Below are positions 1-40,000 of a stretch of 40,000 bases of DNA, piece after piece. The position numbers and the translations under genes are program-made. The stretch lies in NCBI GenBank assembly GCA_036702865.1, contig DATNQD010000053.1, forward strand, positions 1,611 through 41,610. The letters are read 5' to 3'. Below the pieces are notes generated by a model, which saw only the letters and a list, made by a program, of their open reading frames with translations, did not search any database and was not told the DNA's origin. Numbering within the stretch: position 1 is the stretch's first letter; every line of letters begins with the position of its first letter. The DNA is from Trichocoleus sp. Its GTDB lineage: Bacteria > Cyanobacteriota > Cyanobacteriia > Elainellales > Elainellaceae.

Positions 1-383
1 AGAAAAAATATCTATCAGGAATGCGGCGTTTAGAAGAGTGGTTGTCTTTCTATGAACAGCGCTGTGTTTTCTGCAAGTTGAAAGTGATTAGTCAGGATAA
101 TCAAAATATTGTGGACGGCGCACATATCAAGCCGTTTTCTGAATTTCGGGACGATCGCTTTGATAATGGCATTTCTCTCTGCAAGAACCATCATTGGGCA
201 TTTGATCACGGTTGGTTTGGCATCGATGACAGCTACAGGATTGTTGTACCCGACGATCGATTCTATGAAGAGACTCCAACGGATACAAAGTCAATCCGAG
301 ATTTTCATGGAGAACGAATCTTAATGCCAACTCAACTGGAGTATCAACCGAGAACTGATGCTCTGAAATGGCACCGCAACTAA
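1..383 (+). CDS. HNH nuclease, 3' portion (gene start lies upstream of the window)
   Basis: The frame is open from nt 3 to the TAA at 381-383 with no upstream stop, so the ATG at 21 is probably internal. The translation contains CVFCKL ... DGAHIKPF ... NGISLCKNHHWAFDHGWF. That is a Cys pair plus the His/Asn/His beta-beta-alpha-metal core, as in HNH_2-type (PF13391-like) nucleases that often form the C-terminus of restriction-type enzymes. Confidence 0.7.
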   Translation, partial: KKYLSGMRRLEEWLSFYEQRCVFCKLKVISQDNQNIVDGAHIKPFSEFRDDRFDNGISLCKNHHWAFDHGWFGIDDSYRIVVPDDRFYEETPTDTKSIRDFHGERILMPTQLEYQPRTDALKWHRN

Positions 384-732
384 AGATTGCCGCGTGATCT
401 GCTGTTGTATTTGGGTGAAAGGGCGATCGCACACCATATCCTCATAACTGACCTGCGTGTGATGCTCAGATCTTGCAAGAGAAGCTTCCAGAAGAGGCGA
501 TCGTATGGATTAGATGGAACTGTCACCAGCAAAGAAGGCCGTCTAACGACTCAAATTAGCGGCAGCAAATACCCTCAAACTTAGCATCAGTAGCTTCGGC
601 TGTCCGCTGCATTGAATGGTTAGACATTATCAACCAAGAGATGAGAGTCAGGATCAGAACAACCGGGAATCTCTTACCAGCATAAAATAATCGTCAAGTA
701 AAGGCACAACTCCGAATGCCATACAAATGTAT

Positions 733-738
733 TATAAT
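733..738 (+). promoter_or_regulatory. candidate -10 box (TATAAT) upstream of the TcmP-like gene
   Basis: Perfect TATAAT lies 41 nt upstream of the ATG at 779, inside a 395-bp intergenic region. There is no convincing -35 hexamer at 17-18 bp spacing. Confidence 0.2.
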
Positions 739-778
739 AGTACATTTAGAAGTTCTAGCCATGTGGTGAAATCCAATT

Positions 779-2026
779 ATGAGTCGAGCTGAGTGGAGCG
801 CTGATGGTAGTACCCTGCCAGTTGTTGATCCTCATACTAAAGCTAAACACAAAATATTAGAGGAATACATTGAGAACCTTGTTATAACTCTGTATGGAAA
901 AGGTAGATATGGTGTGACAAATTTTACTTTCATAGATGCATTCTGCGGTGGTGGAATGTATGACGATCCTGGAATGCAGCAAAAATGGGAGGGCTCCCCT
1001 CTAAGAATTATCAAAGCTGTTCAAAAAGGATATGAAAGATCAAAAAGAAAATATCCTCTCAACGTAAAATACATATTCATGGACAGCAAGAAAGCTCATC
1101 TAGACTGTCTCAAGAATTATTCTTTGCCAGCAGCCGGACTTGAAAAAATTGCAGCTTCTAATAGTTGTATGTTTGAGCATGGAAATTTTGAAGATCTTAT
1201 AGATTGGCTTGTTTTTACTGTTGGAAATCATAAAGGGCATTCCTTGTTTCTACTTGATCCATTTGGATGGACACAAGTATCCATGTCAAGCATAAGAAAA
1301 ATCAATAGCTTATCAGGATCAGAAATAATTTATACATACATGATTGATTATATTGCTAGATTTATCGAACTTCGTAACGATTCACAGTTTAATAATTTTC
1401 AAAATATTTTAGAGGCAGATGGTTATTACTTGCATGCAGATCCCAGTAAGATAGAAACTTTTGGCGAACAATGCTATCTGCGAGATCAGTCTATGTTACT
1501 GTTCAGGGAGCGAGGAAATGCAAAATATGTTTTCACATTCTCGTTGATTCCGAGAGGTAATTATAGAGTCTTGTACTATTTAATGCACATGTCATCAAAT
1601 TTGACTGCACTTGAAGTAGTTAAAGAAAGTTTTTGGAAAGAGAACACTTTGGATTATGAATACTGTTTTGAGGTTTATGGACATGGCTTTAGAAGCTCAG
1701 ATTATTATCAAGAAGGTCAACTAGAGTTACAGTTTGACATTAATAAAGGAAGTAGTGAGTTCTGTATTGATAAGCTTGATAGAGATGTTGGAAAACTAAT
1801 TGAAGAAAATAGAGAAGGTATTAGATTTAGAGATATATCTAATCAAACAATGGAGAAAAATCCAGCCAACAGAAACCACTACACCAAGTACCTAAACAGA
1901 CGTAGAGATGCAGCTGAAATTGAGGTTATGCGAAAAGGTGAGGTTTTAACTAATAACAAAATAATTTTCCAGCGAGGAGACATTATCCGGCCTACGCAAT
2001 ACAAACAACTTTTCTTTAATCTTTGA
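779..2026 (+). CDS. tcmP: TcmP-like protein (three-Cys-motif partner protein), Rossmann/methyltransferase-like fold suspected
   Basis: 415-aa ORF starting at ATG 779. N-terminal DPHTKAKHKILEEYIENL is followed by FIDAFCGGG (929-955, an FxGxG glycine loop) and LLDPFGW (DPFGW at 1256-1270, a DPP-like motif). This layout, directly upstream of a three-Cys radical SAM gene, matches my memory of the TIGR04474 TcmP family. Sampled 60-nt lines are only 25-28% GC. Confidence 0.55.
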   Translation: MSRAEWSADGSTLPVVDPHTKAKHKILEEYIENLVITLYGKGRYGVTNFTFIDAFCGGGMYDDPGMQQKWEGSPLRIIKAVQKGYERSKRKYPLNVKYIFMDSKKAHLDCLKNYSLPAAGLEKIAASNSCMFEHGNFEDLIDWLVFTVGNHKGHSLFLLDPFGWTQVSMSSIRKINSLSGSEIIYTYMIDYIARFIELRNDSQFNNFQNILEADGYYLHADPSKIETFGEQCYLRDQSMLLFRERGNAKYVFTFSLIPRGNYRVLYYLMHMSSNLTALEVVKESFWKENTLDYEYCFEVYGHGFRSSDYYQEGQLELQFDINKGSSEFCIDKLDRDVGKLIEENREGIRFRDISNQTMEKNPANRNHYTKYLNRRRDAAEIEVMRKGEVLTNNKIIFQRGDIIRPTQYKQLFFNL

Positions 2027-2070
2027 CTTTGAAGAATGTAAAGACAGCGAGGATATGAGGTTGATGAATT

Positions 2071-3087
2071 ATGTCAGTGCAAGGTGTAGAAACTATTTTA
2101 AATCCCTTACAAAAAAGCGCTTTGAATAAAAAAAGCTTGTGCGACTATGTTGTGAATGTTGCTTCAGGTTGTCTACATGGATGTACTTTTTGCTATGTCC
2201 CATCCACTCCAGCAATACGAACTAGACAATCTGATTTAATTGAGCAAGGCGTACCTGATCCACAGATGGATTGGGGACAATATCTTTTTGTGCGTGAAGA
2301 AGTACCCATTAAATTACGCGATAAGTTAAGCCGCCAACGTTCATGGCATGAAACACCTTCCGGTAGAGGTGTGGTGTTGTTGTGTTCAGGTACTGATCCT
2401 TACCAAAATAAGACAGTAGCAACAGTTACTCGGAAAACTGTTCAGGTCCTTCTAGAGTATGGGAAAAGGGTTAGAATTCTAACTCGTAGTCCTTTATGGC
2501 TTAATGATCTTGACCTATTAACTCATCCCAATGTTACTGTTGGAATGAGTATTCCCTGCTTGGACGATACTTTAAGTAGACAAATTGAGCCAAAAGCACC
2601 ATTACCTAGTTCGAGGCTAAAAGCCCTATTTCAAGGGAAGGAAGCAGGATGCCGGATCTACATAGCTATGGCACCAACTCATCCTGATATGGGCTACACA
2701 GAGTTTAAGCAAGACTTGCAGATTTTCAAAAAACTAGAACCAGAAGTGATTTTTTGGGAACCAATCAATGCTCGTGGTTCTAACGGGAAAAGAATGCTAG
2801 AAGCCGGTCTTACATTTGCAAAATCTGTTATGGCTCATAAATCTTGGGCACAGTGTTTTGTAAAGCAATGGGAATCTGTTGAAAAGGCAGCAGAAGATGC
2901 AAATATTCTAGATTCACTCCATATTTGGCCAGATCGAGAGTTAGTCAATTCCGTACCGCAGTCAATACTTGAGTATTGGTGGTATCGACCTACATTGGAA
3001 CAATGGACAGGACTTAATCAATGTGCAAACTCTAATGTTCCACGTCCAAGACTATCACAAGTGTTTGAAGAGGAGTTATTGGTTTGA
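2071..3087 (+). CDS. radical SAM protein, three-Cys (CX3CX2C) type, SPL/COG1533-like
   Basis: 338-aa ORF with GAGG about 10 nt upstream of the ATG. VNVASGCLHGCTFCYVPS gives the CX3CX2C cluster motif at 2170-2193, in the sequence context typical of spore-photoproduct-lyase-like (DNA-acting) radical SAM enzymes. It starts 44 nt after the TcmP-like gene on the same strand. Confidence 0.75.
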   Translation: MSVQGVETILNPLQKSALNKKSLCDYVVNVASGCLHGCTFCYVPSTPAIRTRQSDLIEQGVPDPQMDWGQYLFVREEVPIKLRDKLSRQRSWHETPSGRGVVLLCSGTDPYQNKTVATVTRKTVQVLLEYGKRVRILTRSPLWLNDLDLLTHPNVTVGMSIPCLDDTLSRQIEPKAPLPSSRLKALFQGKEAGCRIYIAMAPTHPDMGYTEFKQDLQIFKKLEPEVIFWEPINARGSNGKRMLEAGLTFAKSVMAHKSWAQCFVKQWESVEKAAEDANILDSLHIWPDRELVNSVPQSILEYWWYRPTLEQWTGLNQCANSNVPRPRLSQVFEEELLV

Positions 3088-3322
3088 ATTAACAACACTA
3101 CCTAGCGTATCTAACTACAGTTAGGGGGAAGGGTTCGAGAGATCATGCCGTTTGGAGTAGATAGACAGAAGCATTCGGCATATCACTTCAGATCAGATGG
3201 ATTGCAAGAATCTTTCCGCACAATACCCTACTCTGATGGATCACAAGATTTTTTCTGTGTATCTTCAAAAGCTTAAGTAACAGTTTTCAATGAAGCGATC
3301 GTCCCTCCCAAGCAACCCACGA

Positions 3323-3541
3323 TCACTCCTCTTCATCTGGCACATACTCAATCAAATCAGATGGCATACACTCCAAAAACTTACAAAGTGCATCTAATGT
3401 TTCTGCTCCAATGCGCGGCATGATGTCCTGATTTTTGAGATGTGACACAGCATTGGGATGAACACCCATCAGATCGGCTAACCGCTTATTGGTCATGCGC
3501 TGCCGAGCCATTATTTCTCTGAGCCGCCAACGAATTGTCAA
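3323..3541 (-). CDS. XRE/Cro-C1 family helix-turn-helix transcriptional regulator
   Basis: 72-aa ORF with a TTG start at 3541. RLREIMARQRMTNKRLADLMGVHPNAVSHLKN ... TLDALCKFLECMPSDLIEY is a classic short XRE HTH layout with an acidic tail. Confidence 0.8.
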   Translation of the reverse strand: MTIRWRLREIMARQRMTNKRLADLMGVHPNAVSHLKNQDIMPRIGAETLDALCKFLECMPSDLIEYVPDEEE

Positions 3542-3745
3542 CTTTGGTAATCCTAGAAACCTACAATCTCTCTACGTTGTTTGAATCAAGATCTTGAAAC
3601 CTGATCACATCTAAAACGAAAGGTCTGGCCTTGTTTTCACAAGGTGACATTGTGTGATATGATTCACACAGCTAAAGCCAATGCGTCCCCTGCGAAGTTC
3701 TGCACTGGCTCAGGCTCCATTCGTTTATTTAGGAGACAATCTATT

Positions 3746-3946
3746 ATGACCTATGGCGATCGCTTACGAAAGCGGTGGGCTGTTGTGCGCCTATTGCCCA
3801 AAATGCAACGGGTTGATGTGGGCTGGTTTTATCAATACTCTGACGCTGATGGTTATGCCAAAATCATGCGTCGATTAGATCCACAATTCCAGTTTGAGGT
3901 CGTGTTTGATGCAAACCTGACCGAGCGACAAACTCTGTCTACTTAA
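3746..3946 (+). CDS. small conserved hypothetical protein (66 aa)
   Basis: The ORF track gives 3644-3946. I prefer the ATG at 3746, which is preceded by AGGAG (3731-3735). MTYGDRLRKRWAVVRLLPKMQRVDVGWFYQYSDADGYAKIMRRLDPQFQFEVVFD resembles small cyanobacteria-restricted proteins I have seen, but I can name no function. Confidence 0.5.
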   Translation: MTYGDRLRKRWAVVRLLPKMQRVDVGWFYQYSDADGYAKIMRRLDPQFQFEVVFDANLTERQTLST

Positions 3947-3972
3947 TGTGATGCGGGGGTGATTACAGCAAT

Positions 3973-3980
3973 GCGATCGC
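3973..3980. repeat. HIP1 (highly iterated palindrome GCGATCGC), representative copy
   Basis: Perfect GCGATCGC copies start at 423, 3756, 3973, 4036, 5113, 5471, 9804, 11451, 11557, 11806, 15835, 16100, 16246, 19390, 21625, 24403, 25201, 25632, 26884 and 28601. This was a manual scan, so I may have missed some. There are many further 7/8 variants. HIP1 over-representation is a known cyanobacterial signature. Confidence 0.85.
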
Positions 3981-4507
3981 CCTTGTGGAACAACAATCTT
4001 AAAGTGACCAATTCAACAACCTATTATAGTCCAAAGCGATCGCTTAAATACCGATTCTGTCGTTGGGGCGATCGGGCGCGATGAAGCTCCCGACAAGCTA
4101 TTATTGTCCAAAAGTTCCACCTACAAGCATTAACGCTACATTGAGTACCACCTTGGCAGAGCAAAGCCTGAAATATCTGCTACCACTATAATACAGACCA
4201 TCGCGATCGAACTGCTCAAGCTGATTTGGGGTTGAAACAGCCAAATAGCCGTCTCATAACTAATACTTATAGGGTAGCTAGAACGAGTAGTACAGTAGGT
4301 TGTCTTGTTTAAGGGATGGTCTTCAGTTCACTTCTACCTAAACTATCTGCCCGAAAGGTGTTGGACGCAAACCGTTGACTTCGAAGTTAGTAGGCCGCTG
4401 CAAGTGTAATCGTCTCAGTATTTAACAAGCTGATGACCTTAGCTCTCGTAAAGCCTTAAAATTGTTTAGCCTTAGTTCAGCTAAGGAATTCCAACACCTC
4501 AGCTCTG

Positions 4508-5668
4508 ATGGCAGTTAGTATCCTCACAAACTCTTGCAAGAGTAAAATCCAGATGGACATTGCACTCTTAACCGCTTTCCTGGCTCCCTTTCTGCCTTTT
4601 TTGATGAAATTTGGAGAGAAAGCTTCTGAAAAGGCTGGAGAAAAGTTTGGAGAAAGTGCTTGGACCAAAGCTATGGGTATCTGGTCAAAGTTGCATCCTA
4701 AATTGGAGGCTAAGGATGACGCGCGAATTGCAGCAGAGCAAGTCGCCACGAAACCGGAAAGTGAAGCTCGCAAAGCAGTTTTTCAAGAGGAGCTAGACAC
4801 ACTGCTGAAGGAAAATCCAGATTTAGCAAAAGAGATCGCCAGAATTTTGCAGGAAGATGCTCCCGATGGTACTCCTGGCAATCAGGTTATTCAAAATGTA
4901 ACAGGCGGTCAAAACCAGGTTTTTAACATCTCAGGTAGTACCATTACCAATCTCACCGGAGCTGGTGATATTCATTATCAAGAAGCTGCCCATCAGCCAC
5001 CTATTCCCACTAAAGATGTCAAGGACATCAAGGAGACTGGAGCGATCAAAACAATCTTAGTTTTGGCAGCAAATCCTCGGGGAACTACACAGTTACGATT
5101 GGGAGAAGAGGTGCGATCGCTGCGAAGGGGGCTAGAACGTTCTCAGTATCGCGATCGATTTATGCTGATGGAGCGTTGGGCAGCAACGGCCATAGATATG
5201 CGGCGGGCACTGCTCGATTGCCAACCCCAGATTGTTCACTTCTCTGGGCATGGAGTTGGAATTGAAAATTCGGGTGATGAGCCATCATCTACTCGAAAAT
5301 TTACAGTTATTCCAGATCCTAAGACAGAACCGGAAGGATTGATGTTTGAGGATGAAACTGGAGAACCCAAGCTAGTCTCTGGAGAGGCAATCGCTAATTT
5401 GTTCGCATTGTTCAGCAATCAAGTCGAATGTGTGGTGTTGAATGCCTGCTACTCGGAAGTACAAGCGAGGGCGATCGCGCAGCACATTTCTTATGTAATT
5501 GGTATGAAACGGGCAATTGGGGATAAAGCGGCGATCGAGTTCGCGATCGGGTTTTATGATGCGTTGTTGGCAGGGCGATCGGTGGAGTTTGCCTACAACC
5601 TGGGTTGCAGCGCGATTCAGATGGCTGGGATTCCAGAGCGGTTGACCCCTGTATTGGTACAAAGGTAA
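4508..5668 (+). CDS. CHAT-domain (caspase-like) protease with helical N-terminal adaptor-like region
   Basis: 386-aa ORF; an alternative start is ATG 4553 (MDIALLTAFLAPF...). The C-terminal half reads ILVLAANP...LRLGEEVR...IVHFSGHG (His codon 5249-5251) ... VVLNACYS (Cys codon 5447-5449). This is the caspase/CHAT His-Cys dyad in its usual context. No signal peptide. Confidence 0.8.
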   Translation: MAVSILTNSCKSKIQMDIALLTAFLAPFLPFLMKFGEKASEKAGEKFGESAWTKAMGIWSKLHPKLEAKDDARIAAEQVATKPESEARKAVFQEELDTLLKENPDLAKEIARILQEDAPDGTPGNQVIQNVTGGQNQVFNISGSTITNLTGAGDIHYQEAAHQPPIPTKDVKDIKETGAIKTILVLAANPRGTTQLRLGEEVRSLRRGLERSQYRDRFMLMERWAATAIDMRRALLDCQPQIVHFSGHGVGIENSGDEPSSTRKFTVIPDPKTEPEGLMFEDETGEPKLVSGEAIANLFALFSNQVECVVLNACYSEVQARAIAQHISYVIGMKRAIGDKAAIEFAIGFYDALLAGRSVEFAYNLGCSAIQMAGIPERLTPVLVQR

Positions 5669-5719
5669 TTTCTATATACTCACGGGTAGGTTAGCAAGTA
5701 CTTCTTCGATTGATTGATG

Positions 5720-7645
5720 TTAGTCTCTCAAAAAACCAATTGGGCTAATAATTTTAACTAAGGATTTGAGAGAATCAACAATTGGATTCTTTAAGGGAAG
5801 TTCTTGACTTTGTGGTCCAGGATCTATTGTCCTTTCTATTTGATCGAAATCCTGTCCATAAAAATCCAGACTAATGAGAAAGGCGGGAACATTAATAGCA
5901 GTACAAAACTGGAAACTTGAATCGATACTCTCTTTAACAACAGCTTGAAGATTACCTGTCTCAATCTTACCTTTTGCTTTGCTTCTCATCTGGTTGAGTA
6001 GAGCATCAGCATATGCTTTGAGTTTAGGCTTATCCTCCGCATAATAAACTTTGACTTGTGTAGACCGTTTTAGAGCCTCTGGATAAAGATTTATGCGAAT
6101 CTCAACTGCGATGTCCCCACTTTGATAATCTTCTCGTTGCATAAGCGCTTTAAGACCGTTCTCATAAGAGCCCGCCGTCTCAAGTACATTTTCCATCGGC
6201 AAGGATTTTTCCGAGGACTCCCAAACCTTTTCCAACAAGAACTTTGCAAGCTCCACCTCTTGATTAACCTGTTCCGGGCTTGGAACTTCCCCAATAGGTC
6301 TCTGATACCCAGAAAGAAGATAGATCTTCCCCTTTACAGGCACATCACCTGTTTTGACTACATAGCGATTATTAGCCAACAAATCCTGTGCGACTTCGTT
6401 TTCCTTATTCTTTTCTAAAAAGTCAACGATCGCACACATCCGTGTTCCTAAGTTTCCTTGAATCTCAAACTCTTGACCAACAGCCAATTTTGCAATTGTA
6501 GAATGATGCAAACCAACAAGTTGCCACTTTTCATTACAGATGGCTGACCCAGAAGAACAGAAAGATACATCAGTTTCATAAGCAAGAAATTTTTGATAGA
6601 CTTCCTGCACAGAGTTATTAAAGAGAACGATTCTCTTTCGTCCGCCGCCAGGGTGCTGAATAACGAAAGCAGGTTCACCCCGGAGACCTACTCCTGAAAT
6701 CCTAGGCCGATCATTTTCCAATAGCGCCTCTTGTTTAATGGGTGGAGCAATCAATGTTGGATCAGAAAACATTGGAAACCAACCAAAATTATCACCTGCT
6801 TCAGGAAAGCCTAATCCATCTTCCTCATAATTTTCATTGGGCTTAACCTTGACTATGGTGAAGTCGAGAAACTTATCACTGATACAAGCTCTTGAATCAA
6901 GTTCATATACGATAGGAGTAACCTCTTCTCCTAAAGGATTTATCTCATATCTGAAATAGGCTAAAAATTTGTTGATTTCTTTTTTGTTCTTATCATTAAA
7001 GACATGAAAGTTGGTTGTTAAGTAGTTTTTACCCACTAGAAAGCCAGTCGCAAAAGGAATATAGATAGTAGCTTCGCGCAGCCTTTCTTTTTCATTAGGC
7101 TGTTCACTGATTCTTTTCCGCAGGTCGCTTAGTTCTTCCTTAACAACAGGATCTTCTAATACGTCAGCAACCTTTTTGTTTGGGTTGCTTTTGTCTATCC
7201 AGCGATCCAGCGATCCCCCTGGTTCTTTTATGGACAGCAATTTAAGCTTCCGCGATAACCATCGCAGAATTTCAGGAATGTCTTTTGTGCGGTGATCTTT
7301 AATTGTATCGATTAGCTCTTCTAGTTGAAGCCCACGTACTAGCAAACACACAGCGTCGCTACAGCGTAGCCCACGTCCTAAAAATTCAGAGAAGAGATAG
7401 TCAGGATCACCAACCGACAATAAACCTGAAGAGAGCGCTTTGTCTAATCTGTCCAGCCTTGATTCTATAATCTTGAGTAATTCTGGTTCTTCAAGCTGCA
7501 ATGGCTCTGAAAACCCTTGAAATTCTGTTACCTCAGGAAAACCATCAGTAGCTATTTCACATAATTCTGAACCTGGAAGCGCCTGGCAAATTTGCTCTTT
7601 AGTCGCCCAATTGCCAGAAGTCTTCAAAGTAAAGATTTCCACCAT
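5720..7645 (-). CDS. trypsin-like (S1/Trypsin_2-type) serine protease with unknown N- and C-terminal domains
   Basis: I prefer the ATG at 7645 (MVEIFTLK...), which has GGAG at 7654-7657, 8 nt upstream. The track's 7684 start is a TTG. Numbering from 7684, the catalytic triad candidates are His227 in TTNFHVF (7004-7006), Asp274 in LDFTIVKV (6863-6865) and Ser378 in FCSSGSAI (6551-6553). Their spacing is chymotrypsin-like. No signal peptide. Confidence 0.75.
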   Translation of the reverse strand: MVEIFTLKTSGNWATKEQICQALPGSELCEIATDGFPEVTEFQGFSEPLQLEEPELLKIIESRLDRLDKALSSGLLSVGDPDYLFSEFLGRGLRCSDAVCLLVRGLQLEELIDTIKDHRTKDIPEILRWLSRKLKLLSIKEPGGSLDRWIDKSNPNKKVADVLEDPVVKEELSDLRKRISEQPNEKERLREATIYIPFATGFLVGKNYLTTNFHVFNDKNKKEINKFLAYFRYEINPLGEEVTPIVYELDSRACISDKFLDFTIVKVKPNENYEEDGLGFPEAGDNFGWFPMFSDPTLIAPPIKQEALLENDRPRISGVGLRGEPAFVIQHPGGGRKRIVLFNNSVQEVYQKFLAYETDVSFCSSGSAICNEKWQLVGLHHSTIAKLAVGQEFEIQGNLGTRMCAIVDFLEKNKENEVAQDLLANNRYVVKTGDVPVKGKIYLLSGYQRPIGEVPSPEQVNQEVELAKFLLEKVWESSEKSLPMENVLETAGSYENGLKALMQREDYQSGDIAVEIRINLYPEALKRSTQVKVYYAEDKPKLKAYADALLNQMRSKAKGKIETGNLQAVVKESIDSSFQFCTAINVPAFLISLDFYGQDFDQIERTIDPGPQSQELPLKNPIVDSLKSLVKIISPIGFLRD

Positions 7646-7715
7646 ATTCGAGTCTCCTAAATTAATATAGCAATGTGAATCCAAGTGCTATACAGAATAT
7701 CTAAAGGCGTTGTGA

Positions 7716-9830
7716 ATGAATCAAACTAGACAAAGAGATTATAAACGAAAAGCTTACGTAGGGGAGATTCAGCAACCTTCTTTAAAGGATATTGATTTAA
7801 GATATTTAAAGTTCAACAAATCTATACTTTACAGCAGCTTCCTAACATTTTTTATATTTTGCTTAATAGTCGCGGCTGGCTATTTGAACGGTTTGTTAGG
7901 TGGAAATATCAGCAAACTTTTATTCTACTCTCAGCAATTGGTTAAGGGGATTTGGTTCACATTATGCATAGTGCTAGTGATTGGTGCATGGCAAGTTCGG
8001 GCAAAGCATCTGAAATTTGCTCAAGGGATTTGGACGGCAGGAGTAATGACTGTACTGTGTTCTGTACTAACTTGGCTCATTTCTGCAACTATACCCAGCA
8101 TATTTAAATCAGATTCTTTTTGGGTAAGTGCTACTTTACCCCCATTCTTTCTCGGTGGATATATCCTCGCATTTCTTCTAACAAGCTTTTGTCTAGCCAG
8201 TTTTAGTTACAGCATGGAACCCGCAGTTTATCAACGGCTTAAATACCATTTTTCAATTTTTGTGATAGTTTCTTCGGTTTTGGTTGCTTATTGGATTGGA
8301 GGCAATTCTCCCATTGAACTAGATGTCACAAAACGCTACTTTGGGCTAGTAAAGGTTACCTCTGGTTTGTTGGGTGGTCTACTAATTTTGCAACCAAGTC
8401 TTGCTTTTGTTGAGTCTAGAAAAGCAAAAGCTGACCTCAGCTTCTTACGATTATGGGCTATTGCCTATAACTCTTTAGGTAGTACTTCCTTTCTGAACTT
8501 AGATCTCAGTGAAGCCGATTTTACGGGTGCGAATGTTGCGAATACCGACTTTCGGGCTGGTAAGTTCTACAGGACTTGTTTAAAAGATGTGAAAGGCTTA
8601 GATCGAGCAAGACTTGATAATCGCTATTTCGATATCGATCAGCCGCAAGTTCAAATGCTTCTTACACAAGGCTGCTGTGATGAAAAAGACTTTTTTAGGG
8701 TCAACTTGCAAGGAGCGTATCTACAAAGTGCATCCGATCTGCGAGAGTTTAACTTCACAGATGCAAGGCTAGATGGAGCCGACCTACAGAAAGCCGATTT
8801 ACGAGGTAGCACTTTATTAAGGACTCAACTCCCTGAAGCAGATTTAGGAAGAGCAGACTTAAGGCGCGTAAATTTCACAGATGCAAATCTAACAGCAGCA
8901 ACTTTGCGAGGAGCCGATCTACGGGATTGTATTCTAGTTCGTGCTCAAGTTGCTCGTGCAGACTTTACGGGTGCCGATCTAACGGGCGTTTGCATTGAGG
9001 ACTGGAGTGCCAGCAGTAAGACTAACTTTACCAATGTTCGCTGTGACTACATCTACCGCCGCTATCAAGACGGGCTGTCTACAGACCGCTATCCAGTCGA
9101 TCGCAACTTTGAACCTGATGAGTTTGCTTCGCTATTTCAGCAACCTGAGAATCAGTTGGAGCTTGTATTCAAAGGAGAATTTGACTATACAGCTCTCAGT
9201 TTGACCTTTGATAAGCTGCAAACGGATAAACCAGACCTGAAATTAAAGCTTCAGGGAATTGAGCAACGGCAGGACTTATGGGTTGTGAAGGTGATCAGCG
9301 ATGATCCTGCAACTGTAGAAAGCCGGATTCAGGAGATTCAGGATACTGTTTATCAAGGATACGAAATCACCACAACTCGATTAGAAAGTAATCCACTCAT
9401 TCGCAGAATTATTAGCGATGTTGCTAACATCAGAAAAACGCAGGAAGAAACGGTCGAAGAAGTCAAGCAACTTACTAAACGCATTGGAAGCAACTTCTAC
9501 TTCTTAGGAGGAACCATTACAAACGTTACTGGGGCTGGTGAAATTAACTACACTGAAGCTAGCAATCAAGTTCGTAGTCTTGTCTCAAGTGATAGCCATC
9601 AAACTCAAGTTGCAAATACCTTACTGAATCGACTGAGATCTAGCAACGTCGCAACAACAACTACTGAACAAGTAGAGCTTATCCAATTTGTAATTTTTGA
9701 AGAAACACAGCGAGATCCAAGATTCAGGCAATCACTATTGCAACAAGAACAGCAAATTTTGGCATCTCTTCCTGAAAGCTCGATCTCGTTAGCTATCCGA
9801 GGTGCGATCGCACAGCTCAATCAAAGCTAA
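7716..9830 (+). CDS. multi-pass membrane pentapeptide-repeat protein with C-terminal soluble domain
   Basis: 704 aa. About six hydrophobic helices lie in residues 40-230. Pentapeptide (A[DN]LxX) repeats such as GADLQKADLRGSTLLRTQLPEADLGRADLRRVNFTDANLTAATLRGADLRD span about 8487-9005. The C-terminal ~270 aa include GGTITNVTGAGEINYTEA (9507-9560). The gene is divergent from the protease gene, with a 70-bp spacer. Confidence 0.85.
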   Translation: MNQTRQRDYKRKAYVGEIQQPSLKDIDLRYLKFNKSILYSSFLTFFIFCLIVAAGYLNGLLGGNISKLLFYSQQLVKGIWFTLCIVLVIGAWQVRAKHLKFAQGIWTAGVMTVLCSVLTWLISATIPSIFKSDSFWVSATLPPFFLGGYILAFLLTSFCLASFSYSMEPAVYQRLKYHFSIFVIVSSVLVAYWIGGNSPIELDVTKRYFGLVKVTSGLLGGLLILQPSLAFVESRKAKADLSFLRLWAIAYNSLGSTSFLNLDLSEADFTGANVANTDFRAGKFYRTCLKDVKGLDRARLDNRYFDIDQPQVQMLLTQGCCDEKDFFRVNLQGAYLQSASDLREFNFTDARLDGADLQKADLRGSTLLRTQLPEADLGRADLRRVNFTDANLTAATLRGADLRDCILVRAQVARADFTGADLTGVCIEDWSASSKTNFTNVRCDYIYRRYQDGLSTDRYPVDRNFEPDEFASLFQQPENQLELVFKGEFDYTALSLTFDKLQTDKPDLKLKLQGIEQRQDLWVVKVISDDPATVESRIQEIQDTVYQGYEITTTRLESNPLIRRIISDVANIRKTQEETVEEVKQLTKRIGSNFYFLGGTITNVTGAGEINYTEASNQVRSLVSSDSHQTQVANTLLNRLRSSNVATTTTEQVELIQFVIFEETQRDPRFRQSLLQQEQQILASLPESSISLAIRGAIAQLNQS

Positions 9831-10106
9831 GTGAACATTGATTTTCCTGTTATTCGACATTCTGTTCCTTACCCTGCTCCACCATTCTCTTGATGACGAA
9901 TTGAAGGTCTCACTTCACCTCAATCTCTTCGCTCACGAGTAATTCTTGAAATTTTTGGTACTGGTAGAGCTAATTTCCTTCTTCGGATTGAGCAATTTCA
10001 ACTATGAAAATTTTTCCAGTTCAAATGAACTACTATATTGACAACTTAGCTAGAATTTAGCCTTAACAAATTAAAACGCTACATCTATAGTCTTTCTAAA
10101 TACTGA

Positions 10107-10135
10107 TTCCATATCTAGCGTGATGAGGGTATAAG
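10107..10135 (+). promoter_or_regulatory. weak sigma70-type promoter candidate for the que-dpdA operon
   Basis: TTCCAT (10107-10112), a 17-nt spacer, then TATAAG (10130-10135), about 48 nt upstream of the queD ATG. Both hexamers are imperfect. Confidence 0.2.
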
Positions 10136-10182
10136 ATAACGAATCTGTCTACCTCTAAATCTGCCTAAGCTGAAGTAGCAAT

Positions 10183-10572
10183 ATGCGCAAGTGGAAGCTC
10201 ACCACGGAATTTACCTTTGATGCCGCTCACTATATCCGGGACTGCGACGGTCCCTGTGGGCGAATGCATGGACATACCTACCGGGTGCGGATTGAGGCAG
10301 CCTCTAGCCAGCTTCATGCCTCGGAGTACTGTCCTCATCCCGTTATGGTTGCTGATTTCCGCACGCTCCGTTGGGCAAAGCAAGACCTACTCAAAGGAGG
10401 GCTTGACCATTCGGTTCTAAACGAAGTTCTACCCGAAGGCTACGAAACCACTGCCGAGATGATCGCCCAACATATCTACGACAAGACGAAAAAGCAACTG
10501 CCCCCGGATGTGAAGCTAAAGGTTGCTGTGTCCGAAACGCCCAACTCTTGGGCGGAGTATGAGGACGACTAG
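10183..10572 (+). CDS. queD: 6-carboxy-5,6,7,8-tetrahydropterin synthase
   Basis: 129 aa. FTFDAAHYI ... CGRMHGHTYRVRIE ... LDHSVLNE is the PTPS/QueD zinc and catalytic-site pattern. It sits next to queE and queC. Confidence 0.9.
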   Translation: MRKWKLTTEFTFDAAHYIRDCDGPCGRMHGHTYRVRIEAASSQLHASEYCPHPVMVADFRTLRWAKQDLLKGGLDHSVLNEVLPEGYETTAEMIAQHIYDKTKKQLPPDVKLKVAVSETPNSWAEYEDD

Positions 10573-10583
10573 GAGTAACCGTT

Positions 10584-11222
10584 ATGACAAGCCTGATCCC
10601 CACTACCTCAACTTCTAAAACAGCCTCGGCAGCCTTGCCAGTTGTGGAAACCTTTCACTCAGTTCAAGGTGAGGGAGTTTGGGCAGGCACGAATGCCTTC
10701 TTTATTCGGCTAGCCGGATGTGACGTGGGATGTCCTTGGTGCGACACTAAGCATTCCTGGAATGCACGTCGCCATCCTCAACGCCTCACTACCGACCTGA
10801 TTACAGAAACTAAAGCGGCAAATCCGGCGATCGTTGTCATTACAGGTGGTGAACCCCTGCTGCATGACCTTTCCTCCCTCAGCAACGGGTTGAGAGTCGC
10901 AGAGCTGCGAGTCCATTTAGAGACCTCTGGAGCACACCCCTTCAGTGGCAGCTTCGACTGGATTACCTTCTCCCCTAAGCGATCCAAGCCACCTCACGAA
11001 AGCATTTATTCACGGGTAAGTGAACTGAAGGTCGTAGTTTCTGAACAGGCTGATCTGTCCTGGGCAGAGGATCAGGCAACCACAATCCCCACGGATGCAG
11101 TCCGGCTCCTCCAACCAGAATGGGGTACACCTGATAGCTACTCGCTCATCTTTGATTATGTTCTCAGCCATCCAGAATGGCGGCTCAGCTTACAGACCCA
11201 TAAATTTACTAATATTCGATGA
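10584..11222 (+). CDS. queE: 7-carboxy-7-deazaguanine synthase (radical SAM)
   Basis: 212 aa, with AGGAG at 10571-10575. ETFHSVQGEGVWAGTNAFFIRLAGCDVGCPWCDTKHSW has the QueE-type cluster motif at 10719-10742, followed by ITGGEPLL. Confidence 0.9.
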   Translation: MTSLIPTTSTSKTASAALPVVETFHSVQGEGVWAGTNAFFIRLAGCDVGCPWCDTKHSWNARRHPQRLTTDLITETKAANPAIVVITGGEPLLHDLSSLSNGLRVAELRVHLETSGAHPFSGSFDWITFSPKRSKPPHESIYSRVSELKVVVSEQADLSWAEDQATTIPTDAVRLLQPEWGTPDSYSLIFDYVLSHPEWRLSLQTHKFTNIR

Positions 11223-11234
11223 GGGGCGAAAACT

Positions 11235-11330
11235 ATGGCTCAGGTTGATTTATCCCCTCGTGAACTTTCCATCATCCTCGCGTCGTTGGAGTATTGGGCT
11301 GACAACCATGACGATGACGATCTCCTATGA
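11235..11330 (+). CDS. small acidic ORF, part A (31 aa); possibly the N-terminal half of a frameshifted ~77-aa protein
   Basis: The ATG at 11235 lies 8 nt after GAGGGG. Translation: MAQVDLSPRELSIILASLEYWADNHDDDDLL*. It fills the queE-queC gap and overlaps part B by 23 nt in another frame. Confidence 0.25.
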   Translation: MAQVDLSPRELSIILASLEYWADNHDDDDLL

Positions 11331-11466
11331 CCAAATGAGCGAGGACATGGAGCAGGAAACGTTTGGGGAAGCGGGACAACCTCGCAGTGATGAGATTGGT
11401 CAACTCTGCTGCAAGCTCTATCAGTTTGATAGCGGTGTCCAACCCATTTGGCGATCGCCAAGCTAA
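11308..11466 (+). CDS. small acidic ORF, part B (52 aa)
   Basis: This ORF is in frame +1 relative to part A. Translation: MTMTISYDQMSEDMEQETFGEAGQPRSDEIGQLCCKLYQFDSGVQPIWRSPS*. The track ORF 11095-11466 is this same frame, but its 5' part overlaps queE and is unlikely to be coding. Confidence 0.3.
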   Translation: MTMTISYDQMSEDMEQETFGEAGQPRSDEIGQLCCKLYQFDSGVQPIWRSPS

Positions 11467-11490
11467 TTACCCTTTACCGTGAGATGAACT

Positions 11491-12213
11491 ATGAGTGCTC
11501 CAAAAGCCGTTGTTTTATTGTCTGGTGGTCTGGATTCATCAACCTCTGCTGCTCAAGCGATCGCTGATGGTTACGAGTTGATTGCTCTATCGCTCCATTA
11601 TGGACAAAGGCACGATCGCGAACTCATTGCTGCTAAGCGGGTGGCTGAGCATTTGGGGATCAAGGAACACTTTGTGGTGGATGTGAATTTGGCGCAGTGG
11701 GGTGGTTCTGCTTTGACTGACCAGGCTGTGGATGTGCCGACTGACGGTGTGAAGCCTGGTGTGATTCCCATTACCTATGTGCCGGGACGGAATACGGTCT
11801 TTCTGGCGATCGCTCTCTCCTTGGCGGAAGCCAAAGGAGCAGAAGCAATTTACTTGGGGATCAATGCCGTAGACTATTCTGGCTATCCTGACTGCCGACC
11901 AGAGTACCTAGAAGCTGTCCAGCACCTTGCAACCCTCTCCTCTAAAGCTGGTTTGGAAGGGCATGCCCCCAAGCTTGTGGCTCCACTTGTTATGGATTCC
12001 AAAGTAGATATTGTGCATCGTGCGTTACAACTGGACGTTCCTATTCACCTCACCTGGTCTTGCTATCAAGGCGAGGATAAACCCTGCGGGTTGTGCGACT
12101 CTTGCCGGATTCGCGATCGTGCTCTGATTGACGCAGGTAGACCCGATCTGGCAACGTTAGTAGGGCGAGAATTGTACGAACAGGAGAACCAATGCGCTAC
12201 CCCCGTGTCTTAA
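11491..12213 (+). CDS. queC: 7-cyano-7-deazaguanine (preQ0) synthase
   Basis: 240 aa. It has [13 protein letters not shown] (PP-loop), TYVPGRN, and the C-terminal Zn cluster [20 protein letters not shown]. Confidence 0.92.
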
Positions 12214-14270
12214 TCATTACATCGTGTACCGGGGAAAAGCGATTTAAGCCAGAGAATCAACTCACTCAGAAAGATTTTATGCATGCTGCTCGACTCCGCA
12301 AAAGAGAAAAGCAGCTTTCTGAATTTATGGCTCCGGCAGGAGAAATGTATACCGGGATGCAGCACATCCAGTTGATGGAGGGTGTGCGAACTCTATGCAA
12401 AACTTTAGAGAAGCCTGTAATTGATGTAGTTATCATCTCAGCAGGCTATGGGTTGATTTCTGAAGATCATGTAATTGCACCCTACGAAGTCACTTTCAAC
12501 ACAATGAAAGGGCATGAGATAGATGCCTGGGCAAAACGATTAAAAATACATCAATCACTTGAAAAAGCAATTTCTGACTATGATTTGATTTTTGTTCTAT
12601 TAGGTGAAAAGTATTTAAGGGCAATTTCGTTACCACTCACTCTTTACGAGGAACAAGCTTGGATATTTCTAGCTCCAGGAAGCTGTTCTAACTTAATTCA
12701 AACATTAAATCCCCAAGCTTTTGTCCTGCCTCTCTCTAACGCTGAGGCAAAAAAGTACGGCTTTGGTTCAGTAGGGTTAAAGGGCTTTTTATTTAAGCAG
12801 TTTGCCTTGGTTGCTTCGCAGCAACCTGAGTTGTTTGAACAAATCCATCAAACCCCTTGTCATTTTCAAGATGTTATTGATAGAACTACTCAACTCGAAC
12901 TCGATTTAGGCTTGCCTAAATCAGTAGCAAAAAATAAATTTAAGCAAGTTACGAAGAAAACTAACAGGGACGAATTCGTCCCTATTCCTCATTTGCCGCC
13001 TGCGCCGAACATTCATTTGGGTGTGCAATACTTTATCCCGGAATGGGATGATCGTGTTGACCCAGACTATAACTTCTTAACAGATTCTTTTGGTTCTCCC
13101 GACCGTGATCCTTATGCTGATGATGTGTATGCTCATGAATTGTTTCTTCGTGCAAACTTTGGTCCAAACTATGATGGTGTTCTAATTTCTAAAGTTGTTA
13201 TCGATGAAAGTCAAGCACGACGAGCCAAAGTAGAAGCTCAAGGTGTACATAAGTTCATCCGCTTTCACGGCAAAATCATGGGAGATTGTGGAGCGTTTGG
13301 CTATGTAGAGGACGACGAGCCACCTTACAATACGGATGAAATTCTCGATTACTATGAACGTCTTGGATTTAACTATGGTGTTAGCATTGATCACCTAATA
13401 GTTGGTCCCTTTGCTGAACCTGGAGTTCGTGAGAAGCGCTACAATCTAACGCGCAAGAATGCAGAAGAGTTTTTAAAGAAATATCAGCAACGGGATTTTC
13501 AGTTTACCCCAATCGGCGTTGCTCAAGGGTGGGATCCAGAGTCCTACGCCAAGGCAGTCAAAGAGCTAATTGAAATGGGCTACGACTATATTGCTTTGGG
13601 TGGATTAGCCCGTGCCCAAAACCGTGAAATTCTGCCGATTCTGGAAGCGATTCATCCTCATCTAGTTCCTACGGTGCGAATGCATTTATTTGGAGTAGCG
13701 AGAATTAATTCAATTTCCGCCTTTCGGCATTTGGGTGTAACAAGTTGCGATTCTGCTAGTCCATTGCGGCAAGCTTGGCTTGGAGCAACTGCTAATTACT
13801 ACACACCGTCAGATAAGCGATACGCAGCTATCCGGGTTCCACCTGTAGACCATAAAGGTGGCTTACGGATTAAACGCCTGTTGGAAGCAAAGGTTGCAGA
13901 CTTTGAGACCCTACAGCAACTTGAAAAAGACGCTTTGCAATCGCTGCGAGAATTTGATGCTGGCAGGCTAGACCTGGAATCAACTTTACAAACGATCCTT
14001 GCTTACGATGAACTGCTGGAACTACCGAAAGATGGTAAAGCTGAACCAGAAGCCCAAGCTAAGCGACGAGCCAAACATGAGGTCTTGTATCGAGACGTTC
14101 TGGAAGACCAACCCTGGAAAACTTGCAACTGCCCCATCTGCCAAAAAATAGGAATTGAGGTAATTATTTTCCGCAACAATAACCGTAACCGACGACGGGG
14201 GTTTCACAATACTTATGTGTTTTATAAAAGATTTCAAGAGTTGCTAAAAATACCTACGAAGCAATCATAG
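12192..14270 (+). CDS. dpdA: DpdA-like DNA-guanine transglycosylase (TGT superfamily) fused to an N-terminal DUF6884-like domain
   Basis: 692 aa, with AGGAGAA at 12180-12186. The start overlaps the queC 3' end by 22 nt. The N-terminal ~215 aa read [53 protein letters not shown]. The C-terminal ~420 aa read MGDCGAFGY (Asp codon 13284-13286), [26 protein letters not shown]. The TGT Zn site is C645-x-C647-x2-C650...H672 (14124-14207). Confidence 0.7.
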
Positions 14271-14445
14271 AGGCAGGCTTATAGAACAATTGAATTACTA
14301 AGGGAGGGCAAAGCTTTCTGCTTGTCCGTGAAGTGTGTGTGAACAAAAAGACGACTCACCCGTCTTAGAGTGTTGAATTGCTTCAAGACGGGCACACTAG
14401 AGATAATACACTTCCGCCATCAGAATACTCCCTGTCTGGCAGGCC

Positions 14446-17400
14446 ATGCACTACCCAACCCCCCAAGTTCATCCTCTCTACATCCAGAGCGGTTCCCTGG
14501 TTCGCTCTCGCCTCAGCAGTTTAGGGGTTGGGAAAGTCTTATCTACTTCTGCGTCTGAAGCGTTAGTTGAGTATTTCGTCTCTATTGGAGAGCGAATCCA
14601 GAAAAAATCATCTTTTAATTCCTTAGAAAGAATTATTCTTCAGCGACATACTCGCTGCTATGTGTGGTTAGAGGAACATGAGGTCTGGCAGTCTGGCAGA
14701 ATCGCAACTTGGCACGATGACGATCGCCGCTACGAAGTCCACCTACCAGACAAGGGTGTGTACTACGCGACTGAGGCAGAAATTTACGTTCGCTGCGATC
14801 GTCCGATCGAAGATCCTACAGAAGTATTGATTATGAAGGGGCAAGAAACCCCCTTCTTCCATAGCCGACGGTCTGCTTTAGTTCGCTGCCTAATTGAGCA
14901 ACGGGCAGTCAGTCATGGCATGCCTAGTCTTCTTTCATCCAATGTTGATCTGTATCCTCACCAGGTGGAAGTTGTGCGGCGAGTTTTAGAAGATCCAATC
15001 CAGCGCTATCTTTTGGCAGATGAGGTTGGATTAGGCAAAACGATTGAAGCTGGTGTGATTCTTCGGCAGTATCTGCTGGATGAACCTGACGGGAAGGCAT
15101 TAATCGTTGTCCCTCGTCCCTTACTTAGGCAATGGAAACAAGAGCTGGAAGCTAAATTTCATTTAACTGATCAGGTAGAACTGCTTACAGTTGAAGATCT
15201 TCCTGCTTACCAATACACCACCCCGCCTGGCTTTCTGATTGTGGATGAAGCCCAGCATATTGCTGCTTTGGCAGAATCTACTGCCTTACAACAGCGGGGG
15301 TATTTTACAGTTATCCAACGACTCGCTCACCAAGTCGATTGCCTTCTGCTTCTTTCTGCAACACCTGCCCTCAACCATGAGCGGACTTTTTTGGCAATGT
15401 TACATCTCCTCGATCCAATTACTTACCGTTTGGAGGACATCATAGGCTTCAAGGAGCGGGTTCACCTGCGGCAAGACATTGGGCGAATACTACTCTCCTT
15501 TAAGGAAAGCGCTCCATCGTTTGTATTGAGAGCAAGTGTTGGAAAATTAAGAAGCCTTTTTGCCCAAGATCCTCGTCTGTTAACTTTAATCGAACAACTT
15601 GAGCATTCTCTAAGCTCACCAGAGGCTAATCCTACTGAACGAGGACGAGTGATCCGAGCGATCCGTACCCACATCAGCGATACCTACCGACTTCATCGCC
15701 GTATGTTGCGAAATCGTCGCGATACTGTGGAGGATGTTTTGTTGGATCAATCCAAAGCAAAGCTTCAGGTAGAGTATGACCTGGATGAACGATCGCCTAC
15801 GGTTCAGGAGTATTTAGATGAATGGCGTATCCGTGCGATCGCAGCCGCCGCCGGAGAGGATGACCCCTACTACCATCAACTTCGCCAGGTATTCTTGCTG
15901 CTGTTCAGTACCAGTGGAACTTGGCTAACCTTTTTAGAGTGGGTACTTTTGGCTCGACTCAATGGCGAAGTTGCCCCTGCTCTTATCAAGGAATTGGAGG
16001 CAACGTCTCTTGATTTGCTACTAAACACTCCCCAGTTTCTTGGTGAAGATGATATCCTTCAGAGTCTTCTTGACGTGATTCAGCAACCGTCTGAATATGG
16101 CGATCGCATTGAACACCTTCAGATGGTCTTGGAAGCCTGTGTCAAGAGTTCTAGACAGAAACCTGCGAAAATTGTAGTTTTCACAGGTTTTACCCACACT
16201 TGTCGGGAGTTGGTGCAGCGTCTATCTAGCACGTTGGGTAAACGAGCGATCGCAACTTATCAAGTAGGGCAATCGCTTGATGAGATAGAGAAGAACACAA
16301 ATCAGTTTAAGGATGATCCAAGTTGTTGTGTTTTGGTTTGCGACACTTCGGGAGAAGAAGGGCATAACTTGCAATTCGCCGACTGGATCATCCATTTCGA
16401 TCTACCTTTATCACCAAATCGAATTGAACAGCGAAACGGGCGATTAAGTCGGATCGGGCGAAATCGTTTACTCCAGTTTGTTGTTTTTGCTGGAGCTGAT
16501 ACAAGTGACAGCCTTCATGGGGCTTGGTATGAAGTCCTCAACAGTGGTTTCAAGATTTTTCAAGAATCAATCGCCAGTCTTCAATTTCTTGTGGACAGAA
16601 AGATACCTGATTTAGAAACTGCCTTATTTCAACTAGGAGCATACGGATTATCTGAGGCAATTCAATTAATTGGTGGTGAGATTACTGCTGAAAAAATCAG
16701 GATTGATGAACAAAACGTACTCGATGAAATTGATTCTTTAGAAGAGGGTGCAACTCAGTATTTTAAAGCCTTAGATGATTATGACGCTCGTCATCAGGAT
16801 ATCCAAGAGGCTGTGGAAGCTTGGCTTTGCCAAACCTTGAAGTTTAGGAGGTATGAAGACGATGACGCACCCGAAATCATTCGGTATAAGCGTTCTTCTG
16901 AAACTTTGATTCCAGCAGATGACTTAATTAAATACTTTAGAGGTTATCTCAATCAGCCCGGAACTTACCAGCGTCGTAAGGCTTTGCAACACGAAGAAGT
17001 GGTTCTTCATCGGATTGGTGAGGGGTTGATTGAGACTCTAAGTGAATATATTCACTGGGATGATCGAGGTCAGGCATTTGCCTTATGGCGACATGACGAA
17101 ACCTGGCCAGCAGAGGAAGGGATGGAATGGGTAGGTTTTCGCTTCGACTATATTGTTGAAGCCAATTTAACCCTTGTTAGTCAGGTATTTGAGCAGCATG
17201 GTGCGAATTATGCTAGCCAAGTTGCATTGAAGCGCCGTATGGATGCCATCTTTCCACCTATCGTCGAAACTATCTTTCTTGATACTCGTATGAATGTTGT
17301 GAAGGATCAATATCTTCTGAACATTCTGCAACAGCCTTACTCCAAAAAGCGCCAACCAACCCATGACTATAGCCTTAGCAAAGGCAGAGTGCCAATTATC

Positions 17401-17745
17401 GACGAATTTGTAAGTAGAGATGACTGGGAAAACTTGTGTCGCACTTCGCGGGAACAGTCCGCAATATCATTACGAAATCACCCTGATTTTTACAATCGCT
17501 GTCAACACTACGCGACTCAAGCAAAGCGGCAATTAGGCAATCGCTTGGAGCAACTTCAACTTCGGCTAGAACGCCAGTCTCAAGCGGATGTTGATGCATC
17601 TCTAATTCAAGAGATTGGGATTGAACGAGCGTTAAAACAGATTTTAGTCGATGGCATTCAGCATCCTCTGATTCGACTTGATTCCATTGGCTTTTACATT
17701 GTCTCTGGGCGATCACCCTGGCAAGATGAGGAGGTCATTGGTTAA
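14446..17745 (+). CDS. dpdE: SNF2/RapA-family ATPase, DpdE homologue
   Basis: 1099 aa. Motifs: ADEVGLGKT (15016-15042), LIVDEAQH, LLLSATP, GEEGHNLQ and QRNGRLSRIG. It is the first of six genes linked by start/stop overlaps, in the same order as dpdE-J of the Salmonella dpd island. Confidence 0.7.
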   Translation: MHYPTPQVHPLYIQSGSLVRSRLSSLGVGKVLSTSASEALVEYFVSIGERIQKKSSFNSLERIILQRHTRCYVWLEEHEVWQSGRIATWHDDDRRYEVHLPDKGVYYATEAEIYVRCDRPIEDPTEVLIMKGQETPFFHSRRSALVRCLIEQRAVSHGMPSLLSSNVDLYPHQVEVVRRVLEDPIQRYLLADEVGLGKTIEAGVILRQYLLDEPDGKALIVVPRPLLRQWKQELEAKFHLTDQVELLTVEDLPAYQYTTPPGFLIVDEAQHIAALAESTALQQRGYFTVIQRLAHQVDCLLLLSATPALNHERTFLAMLHLLDPITYRLEDIIGFKERVHLRQDIGRILLSFKESAPSFVLRASVGKLRSLFAQDPRLLTLIEQLEHSLSSPEANPTERGRVIRAIRTHISDTYRLHRRMLRNRRDTVEDVLLDQSKAKLQVEYDLDERSPTVQEYLDEWRIRAIAAAAGEDDPYYHQLRQVFLLLFSTSGTWLTFLEWVLLARLNGEVAPALIKELEATSLDLLLNTPQFLGEDDILQSLLDVIQQPSEYGDRIEHLQMVLEACVKSSRQKPAKIVVFTGFTHTCRELVQRLSSTLGKRAIATYQVGQSLDEIEKNTNQFKDDPSCCVLVCDTSGEEGHNLQFADWIIHFDLPLSPNRIEQRNGRLSRIGRNRLLQFVVFAGADTSDSLHGAWYEVLNSGFKIFQESIASLQFLVDRKIPDLETALFQLGAYGLSEAIQLIGGEITAEKIRIDEQNVLDEIDSLEEGATQYFKALDDYDARHQDIQEAVEAWLCQTLKFRRYEDDDAPEIIRYKRSSETLIPADDLIKYFRGYLNQPGTYQRRKALQHEEVVLHRIGEGLIETLSEYIHWDDRGQAFALWRHDETWPAEEGMEWVGFRFDYIVEANLTLVSQVFEQHGANYASQVALKRRMDAIFPPIVETIFLDTRMNVVKDQYLLNILQQPYSKKRQPTHDYSLSKGRVPIIDEFVSRDDWENLCRTSREQSAISLRNHPDFYNRCQHYATQAKRQLGNRLEQLQLRLERQSQADVDASLIQEIGIERALKQILVDGIQHPLIRLDSIGFYIVSGRSPWQDEEVIG

Positions 17746-20288
17746 TGCAAGACGTTTTTCAACAAATCCGAGATTACATAAGCGGTGAAGCTGTTGGATT
17801 ACCTCATCCTGAGAACTGTTCCGAGTCCTGCCAACGGCGTTTAGTGCGAGCTTTAAGAGAAACTGGAGCCTACAAACCAGGATCAAAAGACATAGTAGCG
17901 TTAATTCGCCATTTCCTACGACATGGAGCAACGCAACAAGGTAGTCCCTCTATTACTCAAAAAGTTTCGCGCAAGATAATTTCATATTTTGGGAAACCCA
18001 ATAACCAAAACTATTGGGAGTCATCGAGTCTCAAGGTTTTAAGGGAGGAGGCAGAATATTTTTTGGTTGATGCCAATCCTTGGCAACCTAATTGGTTGAA
18101 TGAGAGTGCTTGGGAAACACTTGATATAGCAGCTTTTCAAGAAATTGAACGACGCACGACAGAATCCGTATCAGGAGACCCATTCTTATCTCAAATGGGA
18201 TTGAAAACATATCAAAGCTCAGGGCAGCGTCAAGCAATCCGATCAATTTTAACTGCCCCTTCTACTTCGACATTGGTCATCAATTTACCTACTGGCTCTG
18301 GAAAAAGTCTTTGTGCCCATCTACCTGCATGGCTACAGTCTGGCTCAGTTGGTGTAACTATCGTAGTTGTGCCAACGACTGCTCTAGCCATCGACCAAGA
18401 ACGAGCCTTTCAATCCCGGACAAAGACTAGTGATGCAGTTGCTTATTATCAGGATGATTCTTTACCTGGGCAGGAACGGCGTGAGGAGATTCGCAATCGA
18501 ATTCGTAACGGTACTCAACGAATTGTTTTTACCTCCCCAGAGGGACTTTTAGATTCTCTGGCAGGTAGTGTGTATGAAGCGGCAGAACGAGGGTTCTTAC
18601 GTTACTTCATAATCGATGAGGCTCACATGGTTGAGCAGTGGGGGGATGAGTTCCGCCCCAGTTTTCAAGAATTGCCTGGATTTCGCCGCTCTCTTCTCAG
18701 GCTTACCTCATTCCCAACAATTCTATTAACTGCAACACTGACTTCATCTTGTCTGGATACCCTAGAAACTTTGTTTGCAGAACCAGGTCCGTTCCAAACA
18801 CTCTCAGCAGTTCAGTTGCGTCCAGAGCCTTCCTACTGGTTTGCCTGGTGTCGTAGCCAGGAAGAGCGGCAGCAACGCCTACTCGAATCCTTAGACAATT
18901 TACCCCGACCTATCATTATCTATGGTAGCAAGAAACAGGATGTAGAAGATTGGTTCAAAACTCTGCAGAACAGTGGTTTCAAACGTTCTTCTATGATGAC
19001 GGGCGACTCATCACTTGCAGAACGACTAAAACTTTTGGAAGACTGGCAAAATTGTCGAGTAGATATTGTCGTTGCCACGTCTGCCTTTGGATTAGGAGTA
19101 GATTTGCCAGATGTTAGGGTTGTTATACACGGATGTGTGCCGGAAACAATAGATCGTTTCTATCAGGAAGTAGGTCGTGGTGGTCGAGATGGAAAAGCAA
19201 CAATTTCTCTGACTCTGCACACCACTGCTGATTTAGATATTGCTGCCAAACTCAATGAGAAGTCCTTCATCACAATCGATTTGGGTCGTCAGCGATGGAC
19301 TGCGATGTTTAACAAGAAGACTGCCTATTCTAATGGGTGTTATTGTGTTCCAGTTGACACGGCACCCTCTTATAGCCCTGACTTGATAGGCGATCGCAAT
19401 CGTGCCTGGAACATACGAACATTGACTTTAATGAGCCGTTCAGGATTAATTTCCCTGGATTCTCAGCCACCTCCAAAACAAATTAATTTTGACTCCGAAG
19501 TAGAATATCAACGAGCATTGCAAACGAATCGAAATCTACGCATTCTTCAGATTCAGAATGAATATCACTTGGAGTCAGAAACCTGGCAAACGATCGTCGA
19601 ACCTATCCGTCAACAACAGCAACAATGGACTTATAAAAGTCTGAAACTTATGAGAGAGGCATTACGAGGAAAGCGTTGCCTTTCAGAAATCTTTGCTGAA
19701 GCTTACCGTATTCCTACTCGTGAAGACCCTCGCAGAAGTCAAGTTTTTGTCTCTCTTTCCTGTGGTAGTTGCTCATTTTGCCGTCAACAAAACCGTCAAC
19801 CTTTTTTTGGTATCTCACCCAATCCATTACCTGTTTGGAAGCAGCCTGCCTTTTATGTTGGCGAAACATTACAAGAAAAACTAGCAGGATTTCAACAGCT
19901 ATTCATCTTTTACTCCCCTCCTGCTAACAAACTAACAGAGTTGCGTCGAGGCAAATTCTTTAAGTGGCTTATTGATCAGGGGATTCGAAATCTAGTTGCC
20001 CCTCTAAGTTTGTATGAATCGCTAGCAAAGACTGCTGGCAAAACTCCTATCTTTTTATTTGAGGAGTACGACTCATTGCGAATGCCCAAAATTCCAACCC
20101 TCGTTATTCATCCTGAGAAAATTTCTTTACCATCAAAATACCTGCTTCCCTTATCCTCTGAGGCTCCTATCGTTCTCTTCTTGCCTATTGATACTCCTGA
20201 TCCCAAAGTCCCCCATCGCCGACTAATTGAGGTCTGTTCAGGCCGGCATTTTACCTTCGACTCCTTCTGCATGGAGATTAGCCTATGA
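17745..20288 (+). CDS. dpdF: RecQ-like DEAH-box helicase, DpdF homologue
   Basis: 847 aa. The ATG overlaps the dpdE stop (TAATG at 17743-17747), with GAGGAGG upstream. Motifs: PTGSGKS (18288-18308), FIIDEAHMV, LLTATLT, ATSAFGLGVDLPDVRVVIH, QEVGRGGRDG. Confidence 0.7.
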   Translation: MQDVFQQIRDYISGEAVGLPHPENCSESCQRRLVRALRETGAYKPGSKDIVALIRHFLRHGATQQGSPSITQKVSRKIISYFGKPNNQNYWESSSLKVLREEAEYFLVDANPWQPNWLNESAWETLDIAAFQEIERRTTESVSGDPFLSQMGLKTYQSSGQRQAIRSILTAPSTSTLVINLPTGSGKSLCAHLPAWLQSGSVGVTIVVVPTTALAIDQERAFQSRTKTSDAVAYYQDDSLPGQERREEIRNRIRNGTQRIVFTSPEGLLDSLAGSVYEAAERGFLRYFIIDEAHMVEQWGDEFRPSFQELPGFRRSLLRLTSFPTILLTATLTSSCLDTLETLFAEPGPFQTLSAVQLRPEPSYWFAWCRSQEERQQRLLESLDNLPRPIIIYGSKKQDVEDWFKTLQNSGFKRSSMMTGDSSLAERLKLLEDWQNCRVDIVVATSAFGLGVDLPDVRVVIHGCVPETIDRFYQEVGRGGRDGKATISLTLHTTADLDIAAKLNEKSFITIDLGRQRWTAMFNKKTAYSNGCYCVPVDTAPSYSPDLIGDRNRAWNIRTLTLMSRSGLISLDSQPPPKQINFDSEVEYQRALQTNRNLRILQIQNEYHLESETWQTIVEPIRQQQQQWTYKSLKLMREALRGKRCLSEIFAEAYRIPTREDPRRSQVFVSLSCGSCSFCRQQNRQPFFGISPNPLPVWKQPAFYVGETLQEKLAGFQQLFIFYSPPANKLTELRRGKFFKWLIDQGIRNLVAPLSLYESLAKTAGKTPIFLFEEYDSLRMPKIPTLVIHPEKISLPSKYLLPLSSEAPIVLFLPIDTPDPKVPHRRLIEVCSGRHFTFDSFCMEISL

Positions 20289-21160
20289 GCGTCCTGAAAC
20301 AAGTGCTAGCCACACCTAGTAGAGTCAAAGGGGTAGTCCGCTATCTACTGCAATGTAGAAAGCAACAGGAAAAAATAGACACACTAGAGAAAATCCTGTC
20401 CCCCGAAACTCTGATTAGTAAGGGAGAAGATAAGAAAGTATCACGCGATATGGTGCATTCCACAATATTAGAGTGTATCAAGATGGGGCTTTTGGAACGG
20501 GAAGATGAGGTTGTAAGGTTGCATCCTATCCTTTCGTTAAAAGATGACACAGTTCTACCAAATATCCTGTTGAGTCTAATACTCTCCCCCGAAAATTCTG
20601 AGAATCATGATTTAGCGATAGTAATAGCGTGGTATTTGGCCCAGGATTTCTACGAAGCTCCCAAAAACTGGCAGGAAGCTGAAGAGAAACTGAAGCAAAT
20701 TGATTCTGAATTACTAGGACTCGACCGCACGCGGTTTGACCAGTTTGAATACTGGGCTTGTTACTTGGGACTCGCTTGGCAACATAATTTAGGAAAAAAT
20801 AGAAATTCTGTTCTTGTACCTGATCCAACCGCCTGCTTAAAACAACTGCTACCTAATTTATTTGAACAGGTCGGTGAGCCACTTTCTCTGCCAGAATTTG
20901 TGAATTGTTTAGCAAAAACCTGTCCTATCTTTGAGTTAGGGCGTTTTCGGGAAGACATCGAGAACAAACTTAATCGAAGACAATTGAATCATCTTTCCTC
21001 TGTAACTACAATTTCACTTTTACGATTACAAGATGAAGGATTAATTCGGCTTTCTAAGCCCTCAGATAGTGAGATTTTTGTTCTGAATGATGGTGAAGAA
21101 GTACAGCGTATTTCTCACATTACTTGGTACGGTACAAAAAGAGGAGCAGGAAGGCCATGA
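20285..21160 (+). CDS. dpdG: hypothetical protein at the DpdG position
   Basis: 291 aa, with an ATGA overlap onto dpdF (20285-20288). I recognise no motif. The assignment rests only on position and size within the dpdE-J order. Confidence 0.45.
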   Translation: MSVLKQVLATPSRVKGVVRYLLQCRKQQEKIDTLEKILSPETLISKGEDKKVSRDMVHSTILECIKMGLLEREDEVVRLHPILSLKDDTVLPNILLSLILSPENSENHDLAIVIAWYLAQDFYEAPKNWQEAEEKLKQIDSELLGLDRTRFDQFEYWACYLGLAWQHNLGKNRNSVLVPDPTACLKQLLPNLFEQVGEPLSLPEFVNCLAKTCPIFELGRFREDIENKLNRRQLNHLSSVTTISLLRLQDEGLIRLSKPSDSEIFVLNDGEEVQRISHITWYGTKRGAGRP

Positions 21161-24100
21161 CATTTACCAAATATGCTTGCTGGCATTTAGACAGGGTACG
21201 CAATGTCATGAACGTTGAAGCGACATTGCCTTCCGATCCGACCTTTATGGCGACACATCAATCTGTTCCTATGTATCGCCAAAACTTAACGGAGAAAGCT
21301 GCAAACATTGAATATGATGAAGTCACCTTTTTGCAGGATTTCTTGGCATCTCCTGATTTTGCCTTTGTACCCGTGTTAGGAGATTCGGGAACAGGGAAAT
21401 CTCACTTAATTCGTTGGCTCTATATTCAAATCAAGCAATTACGCTCAGATTTGAATCACAGAATACTGCTAATCCCTAAAGTAAAAACTAATCTACGCGA
21501 CATTCTTGATCTGCTTCTACAGGATTTAGAAGGACCAGAATTTGATGAATATCGTAAACGCTTAAGAGCAACCTCAACAACTCTCACTGATATAGAGGCG
21601 CGACAACAATTACTGGCTAATTTGGCGATCGCAGTAGGGCGCAAAGCACTAGACTATCCTGCTAATCTTTCAGAGATTCAGGCGTATTTGGTTGAGGCTC
21701 TACCCGATTTCCTGAATGATCCTTATTTTCGTAGGCACTGGCTGAAAGATGAGGGTATTATTCATCGACTAGTTATCCATACGCTAGGTCACCGAGACTC
21801 TGTTGAACCAGTAGAAGAACGGCGACAGTTTGCGCTTGATGACTTACCGCTCAGTGCATCAGACTTGAAAAACGCCAGTGCCCAAGCTCGTGATTTCTTT
21901 GCTTTCCTAATTGGCAACGAAGAAGTTCAGCAGGAGACAGTGAAATGGCTTAATCGTCACCTAGATGAAGCTATTGCTCGTGTCCTTAATTTAGGGCGAG
22001 AAGACCTACAGCGCTTGATGTTAGATGTGCGACGAGCTTTAGCTAAACAAAATATTGAATTAATTCTATTGATCGAAGACTTCGCTAAGCTACAAGGAAT
22101 TGATCGAGAAGTTCTTGAATCTGTACTAGCGCGTACACAGCAGGATAGCAAAGAACCTCTATGCACGATGCGAACGGCCCTAGCTTGTACAACTGGCTAT
22201 TTTCGAAGCTTGCTAGATACTATTCGAGGGCGAGTTGAATTCCTTATTAACTTAGACATAGAAACAACTGATGATCAGATTTTGATGCCTCATTTGCTTC
22301 AGTTAGTTACTAAGTATTTAAACACAGTTCGTTTGGATGAAAATCAAATCCAAAGTTGGTTTGAGAATGGCGAGGATCGCTTGGGGGAAAACCCTGTTCC
22401 AATTGCATGTGCAGACTGTCCTTTTCGTGAACCATGTCATACAGGGTTTGGAGAGATTAATGGAATCGGGCTTTACCCCTTTACGGTTAAAGCTTTGGAA
22501 AGAATGCACGACCGCATCAAGGGAAACAACTTTAACCCGCGTAGTTTAATTAAGAATGTTCTACGTCATACACTGGAGTATCACAGACATGATCTAGAAA
22601 GAGGGTATTTCCCTTCTATAATGCTGCGAGAGCATTTTGGTCAATCCACTATTGACCCTCGAACTCGTCAAGAAATCGAACGACGCGACTCACAAAACGC
22701 TCGTCGCCGTGAAGTGCTACTGGATTTTTGGACAGACGGGCAGGAACTGCGTGACCTTTCCAATGAAATTCATACTGCTTTCGATTTACCTGCGTTGGGT
22801 GTGGAGATACAACCAACGCTTACCCCAAGAATTGTTGCTAAGGTCGCAGAAGCTCCAGCAATAGTGACAGTTTTTAAGCCTGGTTATGATTCCACTCCGG
22901 AGCTAATATCCCAGACAAGTTTCCCACCAGCAGAATTACTTCCTGCTCTAGACATGTTAAGAGCCTGGAGTAATGGTGCTCAACTTCCTCAAAATTTGGC
23001 TCAGGAGTTACGTACTCTGCTGTACGAAGCGATTAAGCAGCACATCGATTGGGATGCAGAGTTACTTCTTTTTAGTCAGGTTGGAAAACTGTTTGACAAG
23101 GCTCGTAACATCAACTTCCAAAATGCAGCCACAGACTCTGAAGTTAAATCTGGCATAAAACTAATATTGCCTTTAAACTCTCAAGATCTCGACAATACGG
23201 TTATTGCTCTAAGGGCATTACTCTTCTACAACTATTACAAAACTTGGAAGTATCCTGGTGGAACTGCTGATTTTCGTGCATATGCGCGGCAGTTAGAGAA
23301 ATGGAGTCAGTGGGTTCTGCAACAAATTTACAATCGGCCTCGACAATCGGGTGAACTTTGGAATCCTGTGCCTGCTGCTGCTGAGTTGATCGTGATCGGA
23401 GCCAGGATGGCGGGTTGTTCAATGGATTCAACGGAAGATCTGGTCAATGCTGTATTTGTCAAACCTGAGGATTCAGAACTAGACAAGCGATCAGCTACTT
23501 GGCGAAAACTATTTACAACTATCACTACAAATTATGACCAAATGAAGAACCGCGCTAGTTTACGAGACATCATTGACAGTCGTATTTCCTGCACAAAAGG
23601 AGGTGCAACAGGCTTTAAGGTCATTGACGCAGCTCAACTCATTGCTCCTTTAAGGGCGGTGGCACAAGGTTGGCAACCCAGGTGCGAAATTCCGGAGGAC
23701 TTTAGGGCAGAGGAGTTTAAAGCAATTCAACAAACGCGTGAACAAGTTGACTTATTACTGTCGCAAGCAGTCTTCGAGGAGCGTGACCGTCAATTGACTG
23801 TTTATCGTCGCTTAATTGCAGAATTAGGCAGTGATTTTATGCAAAAGGATGTTGCTGAGGCTTTACAGCAAACTATTCAGACAGTTCGTGATGCGGGTGT
23901 ATCAGGCATCGCAAATTTGAAGGGAGTAGAGGAGGCAGTTGAAATATTCAGGGGGGCAAGATTAAGAGATTGGATCAACACGATGAAACGGGTTGAACAT
24001 GAAACTGAGGTTGGTTGTCTTCTGTCACAATTAAGTGGCACATCCCATCGCCCCATTGAAGTGATTACACAATTTCTTGATCAAGCCAGAAACTTTATAG

Positions 24101-24252
24101 ATAAATCACTCAATCAAACTCAAAACAAAATAACTCAACTTGAGCAAGGGGGCGGCAAAGACCTTCAAGCTACTGAACAGGCGATTCAACAAGGACTTTC
24201 AGAACTGCTGGAATTTGTTGAAGAGATTCAAGGAGAAACACTATGCTTTTAG
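21157..24252 (+). CDS. dpdH: large P-loop NTPase at the DpdH position
   Basis: I prefer ATG 21157, which makes an ATGA overlap with the upstream stop and has GAGGAGCAGGAAGG upstream. The track's 21124 start is a TTG. Walker A GDSGTGKS is at 21379-21402 and a Walker B-like LILLIEDF follows. The product is 1031 aa. Confidence 0.55.
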   Translation: MTFTKYACWHLDRVRNVMNVEATLPSDPTFMATHQSVPMYRQNLTEKAANIEYDEVTFLQDFLASPDFAFVPVLGDSGTGKSHLIRWLYIQIKQLRSDLNHRILLIPKVKTNLRDILDLLLQDLEGPEFDEYRKRLRATSTTLTDIEARQQLLANLAIAVGRKALDYPANLSEIQAYLVEALPDFLNDPYFRRHWLKDEGIIHRLVIHTLGHRDSVEPVEERRQFALDDLPLSASDLKNASAQARDFFAFLIGNEEVQQETVKWLNRHLDEAIARVLNLGREDLQRLMLDVRRALAKQNIELILLIEDFAKLQGIDREVLESVLARTQQDSKEPLCTMRTALACTTGYFRSLLDTIRGRVEFLINLDIETTDDQILMPHLLQLVTKYLNTVRLDENQIQSWFENGEDRLGENPVPIACADCPFREPCHTGFGEINGIGLYPFTVKALERMHDRIKGNNFNPRSLIKNVLRHTLEYHRHDLERGYFPSIMLREHFGQSTIDPRTRQEIERRDSQNARRREVLLDFWTDGQELRDLSNEIHTAFDLPALGVEIQPTLTPRIVAKVAEAPAIVTVFKPGYDSTPELISQTSFPPAELLPALDMLRAWSNGAQLPQNLAQELRTLLYEAIKQHIDWDAELLLFSQVGKLFDKARNINFQNAATDSEVKSGIKLILPLNSQDLDNTVIALRALLFYNYYKTWKYPGGTADFRAYARQLEKWSQWVLQQIYNRPRQSGELWNPVPAAAELIVIGARMAGCSMDSTEDLVNAVFVKPEDSELDKRSATWRKLFTTITTNYDQMKNRASLRDIIDSRISCTKGGATGFKVIDAAQLIAPLRAVAQGWQPRCEIPEDFRAEEFKAIQQTREQVDLLLSQAVFEERDRQLTVYRRLIAELGSDFMQKDVAEALQQTIQTVRDAGVSGIANLKGVEEAVEIFRGARLRDWINTMKRVEHETEVGCLLSQLSGTSHRPIEVITQFLDQARNFIDKSLNQTQNKITQLEQGGGKDLQATEQAIQQGLSELLEFVEEIQGETLCF

Positions 24253-24950
24253 CGGACTGCCAACGCCTGAGAGATTTAGCTCAACATTCTGTTGGGCTAA
24301 AAGAGCGATTAGAGCAGGCTAACTTGTTTATTAAAAGGCAGGAGCAAATACAGGCAGCGTTAGATCGATTACAACCAGCAGTTGTTGCGTTTCGAGTATT
24401 GCGCGATCGCAACTTGATTACCTTGGAATTAAGTCAACAAACTGAGAGCTTTCTAGCTACGCTTCAACAAATCAATACACAGTTTTGTGCTCAACCCACC
24501 TGGATTTTAGAAACTAAAAATTTTAATCCTAAGCCTTTCCAAGCTCAAGTTGATTCTCTAGCAAATTCTTTAGAGCAAAACTTAAGTAAAGCATGGGCTA
24601 CCTACTGTGATCAGCGCATGCCGAGCAGCAACACTGAAATGCTTACGGTTTTGGGTAGGATCGCAACCCTCAAACATACTGTACAGACCATTCAAATACT
24701 CTCTGATGTGATTAAAAAAGTGGCGTACCCCAAAAGTACGGAAGAGTTCGAACAAATTGAGAAGAAGCTAACGCAATTATCAGAGTCTTGGAATAGCCTT
24801 AAGTCTGATGATATGCCCAATATGGTTCAACGTTTTTTGAGAGCGGCAGCAACCGAAGGCGCACCTGTAACGTTGTTAACAGAGGAGGTGAAGGACTGGC
24901 TAATTCAGCGCGGGCTTATTGATTCATTCCAGATCAGATCAATCAGTTGA
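24243..24950 (+). CDS. dpdI: hypothetical helical protein at the DpdI position
   Basis: 235 aa. The start overlaps the upstream gene by 10 nt. I recognise no motif; the assignment is by position only. Confidence 0.4.
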   Translation: MLLADCQRLRDLAQHSVGLKERLEQANLFIKRQEQIQAALDRLQPAVVAFRVLRDRNLITLELSQQTESFLATLQQINTQFCAQPTWILETKNFNPKPFQAQVDSLANSLEQNLSKAWATYCDQRMPSSNTEMLTVLGRIATLKHTVQTIQILSDVIKKVAYPKSTEEFEQIEKKLTQLSESWNSLKSDDMPNMVQRFLRAAATEGAPVTLLTEEVKDWLIQRGLIDSFQIRSIS

Positions 24951-24959
24951 ACCTATTAA

Positions 24960-27900
24960 GTGAAGTTGATCATGGGTGATTCTATAGACAGTTTAGTTCG
25001 TGATTTCCTGAATTCTTTAGAGAAGTTGGAAATTCGCCTTCTTGCGTGGGGCGTGGTGGATATTAGGGGAGGCTTCAGGGAAGAAGAAATCATAGAGCTT
25101 GCCGAGAATTTTATTGAGGTACAGCAGGCTGAGATAGATCCAGTGGATCTTGTGGCAGAGTTAGTGAACCGATGCCTGTTAATTGAACTGAATTCAAGAA
25201 GCGATCGCATCTACCGAACTCGTATGGCTGAGGCAGTCCGTCTTTTTGCGCGACTGCGGCAACTTTTTCCCAATCGAGATTGGCAAACCTCTTCAACGCT
25301 GGTAGCAGACTATCGCTTCTCTTTACGACAGCGAGTTTACCCACGGCGCAGCATCAATCCAGAACAAGTTGTTCAACGGATCGAAACAGACAAGTTGCTG
25401 ACTCCCACTCAGCGTGATGCATTAGAGGCAATGTTGCGCTCGCCTAACCGCACTTTGGAACTGGCGGATTTTCAGCTTCGAGCTACTGCTCGCATGTTAC
25501 GGGATCTCAATAGCCCGAAAAGTCGCGGCATGATTGTTTGTGCAGGAACAGGAACAGGCAAGACTTTGGCGTTTTACTTGCCTGCCCTGACTTATATTGC
25601 CGGATTGGTGAGAAAAACATTTTGGACAAAAGCGATCGCCATTTATCCACGCAATGAACTGTTGAAGGATCAGTTTTCTGAAACTTATACTGAGGCGCGC
25701 CGTTTAGATTCAGTGCTTACTGCTCAAGGGCAACGCAAGATTTTGATTGGAGCCTTCTTTGGTTTAACTCCTATAGAAGCCACGCTAGAAGACAAACGAC
25801 TCAAGGAGAAATGGACATCAGAGCGGGATGGCTTCACTTGTCCTTACCTCCGTTGTCCGCAATGCAACGGGGCTTTAAGTTGGAAGCGGGAGGATGTAGC
25901 CAAACGCAAGGAGCAATTGACCTGTTTAGACCGTGACTGTGGCGTTGTGATTCGTGACGATGAAATTATTCTGACCCGCAATCGCATGACCAAGTTTCCC
26001 CCCGATCTACTTTTCACTACGACCGAGATGCTCAACCGCTTGATGGGCGATTCTCAATATGGGCACATTTTTGGTGTGGGAGCAGACAAGACACCGCAAA
26101 TTGTTCTGCTGGATGAAGTTCACACCTATACCGGAATTCATGGAGCACAGGTTGCCTATCTACTACGGCGTTGGCAGCATGTCGTTGGTAAGCGAGTTCA
26201 GTTCACTGGCTTGTCAGCGACGCTACGCAGTGCAACTGAATTTTTCACACAGCTTGTTGGTTTAGCACCAGGAGCAGTGGAAGAAATTTCTCCTGGTGAT
26301 GACATGCAACCGGAGGGCATGGAATACCTCTTAGCATTGCGAGGTGATCCTGTGTCAGGAACTAGCTTGCTTTCTACGAGCATCCAAGCAGCAATGCTGT
26401 TGAGGCGAGTCCTTGATCCCTCAACCGATCCTCCTAGCGATGGCACTTATGGTTCTCGTGTGTTTGCTTTCACCGATGACCTTGATGTCACCAATCGCCT
26501 CTATCACAACTTGCTGGATGCAGAAGGGCGTAATAGTCGGCAACAGCCAATCAAACAGCCTCTAGCAGCGTTGAGGAATCTTCATGACGACGATCGTCTT
26601 ATTGCTGGGCAGTCGTGGTCTTTATGCCGTGATATTGGGCATAACTTAACGACTCACTTACAGGTTAGTCGGACGAGTTCTCAAGATACTGGGGTTGATC
26701 GACAAGCCGATGTAATCGTAGCAACCGCAGCACTGGAAGTTGGGTTTAATGATCCTAATGTAGGAGCCGTGATTCAGCACAAAGCTCCTAAAGATATGGC
26801 ATCCTTTCTACAGCGTAAGGGACGAGCAGGACGTAGCAGGGCAATGCGTCCCTGGACGGTCGTGGTGCTGTCTGATTATGGGCGCGATCGCATTGCTTAT
26901 CAAAGCTACGACTTGCTGTTTGATCCCACCCTTGAAGAGCGATTACTTCCTATCGCCAACCGCTATGTTATTCGTATCCAAGCCACATTTGCTTGCATGG
27001 ACTGGATCGCACAGCAAATGCAACGTGCTCCCCAAGGGAGTATCTGGAAAGACTTTTCTAAGCCTTCTTCCTTCTCACCGCAGCAGCAGCGTCAGCAGCA
27101 AGCTAAAACGATAATTCAATCTATCCTTAAAAACGAAAAACAGCAGCAAGCTCTAGAAAGCTACCTTCAGTCTGCACTCAAGATTTCTTGGGGGGAGACA
27201 CAAGCCATTCTGTGGGGGCCTCCCAGAGCATTGATGACAGCGGTTTTACCCACCCTCCTCCGACGACTAGAGGCAAATTGGCAACGGCTCCCATTGCCAG
27301 GGGAACCCGAGTTGGACTATCACACGGACGATCCCTTACCTGACTTTGTACCGGCTAGCCTCTTTAGCGACTTATTACTACCTGAAGTTCGCATTGTTAC
27401 ACCTCCTGCCACCCAGCAGACGACAGAATCCGATGAATACTATCTACCGATCCTTCAGGCTCTCAAAACTTTTGCACCTGGGCGTGTTTCCCGGCGTTTT
27501 GGGGTGCAACGCAGCCAGATTAGCCATTGGATTGCACCACCTGAGTTGATCGCTGGACATCAGACTTTATTGATCGACCAATACTGTGCTGAGTTTGAGG
27601 AAGCTGGCACATTCCAGATTTGGCAGCAGGAAGGAGTTGCAAATATTCGCTGTATTCGTCCTTGGACACTGAGGGTTGCTCAGATTCCGTCGGAAGTTAG
27701 TGATAAATCGAATGCACAACTGCAATGGCATACACAAATTGTTCCACCAACCAGCGGCAATTCATTAGACTTACCTCAAGGATCGCTATGGTTAGAGATT
27801 GTTTCTGAGCTTTGTAGCTTTACTCATAACCAGCAAAATCCCTTAGAGGTAAGACGTTTTGCTCTGGGTTCTCAGGCAAATCTACGAGTCAAGCGCAATC

Positions 27901-29525
27901 GCCAGGTTCAAGAATTAGAAACATCGATTCAGTTTATTGAGGCTGAGAGTGGCAAACCCGCAGGAGTTGGATTTACTCAAACGGTGGATGGTTTGATATG
28001 CCGTTATCGGATTCCAGATGGTTTTACGATTAGCCTCGATGATGACAATCATGCCAAAGTCTATTCATTCCGCAGTTCTTACTTCAAACATCGTATTTTG
28101 CAGGATCCTCGCTTAGATGGAATTGCCAACATCTTCCAGAGAGGATGGTTGCACCAGATCTATCTGTCGATGCTGGTTGCCCGTGCTCTAGAAAGAGATA
28201 TTACCTTGCCTGAAGCTTTCGCAACGCTGCAAGCAGAAGGGGTAGGGCAAGCAATGATTGCGGTTCTAGATGGGATTTTTCAGACACTTGCCGTTGAAGA
28301 ACAAAATGACGAGGAGTTTGGAGGGGATTTGGGTGAAGATGAGGAACAACCAGACCCTCACTTGCCTCCTGGTCGTCAACCTACCCATGAAAGATTGCGG
28401 GAGCTGTGTAACACACCCCTCATTCAAGAGGTTTTGAATGATTTAGCACAAATTCTGTGGAATTCACCCGATGCCGTGTGGGATGAGTGGGCAAAACAGA
28501 GATTTAGTGCAACGCTAGGTGGTGCTTTATTAGAAGCCTGTCGTCAACTTTGCCCCCAGTTTGATTCGGGAGATTTGCTGCTGGATCTTGATCCTGGTCC
28601 GCGATCGCCTGATAGCCCTGCCCAACTTGAAGGCATTGAAGAAATCTGGTTGACCGAGGCAAGTCCAGGTGGCGGTGGTGTAATTGAGGAGATCTTGCAA
28701 CGCTATGCAGCAGATCCAGCAGGCTTTTTCAGATTAGTCGAGAGTGCGCTGGAACCTTCGGACTTTGAAATCATTGATTCAGAGTTGACAAATCTATTGG
28801 AGTTAACGGATTCAGATGACTCGATTTGTGATGCTCTCGCTCAGGTTCGAGGTGCAGAGTCCTATCAATCCTTAACGATCGCTAGTGAAAATCTGAGACG
28901 GACTTTGTCACATCGGGGTATCCTCGTCACGCCCACTGTAATGACAGCCGTTCATGCTCGCGTTTTGACTCCGGGCAGTAACGTTGAAACCGATCGCCAA
29001 TTGCTGAATCTGATTCGTGACTGGCAAGCAGAAGAAGATCGTTTAGGCATCGAGATTGATGCACGAGTGTTTGCTTACATCGCCAGCACTCAAAGCCGTT
29101 TCACGGATGCACTGCCGCCAGAAACGAGGAACAACCCTTATGTCTGCTTTCAGGTACTCTATGGTCGTTTGTGGCTCCGAGGCAGCTTAATTCGCAATCG
29201 AGCCATCTCGTTCTATAACCCGTTTGCGATCGTGCCAGAAGCCGATCGAGAAATCCTGCTAGATGTGCTGCAACCCGCAGAAAATGTGGTGAAGTTAGAG
29301 GAACCCAACTGGCGTGAGCAGGTTGATCAGGGATTAAAGACCGTAGGGGCTGTTTCCTTAATGGCGAAGTTGACTGATCGACAAGCCTTAAAGCGAGCCG
29401 CTTTGCAATTAATGACTGAACCCGTAGACGTTGGATTTCTCAATGTATACCCTGTTGTCGAAGGCTTCCGCAGAACTGTACAGGGATATATTGTGAGGTT
29501 ACGAATTCGGGAGGCAGTGCAATAA
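24960..29525 (+). CDS. dpdJ: giant DEVH-box helicase with inserted Cys-rich zinc ribbon, DpdJ homologue
   Basis: 1521 aa from GTG 24960 (an alternative start is ATG 24972). Motifs: AGTGTGKT (25542-25565), LLDEVHTY, GLSATL, VATAALEVGFNDPNVGAVIQH, QRKGRAGR. The Cys cluster CPYLRCPQC...CLDRDC is at 25839-25940. Confidence 0.65.
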   Translation: MKLIMGDSIDSLVRDFLNSLEKLEIRLLAWGVVDIRGGFREEEIIELAENFIEVQQAEIDPVDLVAELVNRCLLIELNSRSDRIYRTRMAEAVRLFARLRQLFPNRDWQTSSTLVADYRFSLRQRVYPRRSINPEQVVQRIETDKLLTPTQRDALEAMLRSPNRTLELADFQLRATARMLRDLNSPKSRGMIVCAGTGTGKTLAFYLPALTYIAGLVRKTFWTKAIAIYPRNELLKDQFSETYTEARRLDSVLTAQGQRKILIGAFFGLTPIEATLEDKRLKEKWTSERDGFTCPYLRCPQCNGALSWKREDVAKRKEQLTCLDRDCGVVIRDDEIILTRNRMTKFPPDLLFTTTEMLNRLMGDSQYGHIFGVGADKTPQIVLLDEVHTYTGIHGAQVAYLLRRWQHVVGKRVQFTGLSATLRSATEFFTQLVGLAPGAVEEISPGDDMQPEGMEYLLALRGDPVSGTSLLSTSIQAAMLLRRVLDPSTDPPSDGTYGSRVFAFTDDLDVTNRLYHNLLDAEGRNSRQQPIKQPLAALRNLHDDDRLIAGQSWSLCRDIGHNLTTHLQVSRTSSQDTGVDRQADVIVATAALEVGFNDPNVGAVIQHKAPKDMASFLQRKGRAGRSRAMRPWTVVVLSDYGRDRIAYQSYDLLFDPTLEERLLPIANRYVIRIQATFACMDWIAQQMQRAPQGSIWKDFSKPSSFSPQQQRQQQAKTIIQSILKNEKQQQALESYLQSALKISWGETQAILWGPPRALMTAVLPTLLRRLEANWQRLPLPGEPELDYHTDDPLPDFVPASLFSDLLLPEVRIVTPPATQQTTESDEYYLPILQALKTFAPGRVSRRFGVQRSQISHWIAPPELIAGHQTLLIDQYCAEFEEAGTFQIWQQEGVANIRCIRPWTLRVAQIPSEVSDKSNAQLQWHTQIVPPTSGNSLDLPQGSLWLEIVSELCSFTHNQQNPLEVRRFALGSQANLRVKRNRQVQELETSIQFIEAESGKPAGVGFTQTVDGLICRYRIPDGFTISLDDDNHAKVYSFRSSYFKHRILQDPRLDGIANIFQRGWLHQIYLSMLVARALERDITLPEAFATLQAEGVGQAMIAVLDGIFQTLAVEEQNDEEFGGDLGEDEEQPDPHLPPGRQPTHERLRELCNTPLIQEVLNDLAQILWNSPDAVWDEWAKQRFSATLGGALLEACRQLCPQFDSGDLLLDLDPGPRSPDSPAQLEGIEEIWLTEASPGGGGVIEEILQRYAADPAGFFRLVESALEPSDFEIIDSELTNLLELTDSDDSICDALAQVRGAESYQSLTIASENLRRTLSHRGILVTPTVMTAVHARVLTPGSNVETDRQLLNLIRDWQAEEDRLGIEIDARVFAYIASTQSRFTDALPPETRNNPYVCFQVLYGRLWLRGSLIRNRAISFYNPFAIVPEADREILLDVLQPAENVVKLEEPNWREQVDQGLKTVGAVSLMAKLTDRQALKRAALQLMTEPVDVGFLNVYPVVEGFRRTVQGYIVRLRIREAVQ

Positions 29526-29723
29526 TCCATTACATTCACCTCAATTTTCACTAACTAAGAAACCTATCTGCCGTCGTCAACTTATTTACCGGTCAAAATT
29601 ATTACATTTTGCTAATCTAGAAAAAATACTTAAGTTTCTCTCCTGATCTAACGTCTTCTAGATAGAACTTATTAAGCAAGGCATGCGCAGGAGATATGCT
29701 AAGGCTAAAGTCCTTGGGCTTCC

Positions 29724-31481
29724 ATGGTTTCTGCGTCTGTTAAATACAAAATTTGCAGAGACCCTATGCGATGCTTGACTAGTCCTAAGTTCCGAAGCAA
29801 TTTTTTGCAACGATTTTGCTTTTTGTTCACGCTACTGCTTACGTTTTGGGCTACTTTCTTTCCGATGAGCACCTTGGCGGCTAACACTTCATCAGTAGCT
29901 GAAGATGACAATGCCAGCAAGTTAGTCTACCTTAAGCAGGGTTGGAGTGAGGATGAGCGAGAGAAATACTACCGGACATATGAAGGATCTCAGCTAATTC
30001 CTTATGATTGGTTTCTAGCACTAGAGCAAGCATCAAATCAGGAGCAATTTCGAGCAGATAAGAACATAGAGCGATTTCGCTATTTGCCGAGTATCACGAA
30101 GTCACAACTCAATCCTGACAACTTACCAGTGGGATTTACGAAAGAACAGGATCCTAGAACAGGAACTTGGCTAGGTTTGAACTGTGCAGCCTGTCATACA
30201 GGTCAAATAAATTATCAAGGTAGAAGTGCCCGCATTGATGGTGCTCCAGCCTTAGCAGATTTCCCTGCTTTTAGCACAGCCATGGCTGAGTCTTTAAGAG
30301 CAACCTTGAAAAATAATGCCAAATTTGATCGTTTTGCTAAACATGTTCTAAATGAATCTGCCAACAAGCAACAAATACAAATACAAAGTTTGCACCGGGA
30401 CGTTCAACGGTTTACAGAAGATTTTGAAAGCTATCTAGAGCGGAATAAAGCACCTCATCCGTATGGCTACGGAAGATTGGATGCCTTGGGTATTTCTCTG
30501 AATGAAGTAACGGGCACTGCTATGCAGATTCCTAGCAATATCAGCCCACCTGAGGCTCCAGTGAGCTATCCTGCGCTTTGGCTAACACCAGAGTTGGAAT
30601 GGGTTCAGTGGAATGGTTCAGTCACTAATCCTTTAACCCGCAATGTTGGTCAAGCTTTGAGTGTTTTTGGTAAGGCTACTCTCTCAGGTCCGATCTTTGA
30701 TCACTTCAAATCAACTGTTTATGTAAGAAATTTATATGAGCTTGAGAAGCAAATCGGTCAACTTGAAGTACCCGTTTGGCCTGAAGAAATTTTAGGAACG
30801 ATAGACCGGACACAAGCAGTGCGAGGAGAAGCATTATTTCAGGTAAATTGTGCTTCTTGCCACGCTAATAAACCACCTTACCCCATGACATCTCCCAACC
30901 GATTTGGAAAATCTTTAATTAAGGTAGAACGAACCAAACTGGCAGATGTAGGAACTGACCCGATCGCAGCAGAGAGATTTGCAAAACGAGTGTCGAAAAC
31001 TGGAAATCTTGCGCCCTACTTTACGGGGCCTGATGGCCGACAGTTATCTGAGGTGCCGACGCCAACATTATTTGGTTTTATTGCCACTCTGGTTTCAGAG
31101 CGACAGCTCGACGAGTTACGACTCCTTAATGAAGAAAAAATTATGTATCGGGGTTATCGTGAACGCGTTTCTCCCGGAGACCTTCTAGCTTATAAGGCAG
31201 GTCCTCTTGCAGGAGTTTGGGCAACCGCACCATACTTGCATAATGGGTCTGTGCCCAATCTAAATCAACTTCTGCTTCCTTCTGAGAAGCGTGACAAGAC
31301 GTTCCATGTAGGTAGTCAGGAGTTTGATCCAGTTAACGTTGGGTTTAAGACAGAAGCATCTGCTGGCAGCATGGAATTTCAAACAACTCTTCCTGGAAAC
31401 TCTAATGCTGGTCATGAGTACGGCACTACCCTAAATGATGACGATCGACACGCTCTGATTGAGTACCTTAAAACGTTGTAA
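29724..31481 (+). CDS. secreted di-haem c-type cytochrome, CCP/MauG/RoxA-like
   Basis: There are two CxxCH haem-binding motifs: CAACH at 30183-30197 and CASCH at 30849-30863. The family-typical APYLHNGSVPNL is also present. The N-terminus is signal-peptide-like (FCFLFTLLLTFWATFFPMSTLA/AN), so the true start may be ATG 29766. Confidence 0.7.
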   Translation: MVSASVKYKICRDPMRCLTSPKFRSNFLQRFCFLFTLLLTFWATFFPMSTLAANTSSVAEDDNASKLVYLKQGWSEDEREKYYRTYEGSQLIPYDWFLALEQASNQEQFRADKNIERFRYLPSITKSQLNPDNLPVGFTKEQDPRTGTWLGLNCAACHTGQINYQGRSARIDGAPALADFPAFSTAMAESLRATLKNNAKFDRFAKHVLNESANKQQIQIQSLHRDVQRFTEDFESYLERNKAPHPYGYGRLDALGISLNEVTGTAMQIPSNISPPEAPVSYPALWLTPELEWVQWNGSVTNPLTRNVGQALSVFGKATLSGPIFDHFKSTVYVRNLYELEKQIGQLEVPVWPEEILGTIDRTQAVRGEALFQVNCASCHANKPPYPMTSPNRFGKSLIKVERTKLADVGTDPIAAERFAKRVSKTGNLAPYFTGPDGRQLSEVPTPTLFGFIATLVSERQLDELRLLNEEKIMYRGYRERVSPGDLLAYKAGPLAGVWATAPYLHNGSVPNLNQLLLPSEKRDKTFHVGSQEFDPVNVGFKTEASAGSMEFQTTLPGNSNAGHEYGTTLNDDDRHALIEYLKTL

Positions 31482-31613
31482 AGAGACAAGCACTGATCTT
31501 GTTGCCTACAACGTCGGGATAATGCTTTAAACCTGATTCGGTTAGTGATTACAAGAAGGATCATGAACTTCTTAATAATTCAATCAGCATGATACATGCC
31601 TTAAGGAACCTCT

Positions 31614-32381
31614 ATGCCGCAGATTGCCGTTGGTAACCTAACTGTTAATTATGAAATAAGGGGTAGTGGTCATCCTCTGCTAATGATCATGGGTTTGAGC
31701 TTTAGCCTGCTGGATTGGGGAGATGACCTGCCCAACGAACTGGCTAAACACTATCAGGTCATTCTCTATGACAATCGAGATGCTGGACTGACAACAAGTT
31801 CATCAGTGCAAGATTACACGATCGCTGACGTAGCAGATGATGCAGCAGGTTTGCTGCAAGCTCTCAATATCAAGCAAGCTCATGTTTTTGGTGTAAGCAT
31901 GGGAGGTATGGTTGCTCAGCAGTTTGCTTTAAGACATGCTGGCAAGCTTAACAAGTTAGTTCTGGGCTGCACGATGGCAGGTGGCAGTTGTAGCGTTCCG
32001 GCTAAACTCTCAAGTTTCACAAGGGGAAGTCTTCTGGATCTTCTGTTTACGCAATCATATTTGGCAGACGCCAGTAACAAGAGAAATGCAGAGGATTTTT
32101 TAGCGAATACATCTCCCTATCACAGCAAACAGGAAGGTTTGTATCGGCAGTTAAAGGCGATTTATTCACATGATACCTGTAATAGTCTGAGAACCATTAA
32201 GGCTCCTACGTTGATCATTACTGGTGATAGTGACGTAGTAATACCACCTGAAAACAGCGATGTCTTGAAGCAGAAAATTTCAGGTGCAGAGCTTGTCCCC
32301 CTCCTGAAAGATGGGAATCATGGGTTCCCATATAGCCATGCGATCGAAACGGCAAGTATATTGATCAATTTCTTAGGTTGA
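31614..32381 (+). CDS. alpha/beta-fold hydrolase
   Basis: 255 aa. It has HPLLMIMGLS, the nucleophile elbow HVFGVSMGGMVA (GxSxG), a late ITGDSDVV, and GNHGF. Confidence 0.85.
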   Translation: MPQIAVGNLTVNYEIRGSGHPLLMIMGLSFSLLDWGDDLPNELAKHYQVILYDNRDAGLTTSSSVQDYTIADVADDAAGLLQALNIKQAHVFGVSMGGMVAQQFALRHAGKLNKLVLGCTMAGGSCSVPAKLSSFTRGSLLDLLFTQSYLADASNKRNAEDFLANTSPYHSKQEGLYRQLKAIYSHDTCNSLRTIKAPTLIITGDSDVVIPPENSDVLKQKISGAELVPLLKDGNHGFPYSHAIETASILINFLG

Positions 32382-32434
32382 GTATTTAGGGAATGCACAA
32401 ATGAGTAGATTAAACGAGGGAGCCTGCTGGGTTA

Positions 32435-32453
32435 TCGGCTACACCCTAGCCGA
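32435..32453 (+). terminator. 7-bp stem hairpin downstream of the hydrolase gene (weak terminator candidate)
   Basis: TCGGCTA (32435-32441), loop CACCC, then TAGCCGA (32447-32453), about 50 nt after the stop. No U-tract follows. Confidence 0.2.
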
Positions 32454-32617
32454 AACTTGCCAGTGAGGTGCGATTGCCAAGGATGTAAGCTTGTGAACCT
32501 AATGATAATTTTCTTCGCATAACCATTGCCAAGTCTTGTATTTTCCTAATGAACTCGATGACTCGATGATCTGAATCTTGATCTGTCCAGCTTTATGTAA
32601 TCAAAAAGGAAGTGTTT

Positions 32618-33388
32618 ATGGTAGAGATGAAAGTTAAGGCAGATAGCCTAAACCTGCGTAGGGCACCAGAAATCAGAGATGACAACATTATTACTGCTTT
32701 GGCTTTGGCTCAAGAGGTAAAAGTTTTAGGGGGAGCACCAACAGATAGGTTCTGGAAAGTTGAAACTATTGTTTCAGGTTCAACAATTCAAGGTTTTGTA
32801 AGTGCAGCCTTCTTGCGGCAACCTGTAAGTGACAAGAAAGAAGCCTTGATCGGTGCGGCGGTAAAAGAATGGCTTCGGTTTGAACGAGGCGATAAATTTG
32901 AATTTGATAATCCTCAATTTAAGTATGTTGGTGAATATTGGTCAAAAATTGGTCTAAATCTTGATGGTCGTGATAGAGATCAACCTTGGTCGGCGGCATT
33001 TATTTCCTTTGTTGCTCGATCTGCTGGCTATAGTAATTTCAAGTTTGCAGCTGCTCACTCGACATATGTTTATGATGCTGTAGATAAGCGTAGAGCAAAT
33101 GATGCAACAGCCCCTTTCTGGGGATTTGATGTTAATGAGCATAAGCCTCAACTTGGTGATCTAGTTTGCCGCGGGCGAGATGGAGTTAGTATCACCTCCA
33201 TGTCTTCTCTACCAAGCGGAGGCTTTAAAAGTCATTGTGACATCGTAGTTGACATTAAGGATACGGAAGTACGAACACTTGGAGGTAATGTAAGTCAATC
33301 CGTGTCAATAACTTCATACCCACTAAATAGCAGTGGCTTTTTGAGACAGGTGAATAGTGTATATGGCGTTCTAAGGAACAATTTTTGA
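32618..33388 (+). CDS. SH3b + DUF2272-like (NlpC/CHAP-related) putative wall hydrolase, no signal peptide
   Basis: I prefer ATG 32618, which is 6 nt after AGGAAG; the track start 32612 is a GTG. The SH3b module is VKADSLNLRRAP...FWKVE...QGFVSAAFL. The C-terminal region reads PWSAAFISFVARSAGY...AAHSTYVYDAV...GDLVCRGR...SHCDIVVDI...LGGNVSQSV, as I recall for DUF2272. Confidence 0.65.
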   Translation: MVEMKVKADSLNLRRAPEIRDDNIITALALAQEVKVLGGAPTDRFWKVETIVSGSTIQGFVSAAFLRQPVSDKKEALIGAAVKEWLRFERGDKFEFDNPQFKYVGEYWSKIGLNLDGRDRDQPWSAAFISFVARSAGYSNFKFAAAHSTYVYDAVDKRRANDATAPFWGFDVNEHKPQLGDLVCRGRDGVSITSMSSLPSGGFKSHCDIVVDIKDTEVRTLGGNVSQSVSITSYPLNSSGFLRQVNSVYGVLRNNF

Positions 33389-33428
33389 ATGCTTTAGAGT
33401 CCGAGACAACAAATCTTCATGCTGCAAA

Positions 33429-33454
33429 GGTGACAAACGCTCTGGTTTGTCACC
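33429..33454 (+). terminator. perfect 10-bp stem hairpin 40 nt after the stop (terminator or RNA-stability element)
   Basis: GGTGACAAAC (33429-33438), loop GCTCTG, then GTTTGTCACC (33445-33454). An A-rich rather than U-rich tract follows, so this is not a textbook intrinsic terminator. Confidence 0.3.
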
Positions 33455-33507
33455 AAACAAAGACAAAGATTAATTCAGTTTTATATCCAGATAACCACTT
33501 TTAAGTC

Positions 33508-34383
33508 ATGCAATCTTTTCAAGTCATCTCTGGTGGATTAAATCTTCGTTCTGCTCCAAGTGATACCATTATTGCTGTTCTTTCCAGGGGACACGTCGTA
33601 ATAAAAATTGAAGAGGCAACAGACAGCAAGTGGTGGAAAGTGCGAACCTTCTTTGGTGGAGAGACTTTAGAAGGATATGTAGCTGCTAGATTTCTAAGTT
33701 CAACTTCTACTTTTCCCATTGAAACCCTTCTAGAAATTGGTGGAATTTCTATTAAAAGAGCAAGTGGTGAATCTGCTTTCTTGTATCAAGCAGGTATGAG
33801 CATCAATGCTGATGGTGCACCTAATGCCTATCATCCAGCAGATACAGGTATTGATTTTCTAGCAAATGCTGGCTACCCAGGTAATTGGTGGGCTTTAGCT
33901 GTAGATAGAGATGGAGATCCATTTATTCAAAGTAACAGTGATCCATTTCCTGGGTATTATGTCTCCACAACCGCCCTACTTGATGCCAGTTTCAATAAAC
34001 AAGATCCACGTCGCTATGTAGATTCTCTAAAGATTCCATACATTGTTCTCCCTGGAAATGGTGATTTTAGAAGAGCTACAGGTGTTCAGCTTGGAGATTT
34101 CGCCGTTGCTTTCAACAACAGTAATCAACAGTTGGCTTTTGCAATCTATGCTGATGTAGGTCCTAAAAATCAAATAGGAGAAGGATCGATAGCCTTATCC
34201 CAAGCTCTTGGAAATGATCCATTTCTACGTGGACGAGTTAGACGAGGAATTGCTAGAGGAATTACTTATATTGTTTTTCCGGATTCTGGCAATGGAAAAC
34301 CAAGAAAAGTTTCAGAGATAGAAACTGAAACAAAACAGCTATTTGAGATGTGGGGTGGTATAGACCGTATTAAATCTATGTAG
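33508..34383 (+). CDS. SH3b + GH75 chitosanase-like domain protein, no signal peptide
   Basis: 291 aa. The SH3b module is VISGGLNLRSAP...WWKVRT...EGYVAARFL. The C-terminal region reads SINADGAPNAYHP...PYIVLPG...GDFAVAF...AIYADVGPKNQIGEGSIALSQALG, which resembles the GH75 (PF07335) core as I remember it. Confidence 0.6.
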   Translation: MQSFQVISGGLNLRSAPSDTIIAVLSRGHVVIKIEEATDSKWWKVRTFFGGETLEGYVAARFLSSTSTFPIETLLEIGGISIKRASGESAFLYQAGMSINADGAPNAYHPADTGIDFLANAGYPGNWWALAVDRDGDPFIQSNSDPFPGYYVSTTALLDASFNKQDPRRYVDSLKIPYIVLPGNGDFRRATGVQLGDFAVAFNNSNQQLAFAIYADVGPKNQIGEGSIALSQALGNDPFLRGRVRRGIARGITYIVFPDSGNGKPRKVSEIETETKQLFEMWGGIDRIKSM

Positions 34384-34550
34384 CTACAAACAAGCGATTA
34401 GAGGAGGTTATGAAAATTAACCGGATCAACCTTTTGTAAATTGAAACTGCAAACCTATGACTATTGCATTGTCATGGAGTTTAGTCAACTCTCTACAAAT
34501 TTAGACGAAGAAGATAAGCAGTTTAACATAAGGATCAACCAGGAGTAAAA

Positions 34551-35276
34551 ATGTCTACTTTTAGCCTAAGTGGAAGTGTGGGAAAGGGTGGAGTCAATAA
34601 TTCAGCAGACGTTCTAGTTGTGAAAAGTCAATTGGCAGATCTAGGTTTTCCCGTGTCAAAAGATTCGGTTATGAATGCCAACACGATCGCCATCATTAAG
34701 CTCTTTCAATCTATCATTAGAGGTGAAGTTAGGATTCTAGGAGATGGTCGGGTAGACAGAGACGGGCCCACCCATAAGTTTCTTCAGGCAGCCAACGCTC
34801 CTCGATGGATGGAGATGCCAGATGGTTCTGATGCTGAAGGCTTTATTAACCATGACAAGCGCCAAGGTGATAATCACGATTTTGGCACTAGTTGGATGAT
34901 CGAAACCATTCAAGCCGCTGCTCAGCTTTATCTAACAAATTATCGTTCCAGAAACCCTGGTGCTGCTGTCATTCAGACTAATAACCTTAGTCTACCCAAG
35001 GGTGGTGATACTCCCATTCACGCAACCCATGAAACCGGATTATCCTGCGACATTCGTGTACCTCGAAAAGATGGTGGAGCAGGAACTACCATAGATGATC
35101 GTGCTACATATGATCGCGAGGCTATGAGAGCCATGCTAAAAGCCATTCGAGGACAAACCAAATATGGCATTAAGCGAATTTATTTCAATGACTTCACTCT
35201 CATAACAGAGGGGCTTTGTAAAGAATTGGCTGGTCATCATAACCATGCTCATATTGATATCATTCCACCTCAATGA
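34551..35276 (+). CDS. PG-binding-like N-domain + LAS-type zinc metallopeptidase (MepA/M74-like), no signal peptide
   Basis: 241 aa, with AGGAG at 34541-34545. HATHETGLSCDIRV and GHHNHAHIDI give the LAS H-x(3-6)-D plus H-x-H zinc signature and resemble the MepA HxSHQxGLDxD motif. The N-terminal VLVVKSQLADLGFPV...IIKLFQ is PG_binding_1-like. Confidence 0.6.
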   Translation: MSTFSLSGSVGKGGVNNSADVLVVKSQLADLGFPVSKDSVMNANTIAIIKLFQSIIRGEVRILGDGRVDRDGPTHKFLQAANAPRWMEMPDGSDAEGFINHDKRQGDNHDFGTSWMIETIQAAAQLYLTNYRSRNPGAAVIQTNNLSLPKGGDTPIHATHETGLSCDIRVPRKDGGAGTTIDDRATYDREAMRAMLKAIRGQTKYGIKRIYFNDFTLITEGLCKELAGHHNHAHIDIIPPQ

Positions 35277-37075
35277 GTTTAAGATTTGTCGTTGAGTTAG
35301 AACAAAATGAAGAAATCGTTTTTGTTCGCTCAGGAACAATTCTTTTCAGAACTAGAGACCCATGTAATTTTGAAGTTGCTGAGGCAATTATGATGGATCA
35401 ATTTAGAGTAAATACTGCTGGACTCAATCTACGTTCATCACCTGTCGTAGAGTCTACTAATATCCTGTTAACCCTTTCTAATGGACAGATTGCAACAAAA
35501 CTAACGGCAGCTTCCGATGACTGGTGGGAGGTTTCAGCTGTTATTAGTGGTCAGACGTTTCAAGGTTTTGTTGCTAGCAGATTCCTAATCCCTTTGGAGG
35601 TAACTCTTGCTGGCATTGCTACTGGTATTAAAAGCCTAAGTTTTGATGAACTTAAACAAAATAAGCAACTTGTTGTTGAAATTCAGAAGAAATTGAGAAA
35701 CTTGGGGCTTTATCCTGGTGGTTCATGGATTGATGGGATTTTAGGCAGTCAAAACAGTCGGACGTGGAAAGCACTACAACAATTCAGCGTAGCCTTTTCT
35801 TTGAGCGCACCTACTACAAATGATGCAATTAATCCTAGCTTGGCTCAAGCTTTACTGGATAAGCAACAAATTCCATCTATTCTAGATGAGGCAAAAAATA
35901 CCAGGAGTGTATTGAATAAGCTGACTGATATCCAATCAAATACCCCAGTCTCTGGATATCCTCTAGCTTTTCTAGATAGAACGATTAAGAATTCACCTTT
36001 TGAGCAGGAGGTCAAAAAATATCCTGTTAATTTAGCCCGACAACCAGACGGGACAGCTCTTGTATCCTATGGTAAGACATTTCGATTAACAGGATCAGGA
36101 ACGACTGTAACCTTTGAGGATTACCCTGCTAAGGGTTTTCTCCCTAATGTTGATGGCACTGGGCTTGATTTCCTTGACGATAGTATTGAACATGCCTGTG
36201 TCTGTGTAGGCAGCTTTGTTGCTGGTGATGATGAAATTAAAACCCATTGGTTAGGAAAAAAATCCCTTGTAGAAGTAGAGTTTCTTAGCTCCACTAAATT
36301 TATTGGGGTACTCAACACAATTTGCCAATTAAATACAGATCATCCTAACTGTGATGTTGACAACTGTGTTATTGGCTTTGGCCCTGGAAACAAGCGCTAT
36401 GGCTTCTCAGCCCTAGTAGAAGATATACTAACCTACGCTGAGAAAATAGGGGCTTCCAATTCTATCGCTGCGATGTTTAAGCGGTTTTCTACCCGTAAAG
36501 GATTAGAGGACTGGACTATCGCTATAACAGGAAATCAGGGCTTATCGTTCAGAGGCTACTATGGAGCTGCTTTTCCTCCCTTCATTGGTTCTCCCATTCT
36601 CTTTGACACAACCTTAACAGGTAACCAGCGTGTTCTTGAAGCTGAGCCAGAAGTTGGCAGTGGTCCTAATTCCATCTCGGCTTATGATCTCGTGCGGCTG
36701 ATATCTATGTTGGGTTGGCACCTCCATCTTCCTAAAGGTGTCAGATTGCCAGGGGCGCAGTGGAATAGCCTGGAGAGCGTTGTCAGAGCAATGGGTGTTG
36801 ACACTGCTCGGTATGTTGATATTGCTCTAGAGACTTTGGGGCTAGTAAATGTCGTGAGTGAGCCAGTCATCATCTCTAAATTAGGGTTAGGGAACTCTGC
36901 CTTGACTTACGTTGCTCTTGTCAAACTAGTTGATAATCGTCAAACCCCCGCCAAACTCAGAACTTTAGCCATGTCTCTATGGACTAGTCCGGGCTCAGAC
37001 GTTAATCGTGACAACAACATGGCAGCAGCCGTAACCGAGATTATGCGAAGAGTCTTCACAGAAGAGTTGGCATAA
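35273..37075 (+). CDS. SH3b + PG_binding_1 + beta-lactamase/PBP-like serine hydrolase domain protein, no signal peptide
   Basis: 600 aa from ATG 35273, which makes an ATGA overlap with the upstream stop. An alternative start is ATG 35390, which follows GAGG and would put the SH3b module at the extreme N-terminus as in the paralogues. SH3b: NTAGLNLRSSP...WWEVSA...QGFVASRFL. PG_binding_1: VVEIQKKLRNLGLYPGGSWIDGILGSQ. C-domain motifs: SSTK (36287-36298), SNSIAAM, KLGLG (from 36878). Confidence 0.6.
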   Translation: MSLRFVVELEQNEEIVFVRSGTILFRTRDPCNFEVAEAIMMDQFRVNTAGLNLRSSPVVESTNILLTLSNGQIATKLTAASDDWWEVSAVISGQTFQGFVASRFLIPLEVTLAGIATGIKSLSFDELKQNKQLVVEIQKKLRNLGLYPGGSWIDGILGSQNSRTWKALQQFSVAFSLSAPTTNDAINPSLAQALLDKQQIPSILDEAKNTRSVLNKLTDIQSNTPVSGYPLAFLDRTIKNSPFEQEVKKYPVNLARQPDGTALVSYGKTFRLTGSGTTVTFEDYPAKGFLPNVDGTGLDFLDDSIEHACVCVGSFVAGDDEIKTHWLGKKSLVEVEFLSSTKFIGVLNTICQLNTDHPNCDVDNCVIGFGPGNKRYGFSALVEDILTYAEKIGASNSIAAMFKRFSTRKGLEDWTIAITGNQGLSFRGYYGAAFPPFIGSPILFDTTLTGNQRVLEAEPEVGSGPNSISAYDLVRLISMLGWHLHLPKGVRLPGAQWNSLESVVRAMGVDTARYVDIALETLGLVNVVSEPVIISKLGLGNSALTYVALVKLVDNRQTPAKLRTLAMSLWTSPGSDVNRDNNMAAAVTEIMRRVFTEELA

Positions 37076-37099
37076 AGATACCATTCCTCATTAATTTAG

Positions 37100-38029
37100 G
37101 TGACACCCATGGCAGAAAGATTTGTAGTTACTACTGATGGTCTCAATTTTCGCTCTGCTCCTGAAGTAGATCCCAGTAACGTCCTGGCTGTACTTCCCAA
37201 CGGACAAGTTGTGATGAAGTTGGAAGTTGCAACCGATCAGGACTGGTGGAAAGTCTCAACAATAATTGGTGGACAGGAAACCGCAGGTTTTGTTTCTCAA
37301 AAGTTTTTAGCTCCTGCAGCGTACAAAGTAATTGCTGATAGTCTGAACTTAAGATCGACCCCTATTAAGGCTCCAGATAATTTGATAACAGCCTTACCCA
37401 GAGGTCAAATTGTTGAAAAACTAGAAGTTGCGACCGATCAGGACTGGTGGAAAGTAATTACTAGCATAGTTACTACTACTGGATCTAGCGAGGAAATAGA
37501 AGGTTATGTAAACAGCCGCTATCTAGCGACGGTCAACGATCCCTTTGAAGGTAAGAAAGTAGTTGGAATGGATAATACCAGCCAAAACTTTAGAGATAAA
37601 GTTGCACAAATTGCAGATCGTTTAGGAACCAAGCCTATCTACTTGATGGCAGTAATGAGCTTTGAAACGGGTGGTACATTCTCTCCTAGCATAAAGAACC
37701 GCGTGAGCGGGGCAACTGGTTTAATCCAGTTCATTGGTTCTACAGCCCGAGGTTTAGGAACCTCCCTATCGGCTTTAGCTAGTATGACTGCCTTGGAACA
37801 GTTGGATTACGTTGAGAAGCATCTAAAACCGTTTAAGGGGCACCTGCTAACCTTGGAAGACGCTTATATGGCTGTTTTACTCCCTGCTGCAGTAGGAAAG
37901 GGCAGAAACCATGTGCTCTTCGAGGAAGGATCTATTGAGTACGACCAAAATCGGGGGCTTGATATCAATGACAATGGAAAGATAACAGTTGCAGAAGCTG
38001 CTAATAAAGTTGCTTCCAGAATTATTTAA
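37100..38029 (+). CDS. 2x SH3b + SLT/lysozyme-like transglycosylase domain protein, no signal peptide
   Basis: 309 aa from GTG 37100 (an alternative start is ATG 37109). It carries two SH3b modules, each containing LEVATDQDWWKV. The C-terminal region reads LMAVMSFETGGTF...SGATGLIQFIGSTARGLG, the E...GLxQ pattern of lytic transglycosylase/lysozyme-like domains. Confidence 0.7.
   Translation: MTPMAERFVVTTDGLNFRSAPEVDPSNVLAVLPNGQVVMKLEVATDQDWWKVSTIIGGQETAGFVSQKFLAPAAYKVIADSLNLRSTPIKAPDNLITALPRGQIVEKLEVATDQDWWKVITSIVTTTGSSEEIEGYVNSRYLATVNDPFEGKKVVGMDNTSQNFRDKVAQIADRLGTKPIYLMAVMSFETGGTFSPSIKNRVSGATGLIQFIGSTARGLGTSLSALASMTALEQLDYVEKHLKPFKGHLLTLEDAYMAVLLPAAVGKGRNHVLFEEGSIEYDQNRGLDINDNGKITVAEAANKVASRII
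37223..37455 (+). repeat. intragenic direct repeat marking a tandem SH3b duplication
   Basis: GAAGTTGCAACCGATCAGGACTGGTGGAAAGT (37223-37254) and GAAGTTGCGACCGATCAGGACTGGTGGAAAGT (37424-37455) are 31/32 identical and 201 nt (67 codons) apart. The rest of the two modules is much more diverged. Confidence 0.85.
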
Positions 38030-38077
38030 TTAGTTCCTTGTTGCTTAAAAGTAAAACTGCTACTGAAACTTCTCATC

Positions 38078-38137
38078 ATGACAATCCTAAAGGTTAAAGC
38101 GGATAGTCTAAATCTTCGTAACTCATTTTTGAATTAG
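38078..38137 (+). pseudogene. 19-codon relic of an SH3b module N-terminus
   Basis: ATG ACA ATC CTA AAG GTT AAA GCG GAT AGT CTA AAT CTT CGT AAC TCA TTT TTG AAT TAG translates to MTILKVKADSLNLRNSFLN*. KVKADSLNLR is identical to the start of the 32618 gene product (MKVKADSLNLRRAP) but uses different synonymous codons. It lies in the spacer upstream of the GHL10 gene, in another frame. Confidence 0.5.
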
Positions 38138-38187
38138 CAAAAAAATCAAAGGATTGCTTCCCTTTATAAGTTCAATTGGAGTTTTTC

Positions 38188-39579
38188 ATGAAAAGAGTAC
38201 GTGGCGTTTGGTTAACTAACGTTGCTAGTGATGTCTATGAATTTAAAGACAGTATCAATCAAGCGATCGAGCTTTTGGCTAAAACTGGATTTAACGTCGT
38301 TTTTCCAGTTGTCTGGAACAAGGGACACACACTTTATGAGAGTGATGTAATGGAGCGACATTTTGGACCTGGTTTCAAAATCGATCCGGCACACCAGGCA
38401 ACAGGACGAGATCCTCTTGCTGAGATTGTTGAAGCAGCTAAAAAATATAAATTAAAAGTCATTCCCTGGTTTGAGTATGGTTTTGCTGCCTCTGCGGTTC
38501 AGAAAACCGCTGCGGGAGGTTTGCGGGAATTTGGTGAACATATTCTTCAGAAGAAACCCAATTTCGCGGCTGTTGATCATACTGGCAAGCCATTAATCAA
38601 GCCTCATCCTAAAAATGTGGGTGATATAGGCTTTAAATGGATGAATGCACTCAATCCTGAGGTTCAAGCTTTCATGATTGAACTCATAGTTGAGGTTGTT
38701 CAGAAGTATGACGTTGATGGGATACAAGGTGACGATCGGCTTCCTGCATTCCCTGTAGAAGGATTTGATCAAGATGCTGCAACTCGCTTTGCCCCAAGTG
38801 GCGCTAAACCTACAGCTACAAATACAAAATGGATGGAATTTCGTGCTGATATTCTGACTAAGTTTTTGAAGGAGCTTTGTGACCAGGTTAGACAAGTAGG
38901 AACAAGTAAGGGCAAGAAACTCCTTATATCTATGGCTCCCCATCCGAGAGGCTTTGGATTTAGAGAGTATCTTCAAGATACCAAAGCGTGGCTTGATCTA
39001 ATTGATATGATGCACCCACAACTCTATCGTAGAACACCTGATGATTTACATGATGCAAGTGGAAGGTTAATCACAAATGGTTACATCAATTTAGCTAATT
39101 TAGAACTTCAGGGTCTACGTGCCGATCAAGTTGCTAAAATCTCGCCCGGAATTCTGATGAAGGAGGGAGACGACTACCGAATTAGCAACACGTATCTTGA
39201 CAAAGCTGTTAAGCACAACCGTACCAAGAAATTAGCTGGAGAGGTATTCTTCTTCTTTGAAGGTTTGAGAAAACCAAATGATTCGACAGCAAAGATTCTC
39301 CGAGATCCTCTTTACTCTGTTATCAAATTGGATGATGAAGGCCCAGATGTGGTAAAACTTCAAAAACTTCTCAAAAATCTAAGCAAACCAGAATTTGATC
39401 CAGGGGAACCTGATGGTATTTTTGGGACAAAAACAGAAGAAGCAGTCAAAGCTTATCAGAAGAGCCAATTTCCATCATCACCAAGTGACATTGATGGGAA
39501 GGTAGGAGGGAGAACCCTAGCAAAGCTAGGCTTTGCTAGCTTAAATGCCTTTGGAGAGAAGCTAGATTTACTAGATTGA
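38188..39579 (+). CDS. GHL10 (DUF187, glycoside-hydrolase-like family 10) + C-terminal PG_binding_1 protein, no signal peptide
   Basis: I prefer ATG 38188, which is 6 nt after GGAG (38178-38181); the track start 38176 is a TTG. RGVWLTNVASDV...LAKTGFNVVFPVVWNKGHTLYES...KVIPWFEYGF...DGIQGDDR is the GHL10/YngK-like TIM-barrel pattern. The C-terminal VVKLQKLLKNL...PDGIFGTKTEEAVKAYQ is PG_binding_1. Confidence 0.7.
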   Translation: MKRVRGVWLTNVASDVYEFKDSINQAIELLAKTGFNVVFPVVWNKGHTLYESDVMERHFGPGFKIDPAHQATGRDPLAEIVEAAKKYKLKVIPWFEYGFAASAVQKTAAGGLREFGEHILQKKPNFAAVDHTGKPLIKPHPKNVGDIGFKWMNALNPEVQAFMIELIVEVVQKYDVDGIQGDDRLPAFPVEGFDQDAATRFAPSGAKPTATNTKWMEFRADILTKFLKELCDQVRQVGTSKGKKLLISMAPHPRGFGFREYLQDTKAWLDLIDMMHPQLYRRTPDDLHDASGRLITNGYINLANLELQGLRADQVAKISPGILMKEGDDYRISNTYLDKAVKHNRTKKLAGEVFFFFEGLRKPNDSTAKILRDPLYSVIKLDDEGPDVVKLQKLLKNLSKPEFDPGEPDGIFGTKTEEAVKAYQKSQFPSSPSDIDGKVGGRTLAKLGFASLNAFGEKLDLLD

Positions 39580-39609
39580 TTACTGAAATACCAACCAGTT
39601 CGTTGAGAG

Positions 39610-39653
39610 TGAAAGAGGTTTATGCTCACAGTCACAAGTATAAACCTCTTTTA
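39610..39653 (+). terminator. rho-independent terminator candidate closing the hydrolase operon
   Basis: AAGAGGTTTAT (39613-39623) pairs perfectly with ATAAACCTCTT (39640-39650). The stem can be extended by A-T, G-U and T-A pairs to 39610/39653. The loop is 16 nt, and the 3' arm runs into CTCTTTTAG (a U-run). It begins 31 nt after the stop at 39579. Confidence 0.5.
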
Positions 39654-39715
39654 GTAAAATTCAACCTCTTCTAATGTCTAAAAGTATTTAGCCTATTGAT
39701 TTAGAGATAGAGAAT

Positions 39716-40000
39716 ATGACCGATCAACTTGTTCCACATCAAGCCGAAGTAATTCAAAACAATGGTTTGGATCACATAGATGAACAGACAATCATAATGG
39801 AAGCACAATCTTTCAAAGATTTTCAGAAAGCTGTACATGATTTTCAAGAGAAGCGTATCAGAAGGCTACGCCGCGTTAATCAAGGATGGAATATTGGCTT
39901 AACGGCTGCTGGTATAACCTGTACCCTACTCACAACTGTTCTTGGCGTAGTTGATGTTAACAATGATATAGTTCAAGGCTGGATCAAGGTTGGCACAGGA
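39716..40000 (+). CDS. hypothetical membrane protein, 5' portion (runs off the window)
   Basis: The ATG at 39716 opens a frame that stays open for 95 codons to the window end. Translation: MTDQLVPHQAEVIQNN...FQEKRIRRLRRVNQGWNIGLTAAGITCTLLTTVLGVV..., a basic stretch followed by one clear hydrophobic helix. It is not in the ORF track, presumably because it has no stop in the window. Confidence 0.4.
   Translation, partial: MTDQLVPHQAEVIQNNGLDHIDEQTIIMEAQSFKDFQKAVHDFQEKRIRRLRRVNQGWNIGLTAAGITCTLLTTVLGVVDVNNDIVQGWIKVGTG

Follow-up and report, generated by a model that had tools for sequence, protein, structure and literature searches.

A short motif shared by a membrane pentapeptide-repeat protein and a CHAT protease suggests a three-gene conflict or cell-death module in cyanobacteria

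On balance, we read three adjacent genes at positions 4508–9830 of the window (the whole stretch of 40,000 nucleotides that was analyzed) as an autonomous conflict or cell-death module that has no NTPase: a membrane pentapeptide-repeat protein (PRP) would act as hub, a motif-tagged CHAT protease as effector and a trypsin-like protein as sensor or activator. The constant core of the module is the six-transmembrane PRP together with the divergently transcribed trypsin-like protease. The three open reading frames described in the initial annotation are present, as are the gaps of 51 bp (CHAT and trypsin genes, convergent) and 70 bp (trypsin and PRP genes, divergent), and the catalytic residues of both proteases are intact where that annotation had placed them. 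The features are as follows:

4553–5668 (ORF opens at 4508), + strand: gene 1, effector, with N-helical domain, motif and CHAT protease (Pfam, PADLOC, homologs)
4553–4882, + strand: N-terminal helical domain, opening with the hydrophobic helix MDIALLTAFLAPFLPFLMKFG (alignment A3, 25 homologs)
4883–4921, + strand: G/N/Q-rich half-motif NQVIQNVTGGQNQV (linker regions, 120 CHAT homologs)
4922–4987, + strand: shared motif, effector copy FNISGSTITNLTGAGDIHYQEA (six-frame scan; BLASTP against gene 3)
5039–5662, + strand: CHAT (caspase-fold) protease domain (Pfam, PADLOC)
5720–7645, − strand: gene 2, module trypsin-like protease (Trypsin_2; deposited protein P0001; present in every complete locus examined)
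5732–6358, − strand: catalytically dead Amidase_3-fold domain, a pseudo N-acetylmuramoyl-L-alanine amidase (AF2, Foldseek, profile A6)
6461–7063, − strand: S1 protease core (His214, Asp261, Ser365; PDB profile search)
7076–7645, − strand: family-specific N-domain (conserved signature [DE]PD[FY]L..FL..G.R...AVC)
7646–7715, no strand: divergent trypsin/PRP intergenic region, 70 bp (divergent arrangement kept in all loci)
7716–9830, + strand: gene 3, hub, six-transmembrane membrane PRP of 704 aa (Pfam Pentapeptide, E = 1e-25; AF2)
7824–8414, + strand: six predicted transmembrane helices, aa 37–233 (AF2, charge counts)
8478–9095, + strand: pentapeptide-repeat β-solenoid, aa ~255–460, predicted cytoplasmic (Pfam, AF2)
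9153–9440, + strand: small α/β domain (aa 480–530), long helix (538–575) and disordered K/R-rich linker (571–590) (AF2 secondary structure, pLDDT)
9495–9560, + strand: shared motif, hub copy FYFLGGTITNVTGAGEINYTEA (homolog alignment, AF2)
9561–9824, + strand: C-terminal helical bundle after the motif (AF2 helices 612–703, pLDDT 76–88)

Pfam bears out the reported surroundings, with putative modification genes upstream (HNH, GMT-wHTH and radical-SAM genes) and a dpd-like set downstream (PTPS (QueD-like), a radical-SAM protein, QueC, TGT with a DUF6884 protein, and helicases). No strong promoter consensus was found in the 70-bp intergenic region.

The PRP and the CHAT protein both bear a Gly/Asn/Ser-rich motif of ~22 aa, F-x-I-S-G-S-T-I-T-N-L-x-G-S-G-x-I-x-Y-x-E-A. 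Six-frame translation of the window finds it only twice, once in gene 1 and once in gene 3, and BLASTP of the two products against each other gives E = 1e-6 across this stretch. The window copies use the same codon at only 7 of 14 identical residues, and therefore their similarity is maintained at the protein level. The motif is present in 117 of 120 PRP homologs, with F594, G598, I601, N603, G606, I610, Y612 and A615 invariant across 43 aligned homologs, and the AF2 model predicts three short strands for it. Its place in the partner protein varies: most partners have it at the N-terminus, those of L005, L006 and L020 at the C-terminus and that of the window internally; in L021 it comes after a protease domain that is caspase-like and of C14 type. 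Scanning of the loci returned exactly two copies per locus, with three exceptions that have none: L013, which lacks an effector gene, and L017 and L018, where PRP and CHAT are fused. In the fusion protein P0165 the PRP part (...EEVKQL) runs straight into the CHAT core (...VKKILILAANP), and both motif copies are deleted. A motif profile search of 1.84 billion proteins identified Peptidase_C14, TIR_2, Trypsin_2 and CHAT proteins as carriers. Effector and hub copies show fixed differences at position 2 (N versus F/Y) and position 18 (H/Y versus E), suggesting a defined heterotypic contact; partner-specific covariation of the copies is weak (permutation p = 0.003, uncorrected for phylogeny). The motif, which the initial annotation had overlooked, is the organizing feature of the module.

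Gene 1 has an open reading frame of 386 aa (4508–5668, + strand), but its start is most likely Met16 (4553), because the deposited protein (P0032, 100% identical) has 371 aa and more than 100 homologs open with MDIALL. The product matches Pfam CHAT with E = 2.3e-9 (37.6 bits, exceeding the curated cutoff), and a PADLOC run, which had been proposed as a check, returned a 'chat' match at 1.9e-17. The catalytic dyad consists of His248 (codon 5249–5251) and Cys314 (codon 5447–5449; 386-aa numbering), and HFSGHG and LNACYS are kept among CHAT homologs. The description of this protein as leaderless holds in that there is no Sec-type signal, but the N-terminus is a conserved hydrophobic helix with invariant P12 and P15 (W44 is likewise invariant in the 25 homologs), and so is not innocuous. 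The N-helical domain had no match in Pfam, PDB or NCBIfam, and the CHAT partners in 12 loci begin at the equivalent of window residue ~123–138, that is, without it. Judged by these alignments, the N-extension is a family-specific add-on missing from most orthologous modules, a point that had escaped the earlier reading. The half-motif NQVIQNVTGGQNQV is related to the TQIIQTVTGNQNQVIGQ... segment of the wider N-helical–CHAT family (120 CHAT homologs).

Gene 3 belongs to a family with 740 homologs found, and its AF2 model has a mean pLDDT of 85. Six transmembrane helices are predicted (37–69, 75–97, 101–125, 133–166, 169–195 and 203–233), and Lys and Arg residues number 9 in the N-tail, 4 after the sixth helix and 0–1 in the odd-numbered loops. 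Because of these six helices and their charge bias, both termini, the solenoid and the motif are predicted to be cytoplasmic. Foldseek matches of the solenoid are PRP structures only. The region behind it measures ~245 aa (residues 460–704) rather than the 270 aa first given; its helical bundle is conserved among homologs, and in P0319 stands behind a non-PRP N-terminal region. HglK of Nostoc/Anabaena PCC 7120, a membrane PRP with effects on septa and on the deposition of heterocyst glycolipids, is likewise a protein of ~700–730 aa from a filamentous cyanobacterium, with a multi-transmembrane N-terminal region and a long pentapeptide-repeat region (PMC8145042). Its description nevertheless sets it apart, with 4 predicted transmembrane segments and repeats from residue 501 towards the C-terminus, against 6 segments, repeats at 255–460 and a 245-aa motif-bearing tail in the module PRP.

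Gene 2 encodes 654 aa from a TTG (5720–7684, − strand) and 641 aa from the ATG at 7645; the latter length, given originally, agrees with the deposited protein P0001 (641 aa, 100% identical). It matches Trypsin_2 with E = 8.7e-15 (56 bits), and the triad His214, Asp261 and Ser365 (Ser codon 6551–6553) is invariant in 17 homologs. A PDB profile search with the S1 core retrieved the S1B enzymes SplB (3e-14), exfoliative toxins and V8; against a 1258-aa variant only this core can be aligned (33% identity). Both flanking domains had been listed as unknown. For the N-domain this stands, as it matched no known family; L84, G92, R94, V99 and C100 are invariant in the 17 homologs, the signature is recognizable in variants of 397–1258 aa too, and AF2 confidence is low at residues 1–95 and good at 100–190. 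The C-terminal domain, however, has an Amidase_3 fold: the AF2 model (pLDDT 80–94) is matched by the amidases LytH, CwlD, AmiC2 and CwlV in Foldseek (E~1e-5, TM 0.52–0.60), and profile A6 matches 4rn7 with E = 1.3e-6. Unlike these enzymes, whose fold it shares over residues ~430–640, the domain is fused to a protease, lacks a signal peptide and has Arg in place of the Zn-binding His (EIRIN) and Ser in place of the catalytic Glu; it is probably a binding module and no enzyme. Among the loci the N-domain and protease core are kept and the C-terminus varies, carrying Amidase_3, PG_binding_1 and/or LamG (Laminin_G_3), or nothing; the shortest variants (397 and 445 aa) have no wall-binding domain at all, with adjacency still kept. 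As noted initially, the protein has no signal peptide, and neither signal peptide nor transmembrane segment occurs in the 17 homologs or in the longer and shorter variants. Amidase_3, PG_binding_1 and LamG are typically extracytoplasmic domains, and their presence on a protein without signal peptide therefore leaves its location and ligand uncertain.

Every further complete locus examined supports the proposal that the three genes stay together and form an autonomous unit, and given this recurrence of the same gene set the adjacency is not due to chance. PRP and trypsin genes are adjacent in 20 of 20 further complete loci, all of filamentous cyanobacteria, with a caspase-fold partner in all but one. 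Among loci retrieved with the trypsin profile, the PRP adjoins in 13/13 and a CHAT protein is present in 12/13. In an independent look-up of PRP homologs, 6/6 had a divergently oriented Trypsin_2 gene and 6/6 a caspase-fold partner, the latter being a separate CHAT protein in four, PRP-fused in one and C14-like in one. The third position is thus swappable: CHAT is usual, and other loci have a C14 caspase or an additional trypsin in its place; the motif also occurs on TIR-containing proteins, whose contig is too short for their gene neighbors to be read. Beyond close relatives, no conserved gene cluster flanks the module in the loci read. A defense-island setting applies to some loci, with defense or mobile genes nearby (the dpd set of the window; TIR and transposases in L014; Type ISP in L016; NACHT in L019), but not to others, which lie beside glutamate synthase, photolyase, peroxiredoxin or heat-shock genes. 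The named source organisms of loci and annotated homologs all belong to genera that we take to be filamentous cyanobacteria.

These data revise the roles first proposed. The PRP as hub or scaffold is supported, being tied to the caspase-like protease by the shared motif and the PRP-CHAT fusion; the sensor role would pass to the trypsin protein. A cascade of two proteases, activator plus executioner, finds no direct support; what emerges is an asymmetry between the two: the trypsin protein belongs to the constant core and has a variable, ligand-binding-like C-terminus, and the CHAT position is swappable. We therefore assign the CHAT protein as effector and place the trypsin protein upstream of or beside the hub. 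The motif would be a homotypic docking or templating element through which the PRP captures the effector at its cytoplasmic tail; clustering there would switch on the effector, whether caspase-fold or TIR, in the way that caspases respond to induced proximity. The trypsin protein, with its variable C-terminus of peptidoglycan- or glycan-binding folds, would provide the input or the activation, perhaps by sensing a ligand that comes from the cell wall or an invader; it may cleave the hub or effector, for example at the disordered K/R-rich linker directly ahead of the motif. The output would be death or growth arrest of the cell, brought about by proteolysis or, where the effector is TIR, in an NAD-dependent way, and would serve defense or regulated cell death within the filament; no NTPase would take part.

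It is possible, if doubtful, that the motif is a true amyloid (prion-like) signal, the PRP copy adopting a cross-β or β-solenoid form and templating effector polymerization, for which HET-s/NWD2 and Bab/Agp are the models. Such a mechanism would operate within the explanation given above and leaves the module itself unchanged. The motif, at ~21–22 aa, equals one HET-s-type rung in length and has conserved Gly breakers, an Asn, an alternating hydrophobic pattern and the three modeled strands. Some effectors have a second G/N/Q-rich pseudo-repeat upstream against one hub copy, as do HET-s and some BASS pairs. In BASS amyloid signaling, adjacent immune genes share short motifs and have 'all-in-one' fusions as counterparts (Dyrka et al., Bell/NLR pairs, bioRxiv 10.1101/2020.01.06.895854); for Bab/Agp, one such motif-sharing pair, an Abi function has been proven (Ibarlosa et al., bioRxiv 10.1101/2024.11.07.622273). 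The traits by which BASS is defined recur here: neighboring genes share the motif, most effectors have it at a terminus, and fusions dispense with it. The motif is also short and β-prone, with a G/N/S/T/I-rich composition similar to the reported enrichment in BASS motifs; the effectors include CHAT and TIR proteins, on which BASS11 is reported; and BASS and the module are both found in multicellular bacteria, including cyanobacteria. However, the motif matches none of the BASS1–10 example sequences, and the receptor is neither an NLR nor a TPR-GreAB-PIN protein but a six-transmembrane PRP. The unit also includes a third constant gene, that of the trypsin-like protease. The fixed effector/hub differences argue against templating as well, as does the internal position of the PRP motif ~110 aa before the C-terminus, followed by a well-predicted helical bundle; with AF2 setting the motif beside this bundle, the model fits stoichiometric docking as well as templating.

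We consider it rather unlikely that the module is no immune system but serves filament physiology through regulated proteolysis (for example in surveillance of the cell wall or septum, or in the programmed death of individual cells, the necridia, that lets filaments break), in which the trypsin protein would read the state of the peptidoglycan. The filamentous genera of the named source organisms, the peptidoglycan-related folds on the trypsin protein and the housekeeping genes around several loci would fit, as would HglK, another membrane PRP, which affects septal architecture (PMC8145042). Against this, the flanks are unconserved and several loci lie beside transposases, TIR, NACHT, restriction or dpd genes; the distribution looks patchy (13 genome loci from scattered species of many genera); and effector swapping (CHAT, C14, TIR, trypsin) with a variable sensor-like C-terminus is the pattern of conflict systems (PMC7159879). 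Export of the trypsin protein to act on the cell envelope, its adjacency to PRP and CHAT reflecting co-regulation without a signaling complex, is improbable: Amidase_3, PG_binding_1, PG_binding_3 and Laminin_G folds are typical of extracytoplasmic proteins, but the N-termini without signal peptide or transmembrane segment, the dead amidase domain and the short variants that keep the adjacency speak against it. Very unlikely, too, is a fragment of an NTPase-centered system (STAND/NLR or vWA-MoxR) with the NTPase encoded nearby or elsewhere. AAA_35+WD40 (NLR-like) genes adjoin the PRP gene in three loci only (L008, L012, L017), a NACHT-HEAT gene lies ~2.6 kb away in L019, and in L021 the module adjoins Trypco1, which accompanies trypsin in vWA-MoxR systems (PMC7159879). 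Yet, as annotated, the module has no NTPase, and the flanks of the loci read show no recurrent NTPase family, clusters being common to close relatives only; the NLR-like protein of L012 opens directly with AAA_35, without the motif; the motif scan leaves no third copy; and none of 61 classified motif-profile matches is a NACHT, NB-ARC or AAA carrier.

Also close in concept are the EAD-coupled NTP-dependent conflict systems of multicellular prokaryotes (Kaur, Burroughs, Iyer, Aravind 2020, PMC7159879; Kaur et al. 2021, PMC8195603), in which the same small adaptor likewise occurs on a core protein and on swappable caspase-like, trypsin and TIR effectors, pentapeptide repeats are listed as superstructure-forming domains, and which are likewise enriched in filamentous cyanobacteria; the Trypco1 neighbor is a further likeness. 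The module differs in having no NTPase core (STAND, MoxR-vWA or GTPase) and in its adaptor, a ~22-aa strand motif rather than a helical EAD or Death-like domain, and a keyword search of both texts did not find the triad of PRP, trypsin and effector. Filamentous cyanobacteria are rich in caspase-fold His/Cys proteases, and fusions to pentapeptide repeats have been noted; the review concerned catalogs domain fusions, without a conserved gene triad or shared motif (PMC7475262). PADLOC has no model for the trypsin protein or the PRP, and, consistent with the novelty first suggested, no description of the gene set was found in PADLOC, NCBIfam or the searched full-text literature. The autonomous module that we favor may work by an amyloid-like mechanism and may serve in defense, and the motif tag common to PRP and CHAT suggests a death or defense switch that operates without the usual NTPase sensor.

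The three genes that the initial annotation took for an NTPase-less conflict module are present where it placed them, and all three give Pfam matches:

4508-5668, + strand: gene 1, an open reading frame of 386 aa encoding the CHAT protein (PF12770, E = 2.3e-9)
5720-7684, - strand: gene 2, an open reading frame of 654 aa counted from a TTG, encoding the trypsin protein (Trypsin_2, PF13365, E = 8.7e-15)
7716-9830, + strand: gene 3, an open reading frame of 704 aa encoding the membrane pentapeptide-repeat protein (PRP; Pentapeptide, PF00805, E = 1.1e-25)

The Pfam scores are 37.6 bits for CHAT (curated cutoff 24), 56.1 bits for Trypsin_2 (cutoff 27.6) and 89 bits for Pentapeptide, the last spread over five stretches. 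Deposited counterparts from a Trichocoleus sp. MAG are 100% identical and measure 371, 641 and 704 aa, respectively. Since the deposited gene 2 product has 641 aa, we assign its start to the ATG at position 7645, in agreement with the length and the 70-bp divergent spacer first described. The reading frame reaches 13 codons 5' of this ATG, to the TTG at 7684; this extension is probably not translated, as the N-termini of homologs align with the ATG start. For gene 1, Met16 (position 4553) is the most likely start, because more than 100 homologs open with MDIALL. The 51-bp gap between the convergent genes 1 and 2 was correctly described, as were the intact catalytic residues: the CHAT dyad consists of His248 (in FSGHG) and Cys314 (in NACYS, codon 5447-5449), both conserved in homologs, and the trypsin triad of H214, D261 and S365 (Ser codon 6551-6553), invariant in 17 homologs. 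A promoter and terminator scan of positions 4000-10300 gave no enrichment relative to shuffled sequences.

The trypsin protein family is small (31 clusters), and all organism-named clusters are cyanobacterial with the exception of one distant Rhodococcus match. Scanning 185,579 species genomes with the trypsin profile yielded 13 loci, from Microcoleus, Myxacorys, Calothrix, Nostoc, Scytonema, Sphaerothrix, Phormidesmis, Alkalinema and further cyanobacteria. A PRP ortholog lies adjacent to the trypsin gene and divergent from it in all 13, and a CHAT gene occupies the other side of the trypsin gene in 12. The PRP family, with 740 clusters, far exceeds the trypsin family in size and was therefore sampled independently. 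Each of the six PRP homologs in that sample has a divergent Trypsin_2 gene beside it, with as partner an adjacent CHAT gene (four loci), a CHAT domain fused to the PRP (one) or a C14-type caspase-like protein (one). With PRP and trypsin genes paired in 13/13 and a further 6/6 loci, and CHAT in 12/13, chance adjacency is rejected, and the genes travel together, the point on which the initial proposal depended. When the flanking open reading frames of all loci were clustered, no family was common beyond close relatives, and the module is thus an autonomous and apparently mobile unit.

The initial annotation had the composition of the module right but overlooked that genes 1 and 3 encode a common Gly/Asn/Ser-rich motif of approximately 22 aa. 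The copy in the CHAT protein (residues 139-160) reads FNISGSTITNLTGAGDIHYQEA and that in the PRP (residues 594-615 of 704) reads FYFLGGTITNVTGAGEINYTEA; 14 of the 22 positions are identical (BLASTP E = 1e-6 over the stretch), and a six-frame translation of the window contains these two occurrences only. The motif is the best-conserved feature of the PRP outside the solenoid, with F594, G598, I601, N603, G606, I610, Y612 and A615 invariant among 43 sequences, and is found in 117 of 120 PRP homologs, always about 110 aa short of the C-terminus. In the partner proteases its position varies: it is N-terminal in most (e.g., MSEPTSKTFNISGSTINNLAG...), C-terminal in Calothrix, Nostoc and Scytonema, and internal in the window. 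The Coleofasciculus partner is a C14-type caspase-like protein in place of CHAT, with the motif located after its protease domain. The window and at least 16 further loci each have two copies, one per protein.

Loci that depart from this pattern lose both copies. The fusion loci L017 and L018 carry no motif; in the 959-aa PRP-CHAT fusion P0165, the PRP sequence ...EEVKQL runs straight into the CHAT core VKKILILAANP, and both copies are deleted. The Alkalinema locus L013 lacks an effector gene, and its PRP sequence is degenerate at the motif position. As both copies go in the fusion loci and in the effector-less locus, presence or absence of the motif co-varies perfectly between the PRP and its partner, and a covalent link stands in for the motif. 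Gene conversion as the source of the likeness within the window is ruled out: the two copies are 70% identical at the DNA level and their codons agree at only 7 of the 14 identical residues, and thus the similarity has been kept at the protein level rather than by recent conversion. Strong partner-specific covariation of the motif sequence is likewise ruled out, as identity is 12.9/22 within a genome versus 12.3/22 between genomes (permutation p = 0.003, not corrected for phylogeny). A weak signal exists and derives from motif columns 12 and 14. Matching changes are seen in both copies (a one-residue deletion in Microcoleus, TGAG in the window, a V before Gly in L010), and hub and effector versions of the motif keep fixed differences.

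The AlphaFold2 (AF2) model of the PRP, built from 43 homologs, has a mean pLDDT of 85 and places six transmembrane (TM) helices over residues 37-233. Lys and Arg residues number nine in the N-terminal tail and four after TM6, versus none or one in the odd-numbered loops, from which both termini, and hence the solenoid, are predicted to be cytoplasmic. The solenoid (residues ~255-460) is followed by a non-repeat tail (460-704), modeled as a small alpha/beta domain (480-530), a long helix (538-575), a disordered K/R-rich linker (571-590), three short strands in the motif region (594-611 of the monomer) and a helical bundle (612-703). In a Foldseek search with this model, all matches were to pentapeptide-repeat structures through the solenoid, and the TM and C-terminal parts found no match. 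The PRP orthologs of two loci are truncated, with intact partner CHAT genes in both: that of L010 (7844-9745) stops right after a divergent motif and is without the helical bundle, and that of L003 (58-1677) ends ahead of the motif, which may reflect a frameshift or pseudogenization.

Modeling of the trypsin protein from 17 homologs gave a mean pLDDT of 69, with a poorly predicted second protease barrel and a well predicted C-terminal domain. The nearest solved relatives of the protease core are the S1B enzymes SplB, the exfoliative toxins and V8. The C-terminal domain has the Amidase_3 (PF01520) fold, as found by Foldseek (LytH, CwlD, Nostoc AmiC2 and CwlV, E-values of 7e-6 to 8e-5), by a profile comparison with 4rn7 (E = 1.3e-6) and by an above-cutoff Pfam match in the homolog from locus L005 (34.2 bits). 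Aligned with 4rn7, the domain has Arg (EIRIN) in place of the His of SIHLN, and Ser (ISLDF) in place of the Glu of IECGF; of the Zn-binding His/Glu/His set and the catalytic Glu that characterize Amidase_3 enzymes, the first Glu alone is kept. These positions we take to be the Zn-binding His and the catalytic Glu of Amidase_3 and, because they are Arg and Ser here, the domain is predicted to be a pseudo-enzyme. The signature [DE]PD[FY]L..FL..G.R...AVC of the N-terminal domain and the protease core persist across loci. The C-terminus is variable and can be Amidase_3-like, combine PG_binding_1, PG_binding_3 and Laminin_G_3, consist of several Laminin_G_3 domains or be missing, as in the 397- and 445-aa forms. 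Neither a signal peptide nor a TM segment can be seen in any of these variants.

In most orthologous modules, the partner is a protein of 220-265 aa consisting of the motif and CHAT. The window protein adds a helical domain of ~110 aa, opening with a hydrophobic helix, which defines a large N-helical-CHAT family where the usual linker is another G/N/Q-rich segment, TQIIQTVTGNQNQVIGQVSGGQVFGNVTG. Judged by its sequence, the window CHAT looks like a chimera of the first half-motif of this family and the PRP-type motif. The family comprises more than 100 clusters (window 4553-4921; P0039-P0151) with the N-terminus MDIALLTAFLxPFLPFL, and its layout of a helical domain followed by the amyloid-like TQIIQTVTGNQNQVIGQVSGGQVFGNVTG resembles a Bell domain plus a bacterial amyloid signaling (BASS) motif, fused to a protease. 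When the helical domain was tried as Bell/Bab-like, Pfam and NCBIfam gave no relative and its profile met only spurious coiled coils among PDB sequences (E >= 0.14); PF20701, listed for P0063 in a precomputed table, was not reproduced in our Pfam scan. The 167-aa protein P0291 apparently has the same helical domain ending in a PRP-type motif, without CHAT. The Microcoleus loci (L001 12648-18403, with equivalents in L002 and L003) contain motif-less CHAT paralogs after the module: two in L001 and L003, the second being a CHAT-GUN4 fusion, and the first paralog only in L002. A 719-aa Peptidase_C14 protein comes next in all three, making this a caspase-rich island.

A search of 1.84 billion representative proteins with the motif profile returned 61 matches at E <= 1e-3, most of them PRP-family members or fragments. 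By Pfam and inspection, the motif also occurs with Peptidase_C14 (P0314, P0318) and between a degenerate C14 or CHAT domain and TIR_2 (P0301, P0306, P0312). Further carriers are P0322, which combines Trypsin_2, the motif and a coiled coil, and small proteins with the motif at their end (P0291, P0304, P0316). The repetitive proteins P0277, P0309 and P0317 are regarded as false positives. The TIR carriers are known from protein sequence, the CHAT-motif-TIR contig (L022) being too short to include neighboring genes. On its short contig, P0322 is convergent to a module-type trypsin gene, an arrangement that corresponds to the triad with the effector swapped. The motif thus seems to mark a plug-in set of CHAT, Peptidase_C14, TIR_2 and Trypsin_2 effectors. 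In P0319 (501 aa), the coiled coil, motif and helical bundle are preceded by a soluble N-terminal region that contains repeats and is unrelated to the PRP, and therefore the hub tail is itself a transferable module.

The surroundings described initially, a putative modification cassette upstream and a 7-deazaguanine DNA modification (dpd) island downstream, are recovered by Pfam as follows:

21-3087, upstream cassette: an HNH endonuclease, a 415-aa protein (weak GMT-like wHTH match, below the Pfam cutoff) and a radical-SAM protein (match just below cutoff)
10183-20288 and beyond, directly downstream: PTPS/QueD-like, radical-SAM QueE-like, QueC, TGT with DUF6884 (DpdA-like), and SNF2 and DEAD helicases, with large open reading frames on to about 31 kb

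We read the downstream set as a dpd-like island. Such dpd-type genes flank the triad of the window only, and no other locus has those neighbors. Taken over several loci, the genes beside the module are of dpd, TIR, NACHT, Type ISP and transposase types; housekeeping genes surround other loci. In Coleofasciculus, a gene for Trypco1 (trypsin-co-occurring domain 1), otherwise known from vWA-MoxR ternary systems (PMC7159879), adjoins the module (L021 4021-4410), and a small gene with no assigned family lies upstream of a motif-tagged trypsin gene in L023 (1-330). Among PADLOC-DB v2 profiles, the generic 'chat' model matches gene 1 and none matches genes 2 and 3.

A hidden NTPase partner would make the triad a fragment of a larger architecture. 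Clustering of the flanking open reading frames at the loci read gave no recurrent NTPase family; NLR-like AAA_35-WD40 genes flank three loci only, all without the motif, and a NACHT-HEAT gene is near one locus. This possibility is therefore rejected, and the initial description of the module as lacking a regular NTPase holds for these loci. Membership of a known motif-based system was considered as well. BASS pairs act by amyloid-like templating (bioRxiv 10.1101/2020.01.06.895854), and the module resembles them in the motif of ~20-25 aa common to the products of adjacent genes and in the 'all-in-one' receptor-effector fusion without a motif (P0165). However, BASS pairs rely on an NLR receptor (NB-ARC or NACHT plus repeats) bearing an N-terminal motif, whereas the module has a TM-PRP receptor with the motif at 594-615 of 704. 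The BASS1-10 examples (supplementary table 2) show no likeness to the module motif beyond composition, which speaks against these ten families. The Bab/Agp pair is an experimentally proven Abi system (bioRxiv 10.1101/2024.11.07.622273). The effector-associated domain (EAD) systems of Kaur et al. (PMC7159879) likewise use an adaptor to join a constant core to variable caspase, trypsin and TIR effectors, but their core is a STAND, vWA-MoxR or GTPase protein, absent from the module, and the module adaptor is no described EAD and matches none in Pfam. BASS pairs, EAD systems and the module all have an adaptor on the core and interchangeable effectors, in multicellular bacteria. Having no NLR or NTPase, a motif unlike BASS1-10 and an adaptor that is no described EAD, the module belongs to neither, as far as the BASS1-10 examples represent the former. 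An HglK-type PRP is ruled out on architecture: as described, HglK, the classic membrane PRP, has four TM segments and repeats from residue 501 of 727, in the C-terminal third (PMC8145042), unlike the module PRP, in which six TM helices come before the repeats at 255-460 and a non-repeat tail at 460-704. Reviews record orthocaspase-pentapeptide fusions (PMC7475262), not a triad of PRP, trypsin and effector. A full-text literature search found no description of the gene set or the motif, and motif fragments returned unrelated papers only.

The three-gene finding is real, and its basis is firmer than could be known from the window by itself: the loci show a constant PRP and trypsin core, a swappable third protein, and a motif shared by the PRP and this third protein that co-varies in presence between them and is replaced by fusion. 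We propose that the motif acts at the hub's cytoplasmic tail, either docking or templating the effector, and that clustering at the membrane hub would then activate the caspase-fold or TIR effector. From the strands in the AF2 monomer and its composition, the motif may be an amyloid-like template or a 1:1 strand-docking element. The trypsin protein would be an input or activator and not a second executioner, given its conserved core and variable, ligand-binding-like C-terminus; retention of its gene in the fusion locus argues for a role beyond bridging PRP and CHAT. It is plausible, if speculative, that it cleaves an exposed basic linker, which in the window precedes the motif and in the fusion precedes CHAT (KQLRKPPTVKK).

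A role in defense or cell death is supported by the effector types, by the restriction to genera that we take to be filamentous, and by the dpd, TIR, NACHT, Type ISP and transposase neighbors in several loci. Because other loci have housekeeping surroundings and PADLOC contains neither core protein, the role may be a physiological one, e.g., surveillance of the wall or the regulated death of cells in a filament. We think it rather unlikely that the module forms a membrane-anchored, NTPase-independent signalosome, in which the pseudo-amidase or lectin protease senses a wall or invader ligand and triggers the PRP, which in turn templates amyloid-like polymerization of motif-tagged caspase, TIR or trypsin effectors; if true, bacteria would have an equivalent of RHIM or HET-s signaling without an NLR, operating via a previously undescribed motif.

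We rate the module as a conflict system coupled by a motif or adaptor, in which the hub is unprecedented and the protease dedicated. Its compact size (5.3 kb) and the clear mutants available for its catalytic residues and motif make it amenable to a direct test by heterologous expression. To our knowledge, bacterial immune or death systems coupled by motifs or adaptors have so far been built on NTPase switches (NLR/STAND, MoxR-vWA) and one TPR-PIN sensor; if our reading is true, effectors (CHAT, caspase, TIR, trypsin) are plugged in by the same logic here, on a membrane PRP accompanied by a serine protease dedicated to the module. A new short motif would join the few candidate amyloid or adaptor motifs catalogued in bacteria, and peptidoglycan-like ligands would come into view as a possible intracellular danger signal. 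Pentapeptide-repeat proteins, the functions of which are mostly unknown, would acquire a concrete role as signaling hubs.

Follow-up and report, generated by a model that had tools for sequence, protein, structure and literature searches.

The 40,000-nucleotide stretch of DNA analysed here (the window) carries, at positions 10183–29525, what is probably a cyanobacterial-type Dpd (7-deazapurine in DNA) modification-restriction island that ends at dpdJ, has lost its distal end, has a DpdC::DpdA fusion as its writer and, judging from its sequence, is predicted to be still working. In the mechanism that we propose, preQ0 would be made by a housekeeping FolE together with QueD, QueE and QueC, the DpdA domain would exchange guanine in DNA for preQ0, the fused DpdC domain would hydrate the nitrile in place to yield dADG, and the ATPase/helicase block DpdE-J would survey DNA for the absence of the mark.

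Gene content, family assignment and selection

All ten genes of the island (queD, queE, queC, the gene for a 692-aa DpdA protein, and dpdE-F-G-H-I-J) lie on the + strand, and every ORF position given in the original prediction was reproduced. The island begins with queD (10183–10572; 6-carboxytetrahydropterin synthase, PTPS fold), which is followed after an 11-nt gap by a queE-like gene (10584–11222; radical SAM enzyme, 7-carboxy-7-deazaguanine synthase). The interval between queE and queC holds a small conserved, frameshifted ORF (11235–11466, + strand); queC (11491–12213; 7-cyano-7-deazaguanine/preQ0 synthase) then overlaps the dpdC::dpdA fusion ORF (12192–14270), which a spacer separates from dpdE. 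The ORF coordinates confirmed the lengths stated earlier for this interval (268 nt), overlap (22 nt) and spacer (175 nt). The second block consists of dpdE (SNF2-family ATPase, 1099 aa; 14446–17745), dpdF (RecQ-like DEAH helicase, 847 aa; 17745–20288), dpdG (291 aa; 20285–21160), dpdH (P-loop ATPase, 1031 aa; 21157–24252, the longest ORF beginning at TTG 21124), dpdI (235 aa; 24243–24950) and, as the last gene of the island, dpdJ (YprA-family DEVH helicase, 1521 aa; 24960–29525). These six genes had been described as joined by start/stop overlaps, which held for dpdE/dpdF (1 nt), dpdF/dpdG (4 nt), dpdG/dpdH (4 nt) and dpdH/dpdI (10 nt) but not for dpdI and dpdJ, which are separated by a 9-nt gap. 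Beyond dpdJ and outside the system, an alpha/beta hydrolase gene (31614–32381, + strand) serves as a right-flank chromosomal marker. As had been noted, the window contains no folE. A weak sigma-70-like site upstream of queD (10063–10091) was not above chance, scans for promoters and terminators gave counts at or below chance, and an Rfam search of the whole window at gathering thresholds returned no matches, so that neither a preQ1 riboswitch nor any other known RNA was identified between queE and queC.

The NCBIfam check against DpdA-K that the original prediction had proposed (scores are given in bits against the curated cut-off) recognized DpdA, DpdE-H and DpdJ, all of which passed their cut-offs, and was unable to reveal DpdC. 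DpdE scored 1073 bits (cut-off 500) over its full length (PADLOC DpdE: 828 bits), DpdF 892 bits (cut-off 550), DpdG 116 bits (cut-off 80), DpdH 848 bits (cut-off 450) and DpdJ 1941 bits (cut-off 800), and these five proteins are encoded in canonical order and aligned over their full length. The dpdG gene also has a precomputed match to Pfam PF28110 (DpdG), and the PADLOC Dpd models agree with the NCBIfam gene identities. The helicase and P-loop motifs were found as predicted, namely DEAH at aa 291 of DpdF, DEVH at aa 385 of DpdJ and the Walker A sequence GDSGTGKS at aa 75 of DpdH, a protein that Bell et al. describe as BrxC-like. The assignment of DpdI rests on its conserved position and a weak full-length match, its NCBIfam score of 44.7 bits being under the cut-off of 150, yet aligned over positions 2–239 of 239. 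No PADLOC DpdI match was obtained for this protein; it is 34–43% identical to the protein encoded between dpdH and dpdJ in other cyanobacteria, and a canonical Enterobacter protein in the DpdI position likewise falls under the NCBIfam DpdI cut-off.

QueC matched NCBIfam TIGR00364 with 221 bits (cut-off 150) and Pfam QueC with 240 bits. QueD matched Pfam PTPS with 105 bits and NCBIfam QueD with 76.5 bits, the latter under the equivalog cut-off of 89, and is 92–95% identical at the amino acid level to the product of the same-position gene in two related loci (L050 and L051). For QueE, the five best NCBIfam matches were all QueE models and all under cut-off (best 123 bits; TIGR04508 aligned over positions 3–208 of 208), accompanied by Pfam Radical_SAM, which barely cleared its threshold, and Fer4_12. 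The reading of this region as a dpd island of cyanobacterial type, with queD/E/C genes of its own alongside the dpdE-J block, was borne out by the NCBIfam, Pfam and PADLOC matches.

When compared to Geitlerinema sp. PCC 7407, dN/dS was 0.126 (at dS 0.67) for DpdJ and 0.149 (at dS 0.55) for the flanking alpha/beta hydrolase, and when compared to L050 and L051 it was 0.02–0.13 for queD, queE, queC, dpdC::A and dpdE; these values were computed between mosaic sequences, and purifying selection is no proof of whole-system function. The DpdJ value of 0.13 indicates that the genes have been maintained. There is indeed a "split small ORF" in the queE-queC interval, as had been reported: an ORF of 76 aa that is conserved (L051:9045–9275) matches the window in two different frames, at 11235–11309 (aa 1–25, 88%) and at 11326–11463 (aa 31–76, 89%). 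The same split is present in a 100%-identical JGI contig, and the ORF had no match in Pfam, NCBIfam or PADLOC. This frameshift is a sign of some decay.

A DpdC-family domain fused to DpdA

The earlier claim that DpdC is missing proved wrong, because residues 1 to about 238 of the 692-aa TGT protein constitute a domain of DUF6884, to which DpdC belongs. This domain (12192–12905, + strand) is followed by an interdomain linker (12906–13025), which is in frame throughout and free of stop codons, and by the DNA-guanine transglycosylase domain, DpdA (13026–14270). Pfam DUF6884 (PF21818) matched aa 45–149 with 51.6 bits (gathering score 30), PADLOC DpdC models matched the N-terminal domain with E-values of 2.7e-10 and 6.1e-10, and hhalign of the domain profile against a canonical DpdC (a protein scoring 470 bits on PADLOC DpdC) gave a probability of 94.5% and an E-value of 8e-8. 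DpdC has been placed in DUF328/DUF6884 (PMC5699537; 10.1101/2025.02.24.639861; PMC11701544), and the hallmark motifs of DUF6884 are CxxxK and LSAxxG (PMC11701544). The fusion carries these as C12-T-G-E-K16 and I82-S-A-G-Y-G87, and the motifs CxxxK, [IL]SAGxG and PYxxTF are common to its domain and canonical DpdC; C12, K16, S83-A84, Y86-G87, P97-Y98 and F102 are invariant in 36 homologues. In an AlphaFold2 model, pLDDT exceeded 90 for most of aa 1–230, and the linker at aa 240–283 was unstructured and of low confidence; a Foldseek search against the PDB for the YaaA-like "cantaloupe" fold of DUF6884 gave no significant match. The canonical DpdC of an Enterobacter plasmid also had no NCBIfam model match, and the silence of NCBIfam on DpdC is for this reason uninformative. 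We also considered, and rejected, that the N-terminal extension might conceal a DpdB-like domain, as the extension can be aligned over its whole length with stand-alone DUF6884 proteins (about 230 aa) and then runs into the disordered linker.

The remainder of the protein is a DpdA. The NCBIfam DpdA model matched aa 279–683 with 476 bits (cut-off 200), and the domain gave a full-length match to the structure of S. Montevideo DpdA (7UI4; E 4e-88). In this alignment, the equivalents of the catalytic Asp95, Asp130 and Asp256, of Phe99 and of the C-terminal Cys cluster are conserved, and His181 and Leu236 are replaced by Gln and Phe, respectively. The mark had been predicted to be dPreQ0 rather than dADG, which is not supported, given the DpdC::DpdA fusion; since a DpdC-family domain is present, dADG would be the more likely mark, should the island write any.

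The fusion is widespread in cyanobacteria, where we found it in more than 100 protein clusters and in 80 metagenome loci. Almost every one of the best 120 (of 1434) homologues is about 690–720 aa long and combines PF21818 with PF01702, and the fusion is kept in 14 of 14 aligned homologues and in nearly all of the 80 metagenome loci. It is also annotated on four cyanobacterial plasmids, and in the precomputed Pfam list one protein (P0140) has DndB fused in as well. Of 35 fusion loci with 8 kb or more of downstream sequence, only 3 had a DGQHR gene nearby, so the absence of a neighbouring DGQHR gene is common in the fusion clade. In locus L011, a 400-aa protein encoded next to a stand-alone DUF6884 gene was considered as a split DpdA and rejected, since it lacks any similarity to DpdA. 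No description of the DpdC::DpdA fusion was found in the literature within reach of our search. A 2025 GATOR-GC survey required both dpdA and dpdB and found one cyanobacterial island, which was scored as lacking dpdC (PMC12235509); with such requirements and scoring, surveys and rule-based annotation under-count DpdC and cyanobacterial Dpd.

Relatives, absent genes and alternative readings

A genome scan with DpdH alone yielded no confirmed relative, and an alignment-based repeat found relatives. The closest complete one is Leptolyngbya sp. GGD (GCA_026735145.1, JAPQKE010000007.1; L050 and L053), which has the same order, queD-queE-small ORF-queC-dpdC::A-dpdE-F-G-H-I-J, with identities of 75–92%, QueE included (QueD 92%, QueC 90%, DpdC::A 82%, DpdE 75%, DpdJ 77%), outside a DpdF-I block that is only 37–57% identical. 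It differs from the window in carrying, immediately after dpdJ, dpdK, dpdD, a PD-(D/E)XK and UvrD pair, and a pair made up of a 289-aa protein and DndB/DGQHR. The chromosome of Geitlerinema sp. PCC 7407 (CP003591.1; L052) has dpdE-J and, like the window, no dpdK or dpdD after dpdJ. It also shares the right flank, the hydrolase after dpdJ (L052:15352–16116) being 85% identical at the amino acid level to the one in the window, and its DpdJ is 87% identical (about 95% over the C-terminal two thirds), whereas DpdE is only 58% and DpdF-I are 41–57% identical. Among the best 120 of 1434 homologues there was no dpdC::A from this strain.

Between the conserved dpdE and dpdJ, the dpdF-I block forms a divergent mosaic cassette.

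The reported absence of DpdB, DpdD and DpdK from the window was confirmed by two approaches. HMM scans of all sizeable window ORFs gave no match to DpdB/DGQHR, DpdD or DpdK; six-frame tblastn of the window gave none with four DGQHR references, nor with Enterobacter, Nostoc and Leptolyngbya references for DpdD and the PLD protein DpdK (plus Allocoleopsis for DpdK only). A further 1.5 kb of source contig sequence, lying upstream of the window, also held none of the three, so that the absence covers 11.7 kb upstream to 10.5 kb downstream of the island. In Salmonella, the ATPase activity of DpdB is required for DpdA (PMC10164549), and some relatives have DGQHR partners adjoining the fusion; the writer of this island, with no DGQHR/DpdB partner nearby, may therefore be inactive. 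The idea of a "minimal variant" is doubtful: with dpdK, dpdD and a DGQHR gene present beyond dpdJ in Leptolyngbya sp. GGD, it is more parsimonious to suppose that the distal end was lost than that a minimal set was designed. The island has the look of a derivative truncated at its right end, not of a minimal system built for the purpose, and would have lost everything beyond dpdJ, probably in one event.

The original prediction was a purpose-built minimal Dpd variant that lacks DpdC and writes dPreQ0 only. In its favour, there is neither a stand-alone DpdC ORF nor an NCBIfam DpdC match, and some validated dpd islands reportedly make no dADG (10.1101/2025.02.24.639861). We regard it as very unlikely, since the first 238 residues of the DpdA protein are a DpdC-family domain in which every family-invariant residue is kept, and NCBIfam misses canonical DpdC too. 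The same truncation could have left a decaying remnant, in which a single deletion took dpdK, dpdD and the DGQHR pair and both writer and reader are dead, their genes not yet degraded. That all three lie just past dpdJ in Leptolyngbya sp. GGD, that Salmonella DpdA needs DpdB (PMC10164549), that the small ORF is frameshifted and that a related locus (L010) is clearly decayed, with its DpdA part gone and an IS element inserted, would fit such a remnant. We nevertheless consider it unlikely: each of the ten genes spans its model in full, dN/dS is 0.02–0.13 across comparable genes, and Geitlerinema sp. PCC 7407, with the same flank, also lacks dpdK and dpdD after dpdJ, with a DpdJ divergence (dS 0.67) that implies a long time for dead genes to remain intact.

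A complete but split set, with DGQHR/DpdB, DpdD and DpdK elsewhere in the genome and nothing reduced, is unlikely as well. Split arrangements do exist, given that many cyanobacterial dpdE-I/J blocks lack an adjoining dpdA; the DGQHR gene of Leptolyngbya sp. GGD lies 7.5 kb past dpdJ, and Nostoc plasmids have dpdK and dpdD 3–4.5 kb past dpdJ, behind inserted genes. However, none of these genes occurs within the flanks searched here, and the genes past dpdJ are ordinary chromosomal ones, the alpha/beta hydrolase being common to Geitlerinema. More speculatively, and with low probability in our estimate, DpdC::DpdA might be a self-sufficient writer that dispenses with a DpdB-type ATPase, its DUF6884 domain both binding DNA and flipping the base in addition to hydrating the nitrile, with DpdE-J alone excluding unmarked DNA in a BREX-like, non-cleaving manner and a swappable dpdF-I cassette setting recognition. 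We favour a truncated island that is still working, because the genes left in it are intact and evolve under purifying selection; it would do so via partners encoded elsewhere, or with a DpdB-independent writer and a reader that has no need of a PLD nuclease.

Significance and comparison with known systems

Dpd systems are among the largest restriction-modification systems known. Variants that lack DGQHR, DpdD and DpdK and are under purifying selection amount to natural deletion experiments; should such reduced variants modify and restrict DNA, neither DpdB nor the PLD nuclease would be a universal requirement. Geitlerinema sp. PCC 7407 is in culture, and its genome sequence is complete. The divergent dpdF-I cassette may be the seat of target or partner specificity. 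The fusion also defines a large cyanobacterial lineage with DpdC joined to DpdA, so far under-counted.

The island resembles the dpd island (dpdA-K) of Salmonella enterica serovar Montevideo (Thiaville 2016; Yuan 2018; Gedara 2023, PMC10164549) in the catalytic aspartates of DpdA, in the order DpdE, F, G, H, (I), J, in having a DpdC-family domain and in having preQ0 as the precursor. It differs in that DpdC forms the N-terminal part of the DpdA protein and has no gene of its own, that DpdB, DpdD and DpdK are absent and that queD/E/C are built into the operon. The same fusion, 698–714 aa long, is encoded on plasmids of Allocoleopsis PCC 7113, Scytonema NIES-4073, Nostoc NIES-3756 and Picosynechococcus PCC 73109 (annotated as "dpdA" in three of the four records and as tgt in Scytonema), and the two proteins aligned in full are 59–60% identical to that of the window. 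These plasmid systems differ in their other genes: two combine a 289-aa protein and DGQHR with a DpdJ-like helicase and a PLD protein, the remaining two have a second TGT along with two helicases, and none of the four has dpdE-I.

Phage DpdA works without DpdB. DpdE is similar to BrxHII/DrmD, DpdH/I to BrxC and DpdJ to DrmA, a helicase of the YprA family (10.1101/2025.09.15.676423), and NCBIfam and PADLOC side matches accord with these BREX and DISARM resemblances. Phage DpdA (Hutinet 2019, PMC6884629) and BREX/DISARM are analogies only, for a writer without DpdB and for a reader without a PLD nuclease, respectively; the proteins of the window belong to the bacterial Dpd families and not to phage DpdA, BREX or DISARM.

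Gene content of the island and the DpdC-family domain of DpdA

The ORF map of the window matched the original prediction in placing, all on the forward strand, queD (10183-10572), queE (10584-11222), queC (11491-12213), a 692-aa TGT-superfamily gene (12192-14270) and, after a 175-nt spacer, six closely packed genes, dpdE (14446-17745), dpdF (17745-20288), dpdG (20285-21160), dpdH (21157-24252), dpdI (24243-24950) and dpdJ (24960-29525); its sole error was an overlap between dpdI and dpdJ, which are separated by a 9-nt gap. The source sequence, Logan contig SRR13207077 (50.9 kb), reaches beyond the window, and window 2279-24270 is matched at 100% identity by a contig from a JGI metagenome. DpdA, DpdE, DpdF, DpdG, DpdH, DpdJ and QueC scored above curated NCBIfam cut-offs with full-length alignments, and the PADLOC Dpd models concurred on DpdA, E, F, G, H and J. 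DpdI reached 44.7 bits (NCBIfam cut-off 150) in an end-to-end alignment and occupies the conserved slot between dpdH and dpdJ; the protein at this position in a canonical Enterobacter island likewise falls below the cut-off. QueD scored below the NCBIfam equivalog cut-off with a clear Pfam pass, and QueE, whose best matches are QueE models, fell below the equivalog cut-offs and barely cleared Pfam Radical_SAM. Given the NCBIfam and PADLOC scores, the six downstream proteins do not fail as a set against the DpdE-J models, in keeping with the identities proposed for them, and the island is a real Dpd island.

DpdC had been thought absent, and a DpdC-family domain was found in the N-terminus of DpdA. 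The NCBIfam DpdA model is confined to residues 279-683 of this 692-aa protein; residues 45-149 match Pfam DUF6884 (51.6 bits; gathering score 30), and the N-terminal part also has a weak YaaA/DUF328 match. Published work assigns DpdC to this family, as DUF328 (PMC5699537, PMC12839542) and, in the GATOR-GC paper, as DUF6884 (10.1101/2025.02.24.639861). PADLOC DpdC models matched the domain at E values of 2.7e-10, 6.1e-10 and 1e-5. As a canonical DpdC we used the product of the gene that precedes dpdA-dpdB on plasmid pPOL9A of Enterobacter cloacae (470 bits on PADLOC DpdC), with which a profile built for the window domain from 30 sequences aligned at an hhalign probability of 94.5% (E 8e-8). With its in-frame upstream extension, this reference carries the motifs TTCTNGK, ILSAGLGLL and VVPYKATF, whose counterparts in the window domain are [16 protein letters not shown] and APYEVTF; C12, K16, S83, A84, Y86, G87, P97, Y98 and F102 are invariant among 36 homologues, and the active-site motifs proposed by Pfam for DUF6884 are CxxxK and LSAxxG (PMC11701544). 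An AlphaFold2 model of the fusion is confident over residues 1-238 and disordered over 240-283, indicating that the extension, as modeled, is a single DUF6884 domain plus linker; a hidden DpdB-like domain was ruled out, as these leave no space for one. Since NCBIfam gave no match at all even to the canonical Enterobacter DpdC, the NCBIfam check proposed with the original prediction would miss DpdC.

The DpdA domain aligned over its full length with structure 7UI4, which is DpdA of S. Montevideo (E 4e-88). Taking the residues to compare from PMC10164549 (numbering offset 20), Asp95, Phe99, Asp130, Asp256 and the C-terminal CxCxxC cluster are kept, and His181 and Leu236 of the S. Montevideo protein are Gln and Phe, respectively. 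Judged from its sequence, the domain looks competent.

Absent components, predicted pathway and maintenance

Scans with NCBIfam, Pfam and PADLOC models matched no window ORF to DpdB/DGQHR, DpdD or DpdK, and a six-frame tblastn of the window with Enterobacter, Allocoleopsis, Scytonema, Nostoc and Leptolyngbya references gave no match, confirming within the window the absence of all three. The 1.5 kb of contig preceding the window contains three ORFs, one acetyltransferase-like, one small and unannotated, and one of the HNH type. Because a DpdC domain is present, the predicted mark shifts from dPreQ0, as first proposed, toward dADG. FolE (encoded elsewhere), QueD, QueE and QueC would make preQ0, the DpdA domain would swap guanine for preQ0 in DNA, and the tethered DpdC domain would hydrate preQ0 to the amide, yielding dADG. 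The putative reader would comprise DpdE (SNF2), DpdF (RecQ-like), DpdH/I (BrxC-like) and DpdJ (YprA family), with families assigned after Bell et al. (10.1101/2025.09.15.676423); without DpdK and DpdD, it may borrow a nuclease or block DNA without cutting.

Two observations count against a live reduced island: Salmonella DpdA needs the DpdB ATPase (PMC10164549), and the window carries a frameshift in a small conserved ORF that separates queE from queC. On the other side, all ten island genes are full length, and Nei-Gojobori dN/dS for dpdJ against Geitlerinema sp. PCC 7407 is 0.126 (dS 0.67), similar to that of the flanking hydrolase (0.149; dS 0.55), with values of 0.02-0.13 for queD, queE, queC, dpdC::A and dpdE against two relatives. 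Full-length genes and low dN/dS argue for maintenance and are not proof of function.

The small ORF (11235-11466), split by the frameshift also in the identical JGI contig, occupies the queE-queC interval of close relatives and is intact in one of them (L051; 76 aa, no family match). In L010, a more distant and decayed relative, the queE-queC gap is just 11 nt; this locus (L010:1-4524) retains queE, queC and a DpdC-like ORF of 259 aa that shares 80% identity with the domain in the window, and the DpdA part is gone, with an unrelated ORF and then a DDE transposase.

Upstream of the island, window 21-3087 carries defense-type genes, namely an HNH_2 protein similar to the C-terminal end of a restriction endonuclease that binds phosphorothioate DNA (the first gene; 75 bits, below cut-off) and a TcmP (three-Cys-motif partner) and radical SAM pair, with TcmP matching PADLOC candidate system PDC-M30A. 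The interval between these and queD (4508-9830) encodes a CHAT-domain protein, a pentapeptide-repeat protein (704 aa) and, in divergent orientation, a trypsin-like peptidase (654 aa). A run of probable cell-wall-related genes, unrelated to the island, occupies 32612-39579 (DUF2272, SH3 plus glycoside hydrolase 75-like, two proteins with SH3 repeats and one whose C-terminus is peptidoglycan-binding-like).

Occurrence of the fusion and a divergent dpdF-I block

Among the best 120 of 1434 homologues, nearly all were PF21818 plus PF01702 proteins of 690-720 aa, and all those with an organism name were cyanobacterial. Plasmids of Allocoleopsis, Nostoc, Picosynechococcus and Scytonema carry annotated copies of the fusion, and it was present in nearly all of the 80 loci returned by a metagenome scan; the DpdC::DpdA fusion is common. 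Among the 35 loci where it is followed by 8 kb or more of sequence, we counted at least four architectures: dpdE-F-G-H following, as in the window (9/35), an adjoining inverted dpdD-dpdK-dpdJ (8/35), a helicase, second TGT and another helicase (9/35), and a DGQHR gene (3/35, in two with a 289-aa partner alongside), a neighbouring DGQHR gene thus being the exception in the fusion clade. No description of the fusion was found in the literature searched, to which the 2016 and 2018 primary papers did not belong; a 2025 GATOR-GC survey, which required dpdAB, reported one cyanobacterial island, scored as lacking dpdC and every restriction gene (PMC12235509).

The module of a DEAD/DEAH helicase, a short second TGT (~315 aa) and another DEAD/DEAH helicase (L002:12789-18450; L006:3832-9403; L063, L076, L113 and others), for which no description was found in the papers searched, recurs beside the fusion on plasmids as well as in those nine metagenome loci. 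The ~289-aa protein (no family match; 56-70% aa identity across three genera) travels with the DGQHR/DndB-like gene at L053:21251-23167, L001:2922-6175 and L007:21310-23243, stands alone between dpdC::A and dpdE in L060, L065 and L067, and could be a part of the writer in cyanobacteria that has so far escaped recognition. For one 1205-aa protein (P0140), a precomputed Pfam list gives DndB with TGT and DUF6884, of which PADLOC confirms the DpdC and DpdA parts only; if real, it would be a three-way DpdC-DpdA-DGQHR fusion.

Window 17745-25300, comprising dpdF-G-H-I and dpdJ as far as codon ~100, shares 37-58% aa identity with every close relative, as against 75-95% for dpdC::A, dpdE and the rest of dpdJ around it. 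Identity to Geitlerinema was 57% for DpdF, 47% for DpdG, 55% for DpdH and 41% for DpdI, and for DpdJ 87% overall (51-65% over the first 100 residues; ~95% over residues 600-1521); the same drop, with DpdE still at 75-82%, was seen against Leptolyngbya sp. GGD and L051. In its left part the island resembles L051, L055 and L057 and at its right end Geitlerinema, with the middle unlike any retrieved sequence (DpdH at most 57% identical to retrieved homologues) and dpdG and dpdI the most variable. From these comparisons, the central stretch looks like a swapped or fast-evolving cassette. G+C is 48-51% at 10001-12000 (queD-queC/dpdC) and 25001-29000 (dpdJ) and mostly 40-45% elsewhere, a contrast consistent with parts of the island being of mosaic or foreign origin.

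Comparison with related islands

Loci with dpdE-F-G-H-I occur in many Microcoleus, Tychonema and other cyanobacteria (L014-L020, L022, L024, L028, L031, L034, L036, L037, L039, L043, L046, L048), with no DpdJ match in the available downstream and no dpdA in the available upstream sequence, suggesting that the reader block often has no link to the writer or works with a different helicase. Past dpdJ, dpdK and dpdD lie within 0.1-4.5 kb in L008, L009, L021, L029, L033, L040 and L041 (for L021 and L041, whose sequence runs out there, dpdK alone); L032 has a partial dpdK match only, and neither gene was found within 4.7 kb in L026, L030 and L049. In Geitlerinema sp. PCC 7407, dpdE-J are followed by neither dpdK nor dpdD and by an alpha/beta hydrolase 85% identical to that at window 31614-32381, so that its right flank is common with the window. 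Leptolyngbya sp. GGD matches the window in gene order from queD through dpdJ, with 75-92% identity in QueD, QueE, QueC, DpdC::A, DpdE and DpdJ, but differs from it in having dpdK (PADLOC 200 bits) and dpdD (308 bits) directly after dpdJ, then a PD-(D/E)XK and UvrD pair and the 289-aa and DndB/DGQHR pair, which is conserved on Allocoleopsis and Scytonema plasmids. One loss beyond dpdJ would take out dpdK, dpdD and the DGQHR gene together; the island does have fewer genes than the usual set, as expected of the minimal variant originally proposed, but compared with such relatives it is better read as truncated.

Follow-up and report, generated by a model that had tools for sequence, protein, structure and literature searches.

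The DNA-guanine transglycosylase DpdA of Salmonella requires a second protein, DpdB, along with ATP (PMC10164549). A 40,000-nucleotide stretch of a Trichocoleus sp. contig, referred to here as the window, raises the question of what takes the place of this arrangement when DpdA is found fused to an N-terminal DUF6884 domain and no DpdB or other DGQHR partner is encoded in the same 40 kb. A preliminary description of the locus proposed that the fused domain is a built-in substitute for DpdB, with further processing of the inserted base as a fallback. We used profile searches, structure models and comparison of related loci to address this question. We find that the fusion most likely unites two known steps of one pathway in a single protein, rather than providing a stand-in for DpdB. 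Specifically, we consider it probable that the protein is a bifunctional DpdC-like and DpdA DNA-modification enzyme of a Dpd (7-deazaguanine) island, with dADG as its product. The relevant precedent is DpdC, which converts dPreQ0 to dADG in DNA, a reaction that has been reconstituted in vitro for the Salmonella enzyme (PMC10164549).

The fusion gene is flanked by queD, queE and queC upstream and by dpdE, dpdF, dpdG, dpdH, a dpdI-like gene and dpdJ downstream (Table 1). Two of the upstream assignments fall below the strictest thresholds: the queD product matches the NCBIfam QueD model with an E-value of 1.6e-21 (76.5 bits, under the equivalog cut-off of 89.25), and that of queE has QueE models as its top NCBIfam matches (e.g. 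E 1e-35, 123 bits), all of them under equivalog cut-offs of at least 200. DpdC, DpdD and DpdK are absent from the window as separate genes, and the island holds no other tailoring genes. The gene that comes next after dpdJ codes for a di-haem cytochrome c peroxidase.

Table 1. Features of the fusion gene and of the surrounding island, with coordinates in the window
Feature	Coordinates	Strand	Description or basis of assignment
queD, 6-carboxytetrahydropterin synthase	10183..10572	+	first gene of the preQ0 module; Pfam PTPS E 3.1e-30
queE, 7-carboxy-7-deazaguanine synthase	10584..11222	+	radical SAM; NCBIfam QueE models; Pfam Radical_SAM
queC, preQ0 synthase	11491..12213	+	Pfam QueC E 2.4e-71; TIGR00364 221 bits, cut-off 150
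AGGAG ribosome-binding site	12181..12185	+	six bases 5' of ATG 12192; read from the sequence
Fusion gene	12192..14270	+	692 aa: DpdC-family (DUF6884) domain, linker, DpdA
N-terminal DpdC-family/DUF6884 domain, residues 1-233	12192..12890	+	Pfam, PADLOC, hhalign, AlphaFold2, conservation
Disordered Lys-rich linker, residues 234-259	12891..12968	+	pLDDT < 50 in the full-length AlphaFold2 model; variable, gapped alignment
DpdA DNA-guanine transglycosylase domain, residues 270-692	12999..14267	+	NCBIfam 476 bits; mapping onto Enterobacter DpdA
Zinc site C645-x-C647-x-x-C650...H672	14124..14207	+	regular expression and Enterobacter DpdA alignment
dpdE, SNF2-type helicase	14446..17745	+	NCBIfam DpdE 1073 bits, cut-off 500
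dpdF, RecQ-like DEAD-box helicase	17745..20288	+	NCBIfam DpdF 892 bits, cut-off 550
dpdG	20285..21160	+	NCBIfam DpdG 116 bits, cut-off 80
dpdH, large P-loop/AAA protein	21124..24252	+	NCBIfam DpdH 848 bits, cut-off 450; Pfam AAA_22
dpdI-like gene	24243..24950	+	NCBIfam DpdI E 1.6e-11, 44.7 bits, under cut-off 150; full-length alignment
dpdJ, large helicase	24960..29525	+	last island gene; NCBIfam DpdJ 1941 bits, cut-off 800

The C-terminal domain is a DpdA of the bDpdA type known from Salmonella Montevideo. It matches the DpdA equivalog NF041059 over the full length of the model (residues 279-683, model positions 2-405/406, 476.2 bits against a cut-off of 200) and the Pfam TGT domain (PF01702) at residues 347-531, and like bDpdA it is encoded in a cluster with queCDE and dpdE-J. 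The domain is 40% identical to Enterobacter DpdA, and mapping onto this protein the positions named in PMC10164549 (95, 99, 130, 181, 236 and 256) identifies D365 as the general acid/base (Asp95), D400 as the base contact (Asp130) and D520 as the nucleophile (Asp256), all three being invariant in 73/73 fused proteins. The equivalent of Phe99 is also conserved, while His181 is replaced by Gln445 and Leu236 by Phe500; these replacements, along with the additional N-terminal domain, distinguish the fusion from bDpdA. The zinc site, CNCPIC at residues 645-650 followed by H672, is invariant in an alignment of 33 homologues and kept in 70 of the 73 fused proteins. Thus, the barrel and the zinc site are intact, as the preliminary description had held in recognizing a two-domain protein, and the sequence strings that it quoted are all found in the translation (residues 6-17, 79-102 and 365-369, MYTGMQH at 52-58, and LHLFGV). 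By homology with the Salmonella enzyme, this DpdA is predicted to exchange guanine for preQ0 in DNA.

The preliminary description had also assigned the N-terminal region to DUF6884, and a Pfam scan recovers this family (PF21818) at residues 45-148 with an E-value of 6.6e-13 and a score of 49.4 bits (gathering score 30); like the DpdA match, this greatly exceeds what chance would give. The conserved motifs of the domain are TSC12xxxK16, Y53xGxQH58, S83AGYG87, P97Y98xxTF102, W113 and Y141; among these, C12-TGE-K16 and I82-SAGYG87 correspond to the CxxxK and LSAxxG-type motifs ascribed to DUF6884 by the curators in the Pfam paper, and the core residues do not vary among 73 fused proteins drawn from several phyla. 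AlphaFold2 models the domain with a pLDDT of 93 and a pTM of 0.91, and the full-length model displays two confident domains joined by a disordered linker, which in the 33-sequence alignment varies in length and is gapped, with the reading frame always maintained. A Foldseek search of the PDB with the N-domain model and a profile search of PDB sequences with the domain returned no significant match. The model does match viral proteins annotated as DUF6884 or YaaA (E 3e-7 to 1e-4), and the sequence weakly matches YaaA (E 1e-3; Pfam, NCBIfam). Together with the Pfam paper, these sequence profiles and viral DUF6884 models suggest a YaaA-like fold.

DpdC has likewise been described as DUF328/YaaA-like (PMC5699537), and its link to DUF6884 is already in print (GATOR-GC). 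Taking Enterobacter DpdC as the canonical reference (318 aa; PADLOC DpdC E 6e-142), we found that BLASTP aligns the N-domain to it over a 26-residue segment only, and that profile methods are required to recover the relationship. In an hhalign comparison, profiles of the N-domain and of canonical DpdC align with 99.2% probability (E 1.1e-19, 204 columns), with residues 4-219 of the former spanning residues 2-244 of the latter at about 19% identity. Similarly, an HMM built from canonical DpdC matches the window ORF at E 5e-9, and the PADLOC DpdC models hit the N-domain with E-values of 2.5e-10 and 5.5e-10. The two share the TxCxxxK, YxG, SAGxG and PYxxTF motifs and the conserved W and Y, such that the DpdC invariants C10, K14, Y61, G63, S84, A85, G86, G88, Y99, T102, W128 and Y165 are all kept, as C12, K16, Y53, G55, S83, A84, G85, G87, Y98, T101, W113 and Y141, respectively. 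Canonical Enterobacter DpdC itself scores just under the Pfam DUF6884 threshold, and among the 94 homologues listed for it, about one in three has a precomputed PF21818 match. The N-domain has no DpdC match in NCBIfam, a library without a DpdC model; this blank is uninformative since canonical Enterobacter DpdC draws the same blank. DUF6884 is therefore not an orphan family, as a characterized enzyme, DpdC, belongs to it. The fallback of the preliminary description, namely further processing of the inserted base by the domain, explains the fusion better, but the new biochemistry that it foresaw for an orphan domain gives way to the dPreQ0 to dADG conversion already known for DpdC.

Gene organization is consistent with this relationship. 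In canonical clusters, which have the order dpdC-dpdA-dpdB, dpdC lies directly upstream of dpdA, in agreement with the order of the domains in the fusion, and in one split relative a 247-aa DUF6884 gene overlaps a 471-aa DpdA gene. Moreover, neither the window nor any of 80 fused genome loci contains a second DpdC/DUF6884 ORF. The fusion would accordingly represent a Rosetta-stone joining of adjacent dpdC and dpdA genes, and as such provides independent evidence of the Rosetta-stone type that DpdC and DpdA have their DNA target sites in common.

We propose the following scheme for the fusion in the setting of a Dpd 7-deazaguanine restriction-modification island of a filamentous cyanobacterium. 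QueD, QueE and QueC, encoded directly upstream and translationally coupled, would supply preQ0; folE is presumed to be encoded at another genomic site. The C-terminal barrel would swap guanine in DNA for preQ0 by way of a covalent Asp520 intermediate, with Asp365 as the general acid/base, if it follows its Salmonella homologue. The N-terminal DpdC-family domain, tethered by a flexible linker with about 26 disordered residues, would then bind the modified site, flip out dPreQ0 and hydrate its nitrile to the carboxamide of dADG, a step that canonical systems leave to a stand-alone DpdC protein. Catalysis probably centres on the invariant Cys12/Lys16 motif, which, by analogy with QueF and the nitrilases, might act through a thioimidate. 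DpdE to DpdJ would restrict DNA without the mark. The DpdA of the fused clade may either work without a DGQHR ATPase or use one encoded elsewhere. We infer both catalytic activities, the dADG product and the DpdB independence; the literature searched yielded no DNA nucleoside analysis for any organism with the fused form. In this scheme, DUF6884, a large and mostly uncharacterized family, would be tied through the fusion to one definite reaction, carried out on a DNA base flipped out of the helix.

The homology to DpdC is at the family level only. Three stand-alone DUF6884 proteins from non-Dpd contexts match the DpdC models as well (E 4e-11 to 3e-7), with scores equal to those of the N-domain, which is thus not closer to DpdC than to Dpd-unrelated members of the family; indeed, such stand-alone proteins are 40-45% identical to it, as against about 19% for canonical DpdC. 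The subfamily consists mostly of stand-alone proteins of about 230 aa, with about 18 of the top 150 representatives being fused. Further, the fused domain, of about 230 residues, aligns with DpdC only up to residue 244 of 318: the C-terminal 75 or so conserved residues of DpdC, including the invariant L291, R295, E302 and F306, are missing from the fusion, whose chain continues into the linker and DpdA. We accordingly rejected the term "orthologue of DpdC". As non-Dpd proteins score equally on the DpdC models, it is the context that suggests DpdC-type chemistry.

These observations bear on an alternative in which the N-domain works as a DUF6884 enzyme but differs from DpdC in its chemistry or substrate, so that the final mark or the role of the domain differs from the canonical Dpd system. 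It might convert the nitrile to the acid (dCDG), produce another derivative, or recognize damaged or unmodified bases as proposed for Bacillus subtilis YfjM. Like YfjM and Escherichia coli YaaA (PF03883, PDB 5CAJ), the domain shows CxxxK/LSAxxG-type motifs, along with a PF21818 match above threshold; YfjM has been linked to abasic and RNA-base lesions (Pfam paper), and several further 7-deazaguanine derivatives occur in DNA. Such an alternative would sit well with the generic stand-alone nature of the nearest relatives and with the low identity and missing C-terminal region relative to DpdC. However, proteins of the YfjM/YaaA type are stand-alone, with functions that are unassigned or DNA-damage-related and no link to 7-deazaguanine genes, whereas the fused domain resides in a Dpd island, is the sole DpdC-family member in the 80 fused loci and keeps every invariant residue that it has in common with DpdC. 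It also adjoins queDEC, whose product preQ0 is the nitrile substrate, in an island devoid of other tailoring genes, and both its gene order and the split forms resemble the dpdC-dpdA arrangement. We therefore regard a divergent chemistry as rather unlikely and retain the conversion to dADG as the preferred function of the domain.

With regard to DpdB itself, the preliminary description was right that it is missing from the window: the DpdB, DGQHR and DndB models match none of the window ORFs of at least 100 aa (NCBIfam, PADLOC), and the best hit of a tblastn search of the window with four DpdB/DndB-like seeds has an E-value of 0.08. This situation is common among the relatives. An HMM built from stand-alone DGQHR ORFs, with one triple-fusion ORF left out, detected a DndB/DGQHR (DpdB-like) gene no more than 10 kb from the fusion at 19 of the 80 genome loci. 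The other 61 had none over that distance, nor did 35 of the 48 loci whose flanks each extend for 8 kb or more. Approximately 73-76% of the fused loci thus lack a neighbouring DpdB-like gene, a far greater share than the 8% of dpdA genomes overall in which DpdB is absent (it is present in 92%; PMC5699537). The anticorrelation between DUF6884 and DpdB envisaged in the preliminary description is borne out to this extent, but the two are not mutually exclusive, as canonical clusters hold dpdC, dpdA and dpdB side by side and 19 fused loci retain a DpdB-like gene. Since most fused loci have no such gene nearby, the clade lends itself to testing why the Salmonella enzyme depends on DpdB as an ATPase.

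This distribution could be taken to mean that the fused clade inserts preQ0 without a DGQHR ATPase, and that the DUF6884 domain, besides or instead of forming dADG, helps DpdA to engage or hand over the flipped nucleotide. We hold this to be distinctly unlikely; if true, it would make the ATP-driven DpdB unnecessary in about three-quarters of the fused systems. Similarly little credit can be given to the original proposal that the domain itself performs the accessory function of DpdB, be it DNA loading, base flipping or nucleotide hydrolysis, such that no DGQHR ATPase is needed. In addition to the scarcity of DpdB-like genes at this and other fused loci, DNA binding and base flipping have been predicted for DUF6884 by its Pfam curators (Pfam paper), and an activity of this kind would be brought to the target site by the linkage to DpdA. 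However, residues 1-272 show no match to a DGQHR/ParB-like domain in NCBIfam even at E-values up to 10, and none in Pfam or PADLOC; there is no P-loop or other NTPase signature in the N-domain (Pfam, NCBIfam, PADLOC), and no sequence likeness to DpdB (NF041060), the DndB-like DGQHR proteins (TIGR03187, PF14072) or ParB-like ATPases. Its homologue DpdC acts after, and independently of, DpdA/DpdB (PMC10164549), and coexists with DpdB in canonical systems. In relatives of the fusion, DndB-like genes co-occur with it or are fused to it, one protein of 1205 aa being a DUF6884-DpdA-DndB-like triple fusion. Finally, the core residues of the N-domain are identical whether or not the locus has a DGQHR gene, pointing to the same function in either case. 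These features make a DpdB replacement very unlikely and favour the bifunctional DpdC-like and DpdA enzyme.

Recognition of the fused form has practical consequences for annotation. Pipelines name the fused proteins DpdA only, and surveys that demand dpdA plus dpdB, or a separate dpdC, would wrongly score the fused islands as devoid of dpdC or overlook them entirely. A phage origin of the fusion was also considered, but a bDpdA-like gene occurs in a single phage record only, and the N-domain in no phage record.

That an assembly, frameshift or annotation artefact joined two genes has practically no chance of being correct: three relatives are split or decayed and the public gene call for the same sequence begins at another start, but the 692 codons form a single unbroken ORF from an ATG, both Pfam domains occur together in over 120 independent 90%-identity clusters of proteins about 690 aa long, and the fusion is in frame in 80/80 of the best genome loci, with a match spanning residues 1-686. 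These loci come from Cyanobacteriota, Bacillota, Deinococcota, Chloroflexota, Myxococcota and Planctomycetota, and include finished genomes and plasmids. In particular, positions 12850-13000, flagged in the preliminary description as a possible site of a missed stop or frameshift, contain neither, and correspond to an in-frame variable linker in all 33 homologues aligned. The fusion is a genuine in-frame protein. The public JGI gene call, of 663 aa, starts later and thereby removes the TSC-K motif. The longer, 692-aa start is the correct one on the evidence of the sequence, given the AGGAG ribosome-binding site, the 22-nt overlap of the ATG at 12192 with the 3' end of queC, which recurs identically in Leptolyngbya sp. 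GGD, and the invariance across 33 homologues of T10, S11, C12 and K16, all of which lie N-terminal of M30.

The 692-aa protein is probably a DpdC-DpdA fusion, which would combine preQ0 insertion and conversion to dADG on one polypeptide in a queDEC-dpd(C~A)-dpdEFGHIJ island lacking DpdB, DpdD and DpdK. No published description of such a fusion was found in the searchable literature, the coverage of which is incomplete, and the interest of the fusion centres on its DpdB-less state. In the ORF listing of the window the gene is a single unbroken frame that contains all the protein strings cited in the preliminary description. Pfam and NCBIfam bear out the two-part anatomy proposed there: DUF6884 (PF21818) matches residues 45-148 (49.4 bits versus a gathering score of 30), the TGT domain lies at residues 347-531, and the entire DpdA equivalog model NF041059 is covered at residues 279-683 (476 bits versus a cut-off of 200). 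The gene start overlaps queC by 22 nt. Residues T10, S11, C12 and K16, all N-terminal to an internal Met30, are invariant in an alignment of 33 homologs, and as judged by this conservation the ATG at 12192 is the true start. In the JGI database the public call for this protein (P0001, 663 aa) begins at Met30 and leaves out the invariant TSCxxxK motif.

Features of the window in and around the Dpd island
Feature	Start	End	Strand	Remarks
Gene like phosphorothioated-DNA-binding restriction endonuclease	21	383		3' part; upstream of island
TcmP three-Cys-motif partner protein	779	2026		also matches PADLOC candidate PDC-M30A
Radical SAM protein	2071	3087
CHAT-domain protein	4508	5668
Trypsin-like peptidase	5720	7684	-
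Pentapeptide-repeat protein	7716	9830		704 aa
queD	10183			Pfam; NCBIfam QueD score below equivalog cut-off
queE	10584			Pfam; NCBIfam QueE score below equivalog cut-off
queC	11491			Pfam
Ribosome-binding site AGGAG			+	six bases before the ATG at 12192; read from sequence
Fusion gene	12192	14270	+	692 aa
Segment with TSCxxxK motif	12192	12281		motif missing from the JGI call
Island: queD, queE, queC, fusion, dpdE, dpdF, dpdG, dpdH, weak dpdI, dpdJ		29525

HMM scans of all window ORFs of at least 100 aa detected no separate dpdB, dpdC, dpdD or dpdK. Likewise, tblastn searches of the window with Enterobacter DpdB, C, D and K and three cyanobacterial DndB-like seeds gave nothing better than E 0.08, save for the DpdC seed, which matches the fusion gene itself. 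The absence of DpdB noted earlier thus holds within the window. Among named relatives represented by a long contig, Leptolyngbya sp. GGD is the closest (82% identity); it shares the order queDEC-fusion-dpdEFGH and has no DGQHR gene within 10 kb of the fusion. The first three genes of the window may constitute a second defence or modification module; the CHAT, peptidase and pentapeptide-repeat genes sit between the two defence-like modules.

Residues of the DpdA half were mapped onto Enterobacter DpdA, a valid reference because its positions 95, 99, 130, 181, 236 and 256 match the residues named for the Salmonella enzyme. The predicted general acid/base D365, F369, D400 and the predicted nucleophile D520 are kept, as is the zinc site C645/C647/C650/H672, whereas Gln445 and Phe500 occupy the positions of His181 and Leu236. 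The fused family as a whole conserves the mapped residues, with the zinc ligands present in 70 of 73 fused proteins.

Several lines of evidence connect the N-domain to DpdC, an enzyme that in vitro needs neither DpdA nor DpdB to convert dPreQ0-DNA to dADG-DNA (PMC10164549). Earlier reviews (PMC5699537 among them) describe DpdC as DUF328/YaaA-like; the Pfam 2024 paper describes DUF6884 as related to YaaA, with CxxxK and LSAxxG motifs and predicted DNA binding with base flipping; and 'DUF6884, e.g. dpdC' appears among the dpd-island domains listed in the GATOR-GC study. PADLOC DpdC models match N-domain residues 5-109 (E 2.5e-10). An Enterobacter cloacae plasmid encodes a canonical DpdC (PADLOC E 6e-142) immediately upstream of dpdA-dpdB; it is annotated as hypothetical because DpdC has no model in NCBIfam release 20. 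Its full ORF carries the motifs ITTCTNGK, LYKGGHW, ILSAGLGLL and PYKATF, the counterparts of which in the window protein are ITSCTGEK, MYTGMQH, IISAGYGLI and PYEVTF. In hhalign, a profile of 33 N-domains and close stand-alone relatives aligned with one of 21 canonical 318-aa DpdCs at 99.2% probability (E 1.1e-19), pairing N-domain residues 4-219 with DpdC residues 2-244; every DpdC invariant within this span has an identical N-domain counterpart. An HMM from the canonical DpdCs matches the window ORF (E 5e-9). However, N-domain identity to canonical DpdC is only ~19%, and the conserved last ~75 residues of DpdC are replaced by the linker and DpdA. At L005:13941-14915 (Enterobacter cloacae pPOL9A) the annotated DpdC CDS (283 aa) begins 36 model positions late, and since ITTCTNGK lies in the open frame upstream, its deposited start codon is probably wrong. 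PGAP labels all fused proteins only as 'tRNA-guanine transglycosylase DpdA'.

Gene organization points the same way. The canonical order dpdC-dpdA-dpdB agrees with how the domains follow each other in the fusion; a 7.6-Mb cyanobacterial genome has a split form, in which a 247-aa DUF6884 gene overlaps a 471-aa DpdA gene; and decayed loci retain the N-terminal piece only. Overall, 88% of genomes with dpdA also have dpdC (PMC5699537), whereas none of 80 fused genome loci has a second DpdC/DUF6884 gene, the seeming exceptions being a duplicated fusion gene (L034) and a frameshift (L054). The fallback proposal of the preliminary description, that the N-domain processes the inserted base, fits a DpdC-type step, though as already known DpdC biochemistry rather than new.

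The matches of the N-domain to DpdC models are, at the level of sequence, family-level ones. Stand-alone DUF6884 proteins 40-45% identical to it score as well on these models, and an exhaustive N-domain profile search recovered 398 representatives with E-values no higher than 1e-30, with ~18 of the top 150 fused to DpdA and most being stand-alone proteins of ~230 aa. Thus, the N-domain is a DpdC-family domain for which descent from DpdC itself is only a candidate, and nitrile hydration by it would rest on the common active-site residues and genomic context. Outside Dpd loci, a stand-alone DUF6884 gene occurs beside GIY-YIG_3, ADP-ribosylglycohydrolase, phosphatase and McrBC genes (L009:10001-16075), and tandem DUF6884 pairs occur in ordinary neighborhoods (L090:8001-9801, L091:7288-8684). 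A YaaA-like fold is a candidate for the N-domain, the model of which has no significant Foldseek match in the PDB and matches only viral proteins labeled DUF6884 or YaaA.

For 80 genomes, we surveyed all ORFs in the 10 kb flanking the fused gene on each side, using seeds and a DGQHR HMM built from stand-alone ORFs. Of the DpdB proposal in the preliminary description, a statistical part survives: a nearby DGQHR gene is lacking in about three quarters of fused loci. In 19 of 80 loci, all cyanobacterial, a DndB-like DGQHR gene lies 1-6 kb downstream; of the 48 loci in which each flank extends for 8 kb or more, 13 have one. DpdB is missing in 8% of dpdA genomes in general (PMC5699537), and its possible dispensability in some clusters has been noted in the literature. 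DGQHR-positive loci include the Allocoleopsis PCC 7113 plasmid, one locus (L046) that also has dpdE-H, and Phormidesmis priestleyi BC1401, the closest named genome relative (83% identity). In the latter the DndB-like gene is two overlapping ORFs (L010:12619-13880) and the fused protein matches residues 1-604 only; this system is possibly decaying.

The main proposal of the preliminary description, that the N-domain is a built-in replacement for DpdB, is not supported, in view of these neighbors and of a 1205-aa family (P0020) in which DUF6884-DpdA is followed by a DndB-like domain (PF14072, E 2.6e-9, last 516 residues). Moreover, the core C12, K16, Y53, G55, Q57, H58, S83, A84, G87, P97, Y98, F102 and Y141 shows no variation among either the 17 fused proteins that have a DGQHR neighbor or the 56 that have none, and Pfam, NCBIfam and PADLOC revealed no P-loop, DGQHR or ParB-like signature in the N-domain. 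This argues for one function in both settings, which would not be that of an ATPase. The triple fusion (L001:6092-9709, also L002 and L003) has no dpd restriction genes nearby on its contigs and could be a one-protein modification module.

That the fusion is an assembly or annotation artefact, a concern raised earlier, is ruled out by its recurrence in many independent genomes with an in-frame linker. A search of 5.8 billion proteins recovered >120 clusters of ~690 aa (52-100% identity), each with both Pfam domains. In a scan of one genome per species, the best 80 of 422 relatives, used as the fused loci, all match over residues 1-686; Cyanobacteriota, Paenibacillus, Bacillus, Calidithermus, Chloroflexota, Myxococcota and one planctomycete are represented, in part by finished chromosomes and plasmids. 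At the junction, the homolog alignment shows a Lys-rich linker that varies in length but keeps frame. AlphaFold2 predicts confident domains at residues 1-233 and 270-688 with pLDDT <50 for 234-259; the pTM of 0.58 leaves their mutual orientation undefined. Modeled alone, the N-domain reaches pLDDT 93 and pTM 0.91.

In 29 of 80 genome loci the fused gene is immediately followed by a member of a conserved ORF family of ~292 aa (e.g. L006:2922-3806, L015:7571-8470, L031:12041-12883) without Pfam, NCBIfam or PADLOC matches. It appears to be a second, short, divergent TGT/DpdA-like barrel, given its hhalign match to the DpdA domain (95.5% probability, E 1.6e-8), which pairs FFIDSGVF with MGDCGAF and YIALGGL with YIALGGL. 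Firmicute and Chloroflexi fused loci (L093:12552-21033, Paenibacillus sp. 37 plasmid pART37; L063-L073) lack a DGQHR gene and have a different conserved set, in this order: a VUT/YhhQ-type transporter, the fusion, a 265-aa hypothetical protein, a 307-aa second TGT-like protein, a 246-aa hypothetical protein and a 1055-aa P-loop NTPase, followed by dpdJ/K or dpdE/F.

Follow-up and report, generated by a model that had tools for sequence, protein, structure and literature searches.

A six-gene battery of leaderless wall-hydrolase-like proteins in Trichocoleus sp.: a tentative case for an endolysin-type self-lysis cassette in cyanobacteria

A contig of the cyanobacterium Trichocoleus sp. contains six adjacent genes whose products combine wall-binding modules with wall-degrading domains and appear to lack export signals, which raises the question of what use a cell could have for such proteins. 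The locus was analysed within a stretch of 40,000 nucleotides, here called the window (contig DATNQD010000053.1, positions 1,611 to 41,610 of the forward strand). All six genes, termed P1 to P6, were recovered as maximal ORFs on the + strand, as originally predicted; their coordinates are given with each protein below. Slightly later starts are likely for P1 (ATG 32618 rather than 32612), P5 (ATG 37109 rather than 37100) and P6 (ATG 38188 rather than 38176). P4 probably starts at M40 (35390) and not at the maximal-ORF start 35273, because close homologs are ~561 aa long and conservation does not reach into the 39 residues upstream. The ORFs behind the predicted spacers of -4 to 168 nt were all present, but the later start makes the -4 overlap between P3 and P4 doubtful. 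Small ORFs were searched for in the spacers of the window and neither a holin-like nor an immunity-like one was present, in agreement with the predicted absence of interleaved immunity genes. The five SH3b copies counted in four of the proteins cross-matched one another and aligned cleanly.

P1 (32612-33388, + strand) consists of an N-terminal SH3b, which cross-matched P2, P4 and P5, and a DUF2272 papain-like domain of the NlpC/P60 clan (Pfam E-value 4.9e-30, above cutoff) with a Ser-His-Asn triad (S127, H208 and N226, invariant across 14 battery homologs). P1 also matched PHROG endolysin families at 2e-5. DUF2272 has been described as a family with a conserved Ser replacing Cys and was placed together with Tse1 and other T6SS amidase effectors (PMC10318531). 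P2 (33508-34383, +) joins an N-terminal SH3b (SH3_3, 3e-10) to a GH75 glycosidase domain of DPBB fold (Glyco_hydro_75, 1.2e-10). Its closest solved relative was the viral (phage) GH75 chitosanase V-Csn (7tvl, 8e-48), and equivalents of the catalytic residues D36, D148 and E157 of that enzyme are kept (NADG, ADVGP, IGEGS).

Neither P3 nor P4 was matched in the Pfam search, and both were assigned by structure. P3 (34551-35276, +) has an N-terminal PG_binding_1-like three-helix bundle followed by a MepA-like LAS zinc peptidase. Its AF2 model (pLDDT 96) gave MepA as the top Foldseek matches (1tzp/1u10 at 5e-6), with Hedgehog-N next; H160-x6-D167 and H232-x-H234 were invariant, and homologs carry PF03411, PF01471 or PF13539. 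A phage GH24 lysin in a viral contig has this module as its C-terminal half, fused to the GH24 lysozyme. P4 (35390-37075, or from 35273 as maximal ORF, +), the anchor of the battery, is composed of SH3b, a PG_binding_1-like module, a helical linker and a serine beta-lactamase/PBP-fold domain. In its AF2 model (pLDDT 92, pTM 0.87) the C-terminal domain has a class A beta-lactamase fold (Foldseek E 8e-6, probability 1.0, TM to target ~0.6), with S300-x-x-K303, S356-N357 and K497-x-G499 invariant.

P5 (37100-38029, +) carries two N-terminal SH3b (SH3_3 in two stretches, 1.3e-14) and a phage-type lytic transglycosylase domain, for which the Pfam SLT match was just 0.009 and below cutoff. This domain matched the PDB entry 9udh 'lytic transglycosidase' at 6e-42 and cyanophage A4 gp28 (9k2v) at 1e-10, and by these alignments it is related to a cyanophage ejection-protein lysin. 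It also shares ~52% identity with the stand-alone lytic transglycosylases that Pseudomonas phages encode, and P5 matched PHROGs families of baseplate hub and internal proteins (1e-44 to 9e-48). P6 (38176-39579, +) is a GHL10 TIM-barrel glycosidase of the Cwp19-type lytic transglycosylase family (1.5e-46) with a C-terminal PG_binding_1 (9.5e-12) that matched endolysin PHROGs. Alignment to Cwp19 (5oq2, 1.8e-5) showed the active-site 'GDD' and 'PQLY' residues to be kept. Cwp19 is a peptidoglycan lytic transglycosylase with a part in autolysis of C. difficile (PMC6016235). Every catalytic-type label of the original prediction was upheld, including the two missed by Pfam, and the known catalytic residues are intact in all six proteins. 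The verified domains support the view that the set spans both glycan-cleaving and peptide-cleaving chemistries, as far as activity can be predicted from them.

The absence of leaders was evaluated with a crude Kyte-Doolittle hydrophobicity measure on maximal ORFs, and no hydrophobic N-terminal stretch was found in any of the six, as had been claimed. The best 12-residue mean within the first 70 residues was 1.18-1.90 in P1-P6, versus 2.22 in a signal-peptide-bearing neighbour at 29724. Across 16 loci, 104 of the 112 battery proteins had no leader, and none was found in P4 (0/16), DUF2272 (0/13), GHL10 (0/11) or LAS (0/8) proteins; a few members that do have true signal peptides are picked up by the same crude test. 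By this measure, leaderlessness is systematic across the batteries.

Behind P6, the strong hairpin expected at the battery end was located at 39610-39653 (+), with a 17-bp stem, a 10-nt loop and a U-rich stretch after it. A simple terminator scan had passed over it because the loop exceeds 8 nt; folding of 39575-39720 gave an MFE of -33.3 kcal/mol versus -23.0 +/- 3.7 for shuffles (z = -2.8), and the hairpin is a probable terminator or attenuator. A further + strand gene starts 137 nt downstream of P6 (39716-40000, cut by the window end) and encodes a ~145-aa protein with two transmembrane helices (2-TM), a charged C-terminal tail and a holin-like or SLATT-like architecture. Full-length homologs (P0241-P0245) are 143-146 aa long and have an acidic/basic tail behind a pair of hydrophobic helices. 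In another contig (L095/L096) the family comes directly after leaderless VanY+PG_binding_1 and PG_binding_1+GH19-like genes, in the same orientation; at L099 a member lies beside a TIR-like gene instead, away from peptidoglycan genes. Pfam, PADLOC and PHROGs gave no match for the protein, which fitted no known holin family, and it is regarded as a candidate membrane gate. The original statement that the window holds no holin, only a partial membrane-protein ORF, was accordingly borne out for the spacers and has to be qualified for this ORF.

Related batteries were found in at least 16 independent loci, and the clustering, kept in other cyanobacteria, is therefore beyond chance. P4 often lies within variable batteries of 3 to ~14 wall-hydrolase-like genes, the largest being those of unicellular Microcystis and Snowella, with a further P4 locus in Cyanobium, which speaks against the filament-specific roles first considered (necridia, septal nanopores, hormogonia). 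Membership is broad: LysM-SLT proteins occur, the Microcystis batteries include an AmpD-like Amidase_2, and some batteries hold lipases, DUF3616 and DUF4127, which are not wall hydrolases. One eight-gene block is shared by a Nostoc chromosome and the 41-kb plasmid pNPM5, transposases flank other batteries, and neighbourhoods are often of conflict type (Dpd, CHAT, NB-ARC/NACHT, toxin-antitoxin); these signs mark a mobile, accessory module. Each genome has different flanks, and the suggested link to the proteases and defence genes upstream is not maintained among them. Membrane proteins adjoin other batteries too, and same-strand multi-TM genes flank 7 of 20 battery loci (from two lineages) versus 30 of 69 control loci; no membrane gate gene is universal or conserved. 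The Pfam-annotated neighbours of the loci surveyed included no secretion-system genes, and the window has no prophage or secretion locus that could account for the battery. No published description of such a gene set was found in the literature searched, in line with the original prediction.

The P4 family was followed further. More than 250 homologs were found, all named source organisms being cyanobacteria; the family covers 242 species, cyanobacteria only in this survey, and is rare (125 representatives among 1.84 billion proteins). No P4 homolog was found in 50,697 phage genomes and 2.9 million viral contigs. Distant relatives bear Sec or Tat-like signal peptides, one of them joining the P4 catalytic domain to two SH3b and a signal peptide, and some leaderless forms bear two or three SLH wall anchors. 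P4 is solitary in Microcoleus and Calothrix and therefore has some role outside the battery.

We tentatively propose, as a reading that may well prove wrong, that the six genes are an accessory, horizontally mobile, endolysin-type self-lysis cassette outside any prophage, whose products would reach the wall only on membrane breach. Each protein would couple a wall-binding module (SH3b or PG_binding_1) to a different wall-cleaving domain, glycan strands being cut by P5, P6 and possibly P2, and stem peptides or cross-links by P1, P3 and P4. Made without export signals, the proteins would fold and build up in the cytoplasm, barred from their substrate by the cytoplasmic membrane, and would meet the sacculus only upon permeabilisation, caused by the downstream holin-like 2-TM protein or by membrane damage from stress, phage or defence effectors. 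They could then rapidly dissolve the thick, highly cross-linked cyanobacterial wall, and the outcome would be a regulated self-lysis of programmed cell death or ghost-cell type.

Such self-lysis is suggested by the verified catalytic assignments with intact residues, by leaderlessness across 16 loci and by the endolysin-type character of modules in P1, P2, P3, P5 and P6. The exported and SLH-bearing P4 forms point to the envelope as native workplace, the position of the 2-TM gene fits a gate, and immunity-like small ORFs (window spacers) and secretion-system genes (annotated neighbours) are absent; a mobile, accessory module in conflict-type neighbourhoods is also consistent with it. Several observations speak against it. 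No gate is conserved, as the multi-TM counts indicate, and the 2-TM gene itself sits behind a strong hairpin, matches no holin family and occurs away from peptidoglycan genes at L099. Six to fourteen different enzymes are not obviously required for lysis, and such diversification and shuffling is more typical of weapons. Lipases, DUF3616 and DUF4127 are unexpected members, the activity of DUF2272 is putative, P2's closest characterised relative acts on another polymer, and P4 also occurs alone.

The same variability carries the next reading, a rather unlikely one, in which the cytoplasmic store is freed by lysis of some cells or by an unrecognised export and attacks walls of competitors or epibionts; the producer would need no immunity, its own outer membrane shielding its wall from outside. 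Shuffled, accessory composition in a mobile module, absent immunity genes and the grouping of DUF2272 with T6SS amidases agree with this, as does the kinship of P2 to a true chitosanase, a hint that the targets are non-self polymers. T6SS effector sets include lipases, as do some batteries. Battery members within a lineage share their N-terminal modules, which differ between lineages. However, no locus holds a secretion apparatus or trafficking domain (PAAR, MIX, LXG, Rhs), the SLH anchors point to a cyanobacterial-type wall, external enzymes cannot pass a Gram-negative outer membrane, which limits targets to Gram-positives or damaged cells, and release would still demand lysis of the producer.

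Housekeeping or conditional remodelling of the cell's own wall, through a non-classical, non-lytic route to the periplasm such as a type 10 secretion-like holin channel, is improbable. Holin-dependent non-lytic export is documented for leaderless wall hydrolases and chitinases, membrane proteins adjoin this and other batteries, and exported P4 relatives exist; but a patchy, accessory distribution with one block on a plasmid does not fit housekeeping, the membrane partner is not conserved, and a growing cell would be endangered by redundant lytic activities in its periplasm.

A shade less probable is cytoplasmic action on imported peptidoglycan fragments (recycling or scavenging), with SH3b and PG_binding modules recognising substrate and not anchoring to the wall. 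The cyanobacterial AvPCP and YkfC are SH3b-NlpC/P60 recycling enzymes specific for free stem peptides, in which SH3b forms part of the active site (PMC4600125), so that an N-terminal SH3b is no proof of wall targeting, as had been assumed. The AmpD-like Amidase_2 of Microcystis, a sugar-type ABC transporter just upstream of one battery (L003) and the whole-protein pTM of the P4 model, which suggests fixed inter-domain packing, could also be read this way. Yet lytic transglycosylases (P5, P6, LysM-SLT) need polymeric glycan, which the cytoplasm does not contain, the binding target of SLH and LysM modules is polymeric wall, lipases do not fit, P4 relatives are exported, and no transporter is conserved beside batteries.

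Cell-autonomous immunity, in which the cytoplasmic enzymes attack walls of invaders (endobiotic predatory bacteria or parasite rhizoids, for example), is less probable again. It would account jointly for missing export and immunity genes, diverse bond specificities including a chitosanase-type enzyme and lipases, wall-binding modules, accessory and mobile status and conflict-type neighbourhoods, and an obligate intracellular bacterial predator of cyanobacteria, Candidatus Cyanoraptor togatus, is documented (PMC9385608). Microcoleus, its known prey, has just a stand-alone short P4 and no battery, however, SLH anchors indicate cyanobacterial-type walls, and no sensor or regulator is associated.

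T6SS and contractile injection system (CIS) effectors are commonly leaderless peptidoglycan hydrolases, and the shared N-terminal modules could be loading signals. Although CIS are widespread in cyanobacteria (PMC8894136), cargo of such a machine encoded elsewhere in the genome is very unlikely, as the surroundings of all 16 battery loci lack CIS and T6SS genes, cognate immunity genes are missing, the N-terminal modules are folded wall-binding domains of an ordinary kind and the Pfam search found no known effector marker domain.

Regulated self-lysis is the reading we set against known systems. V-Csn, the closest characterised relative of P2, differs from what self-lysis would demand, its substrate being chitosan and not peptidoglycan. 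Modular endolysins from phages that infect Gram-negative hosts likewise have their binding module at the N-terminus and their catalytic domain at the C-terminus. By analogy, Cwp19 as a driver of C. difficile autolysis offers a precedent for P6, and the recurring, variable gene sets may be undescribed machinery of regulated self-lysis in cyanobacteria. Stress-induced ghost cells of Anabaena, which undergo a CIS-independent, complete loss of peptidoglycan and outer membrane (PMC8894136), show a phenotype that would fit such machinery and whose enzymes it might supply.

Six ORFs on the + strand, termed P1 to P6 and together the battery (window 32612-39579), were found at the coordinates at which the original prediction had placed them. 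Each ORF was called from the earliest start codon that follows the preceding stop, which makes a longer N-terminus impossible. Because the ORFs were already maximal and none contained a hydrophobic N-terminal segment, hidden leaders were ruled out in all six, and the proteins are leaderless as had been proposed. The highest Kyte-Doolittle mean over 12 residues, searched in the first 70 residues, was 1.18–1.90 for P1-P6 and 2.22 for the neighbouring RoxA-like cytochrome, which has a signal peptide (a hydrophobicity heuristic, not SignalP). Close homologs of P4 are ~561 aa long and the 39 residues before M40 are not conserved, so P4 probably starts at 35390 (M40); the six ORFs stand as predicted, and the 4-nt overlap of P3 and P4 becomes doubtful. 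The other starts are probably ATG codons at 32618 (P1), 37109 (P5) and 38188 (P6).

The five SH3b copies described in four of the proteins were recovered by cross-matching and by alignment on a common motif, LN[LF]R..P ... WW.V ... G[FY]V. The spacers (24-167 nt) contained no interleaved ORF for an immunity protein or a holin, and no non-overlapping small ORF was plausible as a protein, as the original prediction had stated. The hairpin reported at the end of the battery was located 3' of P6, with a 17-bp stem. Promoter and terminator scans of the window gave matches at chance level only, and no riboswitch or other RNA regulator, tRNA or tandem repeat was detected in it. A sub-threshold match to a twister-P3 ribozyme on the opposite strand inside P5 (window 37722-37809, - strand; 22.4 bits with a gathering cutoff of 39.9, E 0.76) is most likely due to chance.

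All six catalytic labels assigned from the sequence alone proved correct, and no domain looked degenerate when Pfam matches, structure models and conserved residues were considered. Pfam directly backed four of the assignments, namely P1 (DUF2272), P2 (SH3_3 and GH75), P5 (two SH3_3) and P6 (GHL10 and a C-terminal PG_binding_1). P1 matched DUF2272 (PF10030) at E 4.9e-30 (105.2 bits; cutoff 27), and 14 battery homologs all keep its residues S127, H208 and N226. The DUF2272 family is papain-like, belongs to the NlpC/P60-CHAP group and typically has Ser in place of the nucleophile Cys; no member has been biochemically characterised (PMC10318531), and P1 is described here as a putative peptidoglycan amidase or peptidase. 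P2 matched PF07335 (GH75) with 42.3 bits against a cutoff of 27, and aligned to the solved viral GH75 chitosanase V-Csn (7tvl) with E 8e-48 over residues 76-290. The equivalents of V-Csn D36, D148 and E157 are conserved in the motifs NADG, ADVGP and IGEGS. The GH75 signature is D-D-D-E; in NADG the D is kept and the first position is N, a variant reported by the V-Csn authors. The fusion to SH3b and the gene context suggest that the substrate may be a wall glycan rather than chitosan.

P3 and P4 had no match in Pfam or NCBIfam (for P3, none at a Pfam E <0.01), and their labels were therefore tested by structure. The AlphaFold2 model of P3 (pLDDT 96) gave MepA (1tzp/1u10, 5e-6) as the top Foldseek matches, followed by Hedgehog N-terminal domains. 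LAS metallopeptidases carry their zinc and catalytic residues in the motifs H-x(3-6)-D and H-x-H, and the corresponding H160-x6-D167 and H232-A-H234 of P3 were invariant in 34 homologs. Several P3 homologs had a precomputed PF03411 assignment, and one neighbour in a Nostoc battery had PF13539. P5 scored 16 bits with SLT in Pfam, below the cutoff of 21.3; its catalytic domain matched PDB 9udh ('lytic transglycosidase') at 6e-42, with alignment of the Glu of 'FETG', presumably the catalytic residue as in SLT enzymes generally. It also matched 9k2v, the lytic transglycosylase domain of the ejection protein gp28 of Anabaena cyanophage A4, at 1e-10, and shared ~52% identity with small lytic transglycosylases that occur as stand-alone proteins in Pseudomonas and Xanthomonas phages. 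In P6, GHL10 (PF02638) scored 159.4 bits against a cutoff of 27.9 (E 1.5e-46), in addition to the C-terminal PG_binding_1. P6 matched Cwp19, and the proposed active-site residues are kept, D195/D196 as GDD and Q295/Y297 as PQLY. Cwp19 is a GHL10 protein of C. difficile, a peptidoglycan lytic transglycosylase that drives stationary-phase autolysis (PMC6016235).

P4 was modelled with AlphaFold2 from 35 homologs (pLDDT 92, pTM 0.87). Its C-terminal domain matched many class A beta-lactamases in Foldseek with probability 1.0 and E 8e-6, at a TM score to the target of ~0.6 and 12-14% identity. Serine beta-lactamases and penicillin-binding proteins (PBPs) share three active-site motifs, SxxK, S/YxN and K(T/S)G. 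At the expected sites of these motifs P4 has the invariant S300-x-x-K303, S356-N357 and K497-x-G499. S300-x-x-K303 and K497-L-G499 lie on the expected helix and strand of the model, and the second motif is an invariant S356-N357 pair, not a canonical SxN. Pfam and NCBIfam gave no sequence-level tie to beta-lactamases or PBPs, and sequence matches in the PDB were to the SH3 domain only. The P4 domain was represented by only 125 cluster representatives among 1.84 billion proteins, none of them linking to canonical beta-lactamases or PBPs. By its predicted structure, P4 is a new small family with a beta-lactamase fold and not a beta-lactamase. In the databases the homologs go by no other names than 'hypothetical' and 'peptidoglycan-binding protein'.

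P4 relatives were found in 242 species representatives. Among the best 80 loci, 78 came from named cyanobacteria and the remaining two from MAGs; the nearest P4 in the genome collection, 70% identical, was from a Synechococcales MAG. Distant members of the family carry Sec or Tat-like signal peptides, and the homolog P0322 consists of a signal peptide, two SH3b and the P4 domain, an exported form of the architecture in the window. In three species a leaderless P4 of ~700 aa begins with two or three SLH domains from residue 10-21 (Pfam E 1e-31 to 1e-38; L035 9380-11497, L072 424-2508 and L086 9362-11443). SLH domains tether proteins to polymers linked to peptidoglycan, such as occur in cyanobacterial walls. 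Their site of action is the periplasm or wall, which makes SLH proteins without a leader unexpected. A short P4 of ~410 aa, leaderless and reduced to the catalytic domain, occurs in many Microcoleus genomes (L046-L088, about 8600-11270) directly downstream of the cytochrome c oxidase (cta) operon and a small variable ORF, and this placement is conserved.

The clustering of such genes was confirmed in other cyanobacteria, where the neighbourhoods of 88 loci showed several battery arrangements. Allocoleopsis franciscana PCC 7113, Nostoc sp. N6 and Microcystis aeruginosa NIES-4325 are among the strains that bear a battery. In close relatives of the window, P3-like, P4 and P5-like genes make up the conserved core, to which GH75, DUF2272, GHL10 and SH3b-DUF4127 are variably added, and a related block is present in Nostoc, Scytonema and some Synechococcales. 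Allocoleopsis has Amidase_3, Glucosaminidase+LAS, SH3b+3D, DUF2272, P4 and DUF3616. Microcystis and Snowella have batteries of 10-14 genes, with Amidase_2, LysM-SLT, SH3b-Rv2525c-like, Lipase_3, 3D and DUF4127 as extras, and Microcoleus and Calothrix have the short P4 alone, without a battery. In Microcystis and Snowella (L016-L018, L020, L021, L028), the DUF2272, GHL10, DUF4127 and another enzyme share an N-terminal module of ~70-100 aa with a motif like 'TLKALVNTVIK...', which stands where the lineage of the window has SH3b. Of the 112 wall-enzyme-like proteins encoded in 16 distinct battery loci, 104 had no N-terminal hydrophobic segment; a few battery members had unmistakable signal peptides, which shows that the crude hydrophobicity test was able to detect leaders. 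Outside cyanobacteria no battery was seen, the acidobacterial P3 homolog being a lone gene amid housekeeping genes. The filament-specific roles raised in the original prediction are unlikely, given that the largest batteries occur in unicellular genera.

The flanks of the battery were different in every genome and included transposases, an ABC transporter, catalase and toxin-antitoxin genes, from which it follows that the battery itself is the conserved unit. An eight-gene Nostoc block was found both on a chromosome (L007) and on the 41-kb plasmid pNPM5 of Nostoc sp. N6 (L100 40-13428), and the module is a mobile, accessory one. Its neighbours on the plasmid are an integrase gene, a gene for a VapC toxin and genes for NTPases of the NB-ARC and NACHT types. 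The same-strand genes before the plasmid block encode a 1213-aa NB-ARC STAND NTPase, a 197-aa protein and a 599-aa protein that has a signal peptide; genes for NACHT and pentapeptide-repeat proteins are close by. From this layout, STAND NTPases and the battery may have a regulatory link. Small genes upstream of the L001 and L007 batteries were considered as holins or peptides and rejected, as they are fragments of IS110-type transposases.

Within the window, a complete-looking Dpd (7-deazaguanine DNA modification/restriction) system lies upstream of the battery (10183-29525). It contains queD (10183), queE (10584), queC (11491) and a 692-aa fusion of an N-terminal DpdC/DUF6884-like region with a C-terminal DpdA (TGT-like) part (12192-14270), followed by DpdE, DpdF, DpdH and DpdJ; two small genes (20285-21160 and 24243-24950) are probably DpdG and DpdI. 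Further upstream are a CHAT (caspase-like) protease, a divergent 654-aa trypsin-like protease and a 704-aa pentapeptide-repeat protein (4508-9830), which are of conflict or programmed-cell-death type. The region 779-3087 encodes a 415-aa protein of the PADLOC candidate family PDC-M30A (2e-19), with a weak match to a GMT-like wHTH, directly followed by a radical-SAM protein, and the two may form a candidate defence gene pair. An HNH nuclease (21-383) and a small XRE-type HTH protein (3323-3541; -) were also annotated. Directly upstream, on the strand of the battery, come a 585-aa RoxA-like di-haem cytochrome c that bears a signal peptide and an alpha/beta hydrolase (29724-32381); neither is conserved beside batteries elsewhere. 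The original prediction had linked the battery to the upstream proteases and defence genes, a link which is not kept in other genomes; since the flanks vary between all of them, the Dpd, CHAT and trypsin-like genes were rejected as functional partners and are regarded as neighbours only. PADLOC gave no defence-system match for the six proteins and the three candidate membrane partners described below.

No phage genes were recognised in the window, and searches of 50,697 phage genomes and of 2.9 million viral contigs gave no match to P4. The conclusion that no prophage accounts for the locus was upheld, and a phage origin of the whole block was rejected on the absence of P4 from phage and viral collections. 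Single modules do have phage relatives. P1 and the binding domain of P6 matched endolysin PHROGs, and a viral contig from IMG/VR (L092 9245-10726) encodes a leaderless fusion protein of which the P3 module makes up the C-terminal half. In this 493-aa phage protein a GH24 lysozyme is joined through a linker to PG_binding_1 and a P3-type LAS peptidase. It has the look of a bifunctional endolysin, and the fusion suggests that some phage GH75 'chitosanase' auxiliary genes may likewise be wall lysins. The exported P4 relatives, the SLH-bearing P4 proteins and the endolysin-type modules indicate that the cell envelope would be the intended workplace of the enzymes and the lack of a leader a specific, derived state.

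Such enzymes could reach the wall through a membrane gate, for which the ORF following the battery was considered. The partial ORF from 39716, 137 nt downstream, had been described as a membrane protein and the window as lacking a holin; the first statement holds, and the second is weakened, as the homologs are 2-TM proteins, holin-like or SLATT-like in layout. In the full-length homologs (143-146 aa), a hydrophilic N-terminus precedes two hydrophobic helices and a highly charged tail of ~55 residues. On a contig unrelated to the window (L095), a gene of the same family lies directly 3' of, and on the same strand as, leaderless VanY+PG_binding_1 and PG_binding_1+GH19-like genes, and is followed by a leaderless lipase-like gene. 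With a metagenome scan included, only five homologs and one further locus were found, the latter with a TIR-like neighbour instead. The family had no match in Pfam, PADLOC or PHROGs and matched no holin family, and a strong hairpin stands between P6 and the gene. On these grounds, the case for the 2-TM protein as a candidate membrane gate is suggestive but weak.

Other batteries end with other membrane proteins, of families F16/F78 in Microcystis and one Synechococcales MAG and of family F22 in another MAG. One of these proteins lies 3' of P4 in Microcystis (L017 11541-12542) and 3' of the battery in an unrelated Synechococcales MAG (L027 13130-14773); its N-terminal TM helix 'IFIYL..SLI.SE.QE' and C-terminal 'GAPFWFDIL.K' are conserved, and it had no match in Pfam, PADLOC or PHROGs. 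In a systematic scan, same-strand multi-TM genes were near only 7 of 20 battery loci, without enrichment over controls. A universal membrane gate was rejected, as three unrelated membrane-protein families occur in different lineages and none in others.

The explanation that requires the fewest assumptions is a non-phage, multi-enzyme lysis cassette of endolysin type for regulated self-lysis. We advance it tentatively and at somewhat less than an even chance. The enzymes would be held in the cytoplasm and would reach the wall only when the membrane is breached, which would result in regulated self-lysis. Stress-induced ghost cells of Anabaena lost peptidoglycan and outer membrane in 88 of 88 cells, independently of the contractile injection system, and the executioner enzymes of cyanobacterial self-lysis (ghost cells, bloom collapse, programmed cell death) are not known (PMC8894136).

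An antibacterial arsenal, released by lysis or exported unconventionally, is a doubtful alternative. The diversification of the enzymes, the lipases, the chitosanase-type enzyme and the lack of immunity genes (no cognate gene adjoins the battery in its spacers) speak for it, and the producer would be shielded by its outer membrane. Non-lytic, holin-type export for remodelling of the cell's own wall appears unlikely. Slightly less likely still is cytoplasmic catabolism of imported wall fragments; the SH3b-NlpC/P60 enzymes AvPCP and YkfC are a real precedent (PMC4600125), but the lytic transglycosylases, the SLH and LysM modules and the lipases do not fit it. We regard as improbable a cell-autonomous immune arsenal, in which cytoplasmic wall-binding lytic enzymes would destroy the envelope of invaders such as endobiotic predatory bacteria like Cyanoraptor (PMC9385608) or parasite rhizoids; the peptidoglycan hydrolases, the chitosanase-type enzyme and, in some lineages, the lipases would be harmless to the cell's own wall from the cytoplasm. 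If true, it would be a prokaryotic counterpart of eukaryotic cytosolic anti-bacterial immunity. That the proteins are cargo of a distal injection system is very improbable: Pfam gave no trafficking domain in P1-P6, only SH3_3 and PG_binding_1 beside the catalytic domains, and no secretion genes were found among the neighbours of the window and the surveyed loci.

Full-text searches brought up no earlier account of batteries of this kind, the P4 family, or clusters of leaderless SLH or SH3b hydrolases in cyanobacteria. The locus and its relatives provide testable candidates for cyanobacterial lysis, in the form of a mobile, cyanobacteria-specific cassette of up to ~14 leaderless wall-degrading enzymes that comes with a possible membrane gate. 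They also bring to light the small beta-lactamase-fold family of P4, fused to SH3b, PG_binding_1 or SLH modules, and the leaderless SLH proteins, which call for explanation. Should the enzymes be active on cyanobacterial walls, they could serve as tools to lyse hard-to-break cyanobacteria or for bloom control.

Compared with known systems, the batteries resemble the Tae/Tge/Tle sets of type VI secretion systems (T6SS), which come with immunity proteins, in combining leaderless predicted peptidoglycan amidases, glycosidases and, in some lineages, lipases of diverse specificity. The battery of the window differs from them in having no adjoining immunity genes, secretion apparatus or trafficking domains, and in its wall-binding modules, which T6SS effectors normally lack. 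DUF2272 has been grouped with Tse1-type T6SS amidases (PMC10318531). The AvPCP/YkfC enzymes, which occur in cyanobacteria, likewise fuse an N-terminal SH3b to a papain-like wall peptidase, but they are single Cys-His enzymes acting on free stem peptides (PMC4600125), whereas SH3b is joined here to five different catalytic folds, lytic transglycosylases among them, and in P1 a Ser replaces the Cys. P6 shares with Cwp19 the GHL10 catalytic domain with its active-site residues and the presence of a wall-binding domain; Cwp19, however, is a lone surface protein that has a signal peptide and CWB2 repeats (PMC6016235), while P6 is leaderless, carries PG_binding_1 and belongs to a set of six enzymes.

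The battery is also close to phage holin-endolysin cassettes, in which leaderless wall hydrolases accumulate in the cytoplasm, as those of the battery would. As in the modular endolysins of phages with Gram-negative hosts (e.g. phiKZ gp144), an N-terminal PG-binding module precedes a C-terminal catalytic domain; P5, P3, P1 and the binding domain of P6 have direct phage-lysin relatives, and the adjoining ORF encodes a small 2-TM protein whose tail is charged. Unlike a phage cassette with its one enzyme, the battery has six different enzymes (elsewhere up to ~14), no phage genes nearby and a P4 missing from phage and viral collections; its 2-TM protein matches no holin family and sits behind a hairpin, no spanin was seen, and the block is passed on and transferred in cyanobacteria as a module of the chromosome or of a plasmid. 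In explosive cell lysis, Pseudomonas aeruginosa reportedly uses the chromosomal endolysin Lys of a pyocin cluster for the regulated lysis of a subpopulation. The battery, itself chromosomal or plasmid-borne, would be similar to this endolysin used by its host; Lys, however, is a single enzyme in a tailocin cluster with its own holin, and the battery has no tail genes and many enzymes. Each of the enzyme families is already known, and the logic of their combination resembles that of a holin-endolysin cassette.
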